A DNA stretch of 58,597 nt, from assembly GCA_963828175.1 (NCBI GenBank), contig CAWHFT010000126.1, positions 1 through 58,597 of the forward strand, written 5' to 3'. Source of the stretch: an uncultured Spirochaetota bacterium. GTDB taxonomy: Bacteria > Spirochaetota > Spirochaetia > Treponematales > Rectinemataceae. The notes under the pieces are model-generated. The model was given only the letters and a program-made list of their open reading frames with translations. It was not told where the DNA came from and did no database searches. A program made the translations under genes and the position numbers. Positions 1 to 58,597 of the stretch are shown here, piece after piece. Every line of letters starts with the position of its first letter. The stretch's first letter is position 1.

Positions 1-717
1 GTAGAAGAGGGCGAGATCGTCACCCTCATCGGCGGCAACGGCGCGGGCAAGACTACGACGCTGCGTTCGATATCCGGCCTGCTCCACCCCAAGGAAGGGC
101 GCGTGCGGCTGATGGGCAAGGACATCGACCAGGATGCCTCCCAACCACGTGCACAAGGAAGGATTGGGCCTCGTGCCCGAGGGGCGAGGGATCTTCCCCG
201 CCTCACGGTGCTCGAAAACCTGGAGATGGGCGCCTACATCGTCAAGGACAAGGCGGAGATCGAGCGGGGCATCGAGTATGCCTTCTCGCTCTTTCCCCGG
301 CTCCGGGAGCGCTCGACCCAGAAGGGCGGCACCCTCTCGGGCGGCGAGCAGCAGATGCTCGCGACGGCCCGCGGGCTCATGTCCAATCCCAAGATCCTGC
401 TCATGGACGAGCCCTCGATGGGGCTGGCGCCGGTGCTCGTCGACCAGATCTTCGACGTCATCAAGGAGCTCAACGCCAAGGGCACGACCATCCTTCTCGT
501 CGAACAGAACGCGCTGATGGCTCTCGGCGTCGCGCATCGCGCCTACGTCCTGCAGACGGGCAAGATCGTACTATCGGGCAAGGCCTCCGACGTGGCCCGC
601 GACGAAAACGTGAAGAAGGCGTATTTGGGGATAGAGAATTCGTCAACTATTGCAAGGAGTATCCGTGCAGTTCTTTTCGTTTGCGCCCATACAGGAATCC
701 ATGCCGGGGTACCTTGA
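1..717 (+). CDS. livF: Branched-chain amino acid ABC transporter ATP-binding protein (LivF-like). The 5' end is cut by the window edge. As assembled it carries a compensated +1/-1 frameshift pair and a ~28-aa non-homologous C-terminal tail.
   Basis: Frame 1 is open from nt 1. It shows VEEGEIVTLIGGNGAGKTT (Walker A), LSGGEQQMLA (signature), LLMDEPSMGLAP (Walker B) and the usual LivF end KKAYLG. The conserved MPPNHVHKEGLGLVPEGRGIFP segment lies in frame 2 (134-199). Confidence 0.85.
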   Translation, partial: VEEGEIVTLIGGNGAGKTTTLRSISGLLHPKEGRVRLMGKDIDQDASQPRAQGRIGPRARGARDLPRLTVLENLEMGAYIVKDKAEIERGIEYAFSLFPRLRERSTQKGGTLSGGEQQMLATARGLMSNPKILLMDEPSMGLAPVLVDQIFDVIKELNAKGTTILLVEQNALMALGVAHRAYVLQTGKIVLSGKASDVARDENVKKAYLGIENSSTIARSIRAVLFVCAHTGIHAGVP

Positions 718-1152
718 GACATTCTCTATTTTTGGGGCATCGGCGCTCTCGCGTCTCTCCTATTTGCCGACGACGACGGCGCGGGGCCTGACCGATGGCG
801 TTTTTACCAGTACTTCGGGACCCACGGCTATATCGTGCTCACTATCGTTTATTTTTCAGCGGTACGGGGCTTCTCGATCAAACTCAGGTCGTTCGTCAAG
901 GCGATCGTCATTCTTTTCCCGATAACGATTGGCATGCGTTTCTTCGACCTCGCCTTTTCGGGACCGCCCTACAAGTTCAATTTCATGTTCCTACTCAGCC
1001 CACCAGACATCTCTACCCCTCTGGATTCCTTCGGCCATGGCTGGGGCTACTACTTCGCCATTGTCGCAATGAGTCTGGCGCTCATGTTCGTAGCCTACCT
1101 ACCTTGGCCGATCGCCCGTCTATTTCGGCGAACTCGCGCAGGTCTCGAATAG
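718..1152 (+). pseudogene. 3' fragment of a YwaF/TP0381-family (TIGR02206-like) integral membrane protein gene. It has no N-terminal part and no start codon of its own.
   Basis: Frame 1 directly after the TGA at 715-717 reads DILYFWGIGALASLLFADDD...FGTHGYIVLTIVYFSAV...GHGWGYYFAIVAMSLALMFVAYLPWP. This is a multi-TM pattern like the C-terminal two thirds of this family. The first ATG (835) is internal. Confidence 0.5.
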
Positions 1153-1553
1153 TGAAACGGGCTAGCGTACTAGTCTCAATCCTCTATGTCGCCTGCCTTG
1201 TCCTCACGCAGGTTCAAATAAGGGTTTTTACTAATAGGAATTGGTGGGGATTCCCCCAAGCGCCCTCGATCGATTATCTCATACGAATTAACATTATCTA
1301 CGCGATAGACACCATTTTGCTCGTTTTGAGCATCGTGGGCCTAATCCGAGGAAACAGGGTGAGTTGGCTTTATTTCATACTATCGTGCGGTGCCAGCCTT
1401 GTCTGGCAGACATATCTCCTCACGCAACGGAATATTCTGGCCTTTTCGGGTGGGGGGATGAACTACGCTCTGATGGCCCTCGAAGTAGCGGTGTGCACGC
1501 TGTTGATTATCGAGCATCCGCTCTTTCAGAAACGGAAAAAAAGCGTGGTATGA
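1152..1553 (+). CDS. Hypothetical small membrane protein (~133 aa, about 4 TM segments)
   Basis: A GTG at 1152 overlaps the preceding TAG. The product is hydrophobic (VLVSILYVACLVL, IIYAIDTILLVLSIVGLI, WLYFILSCGASLVW, ALMALEVAVCTLLII). GC is lower than in the neighbours. I recognise no family. Confidence 0.45.
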   Translation: MKRASVLVSILYVACLVLTQVQIRVFTNRNWWGFPQAPSIDYLIRINIIYAIDTILLVLSIVGLIRGNRVSWLYFILSCGASLVWQTYLLTQRNILAFSGGGMNYALMALEVAVCTLLIIEHPLFQKRKKSVV

Positions 1554-1615
1554 GATTTGGAAGAGGGGGCGCGGGGGAGCAACCTTTGGGAAAGGTGGCG
1601 CCCCCGCTCGACCTC

Positions 1616-2983
1616 TCACACTGCCGGCAGCTTCTTGAGCGCCTCCTTGATCTTCTCCTCGGGGTGAACGTGGTTCTCGAGCTTGCCGCCGAGGAAGTCG
1701 TCGTAGGCGGCCATGTCGAAATTGCCGTGGCCGCTCAGGATGAAGGAGATGACCTTGGGCTCGTTGTCGGCCTTGGCCTTGAGCGCCTCGTCGATGGCGC
1801 ACTTCACCGCGTGGGCGGTCTCGGGCGCCACGACGATGCCCTCGCTGCGGGCAAAGAGCTGGGCGGCCTCGAAGACCTCGAGCTGGTTGTAGGCGACCGC
1901 CTCGATGACGTTCTTCTTCCTGAGCATGCTGACGATGGGGGAGTCGCCGTGGTAGCGCAGCCCGCCCGCGTGGATGCCGGAGGGGACGAAGTCGTGGCCG
2001 AGGGTGTACATCTCGGCGATCGGGCCGAATTTGGCCTCGTCGCCGTAGTCGAAGGCGAAAATGCCCTTCGTGAGCGTCGGGCAGGCTGCGGGCTCGACGG
2101 CGACGATGCGGCAATCGCGCGTGCGGGCGATTTTCTCCTTCGCGAAGGGAATGACGAAGCCGCCGAAGTTGCTGCCGCCGCCGACGCAGCCGATGAGGAT
2201 ATCGGGCTTCTCGCCCAGGAGCTCGAACTGTTTGAGCGCCTCCTCGCCGATCACCGTCTGGTGCAAGAGGACGTGGTTGAGCACCGAGCCGAGGGCGTAG
2301 TGGCTGTCGTGCTGCGGGCGCGTGGCGACTTCCTCGACCGCCTCGCTGATCGCGATGCCCAAGGATCCGGGATGGTTCTTGTCGATCTTAAGTAGCCCGC
2401 GGCCGGTGTTGGTTTGGTCGCTCGGCGAAGGGACGACGGTCGCTCCCCAGGTCTTCATGAGAACGGCGCGGTAGGGCTTTTGGTTGTATGAGACCCGCAC
2501 CATGTAGACCTTGATCTCCATGCCGCCCAGCAAGGTGCCCGCGAGAGCCAGCGCCGATCCCCACTGGCCGGCGCCCGTCTCGGTGACGAGCCTATTCACG
2601 CCCTCCTGCTTGTTGTAGTAAGCCTGGGCGATTGCGGTATTGGCCTTGTGGCTGCCGGCAGGCGACACGCTCTCGTTCTTGTAGTAGATGCGCGCCGGCG
2701 TGCCGAGGGTTTTCTCCAGGCGCCGGGCGCGGACGAGCGGCGAGGGCCGATAGATGCGGTACAGCTCCCTGATGGCGTCGGGGATCTCGATGTACTCCTC
2801 GCTCGAAAATTCCTGCTTGATGAGCTCCATCGGGAACAGGACGGTGAGTTCCTGGGGAGTCGCCGGCTTCATCGTCTGCGGGCTGAGGTAGGGCTTTATA
2901 GGCTCGGGAAGGAATGGGAGGATATTGCACCACTTCTGGGGCATCTCCTTCTCGGAGAGGATTACCTTGTTTTCGTCATTCAT
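1616..2983 (-). CDS. trpB2: TrpB-like PLP-dependent enzyme (tryptophan synthase beta chain 2 type)
   Basis: Motifs [11 protein letters not shown] (PLP lysine), [13 protein letters not shown] and [12 protein letters not shown] moved the start to MNDENK (ATG at 2983), which is preceded by AGGAGG. Confidence 0.9.
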
Positions 2984-3154
2984 CGTAGCCTCCTGTTGAT
3001 GCGTTACTATGAGTAGTAACATATCATACTCTGAAGGCTTGTCAAGAGTAAAATCCCTGCCCTTCGAGGTCCGCGCCGCCATCCTCATCGAGATATTCTG
3101 CTCGTCGGCCTCGGTGGCCTTCGGATATGCGCTCCACGGAGACCGGTGGCCATG

Positions 3155-3937
3155 TCAGGAGGGTGGCAAGTGAATCCTCTGGGCGAGGGCGAAGAGATAG
3201 ACGTCGAAATCCCGCGAGGTCAGCTCCACCTGCTCGGTCCAGGAGAGCCTGGCGTCGTGGTCGGCGTTGTCGCTGACGGCGCGGAGGGCGAAGAAGTCGA
3301 GACCGTGGCCGTCCGTTCCCGCGCGGCCGGCGCGGAAGGCGCACAGTTTCGCGATGGCCGCGCTCTCCATGTCGCACACGCTCGCGCCCGTCGCCTCGCG
3401 CAGGTCCTTCGCCTCGGCCGCGTCGCCGATGAAGCGGTCGCCCGAGGCGGCCCGCGCCCACGGCGCCTCCAGTCCCGACGCCCCGAGGGCCTCGAGGGCG
3501 AGCGCCTCCGCCTCGGGCGAGAGGCTGCATATGACCGGGCCGGTCATGCCGCTGAACGGCGTGACGAAGGGGTCGACTCCGAGCTCCGTCGCGCGCATGT
3601 CGTGCTCGACGAATTCCTTGACCAGGCGCAGCGAGCCCACTTGCTCGGACGAGAGGCCTCCCGAGGTGCCCAGCGAGACGAGAATGTCCCGGCCGGCCTC
3701 CATGCCGTCGTCGAGCGACTGCCCGTCAATCAGCCGGGCGCAGGCCCAGGAAGCGAAGGCCTTGCCGACGCCCGAGATCGCCAGTCCCATGCGATAGGCG
3801 CGCGAGGCGTACTCCGAAGCGGAGCGCCGCTCCCAGTCGAATCGGCCGTCCGCGAGGATGGCCGCAGCTTCCGCCTCGACGGCCACGACGACGCCCAGAC
3901 GCCGCGACTGCCCACCCTTCCGCGACGGTGCGCTCAC
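3155..3937 (-). CDS. mtnN: 5'-methylthioadenosine/S-adenosylhomocysteine nucleosidase-like protein (PNP_UDP_1 fold)
   Basis: Motifs GVGKAFASWA, SLGTSGGL and CDMESAAIAKL. The GTG start at 3937 overlaps the pepF TGA (a GTGA junction). Confidence 0.75.
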   Translation of the reverse strand: MSAPSRKGGQSRRLGVVVAVEAEAAAILADGRFDWERRSASEYASRAYRMGLAISGVGKAFASWACARLIDGQSLDDGMEAGRDILVSLGTSGGLSSEQVGSLRLVKEFVEHDMRATELGVDPFVTPFSGMTGPVICSLSPEAEALALEALGASGLEAPWARAASGDRFIGDAAEAKDLREATGASVCDMESAAIAKLCAFRAGRAGTDGHGLDFFALRAVSDNADHDARLSWTEQVELTSRDFDVYLFALAQRIHLPPS

Positions 3938-5766
3938 AGCCGGAGCAGGCGCTTGAGCTCTGCGGTCCAGAACGCGAAGCTGGCGCAGGCAGCGCGGACA
4001 GGCCCGGGGGTCGACATGTCGACGCCGGCTACCTTGAGCGACTCGATCGGGAAGCGCGAGCCGCCCGAACGCAGGAAGGCGAAGTAGTCCTCGCGGGCCC
4101 TCGAGCGCTCGAGGCCGCTTCCGCCCAGCAGGAGCTCGGAGAGGGCAATGCTGGCCGAAATGCCCGTCGCGTATTTGTAGACGTAGAACGCGTTGTAGAA
4201 ATGCGGAATGCGCAGGCACTCGAGGTCGCTCGCCTCCTCGAGCCGCATCGAGGGCCCGAGATACTTGACGAGGAGCTTGCGGTATTCCGATCTGAGCGCG
4301 TCGACGGTGAGGGGCTCGTCGGCCTCGACCACCTCGTGACTGCGCCGCTCGAATTCGGCGAACATGGTCTGCCGGAACAGGGTTCCGACGAGGTCGTCGA
4401 GCTTCGAACTCGCGAGCGAGGCCTTCTCCGCGTCGCCCTCGGCCTTGTCGTAGAGGCTGCGAAACAAGAGCTGCTCGTTGAAGGTGCTCGCCACCTCGGC
4501 CTCGAAGATCGCGTAGTTGTAGCAGAGGAATGGGTTCGATTTGGCGGCGTAGCATGAGTGCATCGCATGCCCGGCCTCGTGGGCGAGAGTGAAGACGTCA
4601 TGGAGCAGGTCCTCTTTGAAATTGAGAAGAATGTACGGCTCGCCCGAGAACGAGCCAGCGGAGAAGGCCCCGGAGCGCTTGCCCTTGTTCTCGTAGCGGT
4701 CGACCCACCCGCCGGTGATGCCGGCGCGCATCGTGCCGACGTACTCCTCGCCGAGCGGCGAGAGCGCCTCGCAGACGAGGTCCACGGCTTCGTCGTAGGT
4801 GTGCCGCGCCTTGGCCTCGGGCGCGAGGGGCACGTAGAGGTCGTAGTGCCGGAGGTCGTCCAGCCTCAGCGCGGCTTTGCGCAGTTCGTAATACTCGTGG
4901 AGGACGGGCAGACTCTCGCCTACCGCGCTCACCAAGTTGTCGTAGACGCTCTCGCCGACGTCATCGGGGAAGAGCGCGGCCACGCGCGCCGAGGGAAAGT
5001 TGCGGACCACGGCACGGTACTTGTCCTGCTTCACCGAGCCCGCGTACAAAGCGGCGAGCGTGTTCTTGTGCCCATCGTAGGCCGAGTAGAACTGAAGGTA
5101 GGCCCTTCGGCGGAGCTCTCGGTCGGGGCTGCGCATGAAGCTCTGGAAGCTCGACTGCGTCAGGGGCCTCGGGCCATCGGGCGTGTCGAGCGCGCCGAAG
5201 TCGACGTCGACGTTCGTGAGGACCGAGAAGGCGTCCTGGGCCACCCCCGCGGACTCCGCCTGCAGCGCGAGGAGCCGCTCCTCCTGCTCGGAGAGGACGT
5301 GTGGCCTCATCCGCAGGAGACGACGCAGGAAGACCGTGTATTCGGCGAACGCCGGGTCCGACAAGCAAGCCGAGACGAAGGGCTCGGGCAGGGCCTGGAT
5401 CTCGGGCACGAACCAGGCCGACGCCGCGCCCGCCCTGGTCGCGGCCGCCATGTAGCGCGCGAAGCGGCCCCTCGAGGAAGCGTCGCCTTCGTCCTCGCTC
5501 TGCCTGAGGCTCGCGTAGTAGCCGAGCCTCTCGTCGAGGACGGCGCCGTCGCGGTAGGCCGCCAGGACCGTCACGAATCGTTCGCGCGCGAACGATTCGC
5601 TCGAAGAGCTCAAGCTCCCCTTGAGCGCGGCCATCTTGGGCGTCAGTTCCTCGTAAGCGGCGAGGCCGTCCTCCCAGGAGGCCTCGTCCTCGAAGAGACT
5701 CGATAAGTCCCAGCGATCCGATAGGGGTATCTCGGATCTCCGAGGGACGGTCGATGCGTCGGGCAT
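3934..5766 (-). CDS. pepF: Oligoendopeptidase F (M3B family)
   Basis: HEAGHAMH zinc motif and a length of 610 aa. The start at MPDASTV (5766) has a GAGGAG RBS upstream. Confidence 0.9.
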   Translation of the reverse strand: MPDASTVPRRSEIPLSDRWDLSSLFEDEASWEDGLAAYEELTPKMAALKGSLSSSSESFARERFVTVLAAYRDGAVLDERLGYYASLRQSEDEGDASSRGRFARYMAAATRAGAASAWFVPEIQALPEPFVSACLSDPAFAEYTVFLRRLLRMRPHVLSEQEERLLALQAESAGVAQDAFSVLTNVDVDFGALDTPDGPRPLTQSSFQSFMRSPDRELRRRAYLQFYSAYDGHKNTLAALYAGSVKQDKYRAVVRNFPSARVAALFPDDVGESVYDNLVSAVGESLPVLHEYYELRKAALRLDDLRHYDLYVPLAPEAKARHTYDEAVDLVCEALSPLGEEYVGTMRAGITGGWVDRYENKGKRSGAFSAGSFSGEPYILLNFKEDLLHDVFTLAHEAGHAMHSCYAAKSNPFLCYNYAIFEAEVASTFNEQLLFRSLYDKAEGDAEKASLASSKLDDLVGTLFRQTMFAEFERRSHEVVEADEPLTVDALRSEYRKLLVKYLGPSMRLEEASDLECLRIPHFYNAFYVYKYATGISASIALSELLLGGSGLERSRAREDYFAFLRSGGSRFPIESLKVAGVDMSTPGPVRAACASFAFWTAELKRLLRL

Positions 5767-5791
5767 GGTAGTTCTCCTCGTCTTTGAGGAC

Positions 5792-6610
5792 TCAGTATAG
5801 GGAGCTCTCGGGTGCCTGGGCAAGCTCGGCGGCGAGCGCGTCGAGCAGGGCCGACATGAGGACGAACGAGGACTCCTCGGCGAGGTCGGGCGTGTCGGCC
5901 TGAGTGTGCAGCAGGTCCCAGAGCGGCGGACGCCTCCCGCCGGCCAGCATCGCCGCATCGGCCTCGGGGAGAAGGCTGATGGTCAGGGCCGGCAGCCCTC
6001 CGAGAGTGAGCCCCAGGTCGTCTGACCACGGCAGGTCCGCCTCCATGGGCGGAATCAGGCCGGCGCGGGCGGCGGCCTGCCTTGCTAAGACCACCAGCTC
6101 GCGGTGCCCCGAGGCTGCGCTCGAAAGGGAGAGACCGGTCCGCTCGAGCAGGCCGGCGGGCGCGGTCGAGAGGAGGATGCGCCCTCCTCTCCCCGTCACG
6201 TCGAGCACGATCGCCGCCATCGTCTTCCCTTGCCCCGCTGCTGCTTTCAGCGTCCGCGCGAGAGAATAGGAACCCTGCCTGGTAGCCGTGCCCGATCCCG
6301 GCGCTTCTTCGGCGTCGGTGAAGACGACTACGAAGGGCTGGCTTGCGGCGGTTTGGCGGGCGGCGAACTCGACGAGCTGAAGGCAGGCGCAGGAATTGTC
6401 CAGAGTGCCGGGAGTCCCCGCTATTCGGTCGTAATGCGCGACGAAGGCGAGTCGGGGCTTGGCCTTGCCGATGCGCACCACGAGATGCCGCGCCTCTCCG
6501 GTCTTGACGACCGAATAGCGCAGGCCGCGCGCGGCGAGGAGGCCGGCGAGCGACACCAGCCGATCCACGCCGCCCTGCAGGAAGCGCTCGGCGTCCTCGG
6601 AAAATCGCAA
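5792..6610 (-). CDS. M28/M20-like Zn peptidase family protein
   Basis: The pattern AFVAHYDRI ... DNSCACLQLVE ... VVVFTDAEEAPGSG resembles metal-ligand blocks of M28-type exopeptidases. Confidence 0.55.
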   Translation of the reverse strand: MRFSEDAERFLQGGVDRLVSLAGLLAARGLRYSVVKTGEARHLVVRIGKAKPRLAFVAHYDRIAGTPGTLDNSCACLQLVEFAARQTAASQPFVVVFTDAEEAPGSGTATRQGSYSLARTLKAAAGQGKTMAAIVLDVTGRGGRILLSTAPAGLLERTGLSLSSAASGHRELVVLARQAAARAGLIPPMEADLPWSDDLGLTLGGLPALTISLLPEADAAMLAGGRRPPLWDLLHTQADTPDLAEESSFVLMSALLDALAAELAQAPESSLY

Positions 6611-6620
6611 GCGAGCGGAC

Positions 6621-7694
6621 CTATTCCCGCAGGCCTGCCCCCGCGGGGGGGAGGAGATCGCGACCGCGCGGGGCTCCGCTGGACGAGCGCACGACGAGCG
6701 AGGTCGGGAGCCGGAGGTGGGCGGCGCTGCCGCCGGCGAGGAGACTGACGACGAGCGCCCCGGCGGCGGCGCCCTTGTCGCGGCCAGGCTGATGCACGGT
6801 CGTGAGAGCCGGCAGCGCGCGCTGGGCTTCCGGGATGTCGTCGAAGCCGACGACCGAAAAATCCGCGGGAATCGCCAGGCCGAAGCGCCTGCACGCCTCG
6901 TAGACCCCGAGAGCGACGGCGTCGGCCATCGCGAGGATCGCCGTCGGCGCGCGAGCGCCGCGCGACAGGAGGTCGCTGGCCGCGAGGGCGCCGCCCTCGA
7001 GGGAACATTCGACCGACATGGTCTCGACCTCGGGCGAGTCGATCCTCAGGCCCTCGTCGCCGAGGGCGCGGGCGAAGCCCGAGAGCCGGCGATCGCTGGC
7101 GGGGGAGTAGCTCCTCTCGGGGAGGCTCAGGGTTTCCGGCCTGAGGGCCAGTATGGCGATGCGTCGATGCCCGAGCTTTAGTATGTGGGTCATGAGCTCG
7201 CAGGCCGCCTCGGCGTCGTCGATGCCGACGTTCACCGTCGCCTCGACCTCGGCCCCGTCTATTGTCACGAAAGGGACGTGGCGCCGGTGGAGGATGCCGA
7301 CGACCTCGTGATCAGGCCCTACACCGATGGTAATGATGCCGTCGACGAAGGCGCGGCGAGCGGCCTCGATGATCTTTCCCTTAATCGGGGGCAGCATCGT
7401 GAGCGAGAGCTCGTGCTCCTCGCAGACCTCGCCTATGCCTCGAATCACCTCGCAGAGGTAGGGGTTGCGCAGGGCCTCGTCGATGGGCTGGGGTAGAAGG
7501 AGGCCGAGGGCGCCCAACCGCTTGGTGGTCAGGGTCCTCGCGACGGGATCGGGGACATAGCCCAGCTCGTTGACGATGGCCATGATACGTGCGTACGTCT
7601 CCGCCGAGATGCGGCTTGGGTCGTTGAGAGCGAAGGAAACCGTGGTCTTAGATACTCCGGCCCGGCTGGCGATATCGGTGATTGTAGGACGCAT
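6621..7694 (-). CDS. LacI family transcriptional regulator
   Basis: N-terminal HTH MRPTITDIASRAGVSKTTVSFALN followed by a periplasmic-binding-protein-like sugar-binding core. Confidence 0.9.
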   Translation of the reverse strand: MRPTITDIASRAGVSKTTVSFALNDPSRISAETYARIMAIVNELGYVPDPVARTLTTKRLGALGLLLPQPIDEALRNPYLCEVIRGIGEVCEEHELSLTMLPPIKGKIIEAARRAFVDGIITIGVGPDHEVVGILHRRHVPFVTIDGAEVEATVNVGIDDAEAACELMTHILKLGHRRIAILALRPETLSLPERSYSPASDRRLSGFARALGDEGLRIDSPEVETMSVECSLEGGALAASDLLSRGARAPTAILAMADAVALGVYEACRRFGLAIPADFSVVGFDDIPEAQRALPALTTVHQPGRDKGAAAGALVVSLLAGGSAAHLRLPTSLVVRSSSGAPRGRDLLPPAGAGLRE

Positions 7695-7709
7695 CTTATC
7701 CCCGGTTGT

Positions 7710-8567
7710 TCATTTGATCGAGCCAGCGACCATCCCCTTGATGATGGACTTCTGGGCGACGAGGAAGAATATCACGATCGGTACCATCGCCATAAGTATC
7801 GCCGTGAGGATCAAGTCCCACTGCTTGACGTAGGCCCCCGCGAAGTTCGAGACGGCCAGCGGGATCGTCATCACCTTGTTGCCCTTCCCGAGGATGAGCA
7901 GCGGAAGGAGGAAGTCGTTCCATATCCAGATGCCGTTGAGCACGAGGACCGTCGCGTGAATCGGACGCAGGAGGGGGAAGATGATCCGGTAGAAGGTCCC
8001 GGCGCGCTTGCAGCCGTCGATGGTCGCCGCCTCCTCGATCTCCAGGGGGATCGACTTGATGAAGCCGTGGAAAAGGAAGATCGACTGCGACATGCCGAAG
8101 CCTATGTAGGCCAGGATGATGCCGGCGAACGAGCGGAGCAGCTTGATGCCGAGCGCGCTGGCGATGTCCCTGAACCAGGTGAGCAGCGGGAACATCACTA
8201 TTTGGAAAGGTATGACCATGGCCGCAATGAAGACGACGAAGATGCCGTTCGAGAGCCTCGTCTTCGTGCGCACGAGCACCCAGGCCGCCTGCGAGGCCAG
8301 GAGGTTGACCAGGACCAGGGAGACCGCGGTGACGATGATGGAACTCGCGAAAGAAGTGGAGTACTGGATGTTCGGGCTTGTCCAGATCAACGCAATGTTC
8401 TGAAAGATCTTGAGCCACTGCGCGGGAGGCGAAAGCGGGCTCTGCGTGATCTCGAAGGGCGTCTTGGCCGAATTCACGATGACGATGAAGAAGGGGAATA
8501 TGAAGACGAGGAAGAGGACGATGGCGACCGCCTCGAGGGCGGCTATGCCTGTGAGCCGCGTCTTCAT
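7710..8567 (-). CDS. Carbohydrate ABC transporter permease (MalG-like)
   Basis: Six TM segments and the EAA loop IEEAATIDGCKRAGTFYRIIFPLLRP. The ATGA overlap with the upstream permease fixes the start at 8567. Confidence 0.9.
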   Translation of the reverse strand: MKTRLTGIAALEAVAIVLFLVFIFPFFIVIVNSAKTPFEITQSPLSPPAQWLKIFQNIALIWTSPNIQYSTSFASSIIVTAVSLVLVNLLASQAAWVLVRTKTRLSNGIFVVFIAAMVIPFQIVMFPLLTWFRDIASALGIKLLRSFAGIILAYIGFGMSQSIFLFHGFIKSIPLEIEEAATIDGCKRAGTFYRIIFPLLRPIHATVLVLNGIWIWNDFLLPLLILGKGNKVMTIPLAVSNFAGAYVKQWDLILTAILMAMVPIVIFFLVAQKSIIKGMVAGSIK

Positions 8568-9478
8568 AGCTCGATCTCCTTTCTCTTGTTCATCGATACC
8601 TGGATGATCGAGACGACCGCCAGCACGAGGAAGAAGACTACCGCTCGGGCCTGTCCCCCCGCCATGTCGTTGGACCTGAAGCCCTGATTGTAGATGTTCA
8701 TCGCCAAGAGCTCCGTGCCATAGATCGGCTTGCCCATGAACATGACCGAGGGCCCTCCGGCAGTCAGGGAGTAGTTGACATCGAACTGCTTGAAGGAGTT
8801 GACCAGCGTGAGGAAGAGCGTGATGGTGAAGGCCTGGCGCATCATGGGGACGATGACCGAGAAAAGCCGCCGGGCTGCGGAGGCTCCGTCGATCTGGGCC
8901 GCCTCCAAAAGCTCCTGCGGCACGTTTTCGATGGCCGCTACGTAGATCACCATGATGTAGCCGGCGTACTGCCAGGTGCCGACGATTACGAGGGCGATGA
9001 GGGCCGTGGAGCTTTTGGCGAGGAGAAGATTGCCCGGGTCGGCCCATGCAGCGATGCCCATGGCGGCTCCGAGCGACGGCACCCCGCTGTTGAAGATGAA
9101 CTGCCAGACATAGCCCAGGATGAGGCCGCCGATGAGATTCGGCACGAAGAAGCCCGCCCGATAAATGTTGCGGCCCTTGATGGCGCGAGTGACGAGGATG
9201 GCCAGACCGAAGGACACGACGTTGATCGCGATCATGTTGAGGATCGTGTAACCGACCGTCAGCATGAAAGAGTAGGCGAACGTGGAGTCCTTCAAAATTT
9301 TGGCGTAGTTCTCGATACCAATGAGCTTGAGCGTATCGCCGATGCGGGCGGTCGCCGACCAATTGGTGAAGGAATAGTATACCCCGAGCACGAAGGGCAC
9401 GACGATGACCATGGCGAATGCGAAAAGCGCAGGCGCCAGGAAGAGCCAGAAGGTCGGAGAATGCTTAGCTTTCCGCAT
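8564..9478 (-). CDS. Carbohydrate ABC transporter permease (MalF-like)
   Basis: EAA loop LLEAAQIDGASAARRLFSVIVPMM. I chose the start MRKAKHSPTFWLFLAPAL. Confidence 0.9.
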   Translation of the reverse strand: MRKAKHSPTFWLFLAPALFAFAMVIVVPFVLGVYYSFTNWSATARIGDTLKLIGIENYAKILKDSTFAYSFMLTVGYTILNMIAINVVSFGLAILVTRAIKGRNIYRAGFFVPNLIGGLILGYVWQFIFNSGVPSLGAAMGIAAWADPGNLLLAKSSTALIALVIVGTWQYAGYIMVIYVAAIENVPQELLEAAQIDGASAARRLFSVIVPMMRQAFTITLFLTLVNSFKQFDVNYSLTAGGPSVMFMGKPIYGTELLAMNIYNQGFRSNDMAGGQARAVVFFLVLAVVSIIQVSMNKRKEIEL

Positions 9479-9590
9479 CGAGCTTGCCTCCGAGGGGCAT
9501 GATAGGCCCGCCCTCGGCCTAAAGCCAGAGGGCGGGCCTCGGCGAAGCCGAGCGGGACTCAAGCGCGCCTGGCCGCTCGGCAGAGATGCG

Positions 9591-10820
9591 CTATTGAGCC
9601 AGGCCCCGGAACGCCTTGGTCATGAGATCGATGAACTGCGCTTTCGTGATGGAGCCGGTGGCGAACTGATTGTAGATGGGGGCGAGTGTCTTGCCGCGGA
9701 AATCGGTCGTGAAGTTGTACTGGTTCCAGCTGTAGATCTTTCCGGATGCGGCGTAAGCCTGAACCGACTTGGAGAGCTGGCCGCTGGGATTGAGCTTGAT
9801 GTTCTTGAATGCCGGTATCATTCCCGCATCCGTCACGATGTACTTGTTGCCCGCCTCGGTGTAGACGAGATCGTTAAGGAATTTCTTCGCCGCGGCGATG
9901 TTCTTCGAGCTTTTGTTGATGACGTAGAAAGAGGGAGCGGCGACGAAGATGCCGTCGGTCTTGGCGGCCATTGAGCCATGGGGGGCGAAAGCCATGGCGA
10001 AAGTGGCCTTGGCGTCCTTCATATTGGGATCGACCCAGTTGCCCTGGTGGAGGAAGGCGGCCTGCTGGGAAGCGAAAGCGCCGACCTGAGCATCGTAGTT
10101 GCCGGTGGTGAGCACGGTCTTGTCGGCATACTTGAAGAGGAGCTCCACCCAGTCCGCGTATTCGGAAAGGCGCTTCGCGTCGACCTTGCCGGCCAGGAGC
10201 GCTTTGGTTACGGACATGTCGCCGTAGGGCAGGCCGTTGGAGAGGAGGGAGTTGAAGTTGTGGTCGCCGGTGACCCACCCCATGTCGAGGCCCGCGCACA
10301 TGGAGACGACTGACTTGAGCCCGAGCGCGGCCTTCTGGGCGTCGATTTTCGCGAAGGCGGCCTTATAGCCGGCGTAGTTGACCAGAGTCTTGGGGTCTAC
10401 TCCGGCCTTTTTGAGGATGTCGGCGTTATAGGCCAGCCCCCAGCCCTCTACGGAGACCGGAAAACCATAAACCTTGCCGTCTACCGTAAACGGAACGGAA
10501 GTATCCTTGACCCACTTCTCGCCGGAGAGGTCGAGAACGATATCGGCCCACTCTTTGTAATCCTCGATACCGGCGATGACGAAGATGTCGGGCATGTCGC
10601 CTGCGGCAAAATCGGCCTTGAGCTGTGTGCCGAGGTCAGTCCCCGAGCTGCCGCCCACGGACTTGATCGTGACAGGAACGTTGCCGGCCTTGGTCCAGGT
10701 AGCAGCATAGGCTTTTAGGAACGAATCGATTTCGGGCTTGTTTTGCTCCAGGGTTATGCCTTGGGCAGAGATGGCGCCTGCGATAAGCAGGGCAACGAGT
10801 AGCGCTACGAGTTTCTTCAT
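9591..10820 (-). CDS. Extracellular solute-binding protein (family 1) of the sugar ABC transporter
   Basis: Signal peptide MKKLVALLVALLIAGAISAQG and a GAGGAGGAG RBS before the ATG at 10820. Confidence 0.9.
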   Translation of the reverse strand: MKKLVALLVALLIAGAISAQGITLEQNKPEIDSFLKAYAATWTKAGNVPVTIKSVGGSSGTDLGTQLKADFAAGDMPDIFVIAGIEDYKEWADIVLDLSGEKWVKDTSVPFTVDGKVYGFPVSVEGWGLAYNADILKKAGVDPKTLVNYAGYKAAFAKIDAQKAALGLKSVVSMCAGLDMGWVTGDHNFNSLLSNGLPYGDMSVTKALLAGKVDAKRLSEYADWVELLFKYADKTVLTTGNYDAQVGAFASQQAAFLHQGNWVDPNMKDAKATFAMAFAPHGSMAAKTDGIFVAAPSFYVINKSSKNIAAAKKFLNDLVYTEAGNKYIVTDAGMIPAFKNIKLNPSGQLSKSVQAYAASGKIYSWNQYNFTTDFRGKTLAPIYNQFATGSITKAQFIDLMTKAFRGLAQ

Positions 10821-10852
10821 ATACTCTCCTCCTCTGACTATGATTCTCAAAA

Positions 10853-10866
10853 GAGAACCGGTTTAC
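10853..10866. promoter_or_regulatory. LacI-type operator candidate 1 (GAGAACC|GGTTTAC)
   Basis: CG-centred imperfect palindrome ~33 nt upstream of the solute-binding-protein start. It shares the AACCGGTTT core with two more sites. Confidence 0.5.
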
Positions 10867-10895
10867 CAGCTATGTTGCCTGAATCTTTCGAGAAT

Positions 10896-10909
10896 ATAAA
10901 CCGGTTTTA
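10896..10909. promoter_or_regulatory. LacI-type operator candidate 2 (ATAAACC|GGTTTTA)
   Basis: Contains a perfect 10-bp palindrome AAACCGGTTT (10898-10907). It fits the generic LacI-family AANCGNTT core. Confidence 0.55.
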
Positions 10910-10962
10910 CAACTAAAGCAAGACCGAATTTTACAGATTGCTCCCGTGCCTTAACATGCCTC

Positions 10963-10976
10963 GTTTACCGGTTTAA
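10963..10976. promoter_or_regulatory. LacI-type operator candidate 3 (GTTTACC|GGTTTAA)
   Basis: Third copy of the ACCGGTTTA core in the same divergent intergenic region. Its left half-site is weaker. Confidence 0.35.
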
Positions 10977-11090
10977 TGAGGATCCAAAGGCCGACCGGCC
11001 GGAGATTGCGGGCGATGTTTCGATCGATTACTATTAGCCCTGCTCAGCTCTTTCTTTATTATGAAATTACCAAAACAAGGAGCGACGAAT

Positions 11091-12746
11091 ATGAAGCAGG
11101 TCACCGTTACCTATGCATCGGGCGAAAAGGTGGCCTATCCCGCCGGGGTCAAGGCCCAGGACGTCATCGGCAAGCTGGGCAGCCTCGCCTGGCCACTCGC
11201 GGCCGTCCTCGTCAACAACGAGCTTCTGCCCCTCGACGCCCAACTGCTCACCGATTGCGACGTCCGACCCATCACGCTCGATACCGCCCAAGGCGCCACC
11301 ACCTACCGCCGCTCGCTCTGCTTCCTCCTCGCCATCGCCGCCAAGCAGCTGTTCCCCGAGCGGCGCCTGATGGCCGGCATGGCCATCGGTACCGGCTTCT
11401 TCCACTATTTCGACGACGACCATGTCGTCAGCCCCGAGGAAATCGCCTCTCTCGAGGCGGGCATGCATCTCTTGGTCGAGCGCGACGTCGGCATAAACGT
11501 CGAGTGGCGGGCCTGGGCGGACGCCATCGAGTACTTCAAGAGCTCCGAGCAGAGCGGCACCCTGCTCCTGCTCGAGCACCTCAACGACGCCGTCATTCCC
11601 TTGAACGAGTGCTCGGGCTTCCGCGACCTCCACGTCGCGCCCCTCGTGCCCTCCACCGGCGTCTTGCGCACCTTCTCGCTGCGACCCTACAACGAGGGCT
11701 TCCTCCTCCGCTATCCCCACAAGGAATCGCCCGATACCCTCACGCCCTTCGTCGACGATCCCGTGCTCTATAGCATCGCCCACGAGACAAGAGAGCGGTC
11801 GCGCGTGCTCGGCGTAGCGTCGGTGGGCGCGCTCAACAAGGTCAACGCCTCCAAGGGCATAAAAGACTTCATCCAGGTCGCCGAGTCGCTCCAGAACAAG
11901 AAGATCGCCGCCATCGCCGACGAGATCGCCGCCATCGCCGGCTCGGTCAAGGTCGTTCTCATAGCCGGCCCCTCGAGCTCCGGCAAGACCACCACCTCCA
12001 AGAAGCTCGCCATCCAGCTCAAGGTCATCGGCCTCGAGCCGACCATCATTTCCCTCGACGACTATTTCGTAGACCGCGACCGCACCCCCCGCGACGAGAA
12101 CGGCGAGTACGACTTCGAGTGCCTCGAGGCCCTGGATGTCGAGTTCCTCAACGAGCAGCTCGTCGAACTCTTCGCCGGCAAGACGATCGACCGCACGCTC
12201 TTCGACTTCAAGACCGGCACGCGCAAGAAGACCGGACAGAAGCTCGCCCTGGGCCAGCGCGGCATCCTCGTCATGGAGGGCATTCACGGCCTCAATGACG
12301 AGCTCACCCCGCGCGTGAGCAGCGACCAGAAGTTCAAGATCTACGTCAGCGCCCTCACCCAGCTCAACCTCGACGACCACAACCGCGTCAGCACCACCGA
12401 CAACCGCCTCTTGCGCCGGATGGTGCGCGACTACAACTTCCGCGGCCACAGCGCCCGGGACACGCTGAAGATGTGGCCCTCGGTCCAGGCCGGCGAGCGC
12501 AAGCACATCTTCCCCTTCCAGAACAGCGCCAACATCGCCTTCAACTCCGCCCTCGACTACGAGCTCGGCGTCCTCAAGATCTACGCCGAGCCGCTTTTGC
12601 GCACCGTCAAGCCCGTCGACGCCGAGTATTCCGAGGCCCGCCGCCTCCAGGCCTTCCTAGACAACTTCGCGCCCATCCCCTCCGTCAGCGTTCCCGGCGA
12701 CAGCCTGCTGCGTGAGTTTATTGGAGATAGTGAGTTCAAGTACTGA
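11091..12746 (+). CDS. Uridine/nucleoside kinase-like protein with a long N-terminal TGS/ThrRS-like extension
   Basis: P-loop LIAGPSSSGKTTTSKKL, then SLDDYF and MEGIHGLN blocks typical of Udk. AAGGAG lies 8 nt before the ATG at 11091. Confidence 0.8.
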   Translation: MKQVTVTYASGEKVAYPAGVKAQDVIGKLGSLAWPLAAVLVNNELLPLDAQLLTDCDVRPITLDTAQGATTYRRSLCFLLAIAAKQLFPERRLMAGMAIGTGFFHYFDDDHVVSPEEIASLEAGMHLLVERDVGINVEWRAWADAIEYFKSSEQSGTLLLLEHLNDAVIPLNECSGFRDLHVAPLVPSTGVLRTFSLRPYNEGFLLRYPHKESPDTLTPFVDDPVLYSIAHETRERSRVLGVASVGALNKVNASKGIKDFIQVAESLQNKKIAAIADEIAAIAGSVKVVLIAGPSSSGKTTTSKKLAIQLKVIGLEPTIISLDDYFVDRDRTPRDENGEYDFECLEALDVEFLNEQLVELFAGKTIDRTLFDFKTGTRKKTGQKLALGQRGILVMEGIHGLNDELTPRVSSDQKFKIYVSALTQLNLDDHNRVSTTDNRLLRRMVRDYNFRGHSARDTLKMWPSVQAGERKHIFPFQNSANIAFNSALDYELGVLKIYAEPLLRTVKPVDAEYSEARRLQAFLDNFAPIPSVSVPGDSLLREFIGDSEFKY

Positions 12747-12840
12747 GGGAGAGGGAATCGGGCGGGGGGAGAAGGTCAGTCCGCCGATCAGGGCGCAGCT
12801 GCCGCTCGTGGCCCCTGCCCTTCTCTCCCCCGCACCCCCC

Positions 12841-13221
12841 TCATCCATCGCTGCCCCTCTCCCGCCCGCGAATGTCCAGCGTGCGGCGCTCGCCGTCGGG
12901 AAACTCCGAGGCGAAGGGAGCGAACAGCTCCTCAGCGATGACGATCTCCCGCCCGCGCCTCCGCCTGTAAACGAGCGCCGGTATTCACCGTATCGCCGAG
13001 AGCCGTGAAGTCGAACGCCATGCCGGCGTTCACGCCGATGCCAACGGGATTCCGCGAGTTGCGCCCGGACTCGTCGTCGAGGAGACGCTGCAGCTCCGCG
13101 GCGCGGATTCTGCGAAAGCCTTGGGCCCAATCTTCTCGGCCAGCCCCGTCAAGCCGCGAACATCGGCGGACAGGACGGCCACGTCGACCTCCGCCCCGCC
13201 TGAGGCAAATGGTCGTCGCAA
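12841..13221 (-). pseudogene. Decayed class III adenylate/guanylate cyclase catalytic domain
   Basis: The pieces VDVAVLSADVRGLTGLAEKIGPKAF, PVGIGVNAGMAFDFTALGDTVNTGARLQAEA and EIVIAEELF lie in two different frames. The central GDG-containing block is missing. Confidence 0.45.
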
Positions 13222-13362
13222 TAATTGCAGAACAGGAAAGCGAGCCCGTGGTGGTGGCCTACTTCACGCCAAGTCCCCCAAGAAATGTCGCCTCGTCGAG
13301 CGCCGAAGCCCGCCTTTCCACTTGATCTCTGCCCGACGGGTCGGCTATATTCCTTACCACAC

Positions 13363-13435
13363 GCCGAGATAGCTCATTTGGCAGAGCGGCGCACTCGTAA
13401 TGCGCAGGTGCTGGATTCGATTTCCAGTCTCGGCT
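13363..13435 (+). tRNA. tRNA-Thr (anticodon CGU)
   Basis: A 73-nt cloverleaf: acceptor GCCGAGA/TCTCGGC, D arm GCTC/GAGC, anticodon stem GCGCA/TGCGC with loop CTCGTAA, and T arm CTGGA-TTCGATT-TCCAG. No CCA is encoded. Confidence 0.95.
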
Positions 13436-13481
13436 CTAATTGCTTATCTTACTGATATTTAAACCCAAGGCCTAAAGCGAA

Positions 13482-13520
13482 ACACCCGCGCACAAAAATG
13501 CGCAGGTGTTTTGTTTTTTT
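13482..13520 (+). terminator. Rho-independent terminator downstream of tRNA-Thr
   Basis: An 11-bp stem (ACACCCGCGCA / TGCGCAGGTGT, one mismatch) with a 6-nt loop, followed by TTTTGTTTTTTT. Confidence 0.7.
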
Positions 13521-13617
13521 AAATTGAGCAAACCGTTATCTGGAATCCGTTTGCCGTCTAGTGGCGACTTCGCCATCTTGATCGCTGTTATAAATTTGCC
13601 CCATCAGATTCTGATGA

Positions 13618-14325
13618 TCACGGCGGGTTGTGAGTATCCTGCCGCTTTGTGAGCATCGAAATGCTCGCTGTGAAAAACCAGACGAGTAAAGCAGCTTGAC
13701 CCAGAAAAGGTGCGTAGCCCGAGGCGGTATAAAATCCCGTGAGATCGGTCCCGCCCAAGATGGACGGGGCGACGAGCAAACACAAGCCCGCCGCGGTAAA
13801 GGCGGTCCAACCCGTCCATCGGTGAAGGACGCCCGAAGTCAGGACGACGATACCCGTCGACGTCAACAGAAGGGCCGTCAGGATCAATCCGATTGCTCCG
13901 TAAAACGGAAAGCTGGCCTCCATGAGACCCCGTATCGCTGATGGATCGGCGTTGGCGGTTGTATCAAGGGCGGCTCCGGCCTGCAGGCCATCGCCAACAA
14001 GTTCTATAGCGACCAACAGAATGCCTACCGCGAAGGTGAGAGTCGCCATCCATTCAATGTCGGGTCGGTTTTTCGTTGAAAGATACCGAAAGCCCGCAAG
14101 AAATACGATGAGGCCTATCATGATGAGCGGGTCGGCGATGGAGCTGCGGAGAATCTGAAAAACGTGGGTCCGAGCGATCATTGCGCTAAATCCAACGGCG
14201 TCATCGACTCTGACCGCGGCCGGGCCCATACCGACGAAATATAGCGGAAGGGCGATCAGAAATACCGCGAAGCCGGCTATTCCGAACCAACCGGATATTC
14301 GTCGAACGTTCGGCGCAGTGATCAT
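13618..14325 (-). CDS. Hypothetical polytopic membrane protein
   Basis: About 6 hydrophobic segments. I chose the start at MITAPNVRRISGW. No family recognised. Confidence 0.55.
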   Translation of the reverse strand: MITAPNVRRISGWFGIAGFAVFLIALPLYFVGMGPAAVRVDDAVGFSAMIARTHVFQILRSSIADPLIMIGLIVFLAGFRYLSTKNRPDIEWMATLTFAVGILLVAIELVGDGLQAGAALDTTANADPSAIRGLMEASFPFYGAIGLILTALLLTSTGIVVLTSGVLHRWTGWTAFTAAGLCLLVAPSILGGTDLTGFYTASGYAPFLGQAALLVWFFTASISMLTKRQDTHNPP

Positions 14326-14508
14326 GGGGCCACCTTTGGCGTGGTCGCAGTTTCGTATCTTCCGGTCCATTCCGGGTAGGCGTTCCACTTGGCCGGCACA
14401 GGTAGGGCACGATTTCCTCGAGGCCTTGGGCTTTCCAGAATTTGACGATAGCCCATTCGGTAATTTAAGTATAGATTATTTTTTGCGCTTTCGAAAGCGA
14501 GGTTGTCA

Positions 14509-15243
14509 TTAATGGGGGATCTCGATTCGGATTCGGCATCGGTCCGAGCGGAAGAAACTGATCGTGTACTCGAAGCAGCTTCCCGCCCAGCGGGATTCGC
14601 TCGTGGTTTTCAATAAGGGCGCGCCGACCGGGAAGCTCAAGGAGCGCGATACGCTCCCGTCGCACGTCACAGCCTCGCAAAAGGTGCGGACGCGTTCGGG
14701 CGTTATGCCGTAGTTGGAGGCGAGGGCGCTGTAGATGGAGGCGTTGTTCTGCAAATGGATGTTGAGCCCTGGAGTCAGGTCCTGCCGAAGATACATGCGA
14801 ACGGTGCTGAGGGCCACGTCGCCGCGATAACGCCGAATGTCGATAGCCCACAAACGCAGGTCTGAATCGGAGGAAGCGAAAACCGACCCCAGATCCCCTC
14901 GTGGAGATATCGAATCGATACTCAGGATTTCAGTATGGGGTTCGATATTCGCGGCGCGGGCATTCAGCGTGTAGGAGCAGTGGCGCGATACCGGGATATC
15001 GATCTTGGCTTCTTGAATGAGATAGCCCCGATTACGGAAGCGAAAGAGCAAGCCGTCGCGGCAAAAAAGCTGGAGGGCGTGGCGAAGGCTGAGCCGATCC
15101 GTACCTAGGAGGGCGAGCATTTCGTTTTCGGTAGGAAGCTTCTGAAGGCCGCGCCCTCGTTGGCTTTCCACGAGGAGAAGAACGCGTCCGAGTAGCGGTG
15201 TATTCGATTGGCGGTGCGACTCGAACAAGATCGGGATAGACAT
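14509..15243 (-). CDS. phnF: GntR-family regulator with UTRA domain (PhnF-like), divergent from phnC
   Basis: HTH region LPTENEMLALLGTDRLSLRHALQLFCRDGLL plus a C-terminal UTRA-like domain. It sits head-to-head with the phn operon. Confidence 0.75.
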   Translation of the reverse strand: MSIPILFESHRQSNTPLLGRVLLLVESQRGRGLQKLPTENEMLALLGTDRLSLRHALQLFCRDGLLFRFRNRGYLIQEAKIDIPVSRHCSYTLNARAANIEPHTEILSIDSISPRGDLGSVFASSDSDLRLWAIDIRRYRGDVALSTVRMYLRQDLTPGLNIHLQNNASIYSALASNYGITPERVRTFCEAVTCDGSVSRSLSFPVGAPLLKTTSESRWAGSCFEYTISFFRSDRCRIRIEIPH

Positions 15244-15428
15244 GATTACGATTTTACTCGCCCAATATTAATTTCACGTCAGAAATGAAAGAATAAATGG
15301 ATAGTGTCCACCTAACCAGACGCAAACATTGTTCGCTAATCAAAACCTCATCGTATTAAATCGCCTCCTCACGATGGGCTAACGCGCCGCCACTATCCTG
15401 GGCCGAAGGCAGAACTGGAGGTTTTCGG

Positions 15429-16214
15429 ATGTTGGAATTGCGTGAGGTGACCCGTCGTTTCGGCGATACGATCGCGGTGAACCGCGTTTCGCTCGAAGTG
15501 AGAAAAGGCGAGCTCGTCGGAATAATCGGCAGCTCGGGAGCGGGCAAGTCCACGCTCCTACGCATGATCAACCGTCTCGTCTCGCCGAACGAGGGCCGTA
15601 TCTCTTACGAAGGCACGGATGTGACCGGGCTGAAGGGTCGCGGGCTACTGTCTTGGCGCGCGACCTGCGCAATGGTGTTTCAGCAATTCAACCTGATAAA
15701 ACGCCTGGACGTCCTTTCCAACGTACTCGTCGGCGCGATCAGCCGCTACGGGCTCCACCGTACCTTGAGCGGGATCTTCCCTCTCGAGGAGCGAAGGCGA
15801 GCCGCGGGTATCCTCGACCGCGTCGGGATCCTGGATCAAGCCTTCAAGCGATGCGATCGGCTTTCGGGGGGCCAGCAACAAAGAGTCGGCATCGCGCGGG
15901 CGCTCATGCAAAACCCGCGCATCATTCTCGCGGACGAGCCGATCGCCTCCCTCGATCCTCGCAACGCCGACCTAGTCATGGAGCTCTTGCGATCGATCAA
16001 CCGTGAGGAAGGCATCACCGTAATTTGCAGTTTGCACCATCTGTCCTTCGCCCGCGAGTACTGCGACCGCATCATTGGCATGGCGGGGGGGCATATCGTG
16101 TTCGACGGCCGTCCCGACGAGCTGACGGACGCCGAAATTCGCGCGATCTACGGCATGGAAGCGGACGAAGAGGAGAAGGAGGTTTTTGCGACCGCCGACT
16201 CCGCGTGTCGATAG
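15429..16214 (+). CDS. phnC: Phosphonate ABC transporter ATP-binding protein
   Basis: Motifs GSSGAGKSTLLRMINRL, LSGGQQQRVGIARAL and ILADEPIASLD. Confidence 0.95.
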   Translation: MLELREVTRRFGDTIAVNRVSLEVRKGELVGIIGSSGAGKSTLLRMINRLVSPNEGRISYEGTDVTGLKGRGLLSWRATCAMVFQQFNLIKRLDVLSNVLVGAISRYGLHRTLSGIFPLEERRRAAGILDRVGILDQAFKRCDRLSGGQQQRVGIARALMQNPRIILADEPIASLDPRNADLVMELLRSINREEGITVICSLHHLSFAREYCDRIIGMAGGHIVFDGRPDELTDAEIRAIYGMEADEEEKEVFATADSACR

Positions 16215-16280
16215 GCTATCGAGCGGGGCCCCGCCCAAATGGCCGGGACCCGACTCGAAGATGATTCAAAGGGGGATCAT

Positions 16281-17210
16281 ATGAAGAGTGTACGCAACGT
16301 GGTTATCAGGATTTCGACGGCCGCCCTGTTCCTGGCGGCTCTGGTATCGCCGCTCTGCGCCCAGGCCAAGACGGACTGGCGTACGCAGTATCCGAAGATT
16401 ATTTTCGCGCCGTCCTCGAGCGAGAACGAAGCCGACCGCATCGTCCGCAACAAACCCCTTCAGGACTACCTGAAGAAGACTCTTGGCGTCGACGTGGAGA
16501 TCTTCATGGTCAGCGACTACGCGGGCCAGATCGAGGCCCTCAAGGCCAAGAAGATCCAGATGGCGAGCCTGGGCTCCGACGCGTACGCCGCGGCGTTTGA
16601 CGTGACTAAAGGCAACGTCGAGCCGCTCGTGGTGGCGATTGATACGATGGGCAGCACCGGCTACAACTCGATCGTCATAGTCCAAAAGGATAGCCCCATC
16701 AAGTCGATCGCAGATTTGAAGGGCAAGTCTTTCGCCTTCGCCGATCCCAACTCGACCTCGGGCTTTCTCTTCCCGACTTTCTATTTCAGGAAGATGGGCA
16801 TCAACCCCGATAGCTACTTCAGCAAGTGGGGTTTTGGCGGGAGCCACGAGAACGACGTCATGGCGGTGGTGAACGGCACCTACGACGCCGGCGCGACCTA
16901 TACGACCAACGAGATCAAGGGCGTAGTCCAGGGCCTGGTCGCGAAGGGCATGATCAAGAAAGACGCGGTCAGGACCATCTGGAAATCGGCCATGATCCCC
17001 AACGGACCGATCGCCGTCCTCAAGGACTTGCCCGACCAGATGAAGAAGGACATCCAAAAGGCCTTCTTGGATTTCGCGACCGCCGACCCCGAGGGTTTCA
17101 AGGTCTACACCGCGCCCGGCGGCATCAAAGGCTACGAGGCCGCGACCCACGATCGCTGGCTGGACATCATCGAAATGCGCGAAGAGAACATCAAGCTTCA
17201 GAAGAAATAG
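16281..17210 (+). CDS. phnD: Phosphonate ABC transporter substrate-binding protein
   Basis: Signal peptide and the blocks SDYAGQIEALKAKKIQMASLG and DPNSTSGFLFP. The start MKSVRNVV follows AAGGGGG. Confidence 0.9.
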   Translation: MKSVRNVVIRISTAALFLAALVSPLCAQAKTDWRTQYPKIIFAPSSSENEADRIVRNKPLQDYLKKTLGVDVEIFMVSDYAGQIEALKAKKIQMASLGSDAYAAAFDVTKGNVEPLVVAIDTMGSTGYNSIVIVQKDSPIKSIADLKGKSFAFADPNSTSGFLFPTFYFRKMGINPDSYFSKWGFGGSHENDVMAVVNGTYDAGATYTTNEIKGVVQGLVAKGMIKKDAVRTIWKSAMIPNGPIAVLKDLPDQMKKDIQKAFLDFATADPEGFKVYTAPGGIKGYEAATHDRWLDIIEMREENIKLQKK

Positions 17211-17240
17211 GCCCGCTACCGCCGGCGAATTCCTAGGGAG

Positions 17241-18098
17241 ATGCCTGTGAGAGTCGACGTTTTCGAAGCCAAGTTCCAGGACCGCGCGCGAATCCATCGC
17301 CTGCGGTTCTGGGCTGGAACGGCCCTGGCGTGAGTCGTCGGCTTCGCGGCGGCGCGCGTCGGGAGGCTGGATCTAGGCGCCTTCCTTCGCGACTTCAAGC
17401 ACATCGTCGATTATTTCCGCGATTGTCTCCCGAGTCTCGGGGCATCTAGTTTCGGCGCCGACCTTGGGGCCTGGTATTGGGGCTTGGGCCGCTGGCTTTC
17501 GGCTCTCTTCGACACCGTGCTCATCGCGATAATCTCGACCTTCGTCAGCGCCGTCGCCGCCTTCATCTGCTCGTTCCTCGCTTCCAAGAATTTGGTCCCG
17601 GGTTGGGTCTATTGGCTCACTCGACGCGCATTCGAGCTCTGCCGAGGCGTGCCGGAATTGCTCTACGCCCTGCTGTTCGTACAGGCCTTCGGTTTGGGCG
17701 CCCTGCCAGGCGTGCTCGCGATCGTGGTCCACAGCACCGGCTCGCTGGGAAAGCTCTTCGCCGAAGTGAACGAAAACGCCTCGATGCTAGAGCTGGAAGG
17801 CGTAAAGGCGACCGGGGGCACCTGGGCCCAGCGGATCCGTTACGGCCTCGTGCCTCAGGTCCTTCCCAATTTCGCGAGCTATACGCTCCTGCGTTTTGAA
17901 ATCAACATCCGAGCCGCGACGGTCATCGGCTTCGTCGGTGCCGGAGGGATCGGCATGCATTTGATGACCGCGATACGCTCGTTTCAATACCAGGACATCA
18001 GCGCGATCGTGCTCATGATCGTCGCCGTAGTCATCGCCTTGGATCGCGGTTGCGACGCCCTGCGATCCCGCCTGATCGGCAGGGAGGATCGGGCGTGA
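17241..18098 (+). pseudogene. phnE: Phosphonate ABC transporter permease PhnE (copy 1), interrupted by an in-frame TGA at 17331-17333
   Basis: One frame reads ...RIHRLRFWAGTALA*VVGFAAARVG...ALFDTVLIAIISTFVSAV...FGLGALPGVLAIVVHSTG...RFEINIRAATVIGFVGAGGIG. No ATG/GTG/TTG occurs between the stop and the TTG at 17484. Confidence 0.8.
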
Positions 18099-18936
18099 GC
18101 AATACCGGAAGTCAGGCCATAGCAGAACGCGTGGAGCGCTCGAGAAACGCCAAGGTCGTCAGGATGGCGGGTGGTTTCGCCGCGGCGATGGCCGTGCTCG
18201 TTCTGATATGCCTGCGTCTGGATATGCGAATCGATCGCCTGTTCTCGGGGGCGGGCCGCTTCTTTCATTTGGTCGCCCTCTTCTTTCCTCCCAGCGCCGG
18301 CGGGGCCTTTCCGGAATTCCTCGTCGCCATGGGCGAGACGCTTTCCATGGCGCTTTGGGGTACATGCATAGGGGCCTGCGTGGCGATACCCCTCGCTTCG
18401 TCGCCGCCGCGAACGTAAACCGGATTGCATGGCTGCGCGCCCTGGTGCGACGGGTCTTTGACGTCGTGCGCGGCATCGACAGCCTTGTCTGGGCCCTGGT
18501 CTTCGTCCACGTCGTCGGTCTGGGACCCTTCGCAGGAATCTGCGCGATCGCGGTAGTGGATTCGGCGGTCCTGGGAAAGCTGTTTTCCGAAGCCATCGAA
18601 ACCGCGGACCGAGGGGAGATCGACGGCGTGCTGAGCGCGGGCGCGGGGTCTCTGACGGTGCTCCGTTTCGGGTATTTGCCCCAGCTCGCGCCGATCTTTC
18701 TGAGCAACGTCCTTTATTTTTTCGAGTCCAACGTCAGGTCGGCCTCGATCCTCGGCGTGCTCGGAGCGGGGGGAATCGGCATGCAGATGATGGACCGGAT
18801 ACGCATCATGGATTGGCCGCAGGTAGGCTTCATCCTCGTCATGATTCTCATCTGCATTAGCCTCATCGACATGGGATCGAAACGGCTGCGCCTCAAGATC
18901 GCCGGCTCGGCGGAAAGGATTGACCATGGAGACTAA
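18095..18936 (+). CDS. phnE: Phosphonate ABC transporter permease PhnE (copy 2), frameshifted as assembled (-1 near 18396)
   Basis: The GTG at 18095 overlaps the phnE1 TGA. ...ETLSMALWGTCIGACVAIPLA is in frame 2 and continues as FVAAANVNRIAWL...VGLGPFAGICAIAV...FESNVRSASILGVLGAGGIG in frame 1. Total length is 842 nt (3n+2). Confidence 0.8.
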
Positions 18937-19360
18937 AAAACCGCCACGGCGGCGAGTACTCACCTTCGCGTTGATGGCGGCTTTGACGGCACTTGTCGTC
19001 GGCTACGCCGCCCTCACGTCCAAGCCCGCTGCGAAGGCTTCGGATTCGAAATCTGAGTCCGTCGGGGCGACGATAGGGAAGAACGATCCAAAATTGAATT
19101 TCACCGACCGCGAAAAGGCCGAGGTCCAAACGCTTCTCGACTCCGGGAAGGTGAGGCGCTTCCAAAAGGATAGCCATGAAGTCTGGGTCGACGGGGCGGC
19201 TTGGAAAGCCTTGGACATGAAGGAACGCGAGCATCTGGCTCTCTTGTTCGCCGCCGTCGATCGGGACTTCGACGGGACCAGGCAGATAGTCGTCAAGGAA
19301 GCGGGAACCGAAAGGACAGTTTCCGAATATTTCGCGGGAAGCCTCCGGGTGGAGCCATGA
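18926..19360 (+). CDS. Hypothetical membrane-anchored or secreted protein inserted between phnE and phnG
   Basis: METKKPPRRRVLTFALMAALTALVVGYAAL (signal/anchor) followed by a charged soluble domain. It overlaps phnE2 by 11 nt and phnG by ATGA. Confidence 0.6.
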   Translation: METKKPPRRRVLTFALMAALTALVVGYAALTSKPAAKASDSKSESVGATIGKNDPKLNFTDREKAEVQTLLDSGKVRRFQKDSHEVWVDGAAWKALDMKEREHLALLFAAVDRDFDGTRQIVVKEAGTERTVSEYFAGSLRVEP

Positions 19361-19776
19361 GCGACACTTCCGAACTGATAGCCGAGGGCTCTCCGGAAAT
19401 CCTGCGCAGCGCGGGCCGCCTACTCGCGGAGCTCCCCGGCAGCCTCGTCCTCAAGGAACCCGTTCAGGGCATGTACGCCATGGTCCATCGCGACAAGGTA
19501 GGCGACCAGCCTTTTTTCCTCGGCGATGTCCTAGTCACCAGCGCAGAGGCCGAGGTCAACGGCGAACTCGGCTTTTCCTGCGTGCTCGGGGACGAGCCGG
19601 AACGCGCCCGATGGGGCGCCTTCGTCGACGCGGGGATCCGATCGCGCCACGCGGCGAGCGAGGAATTGGAAAGCATCATCGACGCTCTGCGGACGGAGCT
19701 GGAATCGAGACGGGAGCGCGAGCGCGCAATGGTGTCCGCCACGACGGTGAGCTTCGACGTTCGTCCGAATTCATGA
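19357..19776 (+). CDS. phnG: C-P lyase core complex subunit PhnG
   Basis: About 139 aa, directly ahead of phnH/I/J, with the block QPFFLGDVLVTSAEAEV. The call rests on position and size. Confidence 0.8.
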   Translation: MSDTSELIAEGSPEILRSAGRLLAELPGSLVLKEPVQGMYAMVHRDKVGDQPFFLGDVLVTSAEAEVNGELGFSCVLGDEPERARWGAFVDAGIRSRHAASEELESIIDALRTELESRRERERAMVSATTVSFDVRPNS

Positions 19777-19807
19777 CGCGCGTTCGATCGCTCGAGAAGG
19801 AAGGTAT

Positions 19808-20419
19808 ATGCCAGAACGACAGTCGATGGCGAGCCTGCGGGAAATCGGCGCGGATGAAGCCTCCGATACCCAGGCCTGCTTCAGGGATTTGATGGGCGCG
19901 TTCGCGGAGCCGGCGAGGTGGTGCGACCTCCGCGCGCCGACATTGCGCGCCCGTCCAAGCGCCTTATACGAGGCGAGTTATGCGGTTCTCAAAACGCTTT
20001 GCGATCATCTCGTCGGACTCTGGATTTCTCCCGTCTTGGGTGATGAGGCAATCGATTATATCCGGCTCAACCTCGGGGTACGGATGGAATCTCTCGCTTG
20101 CGCCGATTACGTCCTGCTGGATAGTTCGGACGTATCGGCATTGGGCGGGCTTCGCATCGGGTACGAGGAGTTCCCGGAACGCTCGGCCCTGGCGATCATC
20201 CAAGTCCCCGAAGCCACCGCGGCTTTCGTCGGTGTAAAAGCGCGGGGACCGGGTATCCGCGACGAAGCGCGTTTCGAGGTCGCCTGCGAGCTGGCAGCCA
20301 TGTTCGAGGTTTTCGAGTCCTTAAGGGACTTCCCTCTGGGGATCGATCTACTGCTGACGCGTTCCGACGGCAAGATATGCGCCCTTCCACGAACATCGGA
20401 GATCACATGGCCTATGTAG
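19808..20419 (+). CDS. phnH: C-P lyase core complex subunit PhnH
   Basis: 203 aa with ...KARGPGIRDE... and ...ICALPRTSEI blocks typical of PhnH. Confidence 0.85.
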   Translation: MPERQSMASLREIGADEASDTQACFRDLMGAFAEPARWCDLRAPTLRARPSALYEASYAVLKTLCDHLVGLWISPVLGDEAIDYIRLNLGVRMESLACADYVLLDSSDVSALGGLRIGYEEFPERSALAIIQVPEATAAFVGVKARGPGIRDEARFEVACELAAMFEVFESLRDFPLGIDLLLTRSDGKICALPRTSEITWPM

Positions 20420-21528
20420 CGGTTCACGGCGGGGAGAAGGCAATACGGAACGCCGACAGGCTCGCCAGTTACGAGCGGCTCAAGGGGACGAGCGACCCGC
20501 TGCTGATCGGTCAGATACGCGACCAGTTGCGTTTTCTCGTGGATCGCGTGATGGGAGAAGGTAGTCTGTACGCTCCCGAGCTCGCGGCCCTGGCGATCAA
20601 ACAAGCCGAGGGCGACCCCATCGAGGCCTCCTTCTTCCTGCGCTCGCATCGCTCCACCCTCGCGCATCGAGGCTCGACCTTGCCCTCGAAGCCCTCCGAG
20701 CTGCGTCTCGAGCGGCGAATCTCCTCGGCCTTCAAGGACATCCCCGGCGGGCAAGTCCTTGGAGCGACCGGCGACTATCGCCAAAGGCTATTGGATTTCG
20801 GCCTTTACGACGAGACCCGGGAATCGACGCGCTCTCGAGCCGCCGAACTCTCGGAAAGTCTCGCCTTCGAAGGCGCCGGAATGCCGGCCAGAGGAGAGCC
20901 GATACCAGTCGTGGACATACTGCGCGAGCAGGGTCTGGTAAGCGAGCCCGAAGCCCCCGCGGGAAAAACCGGCGAGCTGGCCGACATCACATCCCAGGGT
21001 TTGGAGATTCCCGCCGGAAGGGACGCACGGCTCCAATCCATGGCGCGAGGCGAGACGGGCGGCCTTCTGGCCCTCGCCTACAGCTCAATGCGCGGCTACG
21101 GCTCGGTCCATCCGACCATAGGCGAGCTCCGCGTCGGCTGGCAGCAGGTTCGGATCGCGCATCCCTTCAGGCAAGGCGAGACGGTTTCGATCGGAGAGGT
21201 CCGCATTACCGAGGCGGAGCTGATTTGCGGCGCCTCGAAAACCGACGGCGACGGGCCGCGCTACACCATCGGGTACAGCGCGTGCTTCGGCGTCAACGAG
21301 AACAAGGCCATCTCCATGGCGACCTTGGACCGGGCTATGCAGTCGGCCGATGTCGACGCTCCGGCCCAGGACGAGGAGTTCGTACTACTCCATACCGACG
21401 GCATTGAATCATCCGGCTTTTGCGCCCACTTCAAGCTGCCGCATTACGTGACCTTCCAGGCGAGCCTCGACGGGGTCCGCTCGGCCCGCGCCAAAATCGA
21501 GGAGTCGAATAAGGAGGCGGTCCGATGA
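20407..21528 (+). CDS. phnI: C-P lyase core complex subunit PhnI
   Basis: MAYVAVHGGEKAIRNADRL...TIGELRVGW, ~373 aa, conserved operon position. Confidence 0.9.
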   Translation: MAYVAVHGGEKAIRNADRLASYERLKGTSDPLLIGQIRDQLRFLVDRVMGEGSLYAPELAALAIKQAEGDPIEASFFLRSHRSTLAHRGSTLPSKPSELRLERRISSAFKDIPGGQVLGATGDYRQRLLDFGLYDETRESTRSRAAELSESLAFEGAGMPARGEPIPVVDILREQGLVSEPEAPAGKTGELADITSQGLEIPAGRDARLQSMARGETGGLLALAYSSMRGYGSVHPTIGELRVGWQQVRIAHPFRQGETVSIGEVRITEAELICGASKTDGDGPRYTIGYSACFGVNENKAISMATLDRAMQSADVDAPAQDEEFVLLHTDGIESSGFCAHFKLPHYVTFQASLDGVRSARAKIEESNKEAVR

Positions 21529-22388
21529 GCGCCGATCCGCATTTTAACTTCGCCTTCCTCGACGAGGGGGTCAAGCGCGAAATACGACGGGCGATCATCC
21601 GTGCCATTTGCCTCCCCGGTCACCAAATTCCCTTCGCGAGCAGGGAGCTTCCGATCGCCCGCGGCTGGGGGACCGGGGGCCTGCAGGTCACCATGTCGAT
21701 CATCGGCGCCAAGGACTGCTTGAAGATGATCGACCAGGGCTGCGACGGAAGCGTGAATGCGGTCAACTTGCGATACCTGATAACCCGCACCACCGGAGTG
21801 CGGACGACAACGCGCACTACAGAGGCGACCCTCATCCAGACGCGCCACCGCATTCCCGAGACTCCGCTTTCCCCCGGACAGGTCATGGTGTACCAAGTGC
21901 CTCAACCCGAGCCGCTCAGGCGCGTGGAGCCGAGCGACGTCGCGACCCGTCGCATGCACGGGGATAAGGACTATGCCAAAATTTGGGTACATCTTTACGA
22001 GGACATAGTCAAGCACGGCGTCTCGACTTCCGGCGGGGGGCATCCCGTGTCCGTGAACGATCGTTACATAATGTCTCCGTCGCCGATCCCGAAATACGAC
22101 ATATCGAAGCTCAGCGACTCGCCCTGCCTCCACCTCTTCGGCGCGGGCAGGGAAAAGCGGATCTACGCCGTGCCTCCGTGGACCAAGGTCGAGCCGCTCG
22201 CCTTCGCCGATAGGCCGTTTCGGGTCGAGCGCTTCGTCGACGACGACGGGCACGACGTCGCCTGCGCCCGCTGCGGCTGCACGAAGAGCTACAAGGACGA
22301 GATCCTCGATGAATCGGGGAAGGGTCGAATCCACGTCTGCTCCGACGCGGACTGGTGCGATGGCCGATTGGCGGCGGGCGCGAAATGA
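21525..22388 (+). CDS. phnJ: C-P lyase catalytic subunit PhnJ
   Basis: FAFLDEGVKREIRRAI, IARGWGTGGLQVT and the C-terminal Cys cluster CARCGC...CSDADWC. ATGA overlaps on both sides. Confidence 0.95.
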   Translation: MSADPHFNFAFLDEGVKREIRRAIIRAICLPGHQIPFASRELPIARGWGTGGLQVTMSIIGAKDCLKMIDQGCDGSVNAVNLRYLITRTTGVRTTTRTTEATLIQTRHRIPETPLSPGQVMVYQVPQPEPLRRVEPSDVATRRMHGDKDYAKIWVHLYEDIVKHGVSTSGGGHPVSVNDRYIMSPSPIPKYDISKLSDSPCLHLFGAGREKRIYAVPPWTKVEPLAFADRPFRVERFVDDDGHDVACARCGCTKSYKDEILDESGKGRIHVCSDADWCDGRLAAGAK

Positions 22389-23267
22389 ACGATATTCCGA
22401 TTCCGACGAACGCGGGCACGAAGGTACGTGTCCCCGTGCTCCGCGTCAGCGGAGCGGGCAAGCGCTACGGGCCGGGTTGCCCCGCGTGCGCCGCGGGTCC
22501 CGCTTCTTCCGTCGGGCCCCAAGCGGGGACGAGCCTCTGTCCGGTCTGCGGAACCACCACCGCCTTCCGAGAGGTCAGCTTCGATCTGTACCGGGGAGAG
22601 GTCCTCGGCGTCGTCGGCGAGTCGGGCTCGGGCAAGAGCTCGCTCGTCCATTGCCTCTATCTCGATCTGCTCCTCGACGAGGGCGAGGCGTCCATGCCTT
22701 CGCACGGCATCGGTCCAATGCACACCCTGCCCCGATTCGCGCGCAAGAGAATCCGCGATTGCCATTTGGGCATGGTCTACCAAAACCCTCTGCGCGGCCT
22801 CAACCTTCGAATCTCCGCGGGCGGCAATGTCGCCGAAAAACTCGTGAATGCCGGAGAGCTCCGCTTCGCGAGCATACGCGAGCGGGCTGGTGAGTTACTG
22901 GAACGAACCGAAATCGCGCGCGATTACATGGACCGTCAACCGCGCACATTTTCTGGCGGCATGCAACAGCGCGTGCAGATCGCCAAGGCCCTCGCGAACA
23001 ACCCCCCGGTGCTCTTCATGGACGAGGTCACCACGGGTCTGGACGTATCCGTGCAAGCGCGGGTCCTCGATCTGATCCGCAGCCTTCAACGCGAGCTCGG
23101 CATCGCGATGGTGGTCGTATCCCACGATCTCGGCGTCATCCGGCTCTTGACCCGAATGCACCCTGGCGATGCGCAACGGCGGCGTAGTCGAGGCGGGCTT
23201 GACCGACCAGATCCTCGAGGATCCGGCCGATCCCTACACTCAGCTCCTGGTCCACTCGATGATTTGA
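22385..23267 (+). CDS. phnK: C-P lyase ATP-binding subunit PhnK, frameshifted as assembled (+1 near 23160)
   Basis: GESGSGKSS, FSGGMQQRVQIAKAL, LFMDEVTTGLD and VVVSHDLGVIRLLTRMH. The conserved tail MRNGGVVEAGLTDQILEDPADPYTQLLVHSMI* is in the next frame. Length is 883 nt (3n+1). Confidence 0.85.
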
Positions 23268-23290
23268 GGCCGGGAAAAAAGGAAAATGGA

Positions 23291-24028
23291 ATGAACGAAA
23301 TACTGCAAGCACGAGGCTTGAGCAAGACCTTCGTTCTCCACGCGCGCGGAGGGGCGACCATCATGGCCTTTCGCGACTTGGATCTCGATCTCGCCCAGGG
23401 CGAATTCCTGGGCGTCTCGGGCCCGAGCGGCATTGGAAAATCGACGCTCCTCAAGACGATCTACCGGACCTATCGGGCCGATTCGGGGACGGTCCTATAC
23501 CGAAGCGCCTCAAAGGGAGAAGTGGACCTTCTCGCTCTCGACGAACACGACATGCTCGAGCTCAGGGAGACCGAGATCGCCTACGTATCGCAATTCTTCC
23601 AGGTCATGCCCCGCGTGAGCGCCATGGGCATCCTCTTATCGGCGCTCGCCCATCGCGGCCTTTCCGACGCGGAATGCCGAGAACGGGCGGCGGCGATGCT
23701 GGAACGAGTCTGTTTGCCTCGTCATCTGTGGGAGCTCTATCCCTCAACATTTTCGGGCGGGGAAAAGCAACGCCTCAACATCGCGCATGCCCTGCTTTCA
23801 AGTCCACGGCTCCTCCTCCTGGACGAGCCGACGGCATCGCTCGACGCGGCCGCGCGCGACAACGTCCTCATGCTGCTCGCCCAGCTCAAGGCCGAGGGGA
23901 CCAGCATGATCGGCATTTTCCACGATCAAGCATCACTGCGGAAACTGGCCGACGAAGAGTTTCGATTCGTGCCGACGGCCGACTCGACGTACGAGCCTAC
24001 GGAAGAGACCGAGGAGGTAATGGCGTGA
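23291..24028 (+). CDS. phnL: C-P lyase ATP-binding subunit PhnL
   Basis: MNEILQARGLSKTF..., GPSGIGKSTLLKTIYR, FSGGEKQRLNIAHAL and LLLDEPTASLD. It has its own AAGGAAA RBS. Confidence 0.9.
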   Translation: MNEILQARGLSKTFVLHARGGATIMAFRDLDLDLAQGEFLGVSGPSGIGKSTLLKTIYRTYRADSGTVLYRSASKGEVDLLALDEHDMLELRETEIAYVSQFFQVMPRVSAMGILLSALAHRGLSDAECRERAAAMLERVCLPRHLWELYPSTFSGGEKQRLNIAHALLSSPRLLLLDEPTASLDAAARDNVLMLLAQLKAEGTSMIGIFHDQASLRKLADEEFRFVPTADSTYEPTEETEEVMA

Positions 24029-25224
24029 CTCTCATCGACAAAGTTCGGCTCGTGACGCCGGCGGGCATCCAGGACGACGCGTGGATCCTAGTGGAGGGCG
24101 AGTCCATCCTCGAGACCGGCTCGGGTCCTCGACCCGAAATAAGCCAGATGATAGACGGCGGTGGCCTTTTGGCCATGCCGGGATTTATCGACCTCCACTC
24201 GGACGCCCTCGAAGGCGAGACTCAACCTCGCCCCGGCGTCTTCCTCGAGACCGAGCTCGGCTTCTTCAGCCTCGAGGCGAAGCTGGTCTGCCACGGCGTG
24301 ACGACCATGTACCATTCGCTTTCCTTCCACGACCACAGCTTCAAGATGCGGACGAGCGAAGTAGTGCAGAACGTCATTCGATGCATCGACGTGTTGAAAA
24401 AAGACAGCATCATCCATCATCGCGTCCACGCCCGCTACGAGGTCAGCGAGACTCCCGCCGAAAGCGTCATTTCCGACCTGATAGACGAAGGTCTCGTGCA
24501 CATGGTATCGCTCATGAACCATAGTCCGGGGCAGGGGCAATACGTCGATATGGAAAAGTACCGGAACGACCTCTACAAGACTCGCGGCTTCGGACCCGCG
24601 GAAGCAGACCAATGGATTCGCGAGCGGCAAGCGCGCATGCAGAATCCGGAGATACCGGCTACCATGAAGCGTCTCGCCGACAAGGTCCTCGCCGCCGGCA
24701 TACCCCTCGCCAGCCACGATGACGACTCTTCGGCCAAGATCGAGAGGATGCGCTCTTACGGAGTGGGGATCAGCGAATTCCCGATCGACCTGCTCACCGC
24801 GAAAGCCGCGCGCGAAGCGGGCATGCATATCGTCGTGGGCGCGCCCAACATCGTGCGAGGCGCGTCCAATAGCGGGAATATGCGGGCTATCGACGCGATC
24901 CTGGCCGGCGCCGCCGACATCCTGTGCAGCGACTATGTCCCTCCCGCCATCCTCCACGCGGTCTTCAAGCTTCACACCGAGTACGGAATGCCTTTGCACG
25001 AAGCCAGCGCGATGGCCAGCCTCAACCCGGCGCGCGCGGTGGGGCTCGGGGAGCTCACGGGCTCCATCGAGAACGGTAAGCAGGCCGACATCATCCTGGT
25101 CGACGACTCCACGGGCGTGCCGCGCGTGCTCTTCGTGATGACCATGGGTCAGCCCGTCTTGACAAAAGGCCGGCGCTTTTCCTTCGCCGCCTCGGCGAGC
25201 AAGGAGGCTGAGCATGCCCGTTGA
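24025..25224 (+). CDS. phnM: Alpha-D-ribose 1-methylphosphonate 5-triphosphate diphosphatase (amidohydrolase fold)
   Basis: The GTG at 24025 overlaps the phnL TGA. Blocks [29 protein letters not shown] and GAPNIVRG. Confidence 0.9.
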
Positions 25225-25828
25225 GCTTTCCTCCGAGCCTCTCGTCCACGAAGACTGCAGGATCAAGGATTCCGTCCTCGGCGCCTGGTCCGAGGTCGGG
25301 CGCAATACCAGCATCGTCGAAAGCAGTTTCGGGGCGTACAGCTACACTGCCGGCGACGTGGCGATCATCTATGCGGACATCGGGCCGTTTTGCAGCATCG
25401 CCAGCCACGTGCGGATCAATCCGGGCAACCACGCCATGTGGCGAGTCGCCCAGCACCACATGACCTACCGCCGCAAGCGCTTCGGGTTCGCCGAGACGGA
25501 CGACGAAACTTTTTTCAAATGGCGGCGCGATCATCCCTGCCTGGTGGGCCACGACGTCTGGATCGGCCATGGCGCGGTCATCATGCCGGGGGTGAAGATC
25601 GGGTCGGGAGCGATCGTGGGCTCCGGCGCGGTAGTGACGCACGACATAGGCCCTTACGAAGTCTGGGTCGGCGTGCCGGCCAGGCTTTTGCGAAGGCGTT
25701 TCGACGAAGAGACAAGCGAGGGCCTGGAATCGAGCCGTTGGTGGGAGTGGGACCACGAGACTATCAAATCCAGGCTTCCCGAGTTCGAGGATCCCGTCGC
25801 CTTCATCGCGGCCTACGGTAAGGCCTGA
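25214..25828 (+). CDS. Phosphonate-metabolism-associated hexapeptide-repeat transferase (phn_thr-fam-like)
   Basis: Left-handed beta-helix repeats ([31 protein letters not shown]) in the position where this family is known to accompany phn operons. Confidence 0.75.
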
Positions 25829-26541
25829 TGCCGGCCGATCTTCATGTCCATTCTCGCGCTTCGGACGGCTCGCTCACCATTGGTGAGCTGTTGGCGCAGG
25901 CTCGATCCAAGGGGGTGGATTGCCTCGGCTTGACCGATCACGATTACACCGCGCACGTGGGGCTGGCTGCCGACATCGGGGTCGAGCTCGGCGTGACGGT
26001 GATCCCCGGCGTGGAAATTTCGGCGCGCGATCGCGAGCGCGGCGGCAAAGTGCATATCCTCGGATATTTTCTCCCTCCCTCGAGCACCGCGGTCGAAGCC
26101 TTGTGCCGGCCCGTCCTGGAACAAAGGAATGCGACCAGCCTACTCGCCATCGATGCCCTGCGCGGCCGGGGCATTTCGATCGAGCTCTGCGAGGTCGAGG
26201 ACGTGGCCTGGGGAGACCTCGAGCCCGACGATTCTGTCGATCGTTGCCCGGTGATCTATCGCCAGCACGTGGCGGAGGCCTTGCGCCGGAAAGGCGTGAT
26301 CGGCGTCGGCCAATTGATGCGCTCGCTCTACGGCCCGGGCGGCGCCTGTCACCCGGGCATCGACTACCCCGGCGCGATCGACGCCGTGCGGGCGATTAAA
26401 GCCGACGGTGGCCTGGCCGTGCTGGCCCATCCGGGCTTGAGCGATTGCTGGGCCATGATACCCCTTCTGGTGTCGGCGGGGACCTATTTGTGCCCGGCCG
26501 ACCAGGAAGCCTATTTCGCGCATCGAGGATCGAAAGCATGA
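25828..26541 (+). CDS. PHP-domain phosphoesterase, candidate PhnPP-type cyclic phosphate dihydrolase
   Basis: ADLHVHSRASDGS, GLTDHD, GVEISA, KVHILGY and AVLAHPG, which are PHP metal-ligand motifs. It sits where phnP would normally be. Confidence 0.75.
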   Translation: MPADLHVHSRASDGSLTIGELLAQARSKGVDCLGLTDHDYTAHVGLAADIGVELGVTVIPGVEISARDRERGGKVHILGYFLPPSSTAVEALCRPVLEQRNATSLLAIDALRGRGISIELCEVEDVAWGDLEPDDSVDRCPVIYRQHVAEALRRKGVIGVGQLMRSLYGPGGACHPGIDYPGAIDAVRAIKADGGLAVLAHPGLSDCWAMIPLLVSAGTYLCPADQEAYFAHRGSKA

Positions 26542-27111
26542 GCGACTCTAGCTCGATCGTACGTCTCATAATCATATCCCTGCCTCCCGAGCCCCTCCTC
26601 GGTCGGTTGACCGAGTTGCGTCGCGAAATGTGCGCGTTGGCCGATTCGCGTGAGGCTCTTCGCTATCCCGTGCATATCACTTTGCGTACCGGGGCTCTGG
26701 TGCCGGAGGACGAGCTGCCTCGTTTTTTTCGAGTTGTTTTCGATCAAGGCCCTCGAGACGGATCTTTTCTCGATCCGGCTTGGCGGGTTGATCTTGAAGC
26801 GATACTTCGGCCCGGACGGGGCGGAGCGATGCTTCGCCGGCTTTGGGATCGAAACTAATCCGGAATTTCTGCGCGCTCACGAGCGGCTCTTGGAGTTCAA
26901 AGACTACCGCAAAGGTCCTCAATACGAGTATCGCCCCCATCTAACCTTGGCCTTCGACGACTTGAGCATAGAGGGCTTGGAGTCGATTGAGGCAGCGTTA
27001 GCCGATCGAGGCGGTCTGCCGATCGGGGAGTCATGGACCTGCTCGAAGGTCGAATGCTATCGGCTGAAAAAAAATGTCTGGGTCGAAGAGGCTTCGTTTC
27101 CCCTTAAATGA
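26538..27111 (+). CDS. 2H (LigT-like) phosphoesterase, frameshifted as assembled in a T7 run (26723-26729)
   Basis: Two H-x-T-x motifs (PVHITLRTG and RPHLTLAFD) lie ~95 residues apart but in different frames. ATGA overlap with the PHP gene. Length is 574 nt (3n+1). Confidence 0.7.
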
Positions 27112-27511
27112 TCGGGAGGGCTTCTGTGCGCCGTTGTTGCATGGATGCCTGTTTATGGGAGGCATTTCTGAACTTTTTCCAACTTCCTAGCTTCCGAAGC
27201 GACCAGCACCTCTATCAGAATTGGCCCATTTATCAGCCATTTTCCGTTAGTGGCTAAACTAGTCACTAGACAAGCTGGCGTAGGCAATTACTGAGATCGG
27301 AGGTAACTGCCCGGGTTCAAGGGTCGTCGCTGGGCGCGCAGTTGAGCGTTGGCGCCGAAAATCAGGTCCGCCCGTGTCGCAGTCCACAGCAGCGCTTCTG
27401 TTAGGCGATTGTGTAAATAGGGAGACTCTGATGCGATCCCGTCCTTAGTCCCGTCCTTAATTTCGCGTGCCCAACCCGCCTTCTCCACCTATCTCGGCAA
27501 AATCTTAATCC

Positions 27512-27661
27512 GAAGGCCACGTCTACGAGGCTCCGCTCGGCCTCATGGGCCAGACGATCTCGCTCCTCTACCATCAGGACGACCTCTCTCGCGTCGAGGT
27601 CGTTAGGGACAACGAGTCCCTCGGCTTCCCCACGCCCCTCGACCAGGCCGTCAACAGCTGA
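27512..27661 (+). mobile_element. C-terminal remnant of a Mu/TniA-type DDE transposase
   Basis: EGHVYEAPLGLMGQTISLLYHQDDLSRVEVVRDNESLGFP resembles the Mu-transposase C-terminal domain. No upstream catalytic part is present. Confidence 0.4.
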
Positions 27662-27768
27662 ATCAAGCGCCTCGTATCGCTCGGGTTCGCTCTTCTCCGG
27701 GAGCTCCTCATGATCGCTCTCACCTACGCCTATGGCCTATCCCGTGAGCCCTTAGCCCAGGACATCCC

Positions 27769-28271
27769 ATCGGCGAGGTTGGCGCGGGCAAGAGCACCTC
27801 GCTCCGTGCCGCCGTTTCCCGCCTCCACCCCTCGCAGTACTGCGTCATTCCCCTCGTCGCTACCTCGGGATCCCTCATGGAACTCCTCAGGCAGATCTGT
27901 ATCAACTCGGGCGACGCGACTTCGACTCCCGCACGCTCCTCCCCATCGTCCTCTCGGGACAGACCGCCCTCATCGACAAGCTCCTCTTCCACACCTCTCG
28001 GCCCTTCGCTTCTTGCGTCGCGGGCCGCAGCCGCCTTGAGTCCCTCCAGCGCGATCACATGGCCGCCTATGTCGCCCATCATCTCGCCATCGCCGGCGGA
28101 AAGGCCGAGCTCTTCTCCTACGACGCCATCACGGCGCTCAACCAGAGCTCGGGAGGAATACTCAGGAGAGCCGGCATCCTCGCCCGCGGCGCCATGCTTG
28201 CCGCCGTGGGCGAAAAGTGCCCCGTCGTCACCGCGGAGCATGTCCGCATCGCCACCACCGAAACTCTCTGA
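27769..28271 (+). pseudogene. Decayed ExeA/TniB-like AAA+ ATPase (transposition helper)
   Basis: The P-loop IGEVGAGKSTSLRAAVSRL, then LLPIVLSGQTALIDKLL and HMAAYVAHHLAIAGG...SSGGILRRAGILARGAML lie in different frames. The Walker B region is missing. Confidence 0.55.
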
Positions 28272-28405
28272 AAAACACGCGCGATGGAAGGCCTCATGAG
28301 CTGATCTGTGGCCAGGCGACGTGGCTATCCCGCCAATTCGGTCTGCGAAGTGATACGCAGAAATAACCGTGTAAGGAATTTGATACCGGGGCACCGGAAC
28401 AGCCG

Positions 28406-28834
28406 ATGACTCAAGCGCAACAAGACAAATACAATTCAATGGCAATAACTCTTCGTCCGGATAGTTTGCCTCTGGACTCGCGGCGTTGGAAAGCCGACGA
28501 GGGCTATAACCGAATCATCGAGGCCAAATTCCTTTTCTTGGCCGGAGATCTGCCGGATTCTGTTGCATCAGATGTACACCATTTCCAGAAAACGACCGGG
28601 GAAATTCTCGGATGGGCTGGTGCAGTAGGCGGTTTTGCGTATTGCTACTACGGTGCTTTCAGCCAGTCCAACTCGGAAGCCTTCAATGTCACTCCGGTTC
28701 TTGTCGGAGTCGGAACGTGTTTGGTCGGCGCAGCAATTGCCGTAATATACACCATGTTGTCCCCTGACGTACTCCCGTTTGGGAAAGCGCAGCAGATTGC
28801 TCGTGACTACAACCAGCGATTACTGGAAAAGTAG
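28406..28834 (+). CDS. Hypothetical membrane protein
   Basis: 142 aa with two C-terminal TM segments (WAGAVGGFAYCYYGAF, VLVGVGTCLVGAAIAVIYTML), in lower-GC context. Confidence 0.45.
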   Translation: MTQAQQDKYNSMAITLRPDSLPLDSRRWKADEGYNRIIEAKFLFLAGDLPDSVASDVHHFQKTTGEILGWAGAVGGFAYCYYGAFSQSNSEAFNVTPVLVGVGTCLVGAAIAVIYTMLSPDVLPFGKAQQIARDYNQRLLEK

Positions 28835-29177
28835 CGCGCATCACATGGCTGTAGTGCAGAAGGCCCAGGTCCCCGGAGACGAGGACGAAGTCGGGTGGCT
28901 TGGCCGCTTCGAGCTTCCCGGGGATCTGTTCCATTGATCCCCGAACCCCTACATCCCTCAAGGAAAGAGGGTTGCCAGCTGAAATAAACCTTCGGCAACC
29001 GCATCAACTTTATGAGGATTCTGTAGACGGCAGAATACCCCGGAAAGATGTTTGGTTGTGAAGGCTTTCCTCGAAGTCGACTTAGTAAGGTATTCACACG
29101 ACGTTCAAGAACTCGTGGCCTCAGGATATATTGCGGTATGCTGCTCCGGTGGCTAATCCACGCTACTATATATAACA

Positions 29178-29342
29178 TTACCCCCACAAAAATCTTTCGG
29201 AGAAAAAATCTTCAAAACCTTTCTCGAGCCCAGCGCTCTCGACATCGAAACGGTCGCCGGCAAGCTTCTTTAGAAATGCCTCGCCCATCTGGCTACTTGT
29301 CGAATTGTGTGTGCAGAGCATTGGGACCTTGGTCGTTGTCAT
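29178..29342 (-). pseudogene. Truncated paralogous copy of the arsC (LMW-PTP type) 5' end, 54 codons
   Basis: [42 protein letters not shown] matches residues 1-40 of the neighbouring ArsC fusion ([40 protein letters not shown]). The CX5R arginine is replaced by Ser. AAAGGAG lies upstream. Confidence 0.6.
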
Positions 29343-29400
29343 GGAAGGCTCCTTTCCCGGAAGGATGATTGAAATAGCAAAGCGAGGACATCACCACACC

Positions 29401-30444
29401 CTACCGGGGAATACAAAAATTATTGGGTTTCTGAATACATTTTTTTAATACTTCAAACATCCCATCGATTCCAAGTCGAGAAAATGAGGCATCTTCATTG
29501 CACAAGTGTTCGTAATAGTCTCTGTAGCATCGATCAATCTCCTCTTGGCTTTGCTCCGGTTTAACCATGAATATCTTTAAATAATCTTGGACCATTCCTT
29601 TTTTCCCCGTGCAGTTGCCTTCCGTCAAGTCAAAGAAGTCACTTTGATAGCTCAAAAAACAATGCGTCCTCGGGATAAAGGCAATCCCCGCTTCCTCAAG
29701 GATACTTGCGACATCGGGAATAACGGCTTCAGTCAATGGATAGAAGCCTTCATATTTGCGGGCCGGCACATCCATCTCTTCGGCCAGTCTGGCAATGATC
29801 CCGTGCTTCGTCGTACACGTTCCGAATCCATCGCGCAGTAGGATCATCGAGTCGTCAGACGAAGCGTTGAACCCATAGGGCAAGTCACGCACATAGCTTG
29901 CAGCTTCTTGGAAAGTTCGGATACCACGATCGAAAAAAGCTCGGGAAACCTCCCCGTTATCGGCGATTTCGGCTGGAGGCAATTCAGACGCCGGCGAAAA
30001 ATCAATATGAATCATGTTTCTAGTTGCGTGCCGCCCCACGAAATCTTTAATCGCTTCTTCGATCTGATCCCGTACTTGCCTCACTTGCGCCATGATCTCG
30101 CCGTCGGTCCCTGCGAAAGTCGAGGGATCGGCAAATGGCCAATGAAGTTTTTCCGAGAGCCCAGGGAATATAGGGCACCTCTCGGCCGCTTCCTTCGAGC
30201 AAACGGTGACCACTATTTGATAGACTCGTTTCTCGTTGAACAGGTCGAAGACACTTTTCGTCTCGTTGTGCGAGATGTCGATACCTGCTTCGGCCATCGC
30301 GCGGACTACGTAGGGGTTTAGCCGCCCCTTCTCAAGGCCCGCGCTCTCGACCTCAAAGTGATCGCCCGCCATCTTTTTCAGGAAAGCCTCGGCCATCTGA
30401 CTTCTCGCCGAGTTGTGGACGCAGAGGAAAAGGACTTTGGTCAC
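29401..30444 (-). CDS. arsC: Fusion protein: thioredoxin-coupled arsenate reductase (LMW-PTP ArsC) plus a C-terminal transglutaminase-like Cys-His-Asp domain
   Basis: N-terminal CVHNSARS P-loop and [11 protein letters not shown] cysteine pair. The C-terminal half has [30 protein letters not shown] and [16 protein letters not shown], which resemble a transglutaminase core. GTG start at 30444 after AAGGAG. Confidence 0.7.
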
Positions 30445-30936
30445 ATGGCGCTCCTTTTCGGGAAAGCCGATTCAAGTCGCCTCTCCCGACCCCGCCGAAT
30501 ACTGCGATCGCGAGTTCGAAGTTGTTGATGGCCGCAGTAAAGGAAAGGGTCACTGTTTTACTGTTGCCAGTTCCAATCGCTTTCGAGAATGAAAATGAGA
30601 TTCCCCTCCCTTCAGGCTAAACATGACAAGGATGGTGAACAGGAGCGCCACTAGGGTGATCGGCGAGATCCGCGGAATGAAGCTCTTCCGATACCAGGAA
30701 TCGCCCCTGGAGCGGCGTAGGAAGAACCAGGAGAGGAACGGCATCGCCGTTCGCAAGGTCGTTCCAGACGATGACCATGGCGATGCAGCGCGCAAGGCCG
30801 ATGATGGCCCCGCCATATACTCGGGCTTATCTCGGAGAAAGAAGATGGCGAGGGCGGTCATGAGGATCGGCCAACGGTCTAAAACAGAGAGGCGCCGGGG
30901 TGCCTCCGAGGAAGTTCGGGCTTCAACTGGCGGCAT
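30445..30936 (-). pseudogene. acr3: Collapsed ACR3-family arsenite efflux gene (internal deletions and frame change)
   Basis: RRLSVLDRWPILMTALAIF (N-terminus), WYRKSFIPRISPITLVALLFTILVMFSLKG (mid) and, in another frame, TAAINNFELAIAVFGGVG (C-terminal motif). About 160 codons remain, against ~350 expected. Confidence 0.65.
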
Positions 30937-31801
30937 GGGCGGGTTTCCGCGCGCGAACGAATGTGCTCGCGAAACGTCCAACAATGTCCGCAACAGTTGC
31001 CGCTCCAAGTCGTGCGGTCCATGCGGGAAGGTCGAGCTGAAGATCGTCGACCGCGTAACGGCGAGTGATCTCGAGCGAGACGTCGGCAAATCCGGCGCTG
31101 GCAAGGCCAGCCCGATACTCAGAATCGGTGAGCGCCCCGGCTATGCAGCCTGCCCAGGAAGACATATCGCGGCGGAACTGATCGTCTTGCACGATTTCGG
31201 CTGGCAAACCACCATGGATGACAATGTCGGACACGGCGAACATGCCGCCGGCTTTGAGAACGCGAAAGGCCTCGGCGAACACAGGATCCTTATCCGCAGC
31301 AAGGTTGATGACGCAGTTCGAGATGATGATGTCCACGCTCGCATCCGGCAGAGGGATCGAGGCGATGTCGCCTTTGAGAAATTTGACGTTCTTGACACCT
31401 GCCTCGGCGGCGTTCTTACGGGCCAATTCGAGCATCTCGTCGGTCATGTCGAGGCCATAGGCGAAGCCTGAGGGTCCGACGCGGCGGGCGGACAGGAGCA
31501 CGTCGATGCCTCCTCCTGAACCAAGGTCGAGGACGATCTGGCCTACCTCGAGGCGCGCTAGAGCTGTCGGGTTACCACAGCCAAGAGACGCAAGCGCTGC
31601 CTTCAATGGCACGCCCTCGAGTTCATCCAGAGCGTACAGGTCGCTCGATATAGAGTCCTTGGCAAGATCTCCACCACAGCAGCGGCTTGAGCTGCCTTTT
31701 GGCCCACAGCAGCTCGTATTCGAGCCGGCGAGAACGCTGGTGGCCACGGCACCATACCGGCCGCGAACCGCTTCAACAACCGTTTGCTTGTCGATCGCCA
31801 T
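30923..31801 (-). CDS. arsM: Arsenite S-adenosylmethionine methyltransferase
   Basis: N-terminal CC...CC cysteines, SAM motif VLDLGSGGGIDV, ISNCVINL and GCIAGA. The start MAIDKQ follows AGGAAGGAG. Confidence 0.85.
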   Translation of the reverse strand: MAIDKQTVVEAVRGRYGAVATSVLAGSNTSCCGPKGSSSRCCGGDLAKDSISSDLYALDELEGVPLKAALASLGCGNPTALARLEVGQIVLDLGSGGGIDVLLSARRVGPSGFAYGLDMTDEMLELARKNAAEAGVKNVKFLKGDIASIPLPDASVDIIISNCVINLAADKDPVFAEAFRVLKAGGMFAVSDIVIHGGLPAEIVQDDQFRRDMSSWAGCIAGALTDSEYRAGLASAGFADVSLEITRRYAVDDLQLDLPAWTARLGAATVADIVGRFASTFVRARKPAHAAS

Positions 31802-31823
31802 ACTACTCTCCTTCCTCATTACT

Positions 31824-31855
31824 CCCTATATATCGATAAATATCAATATATAGGG
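31824..31855. promoter_or_regulatory. Perfect 10-12-10 inverted repeat (CCCTATATAT-N12-ATATATAGGG), candidate ArsR operator/promoter of arsM
   Basis: It lies in the 87-nt arsR-arsM gap, 23-54 nt upstream of the arsM ATG, and is AT-rich with TATAT elements. Confidence 0.45.
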
Positions 31856-31888
31856 CATGAAACTTGCCTATCCGACAGACTTTATTCC

Positions 31889-32344
31889 CTACCTTTTTCC
31901 AAGTCCAGAAATGAGTTCAAGACAGTTGCGTACTTCCTCGAGACTCTCTTCGCGAAGGAAGTAGTAAACCCATTGACCACGCTTATGCGAGGCGATAAGG
32001 CCGCTTTCTCGCAACACTCGCAGATGGTGCGAGACTGTTGGCTGCTTTGGACGCTCCCCTGTCGCTTCATCGGGACGGCCTACTGTTCCCTCGAAGTCGC
32101 AAACACACACCTCCCCCGCCCGTTGGGCCAAAATGTCGAGGATTTGCAGCCTCGCAGGGTCACCGAGCGCCTTGAAAAGGAGGGCTAGCCGAGCGCTTCG
32201 CTTGTCGTCAAGGCGGAGGGCCTTCCGCGGGAACCCACAGCATTGACCGGGTCCGCGTGGTTCTTCGAGTTGAATAAGATCCTGATCAACCGGCGCCTTG
32301 TTCCAAAGGACCCATTCTCGTGTCCCCTTGTGTGCAGCGGACAA
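31889..32344 (-). CDS. arsR: ArsR/SmtB family metalloregulator
   Basis: LFKALGDPARLQILDIL, EVCVCDF (metalloid-binding Cys pair) and TVSHHLRVLRESGLI, plus an N-terminal QCCG pair. The start is uncertain. Confidence 0.8.
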   Translation of the reverse strand: MSAAHKGTREWVLWNKAPVDQDLIQLEEPRGPGQCCGFPRKALRLDDKRSARLALLFKALGDPARLQILDILAQRAGEVCVCDFEGTVGRPDEATGERPKQPTVSHHLRVLRESGLIASHKRGQWVYYFLREESLEEVRNCLELISGLGKR

Positions 32345-32359
32345 TCTTCCGTGCTCAGT

Positions 32360-32737
32360 CTAAGTGCAGCTTCCAACAAATGCCTTGCGCACCGCCTCCC
32401 TGACAGCTTCGGGCGTAAATGGTTTTTCCAGATAGCAGGTGATGCCGAACTGACGAGAGAATCCCGAGAGTGAATCGCCCTGCAGGGGAATTCTCCCCGA
32501 CATGGCGACCACCGCGAGCCCCGGCACCTTGCACAGGCTTTCCATAATGAGGCTCAGACCGCCTTTCCCAGGCATAACGAGATCGACGAAGGCCACCTCG
32601 GGCTTCTCCCGCTCTAGGGCCGCAAGGGCAGTTTCGGCATCCACCGCCTCGATCATCCGATGCCCTGCAGGGGCGAGAATGCGAGAGAGTATGTCCCTTA
32701 TCGCTTCTTCATCATCGACGACGAGGATGGTGGCCAC
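32360..32737 (-). CDS. Single-domain response regulator (CheY-like receiver)
   Basis: ILVVDDEEAIRDIL...VDLVMPGKGG...VVAMSG...LEKPF. Confidence 0.85.
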   Translation of the reverse strand: MATILVVDDEEAIRDILSRILAPAGHRMIEAVDAETALAALEREKPEVAFVDLVMPGKGGLSLIMESLCKVPGLAVVAMSGRIPLQGDSLSGFSRQFGITCYLEKPFTPEAVREAVRKAFVGSCT

Positions 32738-33008
32738 GGCTTCCCCTTCTAATGCGCCCTGTGAGAGATTTTATGGTTATAGATAGAATAAATCAAGTTT
32801 GCGGACGCATAGTAAAGAGCCAGCGGGCCGTTAAAGTCCCGGCCGACTTTAACAAGAGATTCCTCAATAATATTCCCGTTTCAGCTTTTATCGGGAAAAC
32901 CGGGAATGGAGGTGCACTTGTAAGGCCACCAAAACGGACATAAAATCATATCATGTTGTATCAACGATACATGAACATCAAGCCCGCTTCTCGAGACTGT
33001 GAGGTACG

Positions 33009-33497
33009 ATGACCGAGAAGACAATCGAAGCGAAATACGAAGAACTCTACGAAGAAGCAAAAAAGATATTCATCGACAATGACATATGTGGCTTCAAAAA
33101 AAATGGCGGCATCTGCAACCGAGAAAGGGGGAAGTCCGTTCCTGACCCGTATTGCTGTTGCAGCGGAAATGATAGAGGTACGGCAAGTCCGAAAAAAGGC
33201 AAATATGGATACCATTGCCGCTACTTCAAGGAAGGAGACGGCTGCTCGGTGCATTCTTTGATGTGCAAATGCTGGTATTGCGACGATAGCAATCTGAAGA
33301 ATAGTGTTGGAATCGGTCAATCCAGAAAACTGCAACTGATAAAACATAAAGCCAACAAATATGGATTTTTTGCCTTCCGTGGAATATTTAAAGACGCCAT
33401 TAAAGCTCATAAAATACGGTACAAGTTATTGATCAAGGCAAAAAGTTTCGAGAAGCTCGATATGGAGCATCGTCTAAAATGCCCAACGAAGGTGTAA
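33009..33497 (+). CDS. Hypothetical cysteine-rich, lysine-rich protein (162 aa)
   Basis: Ten Cys between residues 27 and 91 (C27, C36, CCC49-51, C70, C79, C86-x-C88-xx-C91). GAGG lies upstream of the ATG, in low-GC context. The overlapping antisense ORF has no RBS. Confidence 0.45.
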   Translation: MTEKTIEAKYEELYEEAKKIFIDNDICGFKKNGGICNRERGKSVPDPYCCCSGNDRGTASPKKGKYGYHCRYFKEGDGCSVHSLMCKCWYCDDSNLKNSVGIGQSRKLQLIKHKANKYGFFAFRGIFKDAIKAHKIRYKLLIKAKSFEKLDMEHRLKCPTKV

Positions 33498-33610
33498 CTC
33501 GTGGACCTTTGATTTCTGTCTGCGGGTCCATACCTCGAAGCTCTGCTTCGATCTTCCTAGCAATTCATCTGCCGGGTATGGACCCGCATACAATCCATTC
33601 CTTGCAGAGC

Positions 33611-33645
33611 GAACGATACCCCGGAGCTCTGCTCCGGGGTCGTTC
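33611..33645. terminator. Strong GC-rich hairpin between convergent genes
   Basis: GAACGA-TA-CCCCGGAGC tct GCTCCGGGG-TCGTTC: a 9+6 bp stem with a 3-nt loop and no clear U-tract. Confidence 0.4.
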
Positions 33646-33747
33646 ATTGTACGCAGGAAACGTTTTTACTTGGAGGCCGTCAAACGACCTCTCCTCCCCA
33701 ACTTCGAGCGCATCAGTAGTAATGCGGGCGGGCATGGGGCCCGTGCC

Positions 33748-34143
33748 TTAGTTCTTAACACTTGCTGTTGCATCGGCAGCCTTGCTAAGTATATCCGCTA
33801 GTTTTTTCAGCGTCTCTTGAGGTAGCAGATCTATCTTCCCTTGAAGCTCGCTGACGAGGGTCTCGATTTTTGCAATCTGCTCCGTGTTCTGTTGAATAGT
33901 GTCCATTTTCGAGGATACATCGTCGACCGTCGTCTTGAGCTCATCTAGCCGTGCATTTTGCTGAGTGACCGAATCATCCATCTTTGTTTGCAATCCATCG
34001 ACAACCGTTTTGAGGTCGTTTAACCGGGAATCCTGATCGTTCACCGAAGCAACCGTGGCTACGCCCATTGCCTTCCACATACTGGCGCAGCTCGATGCGG
34101 CGAAGATGCTCACGATTCCGATAACAACGCTTGCCTTTCTCAT
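33748..34143 (-). CDS. Predicted lipoprotein with coiled-coil repeats
   Basis: MRKASVVIGIVSIFAASSC lipobox, then a repeated unit (RLNDLKTVVDGLQTKMDD / RLDELKTTVDDVSSKMDT). AAGGGGG precedes the ATG at 34143. Confidence 0.65.
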   Translation of the reverse strand: MRKASVVIGIVSIFAASSCASMWKAMGVATVASVNDQDSRLNDLKTVVDGLQTKMDDSVTQQNARLDELKTTVDDVSSKMDTIQQNTEQIAKIETLVSELQGKIDLLPQETLKKLADILSKAADATASVKN

Positions 34144-34309
34144 GTGGCCCCCTTGCATCGCATCCTCAATTCAACACCGACGCCGACAGTTTATGACATC
34201 GAACTACAGAGCAAAAACAATTTGTAGATCGAATAAGTATCCGTATGGCGACTCAAAAGGTATCAAAAAAGACCTCATATACACAAAAGAAAGGTTTTGT
34301 AGTATAGAC

Positions 34310-34411
34310 ATTGTGGGGACGAGCCGGTACCTGGGGCACGCGGATCCGGCGACGACTCTGCGGTACTATGTCCACGAGAGTCTGACGAATATGGACCTGG
34401 ACTTAGAGTAG
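34310..34411 (+). pseudogene. 3'-terminal remnant of a tyrosine recombinase (phage-type integrase)
   Basis: SRYLGHADPATTLRYYVHES matches the LGH...T..Y.H catalytic-Tyr box. No upstream catalytic R/H-x-x-R region is present. Confidence 0.5.
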
Positions 34412-34564
34412 AGCTCACTCCTTCTCGATAACTCGTTCCCCGACCGAGAAAAGGATAAATATCCTCGCATAACGCAAGGTACGCAAAGTCAGGAATTCCA
34501 AAGAAGGAACCATGCCCAGGCATATCGGCTTGACGTCCTCGCGGGGCCCACGTAGGATTCGTGT

Positions 34565-35122
34565 ATGGGAAACCTTCCTTGGATCGTTTTCGTGGTAGGG
34601 TCCGCGCCGATTATATTTATATCGCGCCGCTCCCTTCTTAAGCCCGCGCACCACGGTTTTTGGCGGTTCTTTGTTTTTGAGCTTTGCTTCGCCCTCGTCT
34701 GCCGCGGCCTCCCCACCTGGTTCGCAGATCCCTTCATCGCCAGGCAGTTGGTTTCATGGCCCCTATTGGCCCTTTCTATCCTCCTCGCGGTCCTGCCGCC
34801 TCTGCACTTCAAAAAGTACGGCGGTAATAGGGCAGGGCCAGCAGAAGACGAGGCCAACTACCACTTCGAGAACACCGGACGGGTCGTCAGCTCGGGGATC
34901 TTCGCCTATATTCGTCATCCAATGTACACGTCGCTCATCTGCCTCGCGTGGGGGGCCGCGCTAAAGGTGGTCGATGCGGCCTCGATCGCCCTCGCGGTTG
35001 TCGCGACCTCCTTGGCCGTGGTCACCGCCCTGGTCGAGGAGGTCGAGGATCTTCGCAACTTCGGACCCGAGTACGCGACATATATGAAGAAGAGCCGGCG
35101 CTTTATCCCCTTCGTCTTCTGA
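34565..35122 (+). CDS. Isoprenylcysteine carboxyl / phospholipid methyltransferase family membrane protein
   Basis: VVSSGIFAYIRHPMYTSLI and EEVEDLRNFGPEYATYMKKSRRFIP, which is the characteristic ICMT/PEMT C-terminal signature. Confidence 0.75.
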   Translation: MGNLPWIVFVVGSAPIIFISRRSLLKPAHHGFWRFFVFELCFALVCRGLPTWFADPFIARQLVSWPLLALSILLAVLPPLHFKKYGGNRAGPAEDEANYHFENTGRVVSSGIFAYIRHPMYTSLICLAWGAALKVVDAASIALAVVATSLAVVTALVEEVEDLRNFGPEYATYMKKSRRFIPFVF

Positions 35123-35237
35123 CGGGAAACCCGACAATGAAGATTATCGGGCTTTCTGGAGGCGCATCTCTTTGCGAGCGAGATGACCCTTCGACTGAAT
35201 ACGCCCCGATAAAAACCAGTAAATTCCCTCGGCGAGT

Positions 35238-37322
35238 CTACGTCTTCCTGATGAGCATCAGGCTGACATCATCCGCGTAACTCCCGCCATAGGCCTTCCT
35301 GTCGCCGTTCTCGGCGAAGGCTTTCAGCCGCTCGAGTATGGCTTGCTTCGTGGCGGATAGGCTCTCCTTCGATGCCTCCCGAAGCGCTTCCTTGAGACCA
35401 TTCACTCCGAAGAATCGGTCGTTCATGTCTCGAGCCTCGATGAGGCCGTCGGTGTATAGGAGAAGGATGTCCCCCTTCTTCATCGAGAAGCTGCCCTTTG
35501 AACCGCCGGAAGAGGCATACTCAGAAATGCCTTGGAAGGCTGCCCTCCCCTGCATCCCTTCAATTTCGTCTATCGCGCCGGAATCAACCCGATGGACGAG
35601 GCCTATCAGGTGCGAGCCGGCGTAGGAGATAGTGCCTTCCCTCTCGGTAAGGATATTGCAGGTCATGAACTTGTCGCTCCCGATCCTGTTCCTATTGATC
35701 TCGATAAGGACGGCATTCACGATATCGTAGAGGGACGATACTTCGAGCTCGTAGCCGGCGATCTCGCTCGTACGTAATGCTGCGTGGAAGGCGGCCATAT
35801 GGACGAGGGCCATGATCCCCGCGGGAAGCCCATGCCCGGCCACGTCGGCGATATCGATAAAGCCACCATAATTCGTCTTCACAAAATCGTAGAGGTCGCC
35901 GCCGACCTCGGACGCGGTGATCATCTGGGCCTCGGCCTCGTAACCCACCATTTCGAGGTTCTTGGGGAGGATCGATGTCTGGATGCCCTTGGCGATATCC
36001 ATTTCCCGGGTAAGGCGGTTTTTGTCGTCCAGCATTCGCTTGCTATCGATTATGGTGAAAACGAGCGAGAGATTCCTCACGAGGGACTTAAGGATGACGT
36101 CCTCCTGTGGGAATATGCGGTCGAAATCGCTTTTAAAGAGGACTATCATACCCCGTAGGTCCTCCTGGTTGTAGATCGGCTGGAGGACGATTAGCTTGAA
36201 GAGCCGATCGAGGCTGAGAGGCAGGTCCTCGACGCGAACTTGTGACTTCGTTTCGACCATCTTCTTGATCGCCTTTTCGGCGAAGCCGAGCTCCGACTCC
36301 GCCGCCTGTGTTATGCGGGAGAGGTCGAATACCTGGGACATGATTTGGCTATGGAGCACTTCGGCCCTCATTTGCTTGATATTCTCGACGTCCTTGAGAG
36401 GCGTGCAATACTCAACGATGAATTCTTCCCTGTCTACGGCCAGGAGATCGCCAGCCCTTCTGAAGGCCATCATCGATCGGAAGACGAGGTCGGTCTTTAC
36501 GAAGCTCTTCTGAAATTGCTCGCGACAGGCTGATAGCGTGTCGCCGATGAGTTTTACGTCTTCCTCGGGCGAGGAGAGGAGCACGCGGTTGAGGAGCTCC
36601 GTGCGGCCCTGCTCAAACTCGAGCTGACGGACATGGATATCGTTGACGTGGCCCATGCGATAGACAAAGTATTCCTGAAAAATCCGTATCGCGAAGACCG
36701 CGTTGTTCGCCATGAACAGGAGGATGAAGATAGGGGACCCGGCATCGGCTACCCACGAGGCCACGAGGACGACCGTGGAGACGGCGGCGCCCGTGTAAAA
36801 GGTGTAGGATACGCGCCTGACGATACCCTTCTGGAGGTCAAACACGAAATTCGAGAAAAGGTAGGAGACAGACACGGCGACCGAGGCGACAACCCTTATA
36901 AAAAACAGGTAAACCCCGGAATTACTCGATGAGAAATCCAGCGAGATGTTGAGCGCCCAGCAGCCGGCTAGGGCCGCCGCGGCGACGACGACGACGACGA
37001 CGAGCCAGAGCGCCTTGCGCACAAAATCCTTTACGAGGAGATTCTTGTTGATGCGCTGGACGTGGACCGAGTACTCGAGGATGAAAAACAGGGGCGCGTA
37101 GAGCGCCTGGAGGGTGAAGACAAGCGGGAAGCCGCGCCTCTCGTCCTTGCCGACGGCGAAAAGGGAGATCAACGCGGCGACGCCGATCAGAACGAAGAAC
37201 GCGAGCGCGCCCAGAAGGATGCGGGGTCGAGTTCCGTATTCCTTACGTTTACTGGCGTCGTACCAAAGCGGCGTGCAGAACGCGAGGATGAAAACGAAGG
37301 ATAATAGGTAAACCTGCTTCAT
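35238..37322 (-). CDS. Membrane-bound PP2C (SpoIIE-type) serine phosphatase, SiaA/RsbU-like
   Basis: About 7 N-terminal TM segments and a central linker. The C-terminal PP2C blocks are ASEVGGDLYDF, DVAGHGLPAG and LLLYTDGLIEA. Confidence 0.85.
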   Translation of the reverse strand: MKQVYLLSFVFILAFCTPLWYDASKRKEYGTRPRILLGALAFFVLIGVAALISLFAVGKDERRGFPLVFTLQALYAPLFFILEYSVHVQRINKNLLVKDFVRKALWLVVVVVVAAAALAGCWALNISLDFSSSNSGVYLFFIRVVASVAVSVSYLFSNFVFDLQKGIVRRVSYTFYTGAAVSTVVLVASWVADAGSPIFILLFMANNAVFAIRIFQEYFVYRMGHVNDIHVRQLEFEQGRTELLNRVLLSSPEEDVKLIGDTLSACREQFQKSFVKTDLVFRSMMAFRRAGDLLAVDREEFIVEYCTPLKDVENIKQMRAEVLHSQIMSQVFDLSRITQAAESELGFAEKAIKKMVETKSQVRVEDLPLSLDRLFKLIVLQPIYNQEDLRGMIVLFKSDFDRIFPQEDVILKSLVRNLSLVFTIIDSKRMLDDKNRLTREMDIAKGIQTSILPKNLEMVGYEAEAQMITASEVGGDLYDFVKTNYGGFIDIADVAGHGLPAGIMALVHMAAFHAALRTSEIAGYELEVSSLYDIVNAVLIEINRNRIGSDKFMTCNILTEREGTISYAGSHLIGLVHRVDSGAIDEIEGMQGRAAFQGISEYASSGGSKGSFSMKKGDILLLYTDGLIEARDMNDRFFGVNGLKEALREASKESLSATKQAILERLKAFAENGDRKAYGGSYADDVSLMLIRKT

Positions 37323-37355
37323 GGAGCCTCCTGCAACGACAGATTATTCGCAGCG

Positions 37356-38480
37356 CTACTGCGCCGACCCCTCCGGAGACTCATTCGCCATCTGCGCCAC
37401 CTTTCGAAGATCGGTGGAGAGGCTGTCAAACAGCGAGGTGTCGTTCCCTGATACGAGATCCGCCGCCGCCGATTCGACATTGGCCGCCATCGATCGAAGG
37501 CGCTCGAGTTCCTCCTCTGATTTTTGCTTACAAAGGTCACTTACCGTCCTTACGACCTCGTTGGCGAGCATGACCCCCTGAAGGTTCCCAGCCACCGCGA
37601 CCAAGGCCTCCTTCTCTTCATTGACCCCGTCGTTCACGCCGCGAATTCGGTCGGAAACCGCTTTGACCTTATCTTGTATGGCGAGGACGATGGAGGTTAT
37701 TGCTTTCAAGGAGGACTCAGTGCTCTCCGAAAGCTTCCTCATCTCCTTCGCAACTACGGCGAAAGGCTTGCCGTGACCGCCTGCATTCGCGGCTACAATC
37801 GAAGCGTTGAAGGAGAGGATATTCGTCGTCGAGGCAATATCGGACATGATCGTGAGAATCCCGGAAATCCTCTTGGATTCCTCGAGGAGACTGGTGGTCT
37901 CGGCGAGCGAGCCGGAGAGCTCGCCGGCCATATCCGCGGCGCGCTTTTCCACCTTGCGGGAAAGGTTGAACGCCGCTTCTGCAGAATTGGCGAGGTTATT
38001 GGCTATACCATAGATTTTTTCGACGTTCTCACGGATGAAGTCGGAGCCCCCCCTCGCGGCCGCTAAGGAATCGCTCAACGCGGAGATGGCCGTCCACGCG
38101 GCCTGTATCCGCCCCCCGCGAGCAAGGAGGGCGGTGTCGGACTCGAGGAAGGAAGCCGTGATCTTGCGTATGCGAGCGAGCCTCGACCTAGCCCCGAATT
38201 CCTCGGTGGTCTGGACAGCCTCCTCCGCGGAAGGCCGCTCTGCCTCGGTCGGCGAAGCGATAGTTGCGACCGCAGGATCGCCCGGCGCGACCTCTAGCTC
38301 CGCCGCCTCGCTTCGCCGCCTGCGGAGGCGAGTGGCGGCATAGGCGATCGCCGCGGCGTCGACGGCCAGCACCAGGGCCAGCCTGATGCCAAAAGGACCC
38401 GGGCCCGGAGGCCCCGGAAGAAACATGATCGCGGCGTGGAGGAGGGGGAGGACTATGGCCGAAGCGATGAGTCTATTCAA
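37356..38480 (-). CDS. Methyl-accepting-chemotaxis signalling (MA) domain protein without a recognisable sensor or HAMP domain
   Basis: Two N-terminal TM segments. A diverged hairpin-tip motif IASTTNILSFNASIVAANAGGHGKPFAVVAKEMRKLSEST. Confidence 0.75.
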   Translation of the reverse strand: MNRLIASAIVLPLLHAAIMFLPGPPGPGPFGIRLALVLAVDAAAIAYAATRLRRRRSEAAELEVAPGDPAVATIASPTEAERPSAEEAVQTTEEFGARSRLARIRKITASFLESDTALLARGGRIQAAWTAISALSDSLAAARGGSDFIRENVEKIYGIANNLANSAEAAFNLSRKVEKRAADMAGELSGSLAETTSLLEESKRISGILTIMSDIASTTNILSFNASIVAANAGGHGKPFAVVAKEMRKLSESTESSLKAITSIVLAIQDKVKAVSDRIRGVNDGVNEEKEALVAVAGNLQGVMLANEVVRTVSDLCKQKSEEELERLRSMAANVESAAADLVSGNDTSLFDSLSTDLRKVAQMANESPEGSAQ

Positions 38481-38853
38481 GTTGCACAGCGCCCGGCAAA
38501 AGGAATGTGAGTGTCGGCAAGCTCGTGGTCTGCCACGAGATGGATTTGTTCTGCAGGATCTTTATTACGTACTTTTTATCGGCCGGCGAGGTGGAGAGAT
38601 TCATTATCCATTTCGCGATGGCCTTGATGCCGCTCGAATTGAGGAAGGCGAGTTCGCGAAGATCGAATTCCACGACCTTGAGCCCGGAAGCGATAGCTCC
38701 CTTGTGGACGTTATCGAAGAGGGGATCGAGGATCACGCTGGGATCTTGCATGTCGATATCGCCTACGACCTTGATGGATAGACCCGCCGCGTTATCGCTT
38801 ACGTCGATCGTGACTTTGCCCTGCTTTATCTGCTCGATGCCAAGCTTGTTCAT
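38473..38853 (-). CDS. SiaC/DUF1987-like (STAS-like) partner-switching protein, 126 aa
   Basis: IKVVGDIDMQDPSVILDPLFDNV and VVEFDLRELAFLNSSGIKAIAKWI parallel the G-S-x-PE and Y-x-N-[TS]-S-S-x-K blocks of DUF1987. It overlaps the MCP-like gene by 8 nt. Confidence 0.6.
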   Translation of the reverse strand: MNKLGIEQIKQGKVTIDVSDNAAGLSIKVVGDIDMQDPSVILDPLFDNVHKGAIASGLKVVEFDLRELAFLNSSGIKAIAKWIMNLSTSPADKKYVIKILQNKSISWQTTSLPTLTFLLPGAVQLE

Positions 38854-38889
38854 CTGGTCCCTCCGGTTGTATCTCGATCGCCTGCGACC

Positions 38890-39370
38890 CTATTTCGAGT
38901 AATTGAGCTTGATCGTGACCCTGTCGCCCTCGACCTGCAATGCCATGGTCCCGCCCGTTTCGTAGCGTATTCGCACGAGGCCCAGCTGGCTCTTGCCGTC
39001 GCTCCTCGTCGCCGCCACTCGCATCATCGACAGGTAGGCCTCCAACGGATCGCCGGCCATGACGCTGTCCCAGATCGCCTTGAGCCCTGCGATAGCCTCG
39101 GAAATTCGCCTTATTCGACACCGAAATCTCGACGTCCCCGTTCTTGGCGGAAAGACCCACCTTAATGCGCGTTTCCTCGCCGATCGCGTACTTGACGGCG
39201 TTCTCAAGGAGCTCGCTCGCGGCCATTGCGATCTTATCCGCGCGCGCGTCGTCCGAAAAACCGATTGCGAGGAAATTCTGTATGAATGCCCTCACCACGG
39301 CGATGTATTTCCATCGCGGTCCGAATTTCAATTCGATGTAGCCGTCGGTCTCGTCGACGTCAATGGGCAT
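38890..39370 (-). CDS. RsbW/SiaB-like anti-sigma-type serine kinase (HATPase fold), frameshifted as assembled (+1 near 39105)
   Basis: DKIAMAASELLENAVKYA (N-box-like) ...GDVEISVSNKA, then ISEAIAGLKAIWDSV...SQLGLVRIRYETGG in the next frame. Length is 481 nt (3n+1). Confidence 0.6.
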
Positions 39371-39773
39371 CGGGCCCTCCTATGGTTTTAGGATTTTGGC
39401 GCATTAATCTCTTTTTCAACTATATCCGCGACATTACCATTGTCAATAAAGAAGCCATCGGACCTTGATCCGAGATGTTTCGGATGGAGTCGGACCGACC
39501 AGCGAAAGCCTCCGGTTGAGCACGGCGATATCCTGTAGCGACCCATCGTCGTCTCGACACGCGACCGTCGGTTATAGCCAGTAAATCTCTACCATCTACG
39601 TCGCCCTATTTTGGCGACGGCATTTTTCGCTGTAGTTATTTGGCATGGCTCAGTATGACGAGATCGGATAAATTACTCCACCTGCCCCATTAACCAAGTC
39701 CCGTGGCCGGTATTCATGCAACAACGCCGATAGGGAGCATAAATCCTTACCTTGCAGCTCACCGCGAGCCCTA

Positions 39774-39812
39774 GCAGGCTGTTGAAATACTCGAAGCATT
39801 TCAACAGCCTGC
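39774..39812. repeat. Perfect 15-bp inverted repeat with a 9-nt loop (GCAGGCTGTTGAAAT ... ATTTCAACAGCCTGC)
   Basis: Read directly from the sequence. It shares the GTTGAAA core with the hairpin at 39870-39899. Confidence 0.8.
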
Positions 39813-39869
39813 CATGCAATTGCTCGGAAACCGGTAGGTTTCCTGCGCAATTGCGAATTTCAAGGTAGC

Positions 39870-39899
39870 GTTGAAAAAGGCTCCGTAGCCTTTTTCAAC
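39870..39899 (-). terminator. Terminator hairpin ending the long minus-strand cluster
   Basis: GTTGAAAAAGGCT ccgt AGCCTTTTTCAAC: a 13-bp stem with A- and T-tracts on both sides, 7 nt after the cupin gene stop. Confidence 0.65.
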
Positions 39900-39905
39900 A
39901 CCCTG

Positions 39906-40418
39906 CTAGCGGAGGATCTTGATCCTCTCGCCCTCGGGTAGGGCGACCTCGCGGCAGTCGCGGGCGTAGAGGCGCTCCGGCAGGGCCACGAGGCAGCTGA
40001 CGCTCCCCGCCCCCAACGCGAAGGGGCCGTGGTGCCAGACCCCAGGCCTGAGGACGACCATTGTCCCCCTGGGCACGAGGTAGGCCTCGGCGGCCGCCCC
40101 CGGGAACGCGGCTCCCGGGACGGCGGGGGCGACGTGGATGATGACGTCGCCGTCGATGGGCATCAGCGCCTCGCAGGCGGCGTCGTGGTATTCCGAGGCG
40201 TCGACCACCAGGGGTCGAGGGAAGACGCGGCACACTCCGAAGGAGGCGACGCTGTCGGCTCCCAGGCCGGATTGGAGCATGTCCCTGAAGAACTCGATGG
40301 GCGCGGCGCCCAAGTGGAACGAGGGAGGGTTGTTGGCCTCGGGGTCGAGCATGTTCGCGTAGCTGCCGAAGCGGCCGAAGGACTCGGGCTCGAGCTTCTT
40401 GCAGGAGATTTCCCTCAT
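39906..40418 (-). CDS. Ureidoglycolate-lyase-like cupin protein
   Basis: MREISCKKLEPESFGRFGSYANML... with a VPRGTMVVLRPGVWHHGPF cupin-type strand pattern, ~170 aa. Confidence 0.55.
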   Translation of the reverse strand: MREISCKKLEPESFGRFGSYANMLDPEANNPPSFHLGAAPIEFFRDMLQSGLGADSVASFGVCRVFPRPLVVDASEYHDAACEALMPIDGDVIIHVAPAVPGAAFPGAAAEAYLVPRGTMVVLRPGVWHHGPFALGAGSVSCLVALPERLYARDCREVALPEGERIKILR

Positions 40419-40420
40419 GA

Positions 40421-41167
40421 TCAGAAGCCCGAGATGTCTTGCGCGAGGCCGATGACGACCATCTCCGACACGCAGCCGCCCTTGGTGAGGGCGCAGGTCT
40501 GGTAGACCATATCGGCGAAGTGCTCGGGCCGCACGGCCAAGGACTCGTCCCAATCGAACTTGGGCACTCCCGCCGCCGCGCCCTGGAACCCGGTATTCGA
40601 GCCGCCGGGAACGAGGAGGGTGACGCCGACGCCATGGGGTCTGAGCTCGGTGTATAGGCACTTCGTGAAGGCGTTGACGCCGGCCTTGGCGGCCGAATAG
40701 ACGGTCCAACCCGGCCAGGAGCGCCGGTCGCAGACCGAGGAGACGTTGACGACCTTGCCCGACTTCTGCTTCTTGAACTGCGGCGCGAACGTGCGGCAGC
40801 TCATGATCACGCTCATGAGGTTGAGGTCGAGGATCTTCTGGGCGGTAGCGTTGTCGATCTCCTCGACGGGCGATACCTTAACGGCGCCGCCCGCGTAGTT
40901 GATGAGAAAGTCCACCTTGTTGAAGGCCGCTAGGGTCTTGGAGAGGGCCGTCTCGAATGTGCCCTGCTTGGTCGCGTCGCCGACGAAGGAGACGACCTTG
41001 GCTCCCGACTTCTCGCAGACCGCCGCGGTAGCCGCGAGGCCTTCGGGGTTGAGATCGAACATGACGAGATTGCAGCCTTCCTTCGCGAACAATTCGGCAG
41101 TGGCCTTCGCGAATCCCGACGCGACACCGGATATGACGGCGACCTTGCCTTTTATGCTTTCGCTCAT
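40421..41167 (-). CDS. SDR family oxidoreductase
   Basis: GKVAVISGVASGFA (TGxxxGxG-like), NVSSV and YSAAKAGV (YxxxK). Confidence 0.85.
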   Translation of the reverse strand: MSESIKGKVAVISGVASGFAKATAELFAKEGCNLVMFDLNPEGLAATAAVCEKSGAKVVSFVGDATKQGTFETALSKTLAAFNKVDFLINYAGGAVKVSPVEEIDNATAQKILDLNLMSVIMSCRTFAPQFKKQKSGKVVNVSSVCDRRSWPGWTVYSAAKAGVNAFTKCLYTELRPHGVGVTLLVPGGSNTGFQGAAAGVPKFDWDESLAVRPEHFADMVYQTCALTKGGCVSEMVVIGLAQDISGF

Positions 41168-41254
41168 ATGTTCCTCCTCGTTCAGTTATCCCAAGATAGC
41201 TCTGTCGCCAGAATCGTAACATACGACATGACAAACGTCAAGTTAAAGCTGAGC

Positions 41255-42016
41255 TCAGCGCATGAGAAGGCCGCCCGAGACGTTGACGACACTGCCGGTA
41301 ATATAGGCAGCCTGCCTCGAGCAGAGAAACACTGCCGCCGCGGCGACCTCGGCGACCTCGGCGAATCGGCCAGCGGGGATACGAGGAAGGTATTTCTCGG
41401 GAGCGGCCTTGTACTTGCGCTCCGCCATTTCAGTCATCATGAGGCCTGGAGCCAGAGCGTTCGCGGTTATGCCGAGCGCGGCCGTCTCCCTGGCAAGCGA
41501 CACCGTGAAGGAGACGATGCCTCCCTTGGATGCGTCGTACGCGGCCTGACCGCTCGTCGACCCCGAAAAGGCCGAGACCGACGACACGTTGACGATTCGG
41601 CCCGGGGGCCCCTTGCCTTCCAGCCTCCGCAGAAACTCCCTGCAGGCCAGGAAGGTGCCGGTCAGGTTGGCGCCGAGGGTCTCTTCCCATGCCTCAAGGC
41701 TTGTCGTCGCAGTGGTTCCATGGGGACAGATGGCCGCGTTGTTGACGAGCACGCGCATCGCGCCCAGCTTCGACTCAGCCTCGCCGAACATTTCCGCCAC
41801 CTCGGCCTCGGAGGAGAGGTCGCCCCGAAGGACGACCGTCGACTCTGCGCCGGCCTGGGCGCAGGCGGCCGCGGCATCCTGGGCCTCGGCAACTCGCTCC
41901 CTGCAGGCCAGTGCGACCCGCGCGCCCTCGGCGGCGAGGGCGAGGGCGATCGCCCTGCCCAGTCCCCTGGATGCCCCGGTGACGAGGCAGGGCACGCCCG
42001 CGAGTCCCAGGTCCAC
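41255..42016 (-). CDS. SDR family oxidoreductase
   Basis: CLVTGASRGLGRAIA, NNAA, VSSVSAF and YDASKGGI. The GTG start at 42016 is 2 nt after the SorC stop. Confidence 0.85.
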   Translation of the reverse strand: MDLGLAGVPCLVTGASRGLGRAIALALAAEGARVALACRERVAEAQDAAAACAQAGAESTVVLRGDLSSEAEVAEMFGEAESKLGAMRVLVNNAAICPHGTTATTSLEAWEETLGANLTGTFLACREFLRRLEGKGPPGRIVNVSSVSAFSGSTSGQAAYDASKGGIVSFTVSLARETAALGITANALAPGLMMTEMAERKYKAAPEKYLPRIPAGRFAEVAEVAAAAVFLCSRQAAYITGSVVNVSGGLLMR

Positions 42017-42018
42017 CG

Positions 42019-42988
42019 TCAGGCCCCTTTGGCCTGCATGAGGTCCAAGGCCGACTTCGCGGTCTGTTCGTCCAGGATGAAGGTTCGCACCATGCCGGTC
42101 CTGAGCACGCCGTTGATGGCCTCGGCCTTGTCCGCGCCCGATGCCATGATGAGATTGTTCTGGGCGCCGCGAAGCTCCTCGACGGGAACGCCGACGATCC
42201 TCTCGTAATAGTCGTCGACGAGGAACCCGCCCGAGCGGTCGAAATATCGCGCGCAGATGTCGCCTACAGCGTCGGGGGATTTGAGGTGGGTGAACACCTC
42301 GTGCTCGCCCGCGTAGGACTCGCGGTCGATGGTCTCGCCCAGGGGGATAGCCCCGATGCCCGACACGATGACGTCCATCGACTTCCAGGCCTGACGAAAT
42401 AGTCCTCATGGAGGAAGAGTTGAAATACATGTCCCGCTCCTCCTTGTCGTTCGCGAGGGCCGGCGCGTGTATGAACGAAGGCGCACCACCCGCCTTTTCC
42501 GCGAGGAGGCGCACCATCTCGTTGATTTGGAAATAGGGGGCGGTCTGGTGGCTGCCCCCGATGAGGGGGACCACTGAAAGGTCGGCTCTGGGCTCCTGCG
42601 GCTGGAAAGCGTGCACGAACTCGTAACTGGTACGTCCCCAGGCCAGGCCGACGGTCTGGCCGTTCTTGAGAATCTTCGCGAGGATATCCGCGGAGCGCTG
42701 GGCCACGAGCTTGCGCTGGGCCTCCGGGTCGCGCGACGAGGTCGGGATCACGACGAAGTCAGTCCCGGGATAGAACGACGCCAGGAGCCGGGAGAGCTGA
42801 TCGTCGTTGAGGAAGGGATCGCGCACCGTGATCTCCACGATCCCCGTTTCCTTGGCCTCGGTGAGGATCATCGAGATGAGGGAACGGGAGATGCCGATCT
42901 GCCTGGCGATGTCCTCCTGCTTGAGACCTTCCAGGTAGTACATCTTCGAAACCTTCACTACCAGGGAGACGTCCAGCCTCGAACTCAT
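42019..42988 (-). CDS. SorC/DeoR-type sugar-binding transcriptional regulator, frameshifted as assembled (+1 between ~42379 and ~42405)
   Basis: N-terminal HTH YYLEGLKQEDIARQIGISRSLISMIL. The C-terminal part MDVIVSGIGAIP...NLIMASGADKAEAINGVLRTG is in the adjacent frame. Length is 970 nt (3n+1). Confidence 0.8.
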
Positions 42989-43065
42989 TCCGCTACCTCC
43001 GACGATTCGTTTGGGCGGGAGTATATGACCGTCGGCGCCTCGAATGCAACGCGGACTGACGGTCT

Positions 43066-44125
43066 TTATGGCCTGAGCACCACTTTTACGGCGGTCCCCG
43101 AAGCGATGACGTCCATCGCCTTGGCGAAGTCCTTCATCGGCATCTCGTTCGTGACTATCCTCGAGAAGAGATCCTTTTTCGCCTCGAGCAGGCCGACCGC
43201 CTCGCGGATGTGCGCCGGAGTCGAATCGGAGGTCCCGAAGACGACGAGCTCGCCGTAGTGGATGGTCCTCGAGTTGACTTGCAGCATTTCCTCGCCCTGA
43301 GGCAGGCTCGCGAAGAACGAGACGAAGCCGCCCTTCCTCGCGTACATCGGCAACTTGGCCTGGGTAGGCCCGTGAGGCGCGGTGACGACCACGAGATCGA
43401 AACCCTCGCCCTGGGTGAGGCCTTGGTAGGCGCCGTCGATTTGGCCGGGCTTCGAGCACCTCGCCTAGGCCCAGGGACTTGGCGAGATCGAAGCGGGCTC
43501 CGGGGAACTCCACGCACACGACCTTCTCCGCGCCCTTGGCCCGGGCGGCCACAGCGTGGAGAAAGCCCAGGGGGCCGAGGCCCAAAACTAGGACGTTCTT
43601 GATCTCCGCCATGGGCAGTCTGGAGAGCCCGTTCACGACGCAGGAGAGGGGCTCGGCGATGGCCGCGATCTTGGCGTCCAGGCTGCCGACGACGGCCAGG
43701 TGTCCCATGCGCACGGCTTTGGCCGGCACGCGGACGTAGGGAGCCATGGCCCCCGGATAGTGGAAGCCGATCGCCTCGGCCTGGCGGCAGAGGTTGGAAT
43801 GCCCGGAGCGGCAGTAGCGGCACTCGCCGCAGCCTATCGTGGTGGCCATGACGACCCGCTCGCCGATCTTGGGCGAACCGGGCAGAGCGGTTCCGCCTGC
43901 CGCGGTCACCGCGCCCACGAACTCGTGGCCCATGATCATCGGCGGCTTGATCCTCGGATTGCCCTTGTTGTAGGACTTTATGTCGGTGCCGCAGATCGCG
44001 CAGGCCTCGACCTCGACGAGGAGGTCTCCTGCCTCGAGGGCGGGCGGCGCCTCCATCCTCTCGATGCGTACGTCCTTCGGAGCGTAATAGACGACGCAGT
44101 CGCCGCCCTTTGCTTTGGCGCCCAT
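43066..44125 (-). CDS. Zn-dependent alcohol/polyol dehydrogenase (MDR family, sorbitol-DH-like), frameshifted as assembled (+1 near 43442)
   Basis: CAICGTDIK, GHEFVG, CGECRYCRSGHSNLC and LGLGPLG. The C-terminus ...GFDLVVVTAPHG...VKVVLRP is in the adjacent frame. Length is 1060 nt (3n+1). Confidence 0.8.
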
Positions 44126-44901
44126 CAGTGCATCTCCCTGCCGCCGGTGATGTTCAGGGCCTGACCGGTACAGTACTCGCCCTTCGCCGCAAGGAAGAGG
44201 ACGTAGTCGACGATGTCCTGGATATCCGTAAGCCTCTTGAGAGGAATCTTGGCGGTGAACTTCTTGACCACTTCGTCGCGAGGCATCTTCAGGTTTTCCG
44301 TGTAGCCCTTGCTGACTTCAGACCATACTCCCGTGGCGTCGGTGATGCCCGGGCAGATGGCGTTGACCTTGATATTGAAGTCGGCGACCTCGAAGGCCAC
44401 GGCCTGGGTCATGGCGATGACCGCGCCCTTGGCCGCGGAATATGGAACCATGAGGGACGAGCCCGTCTTCCCCGACTTGGAGGAGAAGTTGATGATCTTG
44501 CCGTCCATCGCCTTCTTCATTCCGGCCAGGACTCCCTGGATGCAATAGATGGAGCCGTGGACATTGACCCGCATCTGCTTATCGAGGATCTCGGGCGTAA
44601 CCTCCTCGATGGGGCGCTGGTCTACGATGCCCGCCGTGTTTACGAGCGCGTAGACGGCGCCGAGCTCGCCAGCGATCCTCTCGAAGCAGCCCAACACCGC
44701 TTTTTGATCGGTGATGTCCAGGACGTAGCCTTTGGTGCCACTTCCTATCCGCTGCGCCTCGGTAAGGACTGCGGGATTTATATCGATCATCGCGACCCGC
44801 GCACCCTCGGCCACGAATGCCTCGGCGATAGCGAGACCGATGCTCCGAGCGGCGCCGGTGACCACGCAGGTCCGGCCTTCGAGCTCTTTCGGCTTATCCA
44901 T
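44125..44901 (-). CDS. SDR family oxidoreductase (sorbitol-6-phosphate-dehydrogenase-like)
   Basis: CVVTGAARSIGLAIA, NTAG and YSAAKGAV. The start MDKPKE follows AGGAGG. Confidence 0.85.
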   Translation of the reverse strand: MDKPKELEGRTCVVTGAARSIGLAIAEAFVAEGARVAMIDINPAVLTEAQRIGSGTKGYVLDITDQKAVLGCFERIAGELGAVYALVNTAGIVDQRPIEEVTPEILDKQMRVNVHGSIYCIQGVLAGMKKAMDGKIINFSSKSGKTGSSLMVPYSAAKGAVIAMTQAVAFEVADFNIKVNAICPGITDATGVWSEVSKGYTENLKMPRDEVVKKFTAKIPLKRLTDIQDIVDYVLFLAAKGEYCTGQALNITGGREMH

Positions 44902-44994
44902 ATCGTTCCTCCTGCATATTAGTAGTAACATTTTCCATGACATATGTCAATAGCGAGAACCTGACTATATTCCTTTACTCAGGTCATTTTTTGT

Positions 44995-46485
44995 TTAGCC
45001 GCTCTTCTCGCCCAAAGACGCGGCGATTTCGCGGAACCGCGAGTAGGCATCGTCCAGGTCCGCCGCATCGGCAGGTGCCGGCTCGTAGGCCGCCCTGACC
45101 CGCGACATGGCTGCTTCGGCCTCCTCGAGCGAGGCGTAGCGCCCCGTCGCGACCGCGGCGGCGGCGGCGATGCCACGGGCTCCGGCCTGGGAAGCATCGC
45201 AAGTCTCCACGGGACGCCCGAGGGCCGAGGCGAAGATCCTGCACCAGGCCTCGCTGGCCGCTGCGCCGCCCGAGAGCAGGATCCGGCTCCTGTCCAATCC
45301 GGCGCGGCTCAGAATCTCGAGATGCGCTCTGTGGGCGAAGGCGACTCCCTCGTACACCGCCCGCAGCAGGTGGAATATCCCATGGGATGCCCTCATCCCG
45401 ACGAAGGCCGCATCGGTTCCCGGCGCGATGTGCGAGCGGTGGATGAAGGGCAGATAAATGAGGCCATCGGCCCCTGCGGGTATCCTCGATACGCCCTCGT
45501 TGATCCGCTCATAGAGAGCGTACCTGTCGATCCCGGGGCAGAGTTCCTCGATTCCGGCGATTATCCAGGCGAGATTTCCAGCCGACGTGGCGCTCGATTC
45601 CACATAGGCGTAGCGGCCCGAATCGGGGCCAAGGGAGGCCTTGGTCGTAGGAGCCGTCTCGAGGAGAAGCGGGGAGAATGCGCTATTTATGTTCCAGGTT
45701 CCCGCGATGAGGGAGTAGGCTTCTTCGGTCATGGACCCCGAGCCGACGGCGCAGGCGATCACGTCGAACATGCCCGCGATCACGGGCGTCCCCGCGGGAA
45801 TGCCGGTCTCGGCTGCCGCCTTCGCGGTCACAGCCCCAACGATAGCGGCGCTCTCGTGGACCGGCGGAAGCATGCCCTCGGCCTCGGGCGCTCCAAAGGT
45901 CTCCAGGATGCCGGGGTCGTATCGGCCCGAACCCAGGTCGAGAAGGGCATTGTTGCTCGCCTCGGTCCTATCGGTGGTCGCCGTTCCGGAAAGCCTGAAC
46001 GTGATCCAGTCTTTGGCTCCGAAAGCCCAGCGTATCTTCCGGTAGGACGCCGGTTCCTCTCGCTTTATCCAGCACAGCAGGGGGAGGGACTGCCCGGCCC
46101 AGGGGTGGTGCCTGGTCAGCTCGTAGCGGCTTCTGCCCTCCCGCTTCCAGAGCTCGACTATGGCCTCGGCGCGGCGGTCCATCGAGGTGATGGCGGCGCG
46201 CGCCGGCCTCCCCTCGGCGTCCGCGGGATAGAGCCCCCCGCCGTGGCCCGAGACGCCCACGGCGGCGATGCGGCCAGGCGCCGAGCCCGCCTTCGCTATC
46301 GCGTCTCTTGCGAGGCCAGCGGCCGTGGACCAGGCTTCCTCCATCCCGATCTCGCTCGCCTCGCCCCGCGTCGACAAGGGCGTATCGGCTGAAGCCTCGG
46401 CTAGCTGAGTTCCTCGGTCGTCGAATACGGCGGCCTTCATCGCCGTGAGGCCGCAGTCGATGCTGAGGTAGCGGGACTCGCCCAT
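44995..46485 (-). CDS. FGGY-family carbohydrate kinase
   Basis: YLSIDCGLTAMKAAVFD, VGVSGHGGG and the C-terminal LLSGGAAASEAW block. Confidence 0.85.
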   Translation of the reverse strand: MGESRYLSIDCGLTAMKAAVFDDRGTQLAEASADTPLSTRGEASEIGMEEAWSTAAGLARDAIAKAGSAPGRIAAVGVSGHGGGLYPADAEGRPARAAITSMDRRAEAIVELWKREGRSRYELTRHHPWAGQSLPLLCWIKREEPASYRKIRWAFGAKDWITFRLSGTATTDRTEASNNALLDLGSGRYDPGILETFGAPEAEGMLPPVHESAAIVGAVTAKAAAETGIPAGTPVIAGMFDVIACAVGSGSMTEEAYSLIAGTWNINSAFSPLLLETAPTTKASLGPDSGRYAYVESSATSAGNLAWIIAGIEELCPGIDRYALYERINEGVSRIPAGADGLIYLPFIHRSHIAPGTDAAFVGMRASHGIFHLLRAVYEGVAFAHRAHLEILSRAGLDRSRILLSGGAAASEAWCRIFASALGRPVETCDASQAGARGIAAAAAVATGRYASLEEAEAAMSRVRAAYEPAPADAADLDDAYSRFREIAASLGEKSG

Positions 46486-46488
46486 CGC

Positions 46489-47550
46489 CTAAAGCCTCAG
46501 GCGGTCCCGCGCCGTGGGTAAGACCTCCCGGTTCACCGCCGTCCTGGGCTCGGCCCCGGAGAGGAACTTCGCGAGCTCGGCCGCGAGGAGCTTGGGACAA
46601 TTGTAGAAAGCGTCGTTAGAACCTCCCGCCATGTGGGGAGTGACCGTTACGTTGGGCAGTCGCACGAGCGGATAGTCGGCTCCTGGCGGCTCGAGGTCGA
46701 AGACGTCGAGGGCGGCGCCGGCGATTCGGCCCGCCTCGAGTGCCTCGCACAGGGCCTTTTCGTCGACGAGGGCCGACCTGGACGTATTCACCAAGTAGGC
46801 GGTCCTCTTCATCATGGCGATGAGTTCGCCTCCGATCATGCCTTCGGTCTCCTTGGTGAGCCTCGCGTGGACCGTCACGAAATCCGACTCGGCCATGAGC
46901 CTGGGCAGCGTAACCATCGATACGCCTGCGGGCGGCTCCTTGACGAAGGGGTCGTAGGCGAGTATCTCGACGTCGAAGCCCGAGAGCCGCTTGGCGACCT
47001 TGCGCCCTATCTCGCCGAGGCCGACGATGCCGACAGTCTTGCCCGGCATGTCCGGTATCATGCCCGAGTTGGGATACTCCCTAATCCAACGGCCTTCCTT
47101 GAGGCCGGCGTGCCCTCGGGCTATGTTCCTCGCCTCGGCGAGGAACATCCCGACCGCGAAATCGGCCACGGCGTCGGCGTTCCGGCCCGGGGTGTTGAGG
47201 ACGAGTATGCCTCGGGCGGTCGCCGCGGCGACGTCGACATTCTCGTAGCCGGCGCGCAGCACGCCGAGCACCTTGAGGCTCTTCGCGGCGGCGATGAGGC
47301 CGGCCGAAGCGGGGCAGAACTGGGTGACGAGTATGTCCGCGTCCCGAACCGCCTCGTAGACTTCGGGCGGGGGCTCGTAGGCGGCCGCCCCGCCCTTCTC
47401 GACCTTGAGGTTGATGGCTTGGAGCTCCTGGAAGCCCGAGAGCTTCCAGTCGAAGGTGACGACCTTGACGCCGAGGGCCTCGACCTGGGCGAAGCCTTTC
47501 TTTATGAACTCGTGGGGAATGAAGAGGTCCCCGATCCCTACTAGTTTCAT
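46489..47550 (-). CDS. D-isomer-specific 2-hydroxyacid dehydrogenase family protein
   Basis: GKTVGIVGLGEIGRKVAKRL (NAD fold), LVNTSRSALVD and TPHMAG. The start MKLVGIG follows GGAGGA. Confidence 0.85.
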   Translation of the reverse strand: MKLVGIGDLFIPHEFIKKGFAQVEALGVKVVTFDWKLSGFQELQAINLKVEKGGAAAYEPPPEVYEAVRDADILVTQFCPASAGLIAAAKSLKVLGVLRAGYENVDVAAATARGILVLNTPGRNADAVADFAVGMFLAEARNIARGHAGLKEGRWIREYPNSGMIPDMPGKTVGIVGLGEIGRKVAKRLSGFDVEILAYDPFVKEPPAGVSMVTLPRLMAESDFVTVHARLTKETEGMIGGELIAMMKRTAYLVNTSRSALVDEKALCEALEAGRIAGAALDVFDLEPPGADYPLVRLPNVTVTPHMAGGSNDAFYNCPKLLAAELAKFLSGAEPRTAVNREVLPTARDRLRL

Positions 47551-47567
47551 GCTCAAAATTCCTCCGA

Positions 47568-48323
47568 CTAGCGAGCGATCATTCCGCCCGAGGCGTCGAA
47601 CGTGGCGCCCGTAAAGTAGTCCGCGGCGCCCGAGACGAGGAAGACCGCGAGCCTGGCGACCTCGATCGGCTGGGCGACGCGTCCAATCTGTATCCGCTTC
47701 TCGTAGTAGGCACGATCCGCCTTGAGCGCTTCCGAGGACATGGGTGTGTCGACCATGCCGAGGGCGATGGCGTTCACGTTTATGCCCTTGGCGGCGACCT
47801 CGCGGGAGAGAGAGATCGTGAAGGTCACTACGCCGGACTTGGCCGCCGCGTAGTGAGCGTGTCCGGTCGTGGAGCCGTTGAAGGCCGCCTGCGAGGTGAC
47901 GTTGAGGATCTTGCCCTTCCGGCCCTTCTCCAAGGCCAGCTGCACGAAGCGCTGGCTCGCGAGGAAGACGGCCGTGAGGTTGATGTCGATGGTCCTCCTC
48001 CACTCGTCGAGGCCGATGTCCTTGACGAGGTTGGTGGGCCAGAGCCCGGCGTTGTTCACTAGAATGTCCGCGCTCCCAAAAAGTTCCTCGGCCTTGTCGA
48101 CGAGGGCCGCGCAGTCCTCGGGCCTCGTGAGGTCTGTCCGTATCGCGTGTGCCTTCGTCCCTGCCGCCCGGCAGCGCTCGGCGACGGACTCGGCCCGCGC
48201 GAGGTCGATGTCCGACACGGCCACGTTGGCGCCTTCGGATGCGAGGAGCTCGCATATCGCGCTGCCGACCCCCCCGGCCCCGCCGGTGACGATCGCGTTC
48301 TTTCCCTTCAGTTGCAGATCCAT
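47568..48323 (-). CDS. SDR family oxidoreductase
   Basis: AIVTGGAGGVGSAI, NNAG, NVTSQAAF and YAAAKSGV. Confidence 0.85.
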   Translation of the reverse strand: MDLQLKGKNAIVTGGAGGVGSAICELLASEGANVAVSDIDLARAESVAERCRAAGTKAHAIRTDLTRPEDCAALVDKAEELFGSADILVNNAGLWPTNLVKDIGLDEWRRTIDINLTAVFLASQRFVQLALEKGRKGKILNVTSQAAFNGSTTGHAHYAAAKSGVVTFTISLSREVAAKGINVNAIALGMVDTPMSSEALKADRAYYEKRIQIGRVAQPIEVARLAVFLVSGAADYFTGATFDASGGMIAR

Positions 48324-48351
48324 ACATCGACTCCTTGTCGTTTCGGCGCAG

Positions 48352-49380
48352 TTACGACTGGTTCCTCGTCCTCACGAGTAGATGGTTGAGAACTACGGCT
48401 ATGAGCAGCACGCCAGCCTTCGCGACGACCTGCCAGTACGCCGGTATCACGGTCATGAGACCGGTAGTCACGCACATGATGATGAGGACGCCGACCACGG
48501 TCTTGGCGACCGAGCCCTCGCCGCCGGAGAAGGCGGTGCCGCCCAGGAGGACGACGATGATGCAATCCAGCTCCATGCCGTCGCCCGAAAGGGGGTCTCC
48601 CAGCGACATGAAACTTGCCCTAGCCACGCCCGCGAGGGCGGCGGAGACGCCCACGACGACGTAGAGGATCCAGACGTACTTCACCGCGCTGATGCCCGAA
48701 AGCTCGGCGGCCTTGCGGTTGCCCCCGATCGCCGCGGCGTATTTTCCGAGGATCGTCTTGCGCTGCACGATGACGAGCGCCGCGATGACGAGCAGGGCGA
48801 CGTAGAACGACCAGGGCAGCCCCAGCATGACCGCCTTGCGGCCGTAGAAATTGATCCATGCGGGCATGGGCGCCCCCGGCGCGCTCTTGATGGCGGACAC
48901 TCCGAAAGGCACGATAAGGAGGGCGATGCCCTTGAAGAGGTTGAGCGTGACAAGGGTCGCGATGACCGGCGTGATGCGAAGCTTCATCACCAAAAATCCG
49001 TTGACGCTTCCCATCCCGATGCCGAGGACGATCGCGAGCGCGACCGATAGCGGCATCCCGAGGCCTGAGCGGATCATGAGCGCGTAGATGACGGCGCTGA
49101 GGCTCATCGCGCTGCCGACCGAGAGGTCGATGTAGCCCGAGATCATGAGCAGCGTGAAGGCTCCGCATAAGGTGAGGATGGGCACCGAGATGCGGAACAT
49201 GTTTATGATGCTGTCCGGGTTGAGGAAATGCCCGCGGCCGAAGAACTCGACCTGGCCGAGCTTGGCGACGCTGAACACAGCGACGATGAGGACCAGGAAT
49301 ACATATATGTATACCTTCCTCACGCTCGCGCGGAGGGCGTTGGAGCTCTCTATGCGTTCCCGTAACGATACCCGCTTCAT
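48352..49380 (-). CDS. Sugar ABC transporter permease (RbsC/AraH-like)
   Basis: A polytopic protein with GYIDLSVGS and GGNRKAAELSGI blocks. ATGA overlap with the upstream permease. Confidence 0.85.
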   Translation of the reverse strand: MKRVSLRERIESSNALRASVRKVYIYVFLVLIVAVFSVAKLGQVEFFGRGHFLNPDSIINMFRISVPILTLCGAFTLLMISGYIDLSVGSAMSLSAVIYALMIRSGLGMPLSVALAIVLGIGMGSVNGFLVMKLRITPVIATLVTLNLFKGIALLIVPFGVSAIKSAPGAPMPAWINFYGRKAVMLGLPWSFYVALLVIAALVIVQRKTILGKYAAAIGGNRKAAELSGISAVKYVWILYVVVGVSAALAGVARASFMSLGDPLSGDGMELDCIIVVLLGGTAFSGGEGSVAKTVVGVLIIMCVTTGLMTVIPAYWQVVAKAGVLLIAVVLNHLLVRTRNQS

Positions 49381-50405
49381 CCTCTCCTCCTGTCCAGGGC
49401 GTAGCGCTGAGCGAGGATGGCTATGAAGGTGACGACGGCCTTGAGTATGTACTGCCAGTGCGGCGAGAGGAGGAGGCCTGTCGCGGCCGTCGTTACGACG
49501 GAAAGAATGATGGCTCCGACGAACATGCCGAGCACGGAGCCGAAGCCTCCAGCGATGCTGACGCCTCCCAGGAGAGTCACGACCAGCGCGTCGAATTCGT
49601 AGCCCGTCCCCCGATTCGAAAGCCCCGCCATGTACTCGGAGGCCAAGAGGACGCCCGTTATCGACGCGAGCAGCGCGCTGAGGATAAAAAGCCCGGCAAG
49701 CTCCCTGCCGACCCTTACGCCGGAGAGCCTGGCCGCTTCGCGATTGGCGCCGATGAGGAATACCCGGCGTCCGGGGACGGTGAGCTTCTCGTAGGCGAAT
49801 GCGGCCAGGACGAGGACCACCATGATGAGGACCGAGATCTTGACCGAGGTTCCCGGGACGAAGGTGTTGCCCACGACCCCGAACTCGTTGGGAAGGCTGG
49901 TGTTCCGTTGCGCCCCGTGCGTGACGATCTGGGCGATACCCCGCGCGAGCATCATCGTGCCCAGGGTGATTATGATAGAAGGCACCTTGAGGCGCGCGAT
50001 GAAGAAAGCGTTTATCGCCCCGATGCAGGTGGCGCATGCCACGGCCGCGATGATGGCGACGACGTAGGGCATCCCGAGCCCGTTGGCCAGCTCGTTCGGG
50101 GATACGTTGGCCCCCTGGACGAAGTAGACGGACAGGACTCCAGAGAGCGCGATGACCCCGCCGACGGACATGTCGAAATTGCCGGTGATCAAGAGGAAGG
50201 TGACACCGATTCCCAGGATTATGATGTACCAATTGTTGGTGAGGATGTTGACTATGTTCTTGGGAGTTAAGAAGTTGGGTACTACTATGCAAGCTAGGCC
50301 GAAGATCGCTATGAGGACGCCTACCATGAACAGGCTTATGAATGAATCGTTGCTCATCCTGCTCAGGAAGGTCGAGGGGCGCTTGTCGCTGGATTCCATG
50401 ATCAT
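49377..50405 (-). CDS. Sugar ABC transporter permease (RbsC/AraH-like)
   Basis: GNFDMSVGG and GANREAARLSGV blocks. ATGA overlap with the ATPase gene. Confidence 0.85.
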   Translation of the reverse strand: MIMESSDKRPSTFLSRMSNDSFISLFMVGVLIAIFGLACIVVPNFLTPKNIVNILTNNWYIIILGIGVTFLLITGNFDMSVGGVIALSGVLSVYFVQGANVSPNELANGLGMPYVVAIIAAVACATCIGAINAFFIARLKVPSIIITLGTMMLARGIAQIVTHGAQRNTSLPNEFGVVGNTFVPGTSVKISVLIMVVLVLAAFAYEKLTVPGRRVFLIGANREAARLSGVRVGRELAGLFILSALLASITGVLLASEYMAGLSNRGTGYEFDALVVTLLGGVSIAGGFGSVLGMFVGAIILSVVTTAATGLLLSPHWQYILKAVVTFIAILAQRYALDRRRG

Positions 50406-51892
50406 TCACCGCCCGTGACTATATTGAGGATCTTCTCGCTGTCGAGATCGCATCCGTTCCTCATGGTGGTCTTAATAACGCCGTCGTAGAGGAGGTAGAT
50501 CGTATCGCAGATGTTGACGATCTCCGGCAATTCTGAGGAGAAGAGGATGATCGATTTCCCTTCCTTGGCGAGGCCGCGGACTATCGCGTAGATTTCGCTC
50601 TTGGCCCCCACGTCGATGCCGCGCGTGGGCTCGTCGAGCATGAGCAGGTCCGCCTCCGCGAACAGGCATTTGGAGATTACGACCTTCTGCTGGTTGCCCC
50701 CGGAAAGCTTCGAGACCTCCTTCTCGGCGCTGTTCGTCGCAATCCTGAGCTTGTCGATGTAGTCTCTGGTTATCTTCCTCTCCCTAGCGGCGTCTATGAA
50801 GCCACTGCGGGATATCGCCTTCATGTTCATGGCGGGGATGTTCGCCCGGATCGTGAGGATCGTGAAAAGCCCCTGGGTCCTGCGCTCCTCTGGCACGAGG
50901 GCGATGCCCGCGTCGATCGCCTTGTCGGGGGAGGGCGCCAGCCTCTTTCCCTTGAATAGGATTTCCCCCTCGTAGTCGTCCGCGCCGTAGATCGCCCGCG
51001 CGAGCTCGGTCTTGCCGGCTCCGACTAAGCCGTAGAATCCGACGATCTCGCCCGCGTGGGCATCGAAGGATATGTCGTTCAGCTTCTGGTTGGACAGGTT
51101 GCGCACATGCAGGATGACGTCCTCGCAGGCCTCTTCCTTGGCGCTGTACTGCTCGAATACGGTCTTTCCTATCATCATCTTCACCAGCTCGGAGCGATCC
51201 TTGATCTCGGCGATCGGCTTCGTGCCGATGTGCCCGCCGTCACGCATGACGGTTACGTAGTCTCCCAGCTGGAATATCTCGTCCAGGCGGTGCGAGATGT
51301 AGAGAACGGTGACGCGCTTCTCGCGGAGCCCCTTGATGATCGCGAAGAGCCTCTGTATCTCGCTCTCGGAAATGGCGGCCGTCGGCTCGTCCATGATGAT
51401 GATTTCAGCATCTGTTGCGACGGCCTTGGCTATCTCGACGATCTGCTTCTTCGCGACGCTTAAGCTCCCGACGAGCTGCTTAGGATCGATGGACGGCTCG
51501 ATGCTCTTCATCACCTCGACGATCTTGGCGATCTTATCCGTCTTCCGGAGGAAGCCGAACGTGGTATCCTCCATGCCTAGCGTCAGGTTTTCCTCTACCG
51601 TCAGCTGGTCCACGACGTTCAGCTCCTGGAAGAGTGTGCTGATTCCCTTCTGCTTGGCCTCTTTCGTGGAACGGGCGTAGTACTCCTGGCCGTTCAATAG
51701 GATCTTTCCGCTCGTCCTCTGGTCAGCCCCGGTGAGGATCTTGATGAGGGTGGACTTGCCTGCCCCGTTTTCCCCCACCAGGCAATGGACGCTGTTGCGC
51801 TTTATGTCGAAGCTGACGTTGTTGACGGCCCTGACGCTGGGGAAGTCCTTCACGAGGTCGCGTATCTCCACGACGTTGCCGATCTGTTCCAT
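50402..51892 (-). CDS. Sugar ABC transporter ATP-binding protein with duplicated NBDs (RbsA/MglA-like)
   Basis: Two NBDs: GENGAGKST / IIIMDEPTAA and GLVGAGKTE / LSGGNQQKV / LLMLDEPTRGID. Confidence 0.9.
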   Translation of the reverse strand: MEQIGNVVEIRDLVKDFPSVRAVNNVSFDIKRNSVHCLVGENGAGKSTLIKILTGADQRTSGKILLNGQEYYARSTKEAKQKGISTLFQELNVVDQLTVEENLTLGMEDTTFGFLRKTDKIAKIVEVMKSIEPSIDPKQLVGSLSVAKKQIVEIAKAVATDAEIIIMDEPTAAISESEIQRLFAIIKGLREKRVTVLYISHRLDEIFQLGDYVTVMRDGGHIGTKPIAEIKDRSELVKMMIGKTVFEQYSAKEEACEDVILHVRNLSNQKLNDISFDAHAGEIVGFYGLVGAGKTELARAIYGADDYEGEILFKGKRLAPSPDKAIDAGIALVPEERRTQGLFTILTIRANIPAMNMKAISRSGFIDAARERKITRDYIDKLRIATNSAEKEVSKLSGGNQQKVVISKCLFAEADLLMLDEPTRGIDVGAKSEIYAIVRGLAKEGKSIILFSSELPEIVNICDTIYLLYDGVIKTTMRNGCDLDSEKILNIVTGGE

Positions 51893-51979
51893 GCCCGCCC
51901 TCCGCCGCTATGTAGAGGAGGGCCCCCGCGGAGGGGCCCTCCCGACTCATCGTAGACCGAGATCCCGGCTGGAAGCGGC

Positions 51980-53008
51980 TTATTTCAGCTTCGTGCCGAA
52001 CTCCGTATTGAGCCACTTCACCGTATCGGCGCGCGGCATGGAGTAGTAGGAAATGGTGTAGGCTTTGTAGAAGAATTCCTTCGCGGGCTGAGTGACCTGG
52101 TCCGCGAGCCCGTTCTTGACGTCCATCATGAGCTCGATCCTGCCCTGTCCGGTCTCGATGGGCGGGAGGCCTATGGAGAGCTTGAGGGAGCTGTTGGGAT
52201 CGTAGACCTGCTTGAACTGGACTTCGTCGAAGTCGCAGCTGCAGACGATCTCGGTGAGGGGCACGCCGTTCTTCATCTTGCCGCGGCCGGCCTGGTTGAG
52301 GGCCGCCATAACGCCGACGCAGAGGTCGGAGGACTCGGCGTCGATGAGGTTCACCTCCGGGTGCTGGGCGGCGAGGTCGGTGATGATCTGCTTGGCCGCG
52401 TCCGGACCCTTGCTCGAGTCGAGGCAGCCGAGGTCCTTAGCCTTGGGATCCACGGAAAGGACGCCCTTCACGAAGGGGCCGGTGCGGCCGGACTGGACTT
52501 CGGTGTTGTTTGGCCAGCCGAGCTCTACCATTACGATCGGCTTGTTCGGGAAGGCTTTCTTCCACTGGGTGGCCATCTCGGCGCCCATGGTGAAGGAAAC
52601 GTGCGCCTCGTCGGAGCGGGCGACGGGGATGCCGGTATCGGCGATCGGGCTGAAGAAGGCAGTCATTACGATGCCCTTGCCGATCGCGGCCTCGATGCCG
52701 GGCTTGGCGGCCTCGCCGTCCCAGATGTGCAGCGTCGCCATGTCCATGCCCTGGGCCACGACTTGGTCGATATTGGAGGTCATGAGCTCGCTGTCGGACT
52801 TGCCGTCGAACGCGAACACGTCGGCGCCGTATTTCTCCTTCGCGTACTTCTTGGCGGCCGCGTACTGGGCCTGGTGGAACCCATTGCTCAGGTCCGACAC
52901 GAAAAACGCGATCTTGAGCGGCTTTGCCTGGGCCACCATCGCCGGGACGAATGCTAGGGCCATTGAGATGACCAGCAAGAACACGACTACCCGAGATTTC
53001 TTGTTCAT
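51980..53008 (-). CDS. Periplasmic sugar-binding protein (RbsB-like, family 2)
   Basis: Signal peptide MNKKSRVVVFLLVISMALAFVPAMVAQA. GAGGAGGAGGA lies upstream. Confidence 0.85.
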   Translation of the reverse strand: MNKKSRVVVFLLVISMALAFVPAMVAQAKPLKIAFFVSDLSNGFHQAQYAAAKKYAKEKYGADVFAFDGKSDSELMTSNIDQVVAQGMDMATLHIWDGEAAKPGIEAAIGKGIVMTAFFSPIADTGIPVARSDEAHVSFTMGAEMATQWKKAFPNKPIVMVELGWPNNTEVQSGRTGPFVKGVLSVDPKAKDLGCLDSSKGPDAAKQIITDLAAQHPEVNLIDAESSDLCVGVMAALNQAGRGKMKNGVPLTEIVCSCDFDEVQFKQVYDPNSSLKLSIGLPPIETGQGRIELMMDVKNGLADQVTQPAKEFFYKAYTISYYSMPRADTVKWLNTEFGTKLK

Positions 53009-53076
53009 CTTGTCCTCCTCCTCGATCTGTGGAATCCCAGTATGGATACCCTCCGGGATACCATCATAGCGGCTGT

Positions 53077-53997
53077 CTAGCCGATAAGCTGAGTCTGGAA
53101 TGAGTTTTGACATTTGTCAAGACAAAAATTAAAGGATTTCCACGCGGTATCCGGTTTCGAACTCTCCCGCGGGGAAAGCGAGATAATGCCCTCTTTCTCG
53201 GCGAGCTCGCCCGACGCGTCGCTCATATCGGGTATGCCGTGCCAAGGCTCGACGCAGACGAAAGGCGCGCCGCCGGGCTTCGACCAAACTCCGAGATAAG
53301 GCACGCCGTCCGTAACGACGCGCACCGCTCGCGAGTTGCGGCTGTTCGCGATCGCGAATTCCCGAGATCTCGGATTCTTGAATATCATGATCCCGTCGTC
53401 GAAACAGTGTCGCGTGAGGCTAAGGACTCGGCTGTTCTCCATGGCCTCGGCGGTCTTGCCCGCGACGATCACTCCGTCCTTGAAGAACCAGCGCTCGAGG
53501 TTCTCCTCGAGTTCGAAGAAGACGTAGTAGTTCTCCAGCGCCCCTCCGGCGAATGGGACCACGAAGGCCGGGTGCGAGCCGATAGAGAAGAGCATGCTGG
53601 TCCGTCCGGCGTTCCGGACTATGTAGCGCACGTCGATTCCCGAGCGCGTAAGGGCGAAGATGACGGTCAGGACGAAATCGAAGGGGTACCCAGCGCGGGT
53701 CGCCTCGCTCGAAACGAGCCGCAGCTCCGCCGACTCGGAGTCCGCGCGAGTCACGGTGAACTCGCTTCCACGGGCGAAGCCGTGCGACGGCAGCTTGTAC
53801 GCGCGGCCCTCGTGCCGGTACTCGCCGCCCTTGAGCCCGCCGATGACCGGGAAGAGCAGCGGCGCGGATCCGTTCCACCAGGCCGGGTCGCCGTTCCATA
53901 TGTGTTCTTGGCCGGTAGACGCGTTCGATAGGCTCTTGAGCTCGGCGCCGGTCTCCGCGATGCGCGCGTTCCAGTGCCCGTTGGCGAGGGAGATCAT
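53077..53997 (-). CDS. Aldose 1-epimerase family protein
   Basis: SAPLLFPVIGGL, LPSHGFAR and CVEPWHG blocks. Confidence 0.8.
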   Translation of the reverse strand: MISLANGHWNARIAETGAELKSLSNASTGQEHIWNGDPAWWNGSAPLLFPVIGGLKGGEYRHEGRAYKLPSHGFARGSEFTVTRADSESAELRLVSSEATRAGYPFDFVLTVIFALTRSGIDVRYIVRNAGRTSMLFSIGSHPAFVVPFAGGALENYYVFFELEENLERWFFKDGVIVAGKTAEAMENSRVLSLTRHCFDDGIMIFKNPRSREFAIANSRNSRAVRVVTDGVPYLGVWSKPGGAPFVCVEPWHGIPDMSDASGELAEKEGIISLSPRESSKPDTAWKSFNFCLDKCQNSFQTQLIG

Positions 53998-54006
53998 CAG
54001 TCCCCC

Positions 54007-54816
54007 TTAGTAGCTTCCGCTGCCTTCGGCTCCGGTGACGATCGCCACGCTGGAGACGGCCCCTAGCCGGTTGGCGCCTGCGCCCAGGAATGCGAGGGCC
54101 GTCTTGTACGTTCGTACACCGCCGCTCGCCTTGACGCCCATTTCGCGTCCGACGACGGACCGCATGAGCTGGAGATCCTCTACGGACGCTCCGCCCCCCG
54201 AGAAGCCAGTACAGGTCTTGACGAAATCGGCTCCTGCCTTCTTCGAGATCTCGCAGGCCAGGACCTTCTCCTCCTGCGAGAGCAGGGCCGTCTCGATGAT
54301 GACCTTGAGGATCGTGCCGCCCCGCGTCGCCCGGCGCACGGCGCGGATGTCCTCTTCGACTCCCCGCAGGTCGCCGGACTTGAGCAGGCCGACGTTGATG
54401 ACCATGTCGATCTCGGACGCGCCGTCTTCGATCGCCTCCCGCGTCTCGAAGGCCTTGGAGCGGGAGGTCATCGCACCGAGGGGGAAGCCCACCACGGAGC
54501 AGACCTTGACGCCTGAGCCCTGGAGCTTGCGAGAGACGTAGGCGATCCGGCATGAGTTCACGCAGACGCTGTAGAAGCGGTACTTCAGCGCCTCCTCGCA
54601 GAGCTTGTCGAAGGCCTGAGTCGGGGCCTCGGGGCGGAGCATCGTGTGGTCGATGTACTTGGCGATGTCCGCGGGAGCGAGCGCGGGGACGGCACCTGCG
54701 CTGGTTGCGCCTGACGCAATTGCCGCCGAGGGCGCGGCCGCGGCCGAAGCCGCGGCGGGGCCCACGCGCGCGAGGACTTCCGAGACGATCTTCTCTATTA
54801 GCTGGTTCTGGTCCAT
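54007..54816 (-). CDS. deoC: Deoxyribose-phosphate aldolase with a ~50-aa N-terminal encapsulation-peptide-like extension
   Basis: VVGFPLG, ILKVIIET and DFVKTCTGF (Schiff-base Lys). The N-terminus is MDQNQLIEKIVSEVLARV followed by an Ala/Ser/Pro linker. Confidence 0.9.
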   Translation of the reverse strand: MDQNQLIEKIVSEVLARVGPAAASAAAAPSAAIASGATSAGAVPALAPADIAKYIDHTMLRPEAPTQAFDKLCEEALKYRFYSVCVNSCRIAYVSRKLQGSGVKVCSVVGFPLGAMTSRSKAFETREAIEDGASEIDMVINVGLLKSGDLRGVEEDIRAVRRATRGGTILKVIIETALLSQEEKVLACEISKKAGADFVKTCTGFSGGGASVEDLQLMRSVVGREMGVKASGGVRTYKTALAFLGAGANRLGAVSSVAIVTGAEGSGSY

Positions 54817-54839
54817 CGGGAAACTAAGCCTCCGTTGAG

Positions 54840-55313
54840 TTACGCGTCGGGGTACAGGATGCCCCGCTCGATCGCCGATATTTTATTAATCCGTACCAGA
54901 TGCCGCCCTCCGCCGAACCTGGTTTGAAGCCAGGTGCGCGCCATCTCGGCTAGCTGTCCCGCGTCGTGCAGGGGCCCCCCGAGAGAGAGTACATTGGCGT
55001 CATTGTGCTCGCGGCTGTTGATCACCGTCCGCAGGTCGTAGCAGAGCGCCGCGCGGATGCCCTTGATCTTGTTCGCTGCGATGCAGGAGCCGATTCCGGC
55101 GCCGTCGAGCACGATGCCTCTTTCGCAGTCGCCGCTGACGACGCGCCGGCAGACGGCCACCGCGATGTCGGGGTAGTCCGCGCGCTCGCCGTCGAGGCAG
55201 CCGACGTCCACCACTCGGTAGCCGAGCGTCCGCAGATATGCGGCGAGCGACTCCTTTTGCCCGAACGCGCCGTGGTCGGCTCCGATCGAAACGCTGCGCA
55301 CGAGGTCGCTCAT
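54840..55313 (-). CDS. rpiB: RpiB/LacA/LacB family sugar-phosphate isomerase
   Basis: IGADHGAF, DGAGIGSCIAANK, REHNDANVLSLG and GGRH. Confidence 0.9.
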   Translation of the reverse strand: MSDLVRSVSIGADHGAFGQKESLAAYLRTLGYRVVDVGCLDGERADYPDIAVAVCRRVVSGDCERGIVLDGAGIGSCIAANKIKGIRAALCYDLRTVINSREHNDANVLSLGGPLHDAGQLAEMARTWLQTRFGGGRHLVRINKISAIERGILYPDA

Positions 55314-55600
55314 GGCTCTTTACCCCTGTCCTCTATGTCGACGCGGTCCACGATGCCGCAGATCGCGGTTCGAACGGTCAAGGCCGACTCGTCCCCGATA
55401 ACCCAGCGTGCGGAGCCTCCCTCGTCGACGACCAGGACAAGATCGCCTATCCCGGCCTGCGCGCCGTCGACGGCGAGCATGACCTTACCCTTAGGCGCGC
55501 CGTCGGGGCCCACGGGCCTCACGACCAGCAGCTTTTTACCGACGTAATCGGCGTGCTTTTCCGTCGCCACCACGCTGGCTACGACCCGTCCAAGAGTCAC
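55310..55600 (-). CDS. BMC vertex protein (BMC-P, EutN/CcmL family), paralog 4
   Basis: (M)TLGRVVASVVATEK...LLVVRP...AVDGAQAGIGDLVLVV...AICGIVD. The GTG start overlaps the upstream TGA. Confidence 0.85.
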   Translation of the reverse strand: MTLGRVVASVVATEKHADYVGKKLLVVRPVGPDGAPKGKVMLAVDGAQAGIGDLVLVVDEGGSARWVIGDESALTVRTAICGIVDRVDIEDRGKEP

Positions 55601-55893
55601 GAGGCGCTCCCTCGCGGCTTCGCGCCCGCCGCGTTTACGGCATCCACCACGCCGAGGATGGCGGCGTCCAGCGGATTGAACCAGCCGTTGGGATTCGCCT
55701 GGGCGGCATCCTTGCCGGACTCGAACATCACGAGGTCGCTCTCCCCCGCCCGCGCCACGTCGAAGGCCACGATGGCCGGTCCCTCTTTCCTGCCGGTTTC
55801 GTCCACGGGCTGCACCAAAAGCAGCTTCAGTCCCCGGAAGCACTCGAGGCTCTGCGCGCATACTACCCTGCCGACGACTCTTCCCAGCTTCAT
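55597..55893 (-). CDS. BMC vertex protein (BMC-P, EutN/CcmL family), paralog 3
   Basis: MKLGRVVGRVVCAQS...LLLVQP...AFDVARAGESDLVMF...AILGVVD. ATGA overlap with the aldehyde dehydrogenase gene. Confidence 0.85.
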   Translation of the reverse strand: MKLGRVVGRVVCAQSLECFRGLKLLLVQPVDETGRKEGPAIVAFDVARAGESDLVMFESGKDAAQANPNGWFNPLDAAILGVVDAVNAAGAKPRGSAS

Positions 55894-57348
55894 ATGATCC
55901 TGAAAGAGTCCACCAGCGTGCAGCGCCGCTCGCGGGTGAAGGACCTCGCGCGCGTGATGCCCTCGCCGGTAGGGCTCGCGATCGTGAACGACGTGAAGCC
56001 CGCGCCGCCGTTTCCGAGACCGGCGAAACAAGGCCCGTTCTTGACGAATAAGGAGCAGTTCATGAGCTGCGCCATCCTGGACAGGTTCACGATATCGTGC
56101 GAGTGCATCATCGCCGTGTGGCGGAACCCGTGCTCGACCTTGAACGCGAAGTCGATCGCCTCGTCCACGCTCCTCATCCGCACGAGCGGCAGAACCGGCA
56201 TGAGCTGCTCGGACCATACCATCGGGTGGTCCGCGTTCACTTCCATGAGAAGGAGCCGAGTCTCCGGAGGGACGTCGATCCCTGCCGCGCGGGCGATCAC
56301 CGCTGCGTCCTTGCCCACCATGTCCTTGTTCGGCATCGTCGACCGCCCGGGCGGCGCGTCCTTGGACAGCGCGACGCGCGTGACCGCCTCGATCTGGCCG
56401 CCTGAGAGCTCGAAGGCGCCGTTCAGGCGCATCTCGGCCTTCAGTCGGTCGGCGATCGCCTCGACCGCCAGCACTTCCTTCTCGCAGACGCAGACGACGT
56501 TGTTGTCGAAGCTCGCCCCAGCGACGATGTCGCGGCCGGCCTTCGCGAGGTCGGCCGTCGCGTCCACGACGCAGGGCGGGTTACCCGGCCCGGCGCAGAT
56601 GGCCTTCTTGCCGCTCGCCATGGCTGCTTTGACGACTCCCGGCCCTCCCGTCACGACCAGGAGGGACACTCCGCCGTGCCGCATCAGCTCGGCGGCGCTT
56701 TCGATCGTCGGGGAGGCGACGGCGCATAGAAGGTTGCGGGGGCCGCCCGCCCCGACGATGGCGTCGTTGAACAGGCCTATGAGGCGGTTGGAAATTCCCT
56801 TCGCCCCGGGATGCACATTGAAAACGACGGAGTTGCCGGCGGCTATCATGCCGATGGAGTTGCAGGTGATCGTCGCGATGGGATTGGTGACCGGCGTGAT
56901 CGCGCCGATCACGCCCCAGGGCGCCCTTTCCACGAGCGTGAGCCCGTGCTCGTCCGTAAAGGCTGAGGGCTCGACGTCCTCGACCCCCGGCGTCTTGGTC
57001 GCCGCGAGGGCGTTCTTGGCCTGCTTGTCGCGGACGTTGCCCAGGCCTGTCTCCGCGACGGCGTCCGCGGAGAGGGACGCGTTGGCCTGGAGGACAGCCG
57101 CTCGGATGGCCTCGACGATGCATCGCCTTCCGTCCAGCGGCATGCGGACGAGCTCGCGCTGCGCCCGAGGCCGCGGCGGACACCGCGTCGTCGACGGAGC
57201 CGAAGACGCCCGGGATTATTGGCGCGGCCGGCGGGGGCGCGCTCGGCGCACCGTGGCCGTCCTCCATGCCTTTGAGGAGGGCCTGCATCTCGCTCGATCC
57301 CAGCAGCTGCGCGACGATGCCCCGGATCTCCGCCGCCATGTCAGCCAT
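55890..57348 (-). CDS. CoA-acylating aldehyde dehydrogenase (EutE/PduP-like) with an N-terminal encapsulation peptide, frameshifted as assembled (+1 near 57160)
   Basis: ITPVTNP, ICAGPGNPP and FDNNVVCVCEKE (catalytic Cys). The N-terminal 63 aa (MADMAAEIRGIVAQLL...PAAPIIPGVFGSVDDAVSAAASGA) are in the adjacent frame. Length is 1459 nt (3n+1). Confidence 0.85.
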
Positions 57349-57634
57349 GGTACTTCCAGCAGTACTCGCCGCCGCGGTCGATCTGGTCCACTATTGCGAC
57401 GATCAGCGTGTCCATAGGCTTATCCTCGGTCCGCTCGGTCCAGCGGCAGCCTGAGCCTTGAGCCAGAAGCACGAGCTGCCCCCGATCGGCGTCCACCATG
57501 TCGAGGGCCACCAGGTATTCGCCCCGGCCTTGTCCGCCGTGGTCGCAGTCTTCCACGAGGAGCCATTTGGCTCCTTCGACCTTGTCCGATCGCCGCGTGG
57601 CGACGACCGTGCCCCGCACCCTGGCGAGGGTCAT
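57341..57634 (-). CDS. BMC vertex protein (BMC-P, EutN/CcmL family), paralog 2
   Basis: MTLARVRGTVVATRR...WLLVED...ALDMVDADRGQLVLLAQG...LIVAIVD. Confidence 0.85.
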   Translation of the reverse strand: MTLARVRGTVVATRRSDKVEGAKWLLVEDCDHGGQGRGEYLVALDMVDADRGQLVLLAQGSGCRWTERTEDKPMDTLIVAIVDQIDRGGEYCWKYHG

Positions 57635-57933
57635 GACTCGGCCGCCTTGTCGTATACGAGCCGGCCGTCATTTTCGATGTTGTCGACGATCGCGATGATC
57701 GTCGCGTCCGACGGCTTGCCTTTCGTCGTGTCGGTCATGCGGGCGCTGGAGCCGGTGACATAGAAGACTATCTCCCCGGCGTTGGCGCCCACGCTGTCGA
57801 TGGCCACGACGAAATCGCCCTTGGGCTTCATCGTCGCCGCGTCGATCCTCTCGAGGAGCAGGAGCCTCAGGCCTTCCATCGAGGGAGCCTTCTGCGTCGA
57901 GACGACCGTTCCCCTAACCCGAGCAAGCTGCAT
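57631..57933 (-). CDS. BMC vertex protein (BMC-P, EutN/CcmL family), paralog 1
   Basis: MQLARVRGTVVSTQK...LLLLER...AIDSVGANAGEIVFYVTG...IIAIVD. ATGA overlap with paralog 2. Confidence 0.85.
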   Translation of the reverse strand: MQLARVRGTVVSTQKAPSMEGLRLLLLERIDAATMKPKGDFVVAIDSVGANAGEIVFYVTGSSARMTDTTKGKPSDATIIAIVDNIENDGRLVYDKAAES

Positions 57934-57959
57934 CGGTCTTGAGTCTCCCCGGCCTTCGG

Positions 57960-58277
57960 CTATTTCGCCTGGGCCGCGGGTTTTCGCCCCAGAGGCAGCG
58001 CCGCGTCGACGGACTCGTGCGGGCGGGGTATCACGTGAGTGCTTACGATCTCGCCCACCTTCTCCGCCGCGCGCGCGCCGGCATCGACTGCGGCGCGGCA
58101 AGCCGCCACGTCTCCGCGGACAATCGCGGTCACGTATCCGCCGCCGATCTTCTCGTAGCCCGCCAATTCCACTTTCGCTGCTTTCACCATCGCGTCGGCG
58201 GCCTCGACCATCGCCGCGAATCCGCGTGTCTCGATCATGCCGAGGGCATCAGACTGGTTCTCCGACATCGTATCCAT
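57960..58277 (-). CDS. BMC hexamer shell protein (BMC-H, PduA/EutM-like)
   Basis: [28 protein letters not shown]...[23 protein letters not shown]...[10 protein letters not shown]. Confidence 0.9.
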
Positions 58278-58300
58278 CCTTTCGCGACGCTCTAGCCGCG

Positions 58301-58594
58301 TCAGATTCTCTGGGCGCCGGCGGCGAGCTCACGCCCGCCGAGACTCCCTAGGCGAGCCTCCACGACCTTGCGAGCCTCGATCACCTCGGCTTCTTCGCCG
58401 GAGATATAGACCCGGCCAAAGGCGCCGAAGCCGAGCACCTCGACTATGTTGATCCTCGAGGTCTTCTCGGCCTCGTTTGCGGCGTAGTAGGCGTAGCCTG
58501 CAGGCTCCACCTCGAGCACGTACAGCGTGTCGCCGCGGAGGACCATGTTCCCGTGCCTCACCTTGTTGATCAGCTGGGCGTGATGGTCGCTCAT
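58301..58594 (-). CDS. Probable circularly permuted BMC-domain shell protein (EutS/PduU-like)
   Basis: [30 protein letters not shown]...[22 protein letters not shown] resembles the permuted BMC fold order. The start lies 3 nt from the window edge. Confidence 0.55.
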
Positions 58595-58597
58595 GTT

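Follow-up and report, generated by a model that had tools for sequence, protein, structure and literature searches.

A block of 23 co-directional genes on the minus strand, running from 58597 down to 39906 of the window (the whole 58,597-nucleotide stretch analyzed, from an uncultured, Spirochaetaceae-like spirochaete), is best explained, with a probability of about 0.7, as an SPU2-type metabolosome locus, of which the downstream two-thirds are present, joined to a module for sugar catabolism that belongs to the same regulon. The initial annotation had described an uninterrupted series of 23 genes with short gaps or overlaps, and the spacing measured (-8 to +93 nt) agrees with this. Two strong terminator-like hairpins close the block 3' of the last (cupin) stop codon (39765-39905), one at 39862-39905 (-23.6 kcal/mol, z -5.9) and the other at 39765-39820 (-34.5 kcal/mol, z -8.0), and none of comparable strength occurs inside 39906-58597, so that termination only at the block end, as first described, is borne out. 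Because the window is the whole contig, the locus is cut at its upstream end. Gene content was assigned by Pfam profiles and equivalog questions by NCBIfam/TIGR cut-offs; loci of other genomes are designated by L numbers, and all features described below lie on the minus strand.

Shell and cargo genes

The gene cut by the contig end (58301-58597) had been read as a permuted BMC gene (at 58594); it is instead the 3' half of a gene for a tandem BMC-T(dp) resembling CcmP, and its product shares 97% identity with positions 117-214 of the 214-aa protein of L001, which as a full protein matches CsoS1D_N and scores 272 bits on the NCBIfam CcmP model. A stand-alone permuted BMC was rejected, as the PF00936 cut-off is 24.5 bits and the fragment alone reaches 17.9. 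The other shell ORFs were recognized by the BMC models as proposed, namely a 105-aa BMC-H hexamer protein (57960-58277; PF00936 108 bits, EutM-like 127 bits) and four BMC-P pentamer proteins of the EutN/CcmL family with PF03319 scores of 72-97 bits, encoded at 57631-57933 (97 bits), 57341-57634 (87.5 bits), 55597-55893 (72 bits) and 55310-55600 (79 bits, GTG start). BMC-T(s) was seen neither in the window nor in the full loci of relatives.

The enzymes encoded with the shell correspond to the SPU signature set that had been put forward (CoA-acylating AldDH, RpiB and DeoC, the last one tagged), and no PDU, EUT or GRM signature enzyme was detected among the block genes with Pfam/NCBIfam models. 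The EutE-type acylating AldDH (55890-57348; PF00171) is frame shifted at ~57166 and bears an N-terminal extension; the repaired 485-aa protein contains the VCVCEKE motif and is 90% identical to its L001 orthologue, which scores 633 bits on NF011927. The RpiB-family protein (SPU-type RPI; 54840-55313; PF02502 157 bits, NF004051 155 bits) shows, in an alignment to 3HE8, Asp70 where the catalytic Cys is expected (ICGTG replaced by LDGAG), a change that published work states for all SPU RPIs, and it is probably a packaging partner of the deoxyribose-5-phosphate aldolase (DERA, DeoC). The latter (54007-54816) reaches 271 bits on TIGR00126 (cut-off 117), retains the invariant residues D137, K171 and K200, and is 58-59% identical in its catalytic domain to housekeeping Streptococcus DeoC. 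In the AF2 model, a helix at residues 3-17 and a stretch with pLDDT <50 (residues 18-41) precede a confident barrel; this predicted helix with its disordered Ala/Ser/Pro linker looks like an encapsulation peptide (EP), and the extension is missing from the non-BMC DeoC of L007. The shell/enzyme set of the locus includes no PTAC. A search beyond 58597 for more shell genes and a PduL had been suggested, and relatives do carry one further BMC-H gene and a promoter upstream of this point, but no PduL within 5-10 kb, as is typical for SPU2.

This composition (four BMC-P, BMC-H, BMC-T(dp), EutE-type AldDH, Cys-to-Asp RpiB, EP-tagged DeoC and no PTAC) fits, at the sequence level, SPU2; the earlier assignment to the SPU class stands for its signature enzymes, the locus falling within a subtype already catalogued and common in Spirochaetes. 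The published description of SPU2 lists AldDH, pfam01791 and pfam02502 as the only enzymes and Spirochaetes as a main host (Sutter et al., 2021). [quoted passage not shown] It differs from them in that no BMC-T(s) was observed, and in that the published description includes no transporter, kinase and dehydrogenase module, whereas here such a module adjoins the BMC genes and has a promoter/operator motif in common with them.

The view that SPU organelles had never been characterized experimentally is outdated, since an SPU DERA and RPI were purified and DERA activity was demonstrated (Dwyer, Sutter and Kerfeld, 2024, PMC11585597). [quoted passage not shown] In contrast, the EP of the SPU6 AldDH is C-terminal and the enzyme belongs to a separate branch, the SPU6 regulator is GntR/UTRA and not SorC-type, no import or kinase module accompanies the SPU6 locus, and it is the RPI of the window that has no N-terminal EP. 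The PVM organelle of Planctomyces limnophilus (Erbilgin et al., 2014) offers a parallel in logic, with sugar import, isomerization and phosphorylation in the cytosol, an aldolase that frees an aldehyde for an acylating AldDH inside the shell, and several BMC-P paralogues; however, it employs a class II aldolase that acts on fuculose- or rhamnulose-1-phosphate to yield lactaldehyde, possesses PTAC and acetate kinase, and has no BMC-T(dp).

The adjoining sugar module

Downstream of deoC, a LacX-like aldose-1-epimerase (mutarotase; 53077-53997; PF01263 98 bits) is encoded, whose L001 orthologue matches PDB 3DCD with 165 bits. Compared with L001/L002, the epimerase/transporter junction has undergone a 2.9-kb deletion (breakpoint ~53132-53135), because of which the last ~17 epimerase codons run into the former transporter promoter region. 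A periplasmic sugar-binding protein of the CUT2/ribose type follows (51980-53008; PF13407 84 bits), with weak matches only, to ribose-binding proteins, in PDB. The rest of the importer (48352-51892) consists of an ATPase with two PF00005 domains (50402-51892) and two PF02653 permeases (49377-50405 and 48352-49380). Next come SDR1 (47568-48323; PF00106 182 bits), which reaches no equivalog cut-off, a D-2-hydroxyacid dehydrogenase family enzyme (46489-47550; PF02826 201 bits) whose closest solved structures are glyoxylate reductase and PGDH, and an FGGY carbohydrate kinase (44995-46485; PF00370/PF02782) that remains below the XylB (210 vs. cut-off 380) and LsrK (168 vs. 528) equivalogs. SDR2 (44125-44901; PF13561 160 bits) and a Zn-dependent polyol/threonine-dehydrogenase-like enzyme (43066-44125; ADH_N and ADH_zinc_N in separate frames) precede a SorC/DeoR-family regulator, predicted to respond to a sugar or sugar phosphate (42019-42988; PF04198 halves in two frames). 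SDR3 (41255-42016; PF13561 180 bits), SDR4 (40421-41167; PF00106 158 bits) and a metal-type cupin whose relatives include ureidoglycolate lyase and DUF4867 (39906-40418; PF04115 29 bits, PF16161 16 bits) complete the block; the DUF4867 family occurs beside FGGY kinases (PMC11968277). The initial gene list was confirmed by Pfam for the importer, epimerase, Zn-ADH, 2-hydroxyacid dehydrogenase, FGGY kinase and SorC regulator, while its five SDRs are reduced to four. As no feeder enzyme scores as a curated equivalog and the solved relatives of the binding protein are uninformative, these assignments do not explain the chemistry by which a 2-deoxy sugar phosphate would form.

The strongest competitor of the preferred reading, possible albeit clearly less probable, is that the module salvages free 2-deoxy-D-ribose together with its oxidized, reduced or epimeric derivatives from damaged DNA, the compartment staying a DNA-detritus organelle to which an importer was added. 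The orthodox DERA, the ribose-type importer and the mutarotase gene beside deoC, which is reminiscent of Salmonella deoQKPX, are in line with it, and the repaired regulator is as near to B. subtilis DeoR (131 bits) as to K. pneumoniae SorC (121 bits). In the Salmonella system DeoM is a deoxyribose mutarotase; a mutarotase tied to deoxyribose use and a SorC-family regulator adjoining deoC are likenesses to deoQKPX and to B. subtilis deoR-dra-nupC-pdp. In contrast to these deo systems, the block has no nucleoside phosphorylase or transporter genes. Against the salvage reading, deoxyribose requires a kinase only, the one known belongs to the PfkB type and not to FGGY, and six conserved dehydrogenases and the cupin would be left unexplained. 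The regulator also misses the DeoR equivalog (182 bits vs. 420) and has Ile where the 'VVQLKGG' motif of DeoR carries its Lys, the residue that binds dR5P. The enterobacterial lsr (autoinducer-2) operon is built alike, with a repressor of the SorC family, import by a CUT2 ABC system, phosphorylation by an FGGY kinase and a class I aldolase-superfamily enzyme working on the phosphorylated product, but the LsrK score given above and that for LsrR (91 vs. 486) are far under cut-off, and here a true DeoC replaces LsrF, LsrG is missing and six dehydrogenases are present.

Linkage between module and organelle

The module compared among genomes comprises ABC, SDR, 2-hydroxyacid dehydrogenase, FGGY, Zn-ADH, SorC and cupin genes, and SPU2 genes adjoin it in four arrangements: contiguous BMC and module (the window); BMC and module separated by a reverse MCP gene (L001/L002 and L089), the closest relatives carrying this opposite-strand chemoreceptor gene between BMC and transporter genes; module followed by BMC (L003/L004); and module, a second reverse ABC and then BMC (L006). 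In another lineage (L101/L102), an SPU4-like BMC with three BMC-P, DeoC, AldDH, two BMC-H and PduL is interleaved on one strand with module genes, an Fe-ADH among those flanking it. In six or seven module copies devoid of BMC, an EP-less deoC (282 bits on TIGR00126) lies between Zn-ADH and SorC.

A promoter/operator-like motif, TTGACA-NN-TGTCAT(-N5-ATGTTA), precedes three module units in the window: the putative site TTGACAAATGTCAA (53107-53120) precedes the binding-protein gene by 112 nt and is kept in L001, L002, L003, L006 and L089, TTGACATATGTCAT (44937-44950) precedes SDR2, and TTGACGTTTGTCAT (41228-41241), before SDR4, overlaps a sigma-70-like match (TTGACG, 17 nt, TACGAT). Allowing up to two mismatches, the 58.6-kb window contains three matches, 3/3 of them in intergenic gaps of the module. 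In L001, L003/L004 and L006 the motif recurs ~60 nt ahead of the first BMC-H gene, and in L102 it precedes the operon containing the BMC genes; control loci have 0-1 matches, and the one in L012 may be situated close to where its BMC operon begins. Since the BMC promoter of the window is beyond the contig end, co-regulation is indicated for the relatives only, and by the motif only. Judged by these sites before the binding-protein, SDR2 and SDR4 genes, and by the opposite-strand chemoreceptor gene that parts BMC and transporter genes in the closest relatives, the block is predicted to be several co-regulated units rather than one operon; of the single coupled 18.7-kb unit first envisaged, co-directionality stands and the single operon does not.

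The conserved but rearranged synteny, the complementary placement of deoC and the common operator-like motif strongly back the feeder pathway originally suggested, in that the transport, dehydrogenase and kinase genes probably feed the BMC. That the two parts are mere neighbors of one carbohydrate island, the BMC degrading DNA-derived dR5P made by phosphorylase and phosphopentomutase from nucleosides, as the literature assumes, and the module handling an unrelated polyol or sugar, is unlikely. In its favor, DNA scavenging is what published work proposes for every SPU type, the module is missing from most SPU2 loci in the GTDB genomes compared (including a spirochaete whose shell and RpiB proteins are 75-89% identical), an opposite-strand gene splits the parts in L001/L002, and the module copies of L008 and L103 have neither deoC nor BMC within 10 kb. 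However, adjacency persists through four rearrangements and recurs with a different SPU subtype, deoC holds a fixed position in BMC-less modules, module and BMC units have the promoter/operator motif in common, and nucleoside-catabolic genes were seen in none of the loci compared.

Reading frames and proposed pathway

The AldDH, Zn-ADH and SorC genes, although correctly named at the outset, are not intact as sequenced, each having one surplus base (at ~57166, ~43452 and ~42396, respectively). With a single base removed from each, they encode 485, 352 and 322 aa, respectively, at 88-97% identity to their orthologues. These frameshifts are probably assembly errors, and the fact that other genes are frameshifted in the long-read-style assemblies of relatives points to consensus errors. 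A further apparent frameshift affects a HATPase gene (38792-39370). Decay of the cluster, with AldDH, Zn-ADH and regulator truly broken and no working BMC pathway, could account for three such lesions in 18.7 kb plus the HATPase one but is the least probable explanation, given a single lesion per gene, an old frame that stays open past the shift and there matches orthologues at 88-97% identity, and different frameshifts in the relatives.

Under the preferred reading of a metabolosome fed by a co-regulated module, an imported aldose or polyol would be anomerized and then interconverted in the cytosol by the oxidoreductases and the cupin, and the FGGY kinase would phosphorylate the product, giving 2-deoxyribose-5-phosphate or a closely similar compound that DERA accepts. 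This would enter the shell and be cleaved into glyceraldehyde-3-phosphate, which leaves, and acetaldehyde, which the AldDH would trap as acetyl-CoA, the RpiB-like protein acting mainly in DERA packaging. As there is no lumen-targeted PTAC or alcohol dehydrogenase, acetyl-CoA/CoA and NADH/NAD+ would have to cross the shell, presumably via the gated BMC-T(dp) pore. The SorC-family protein would repress all units until the pathway sugar phosphate builds up. The most economical guess for the imported sugar is free 2-deoxy-D-ribose, or else a deoxy-pentose or pentitol related to it. Points against the preferred reading are that direct use of deoxyribose needs none of the six dehydrogenases, that other SPU2 loci do without the module, that the regulator has lost the Lys mentioned above, and that the core AldDH and the regulator are among the genes frameshifted here. 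The module beside the SPU2 BMC provides a testable lead to the natural substrate of this organelle.

The microcompartment block and its class

Stop-to-stop translation and ORF listing confirmed the run of 23 consecutive minus-strand genes, from 58597 down to 39906 with gaps or overlaps of -8 to +93 nt, that had been described in the initial annotation. The shell ORFs proposed there match Pfam models, namely one bacterial microcompartment (BMC) protein of the BMC-H type (108 bits) and four EutN/CcmL BMC-P proteins (PF03319, 72-97 bits), and Pfam also recognized an aldehyde dehydrogenase (AldDH), RpiB, DeoC and an aldose-1-epimerase. The remaining genes, referred to here as the module, encode an ABC importer (a Peripla_BP_4 binding protein, SBP, a double ABC ATPase and two BPD_transp_2 permeases), four SDRs where five had been counted, a D-2-hydroxyacid dehydrogenase (2-HADH), an FGGY kinase, a Zn-ADH, a SorC-type regulator and a small cupin (Ureidogly_lyase/DUF4867; 39906-40418). 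Two strong hairpins lie directly 3' of the cupin stop codon (-23.6 and -34.5 kcal/mol; z -5.9 and -8.0) and a consensus terminator scan inside the block gave nothing above background, in agreement with termination at the end of the block only. The cupin carries a one-His motif 1 (H78-x4-E83-x6-G90) and a motif 2 of the form PG-x2-H129/H130, which would fit a metal-binding site of the His/Glu/His kind reported for SqvB, a DUF4867 protein.

A partner-switching-type signaling set is located directly downstream of the block (35238-39370, minus strand) and includes a SpoIIE-family phosphatase (694 aa), an MCP-signal-domain protein, a HATPase_c_2 anti-sigma-like kinase and a small ORF with no Pfam match (38473-38853). 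This set is served by a near-consensus promoter of its own (TTGACA, 16 nt, TATAGT; 39446-39419), and its HATPase-like anti-sigma gene (38792-39370) is apparently split across two frames. The G+C content is 0.51-0.57 at 28000-38000 versus 0.59-0.67 elsewhere in the contig, and a phosphonate C-P lyase cluster occupies the plus strand at ~19000-26500 (PhnI, 434 bits; a double ABC-ATPase resembling PhnK/L; a PhnM-like amidohydrolase).

The first ORF of the block (58301-58597), initially read as a permuted BMC protein, scores 17.9 bits on PF00936, under the cut-off, and matches residues 117-214 of a 214-aa protein of CsoS1D_N type in the closest relative, contig L001, at 97% identity; the ORF thus encodes only the C-terminal domain of a tandem BMC-T(dp) whose gene is interrupted by the contig end. 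On the CcmP model the L001 protein reaches 272 bits (equivalog cut-off, 340), as expected for a non-carboxysomal relative. Since the window is the entire contig and an exact look-up of the BMC-H protein, aimed at extending it, returned no match, the upstream part was read from relatives, where an additional BMC-H gene and the promoter of the operon precede the BMC-T(dp) gene; PduL, which had been proposed to be sought there, was not seen in them.

The AldDH, Zn-ADH and regulator genes are out of frame as sequenced by one extra base each (~57166, ~43452 and ~42396, respectively), placed by comparison with two or three orthologues per gene, and once this base is removed, the full-length products, free of further lesions, share 90, 97 and 88% identity with orthologues. 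Programmed frameshifting was rejected as the origin of these breaks, as they share no slippery motif and the orthologues are in frame. Because the assemblies of the relatives, which have Flye-style contig names, show frameshifts of their own at different genes (in the related contig L002, those of the binding protein and of a permease; in L001, a kinase left as a 292-aa fragment), we think that the three lesions are probably consensus errors. Each insertion creates a TCG trinucleotide (CTTC-GG to CCTCGGG, GCT-GG to GCTCGA and TTT-GC to TTTCGT), with an adjacent substitution at two of the three sites, a pattern suggestive of a systematic error in base calling or consensus building, perhaps at a modified motif.

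DeoC matches PF01791 and scores 271 bits on the deoC equivalog TIGR00126 (cut-off, 117), its catalytic residues D137, K171 and K200 are invariant in 21 sequences, and its catalytic domain is 58-59% identical to the housekeeping DeoC of Streptococcus; on these features it is an orthodox deoxyribose-phosphate aldolase (DERA). Residues 1-18 (MDQNQLIEKIV.EV.AR) are nearly invariant in 20 BMC-associated homologues and are followed by a variable Ala/Ser/Pro linker, both the extension and the linker being absent from one non-BMC homologue. The AlphaFold (AF2) model predicts a helix at 3-17, disorder at 18-41 and a confident TIM barrel, an architecture that appears to be that of an encapsulation peptide (EP). 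As a hydrophobic-moment scan for such peptides did not discriminate, the assignment was based on conservation and on the AF2 model. The AldDH (PF00171, EutE-type, with an orthologue scoring 633 bits on NF011927) keeps an N-terminal extension of ~60 aa and is predicted to be acylating and EP-bearing, as in the sugar-phosphate-utilizing (SPU) class of BMCs. RpiB (PF02502, 157 bits) has Asp70 aligned to the catalytic Cys of C. thermocellum RpiB (3HE8); this Cys to Asp replacement occurs in all SPU RPIs, and the RPI studied by the same authors was nearly inactive, yet complexed with DERA (Dwyer et al., PMC11585597). The statement in the initial annotation that the class had never been characterized experimentally is thus outdated.

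Published SPU2 loci occur mostly in Bacteroidetes and Spirochaetes, contain AldDH, pfam01791 and pfam02502 as their only enzymes, and have a shell with a BMC-P triplet plus an extra copy, one or two BMC-H and a CcmP-like BMC-T(dp), PTAC being rare (Sutter, 2021). The four BMC-P genes of the window, which form two adjacent pairs, are in line with the SPU class and are accompanied by one BMC-H (a second one is located upstream in L001 and in the more distant relative L003), by the BMC-T(dp) fragment, and by a DERA and an RpiB with the replacements and extension typical of the class. PTAC, TPI and alcohol dehydrogenase are usually lacking in SPU2; genes of the families PF06130, PF00121 and PF00465 were found neither in the block nor in the BMC part of L001/L003, and the enzyme set is as limited as that of SPU2. 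The SPU2 description lists BMC-T(s), whereas none was detected in the window or in the complete loci L001, L003 and L129 (another relative); it could be encoded elsewhere in the genome. The nearest named homologues belong to Spirochaetaceae and Spirochaetia MAGs and, apart from BMC-T(s), the BMC fits an ordinary member of this catalogued subtype. An erythritol/threitol-type pathway was discarded (RpiB reaches only 68 bits on the DerI model; cut-off, 240), as was a PDU, EUT or GRM metabolosome, which the initial annotation had named as a possible refutation of its reading: the Pfam families of PduCDE, EutBC and glycyl-radical enzymes are missing from the 23 genes and from the loci of the relatives.

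Association of the sugar module with microcompartments

The informative contigs were found by look-ups of DeoC and kinase homologues and by a metagenome scan with a kinase profile. L001 and L002 (DeoC 94% and kinase 91% identical to the window) contain the same two parts, separated by a chemoreceptor gene with a Peripla_BP_4 sensor on the opposite strand. By blastn the order of the window matches theirs throughout, apart from a clean deletion of 2.9 kb at ~53132-53135 (L001 11676-14593), which removes the chemoreceptor gene and a small ORF and fuses the 3' end of the epimerase gene to the transporter promoter region, so that the epimerase ORF runs 17 codons long. A Peripla_BP-GGDEF sensor is also encoded nearby in relatives, and together with the chemoreceptor it suggests chemotaxis and c-di-GMP signaling toward the same sugar.

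Other relatives have the two parts in different arrangements. The module lies upstream of the BMC in L003/L004 (kinase 78%), and L006 (kinase 65%) has the module, a second, reverse-strand ABC system and then the BMC. In L128/L129 (DeoC 81-82%) two SDRs precede the BMC, which is followed by a ribulose-phosphate-3-epimerase-family gene, a mutarotase, an IclR regulator and an SDR-cupin-ABC set; the epimerase-family gene (10821-11495) lies directly after the EP-tagged deoC and hints at ketose-phosphate intermediates. A second, EP-less deoC is present just downstream of the BMC operon of L128 (12474-13172). In a distant lineage from the metagenome scan, L101/L102 (kinase 47%), module genes are intermixed on one strand with three BMC-P, DeoC, AldDH, two BMC-H and PduL. 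One of the module genes at the flanks is an Fe-ADH, RpiB is missing, and the arrangement resembles SPU4. A YesM/YesN-type two-component system adjoins these genes in L102 (1-21455) and L101.

The metagenome scan also uncovered six to seven copies of the module without shell genes (L007, L094, L096, L108, L109 and L110, with L107 as a variant), which have an EP-less deoC between the Zn-ADH and regulator genes; the product in L007 scores 282 bits on the deoC equivalog. The module shows a complementary pattern, with a deoC of its own where the BMC is absent and none where an EP-tagged deoC adjoins, and this is the strongest argument that its product is the DERA substrate. Some further copies (L008, L103) have neither deoC nor BMC within 10 kb. 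SPU2 loci of GTDB genomes, taken as controls, have unrelated neighbors and no module genes within 10 kb among the matches listed, including a Spirochaetales MAG whose BMC-H, T(dp) and RpiB are 75-89% identical; likewise, a scan of GTDB genomes with a DeoC profile gave many SPU and housekeeping deoC loci, none with the module among the matches listed.

Predicted operators and transcription units

A search for TTGACA-NN-TGTCA(A/T) with up to two mismatches returned three sites in the whole 58.6-kb window, all in intergenic gaps of the module: before the SBP gene (53107-53120), SDR2 (44937-44950) and SDR4 (41228-41241). A second half-site, ATGTTA, follows ~5 nt after the motif, and -10-like hexamers lie 17 nt from TTGACA. 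These sites are conserved in every module variant examined; furthermore, TTGACATATGTTA(C/T) is found ~60 nt 5' of the first BMC-H gene in L001, L003/L004 and L006 and precedes the operon holding the BMC genes in L102. Control loci with other regulators or without the module gave 0-1 matches, corresponding to background level. L012 has a single match, TTGACATATAACAT at 5440, without the second half-site, which may lie just upstream of its BMC operon.

The 125 nt 5' of the SBP gene, including its 112-nt leader (53009-53120 in the window), are almost invariant among loci whose coding DNA is only 84-89% identical, and this region contains the palindrome TTGACAAATGTCAA; the leader diverges in more distant relatives. 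A riboswitch or other known RNA was not matched by Rfam in the 112-nt leader, the only Rfam hit in the window being a tRNA-Thr(CGU) at 13363-13436. Between the SBP and ATPase genes (51893-51979) there is a 12-bp GC-only hairpin, GGGAGGGCCCCU...GGGGGCCCUCC, which is typical of intra-operon attenuation or of mRNA stabilization raising SBP expression; folding the gap in its entirety gives no significant signal (z -1.7).

A single 18.7-kb operon was rejected on account of the promoter/operator sites inside the block and of the split layout seen in relatives; the block rather comprises several transcription units with one predicted operator type. As no terminator lies between them here, transcription could continue from the BMC genes into those of the transporter. 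The regulator acting at the motif sites is likely the SorC-family protein, whose repaired form has B. subtilis DeoR (131 bits) and K. pneumoniae SorC (121 bits) as its best matches. A Bacillus-type DeoR regulon was rejected, as the protein scores 182 bits on the DeoR equivalog NF053881 (cut-off, 420) and has Ile in place of the Lys of the DeoR motif VVQLKGG, reportedly the residue that forms the Schiff base with 2-deoxyribose-5-phosphate (dR5P). An lsr/AI-2 system was discarded as well (LsrK, 168 versus 528; LsrR, 91 versus 486), the lsr operon having LsrG and LsrF, whereas neither was found in the block.

Proposed pathway and implications

The proposal of the initial annotation that the module feeds the BMC gained from the linkage and the shared motif in relatives and lost its single operon. 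In its general form, that the module product supplies the DERA of the BMC, we give it a probability of about 0.7. An aldose or polyol would be imported by the CUT2 system, anomerized by the LacX-like mutarotase, and interconverted by the SDRs, Zn-ADH, 2-HADH and DUF4867-like cupin before its phosphorylation. The phosphorylated product, a DERA substrate and most likely dR5P, would enter the shell and be cleaved to G3P and acetaldehyde, which AldDH would convert into acetyl-CoA. As no lumenal PTAC or ADH is encoded, cofactors would have to be exchanged across the shell, for which the pore of BMC-T(dp) has been suggested (Dwyer et al., PMC11585597).

Comparison of the SBP, kinase, cupin, 2-HADH, SDRs and epimerase with NCBIfam, Pfam and PDB gave matches at the family level only, no feeder enzyme reaches an equivalog cut-off, and the relatives of the SBP are ribose-binding proteins, with weak scores. 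Free deoxyribose or its derivatives are a possible entry compound, though less likely than not; deoxyribose alone would not require six dehydrogenases. A somewhat less probable proposal is that the module constitutes an undescribed route by which an imported non-nucleoside, non-deoxy sugar or polyol would be converted de novo into dR5P. Speculatively, such a route might involve oxidation to a keto-sugar and elimination by the lyase-like cupin, after which the SDRs, Zn-ADH and 2-HADH would carry out ketoreduction and the FGGY kinase would phosphorylate the product. The function of the DUF4867 family has not been assigned, but its genes often adjoin FGGY kinase genes or are fused to them, and an action on ketoses has been proposed (PMC11968277).

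SPU is among the most widespread BMC types, with >280 loci in 26 phyla. Its substrate supply is still a hypothesis (DNA detritus), growth by means of it has been shown for no organism, and current work keeps assuming DNA-derived dR5P. Typical SPU2 loci stand alone and give no clue to their feeding source. The BMC part described here is of a known type; the probable co-regulated feeder module and the alternation of free and encapsulated DeoC were found in neither Sutter (2021) nor Dwyer (2024; PMC11585597), and full-text searches combining microcompartments and deoxyribose-phosphate aldolase with FGGY or spirochaetes yielded nothing.

This clade supplies reagents, including the SBP, the kinase, a regulator with a defined predicted operator and pairs of pathways with free and encapsulated DeoC, which allow asking which substrate SPU uses and what encapsulation adds. 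Nothing is overturned by these observations, and the SPU substrate question becomes directly testable. The locus is also an example of how a catabolic operon already in place can take up a BMC, with the cytosolic aldolase swapped for an EP-tagged one. If the de novo route to dR5P were true, SPU BMCs in this group and in the Firmicute-like lineage with the SPU4-like shell would be the end of a sugar fermentation and not of DNA scavenging, and the pathway would cleave a pentose into acetyl-CoA and G3P in a phosphoketolase-like manner.
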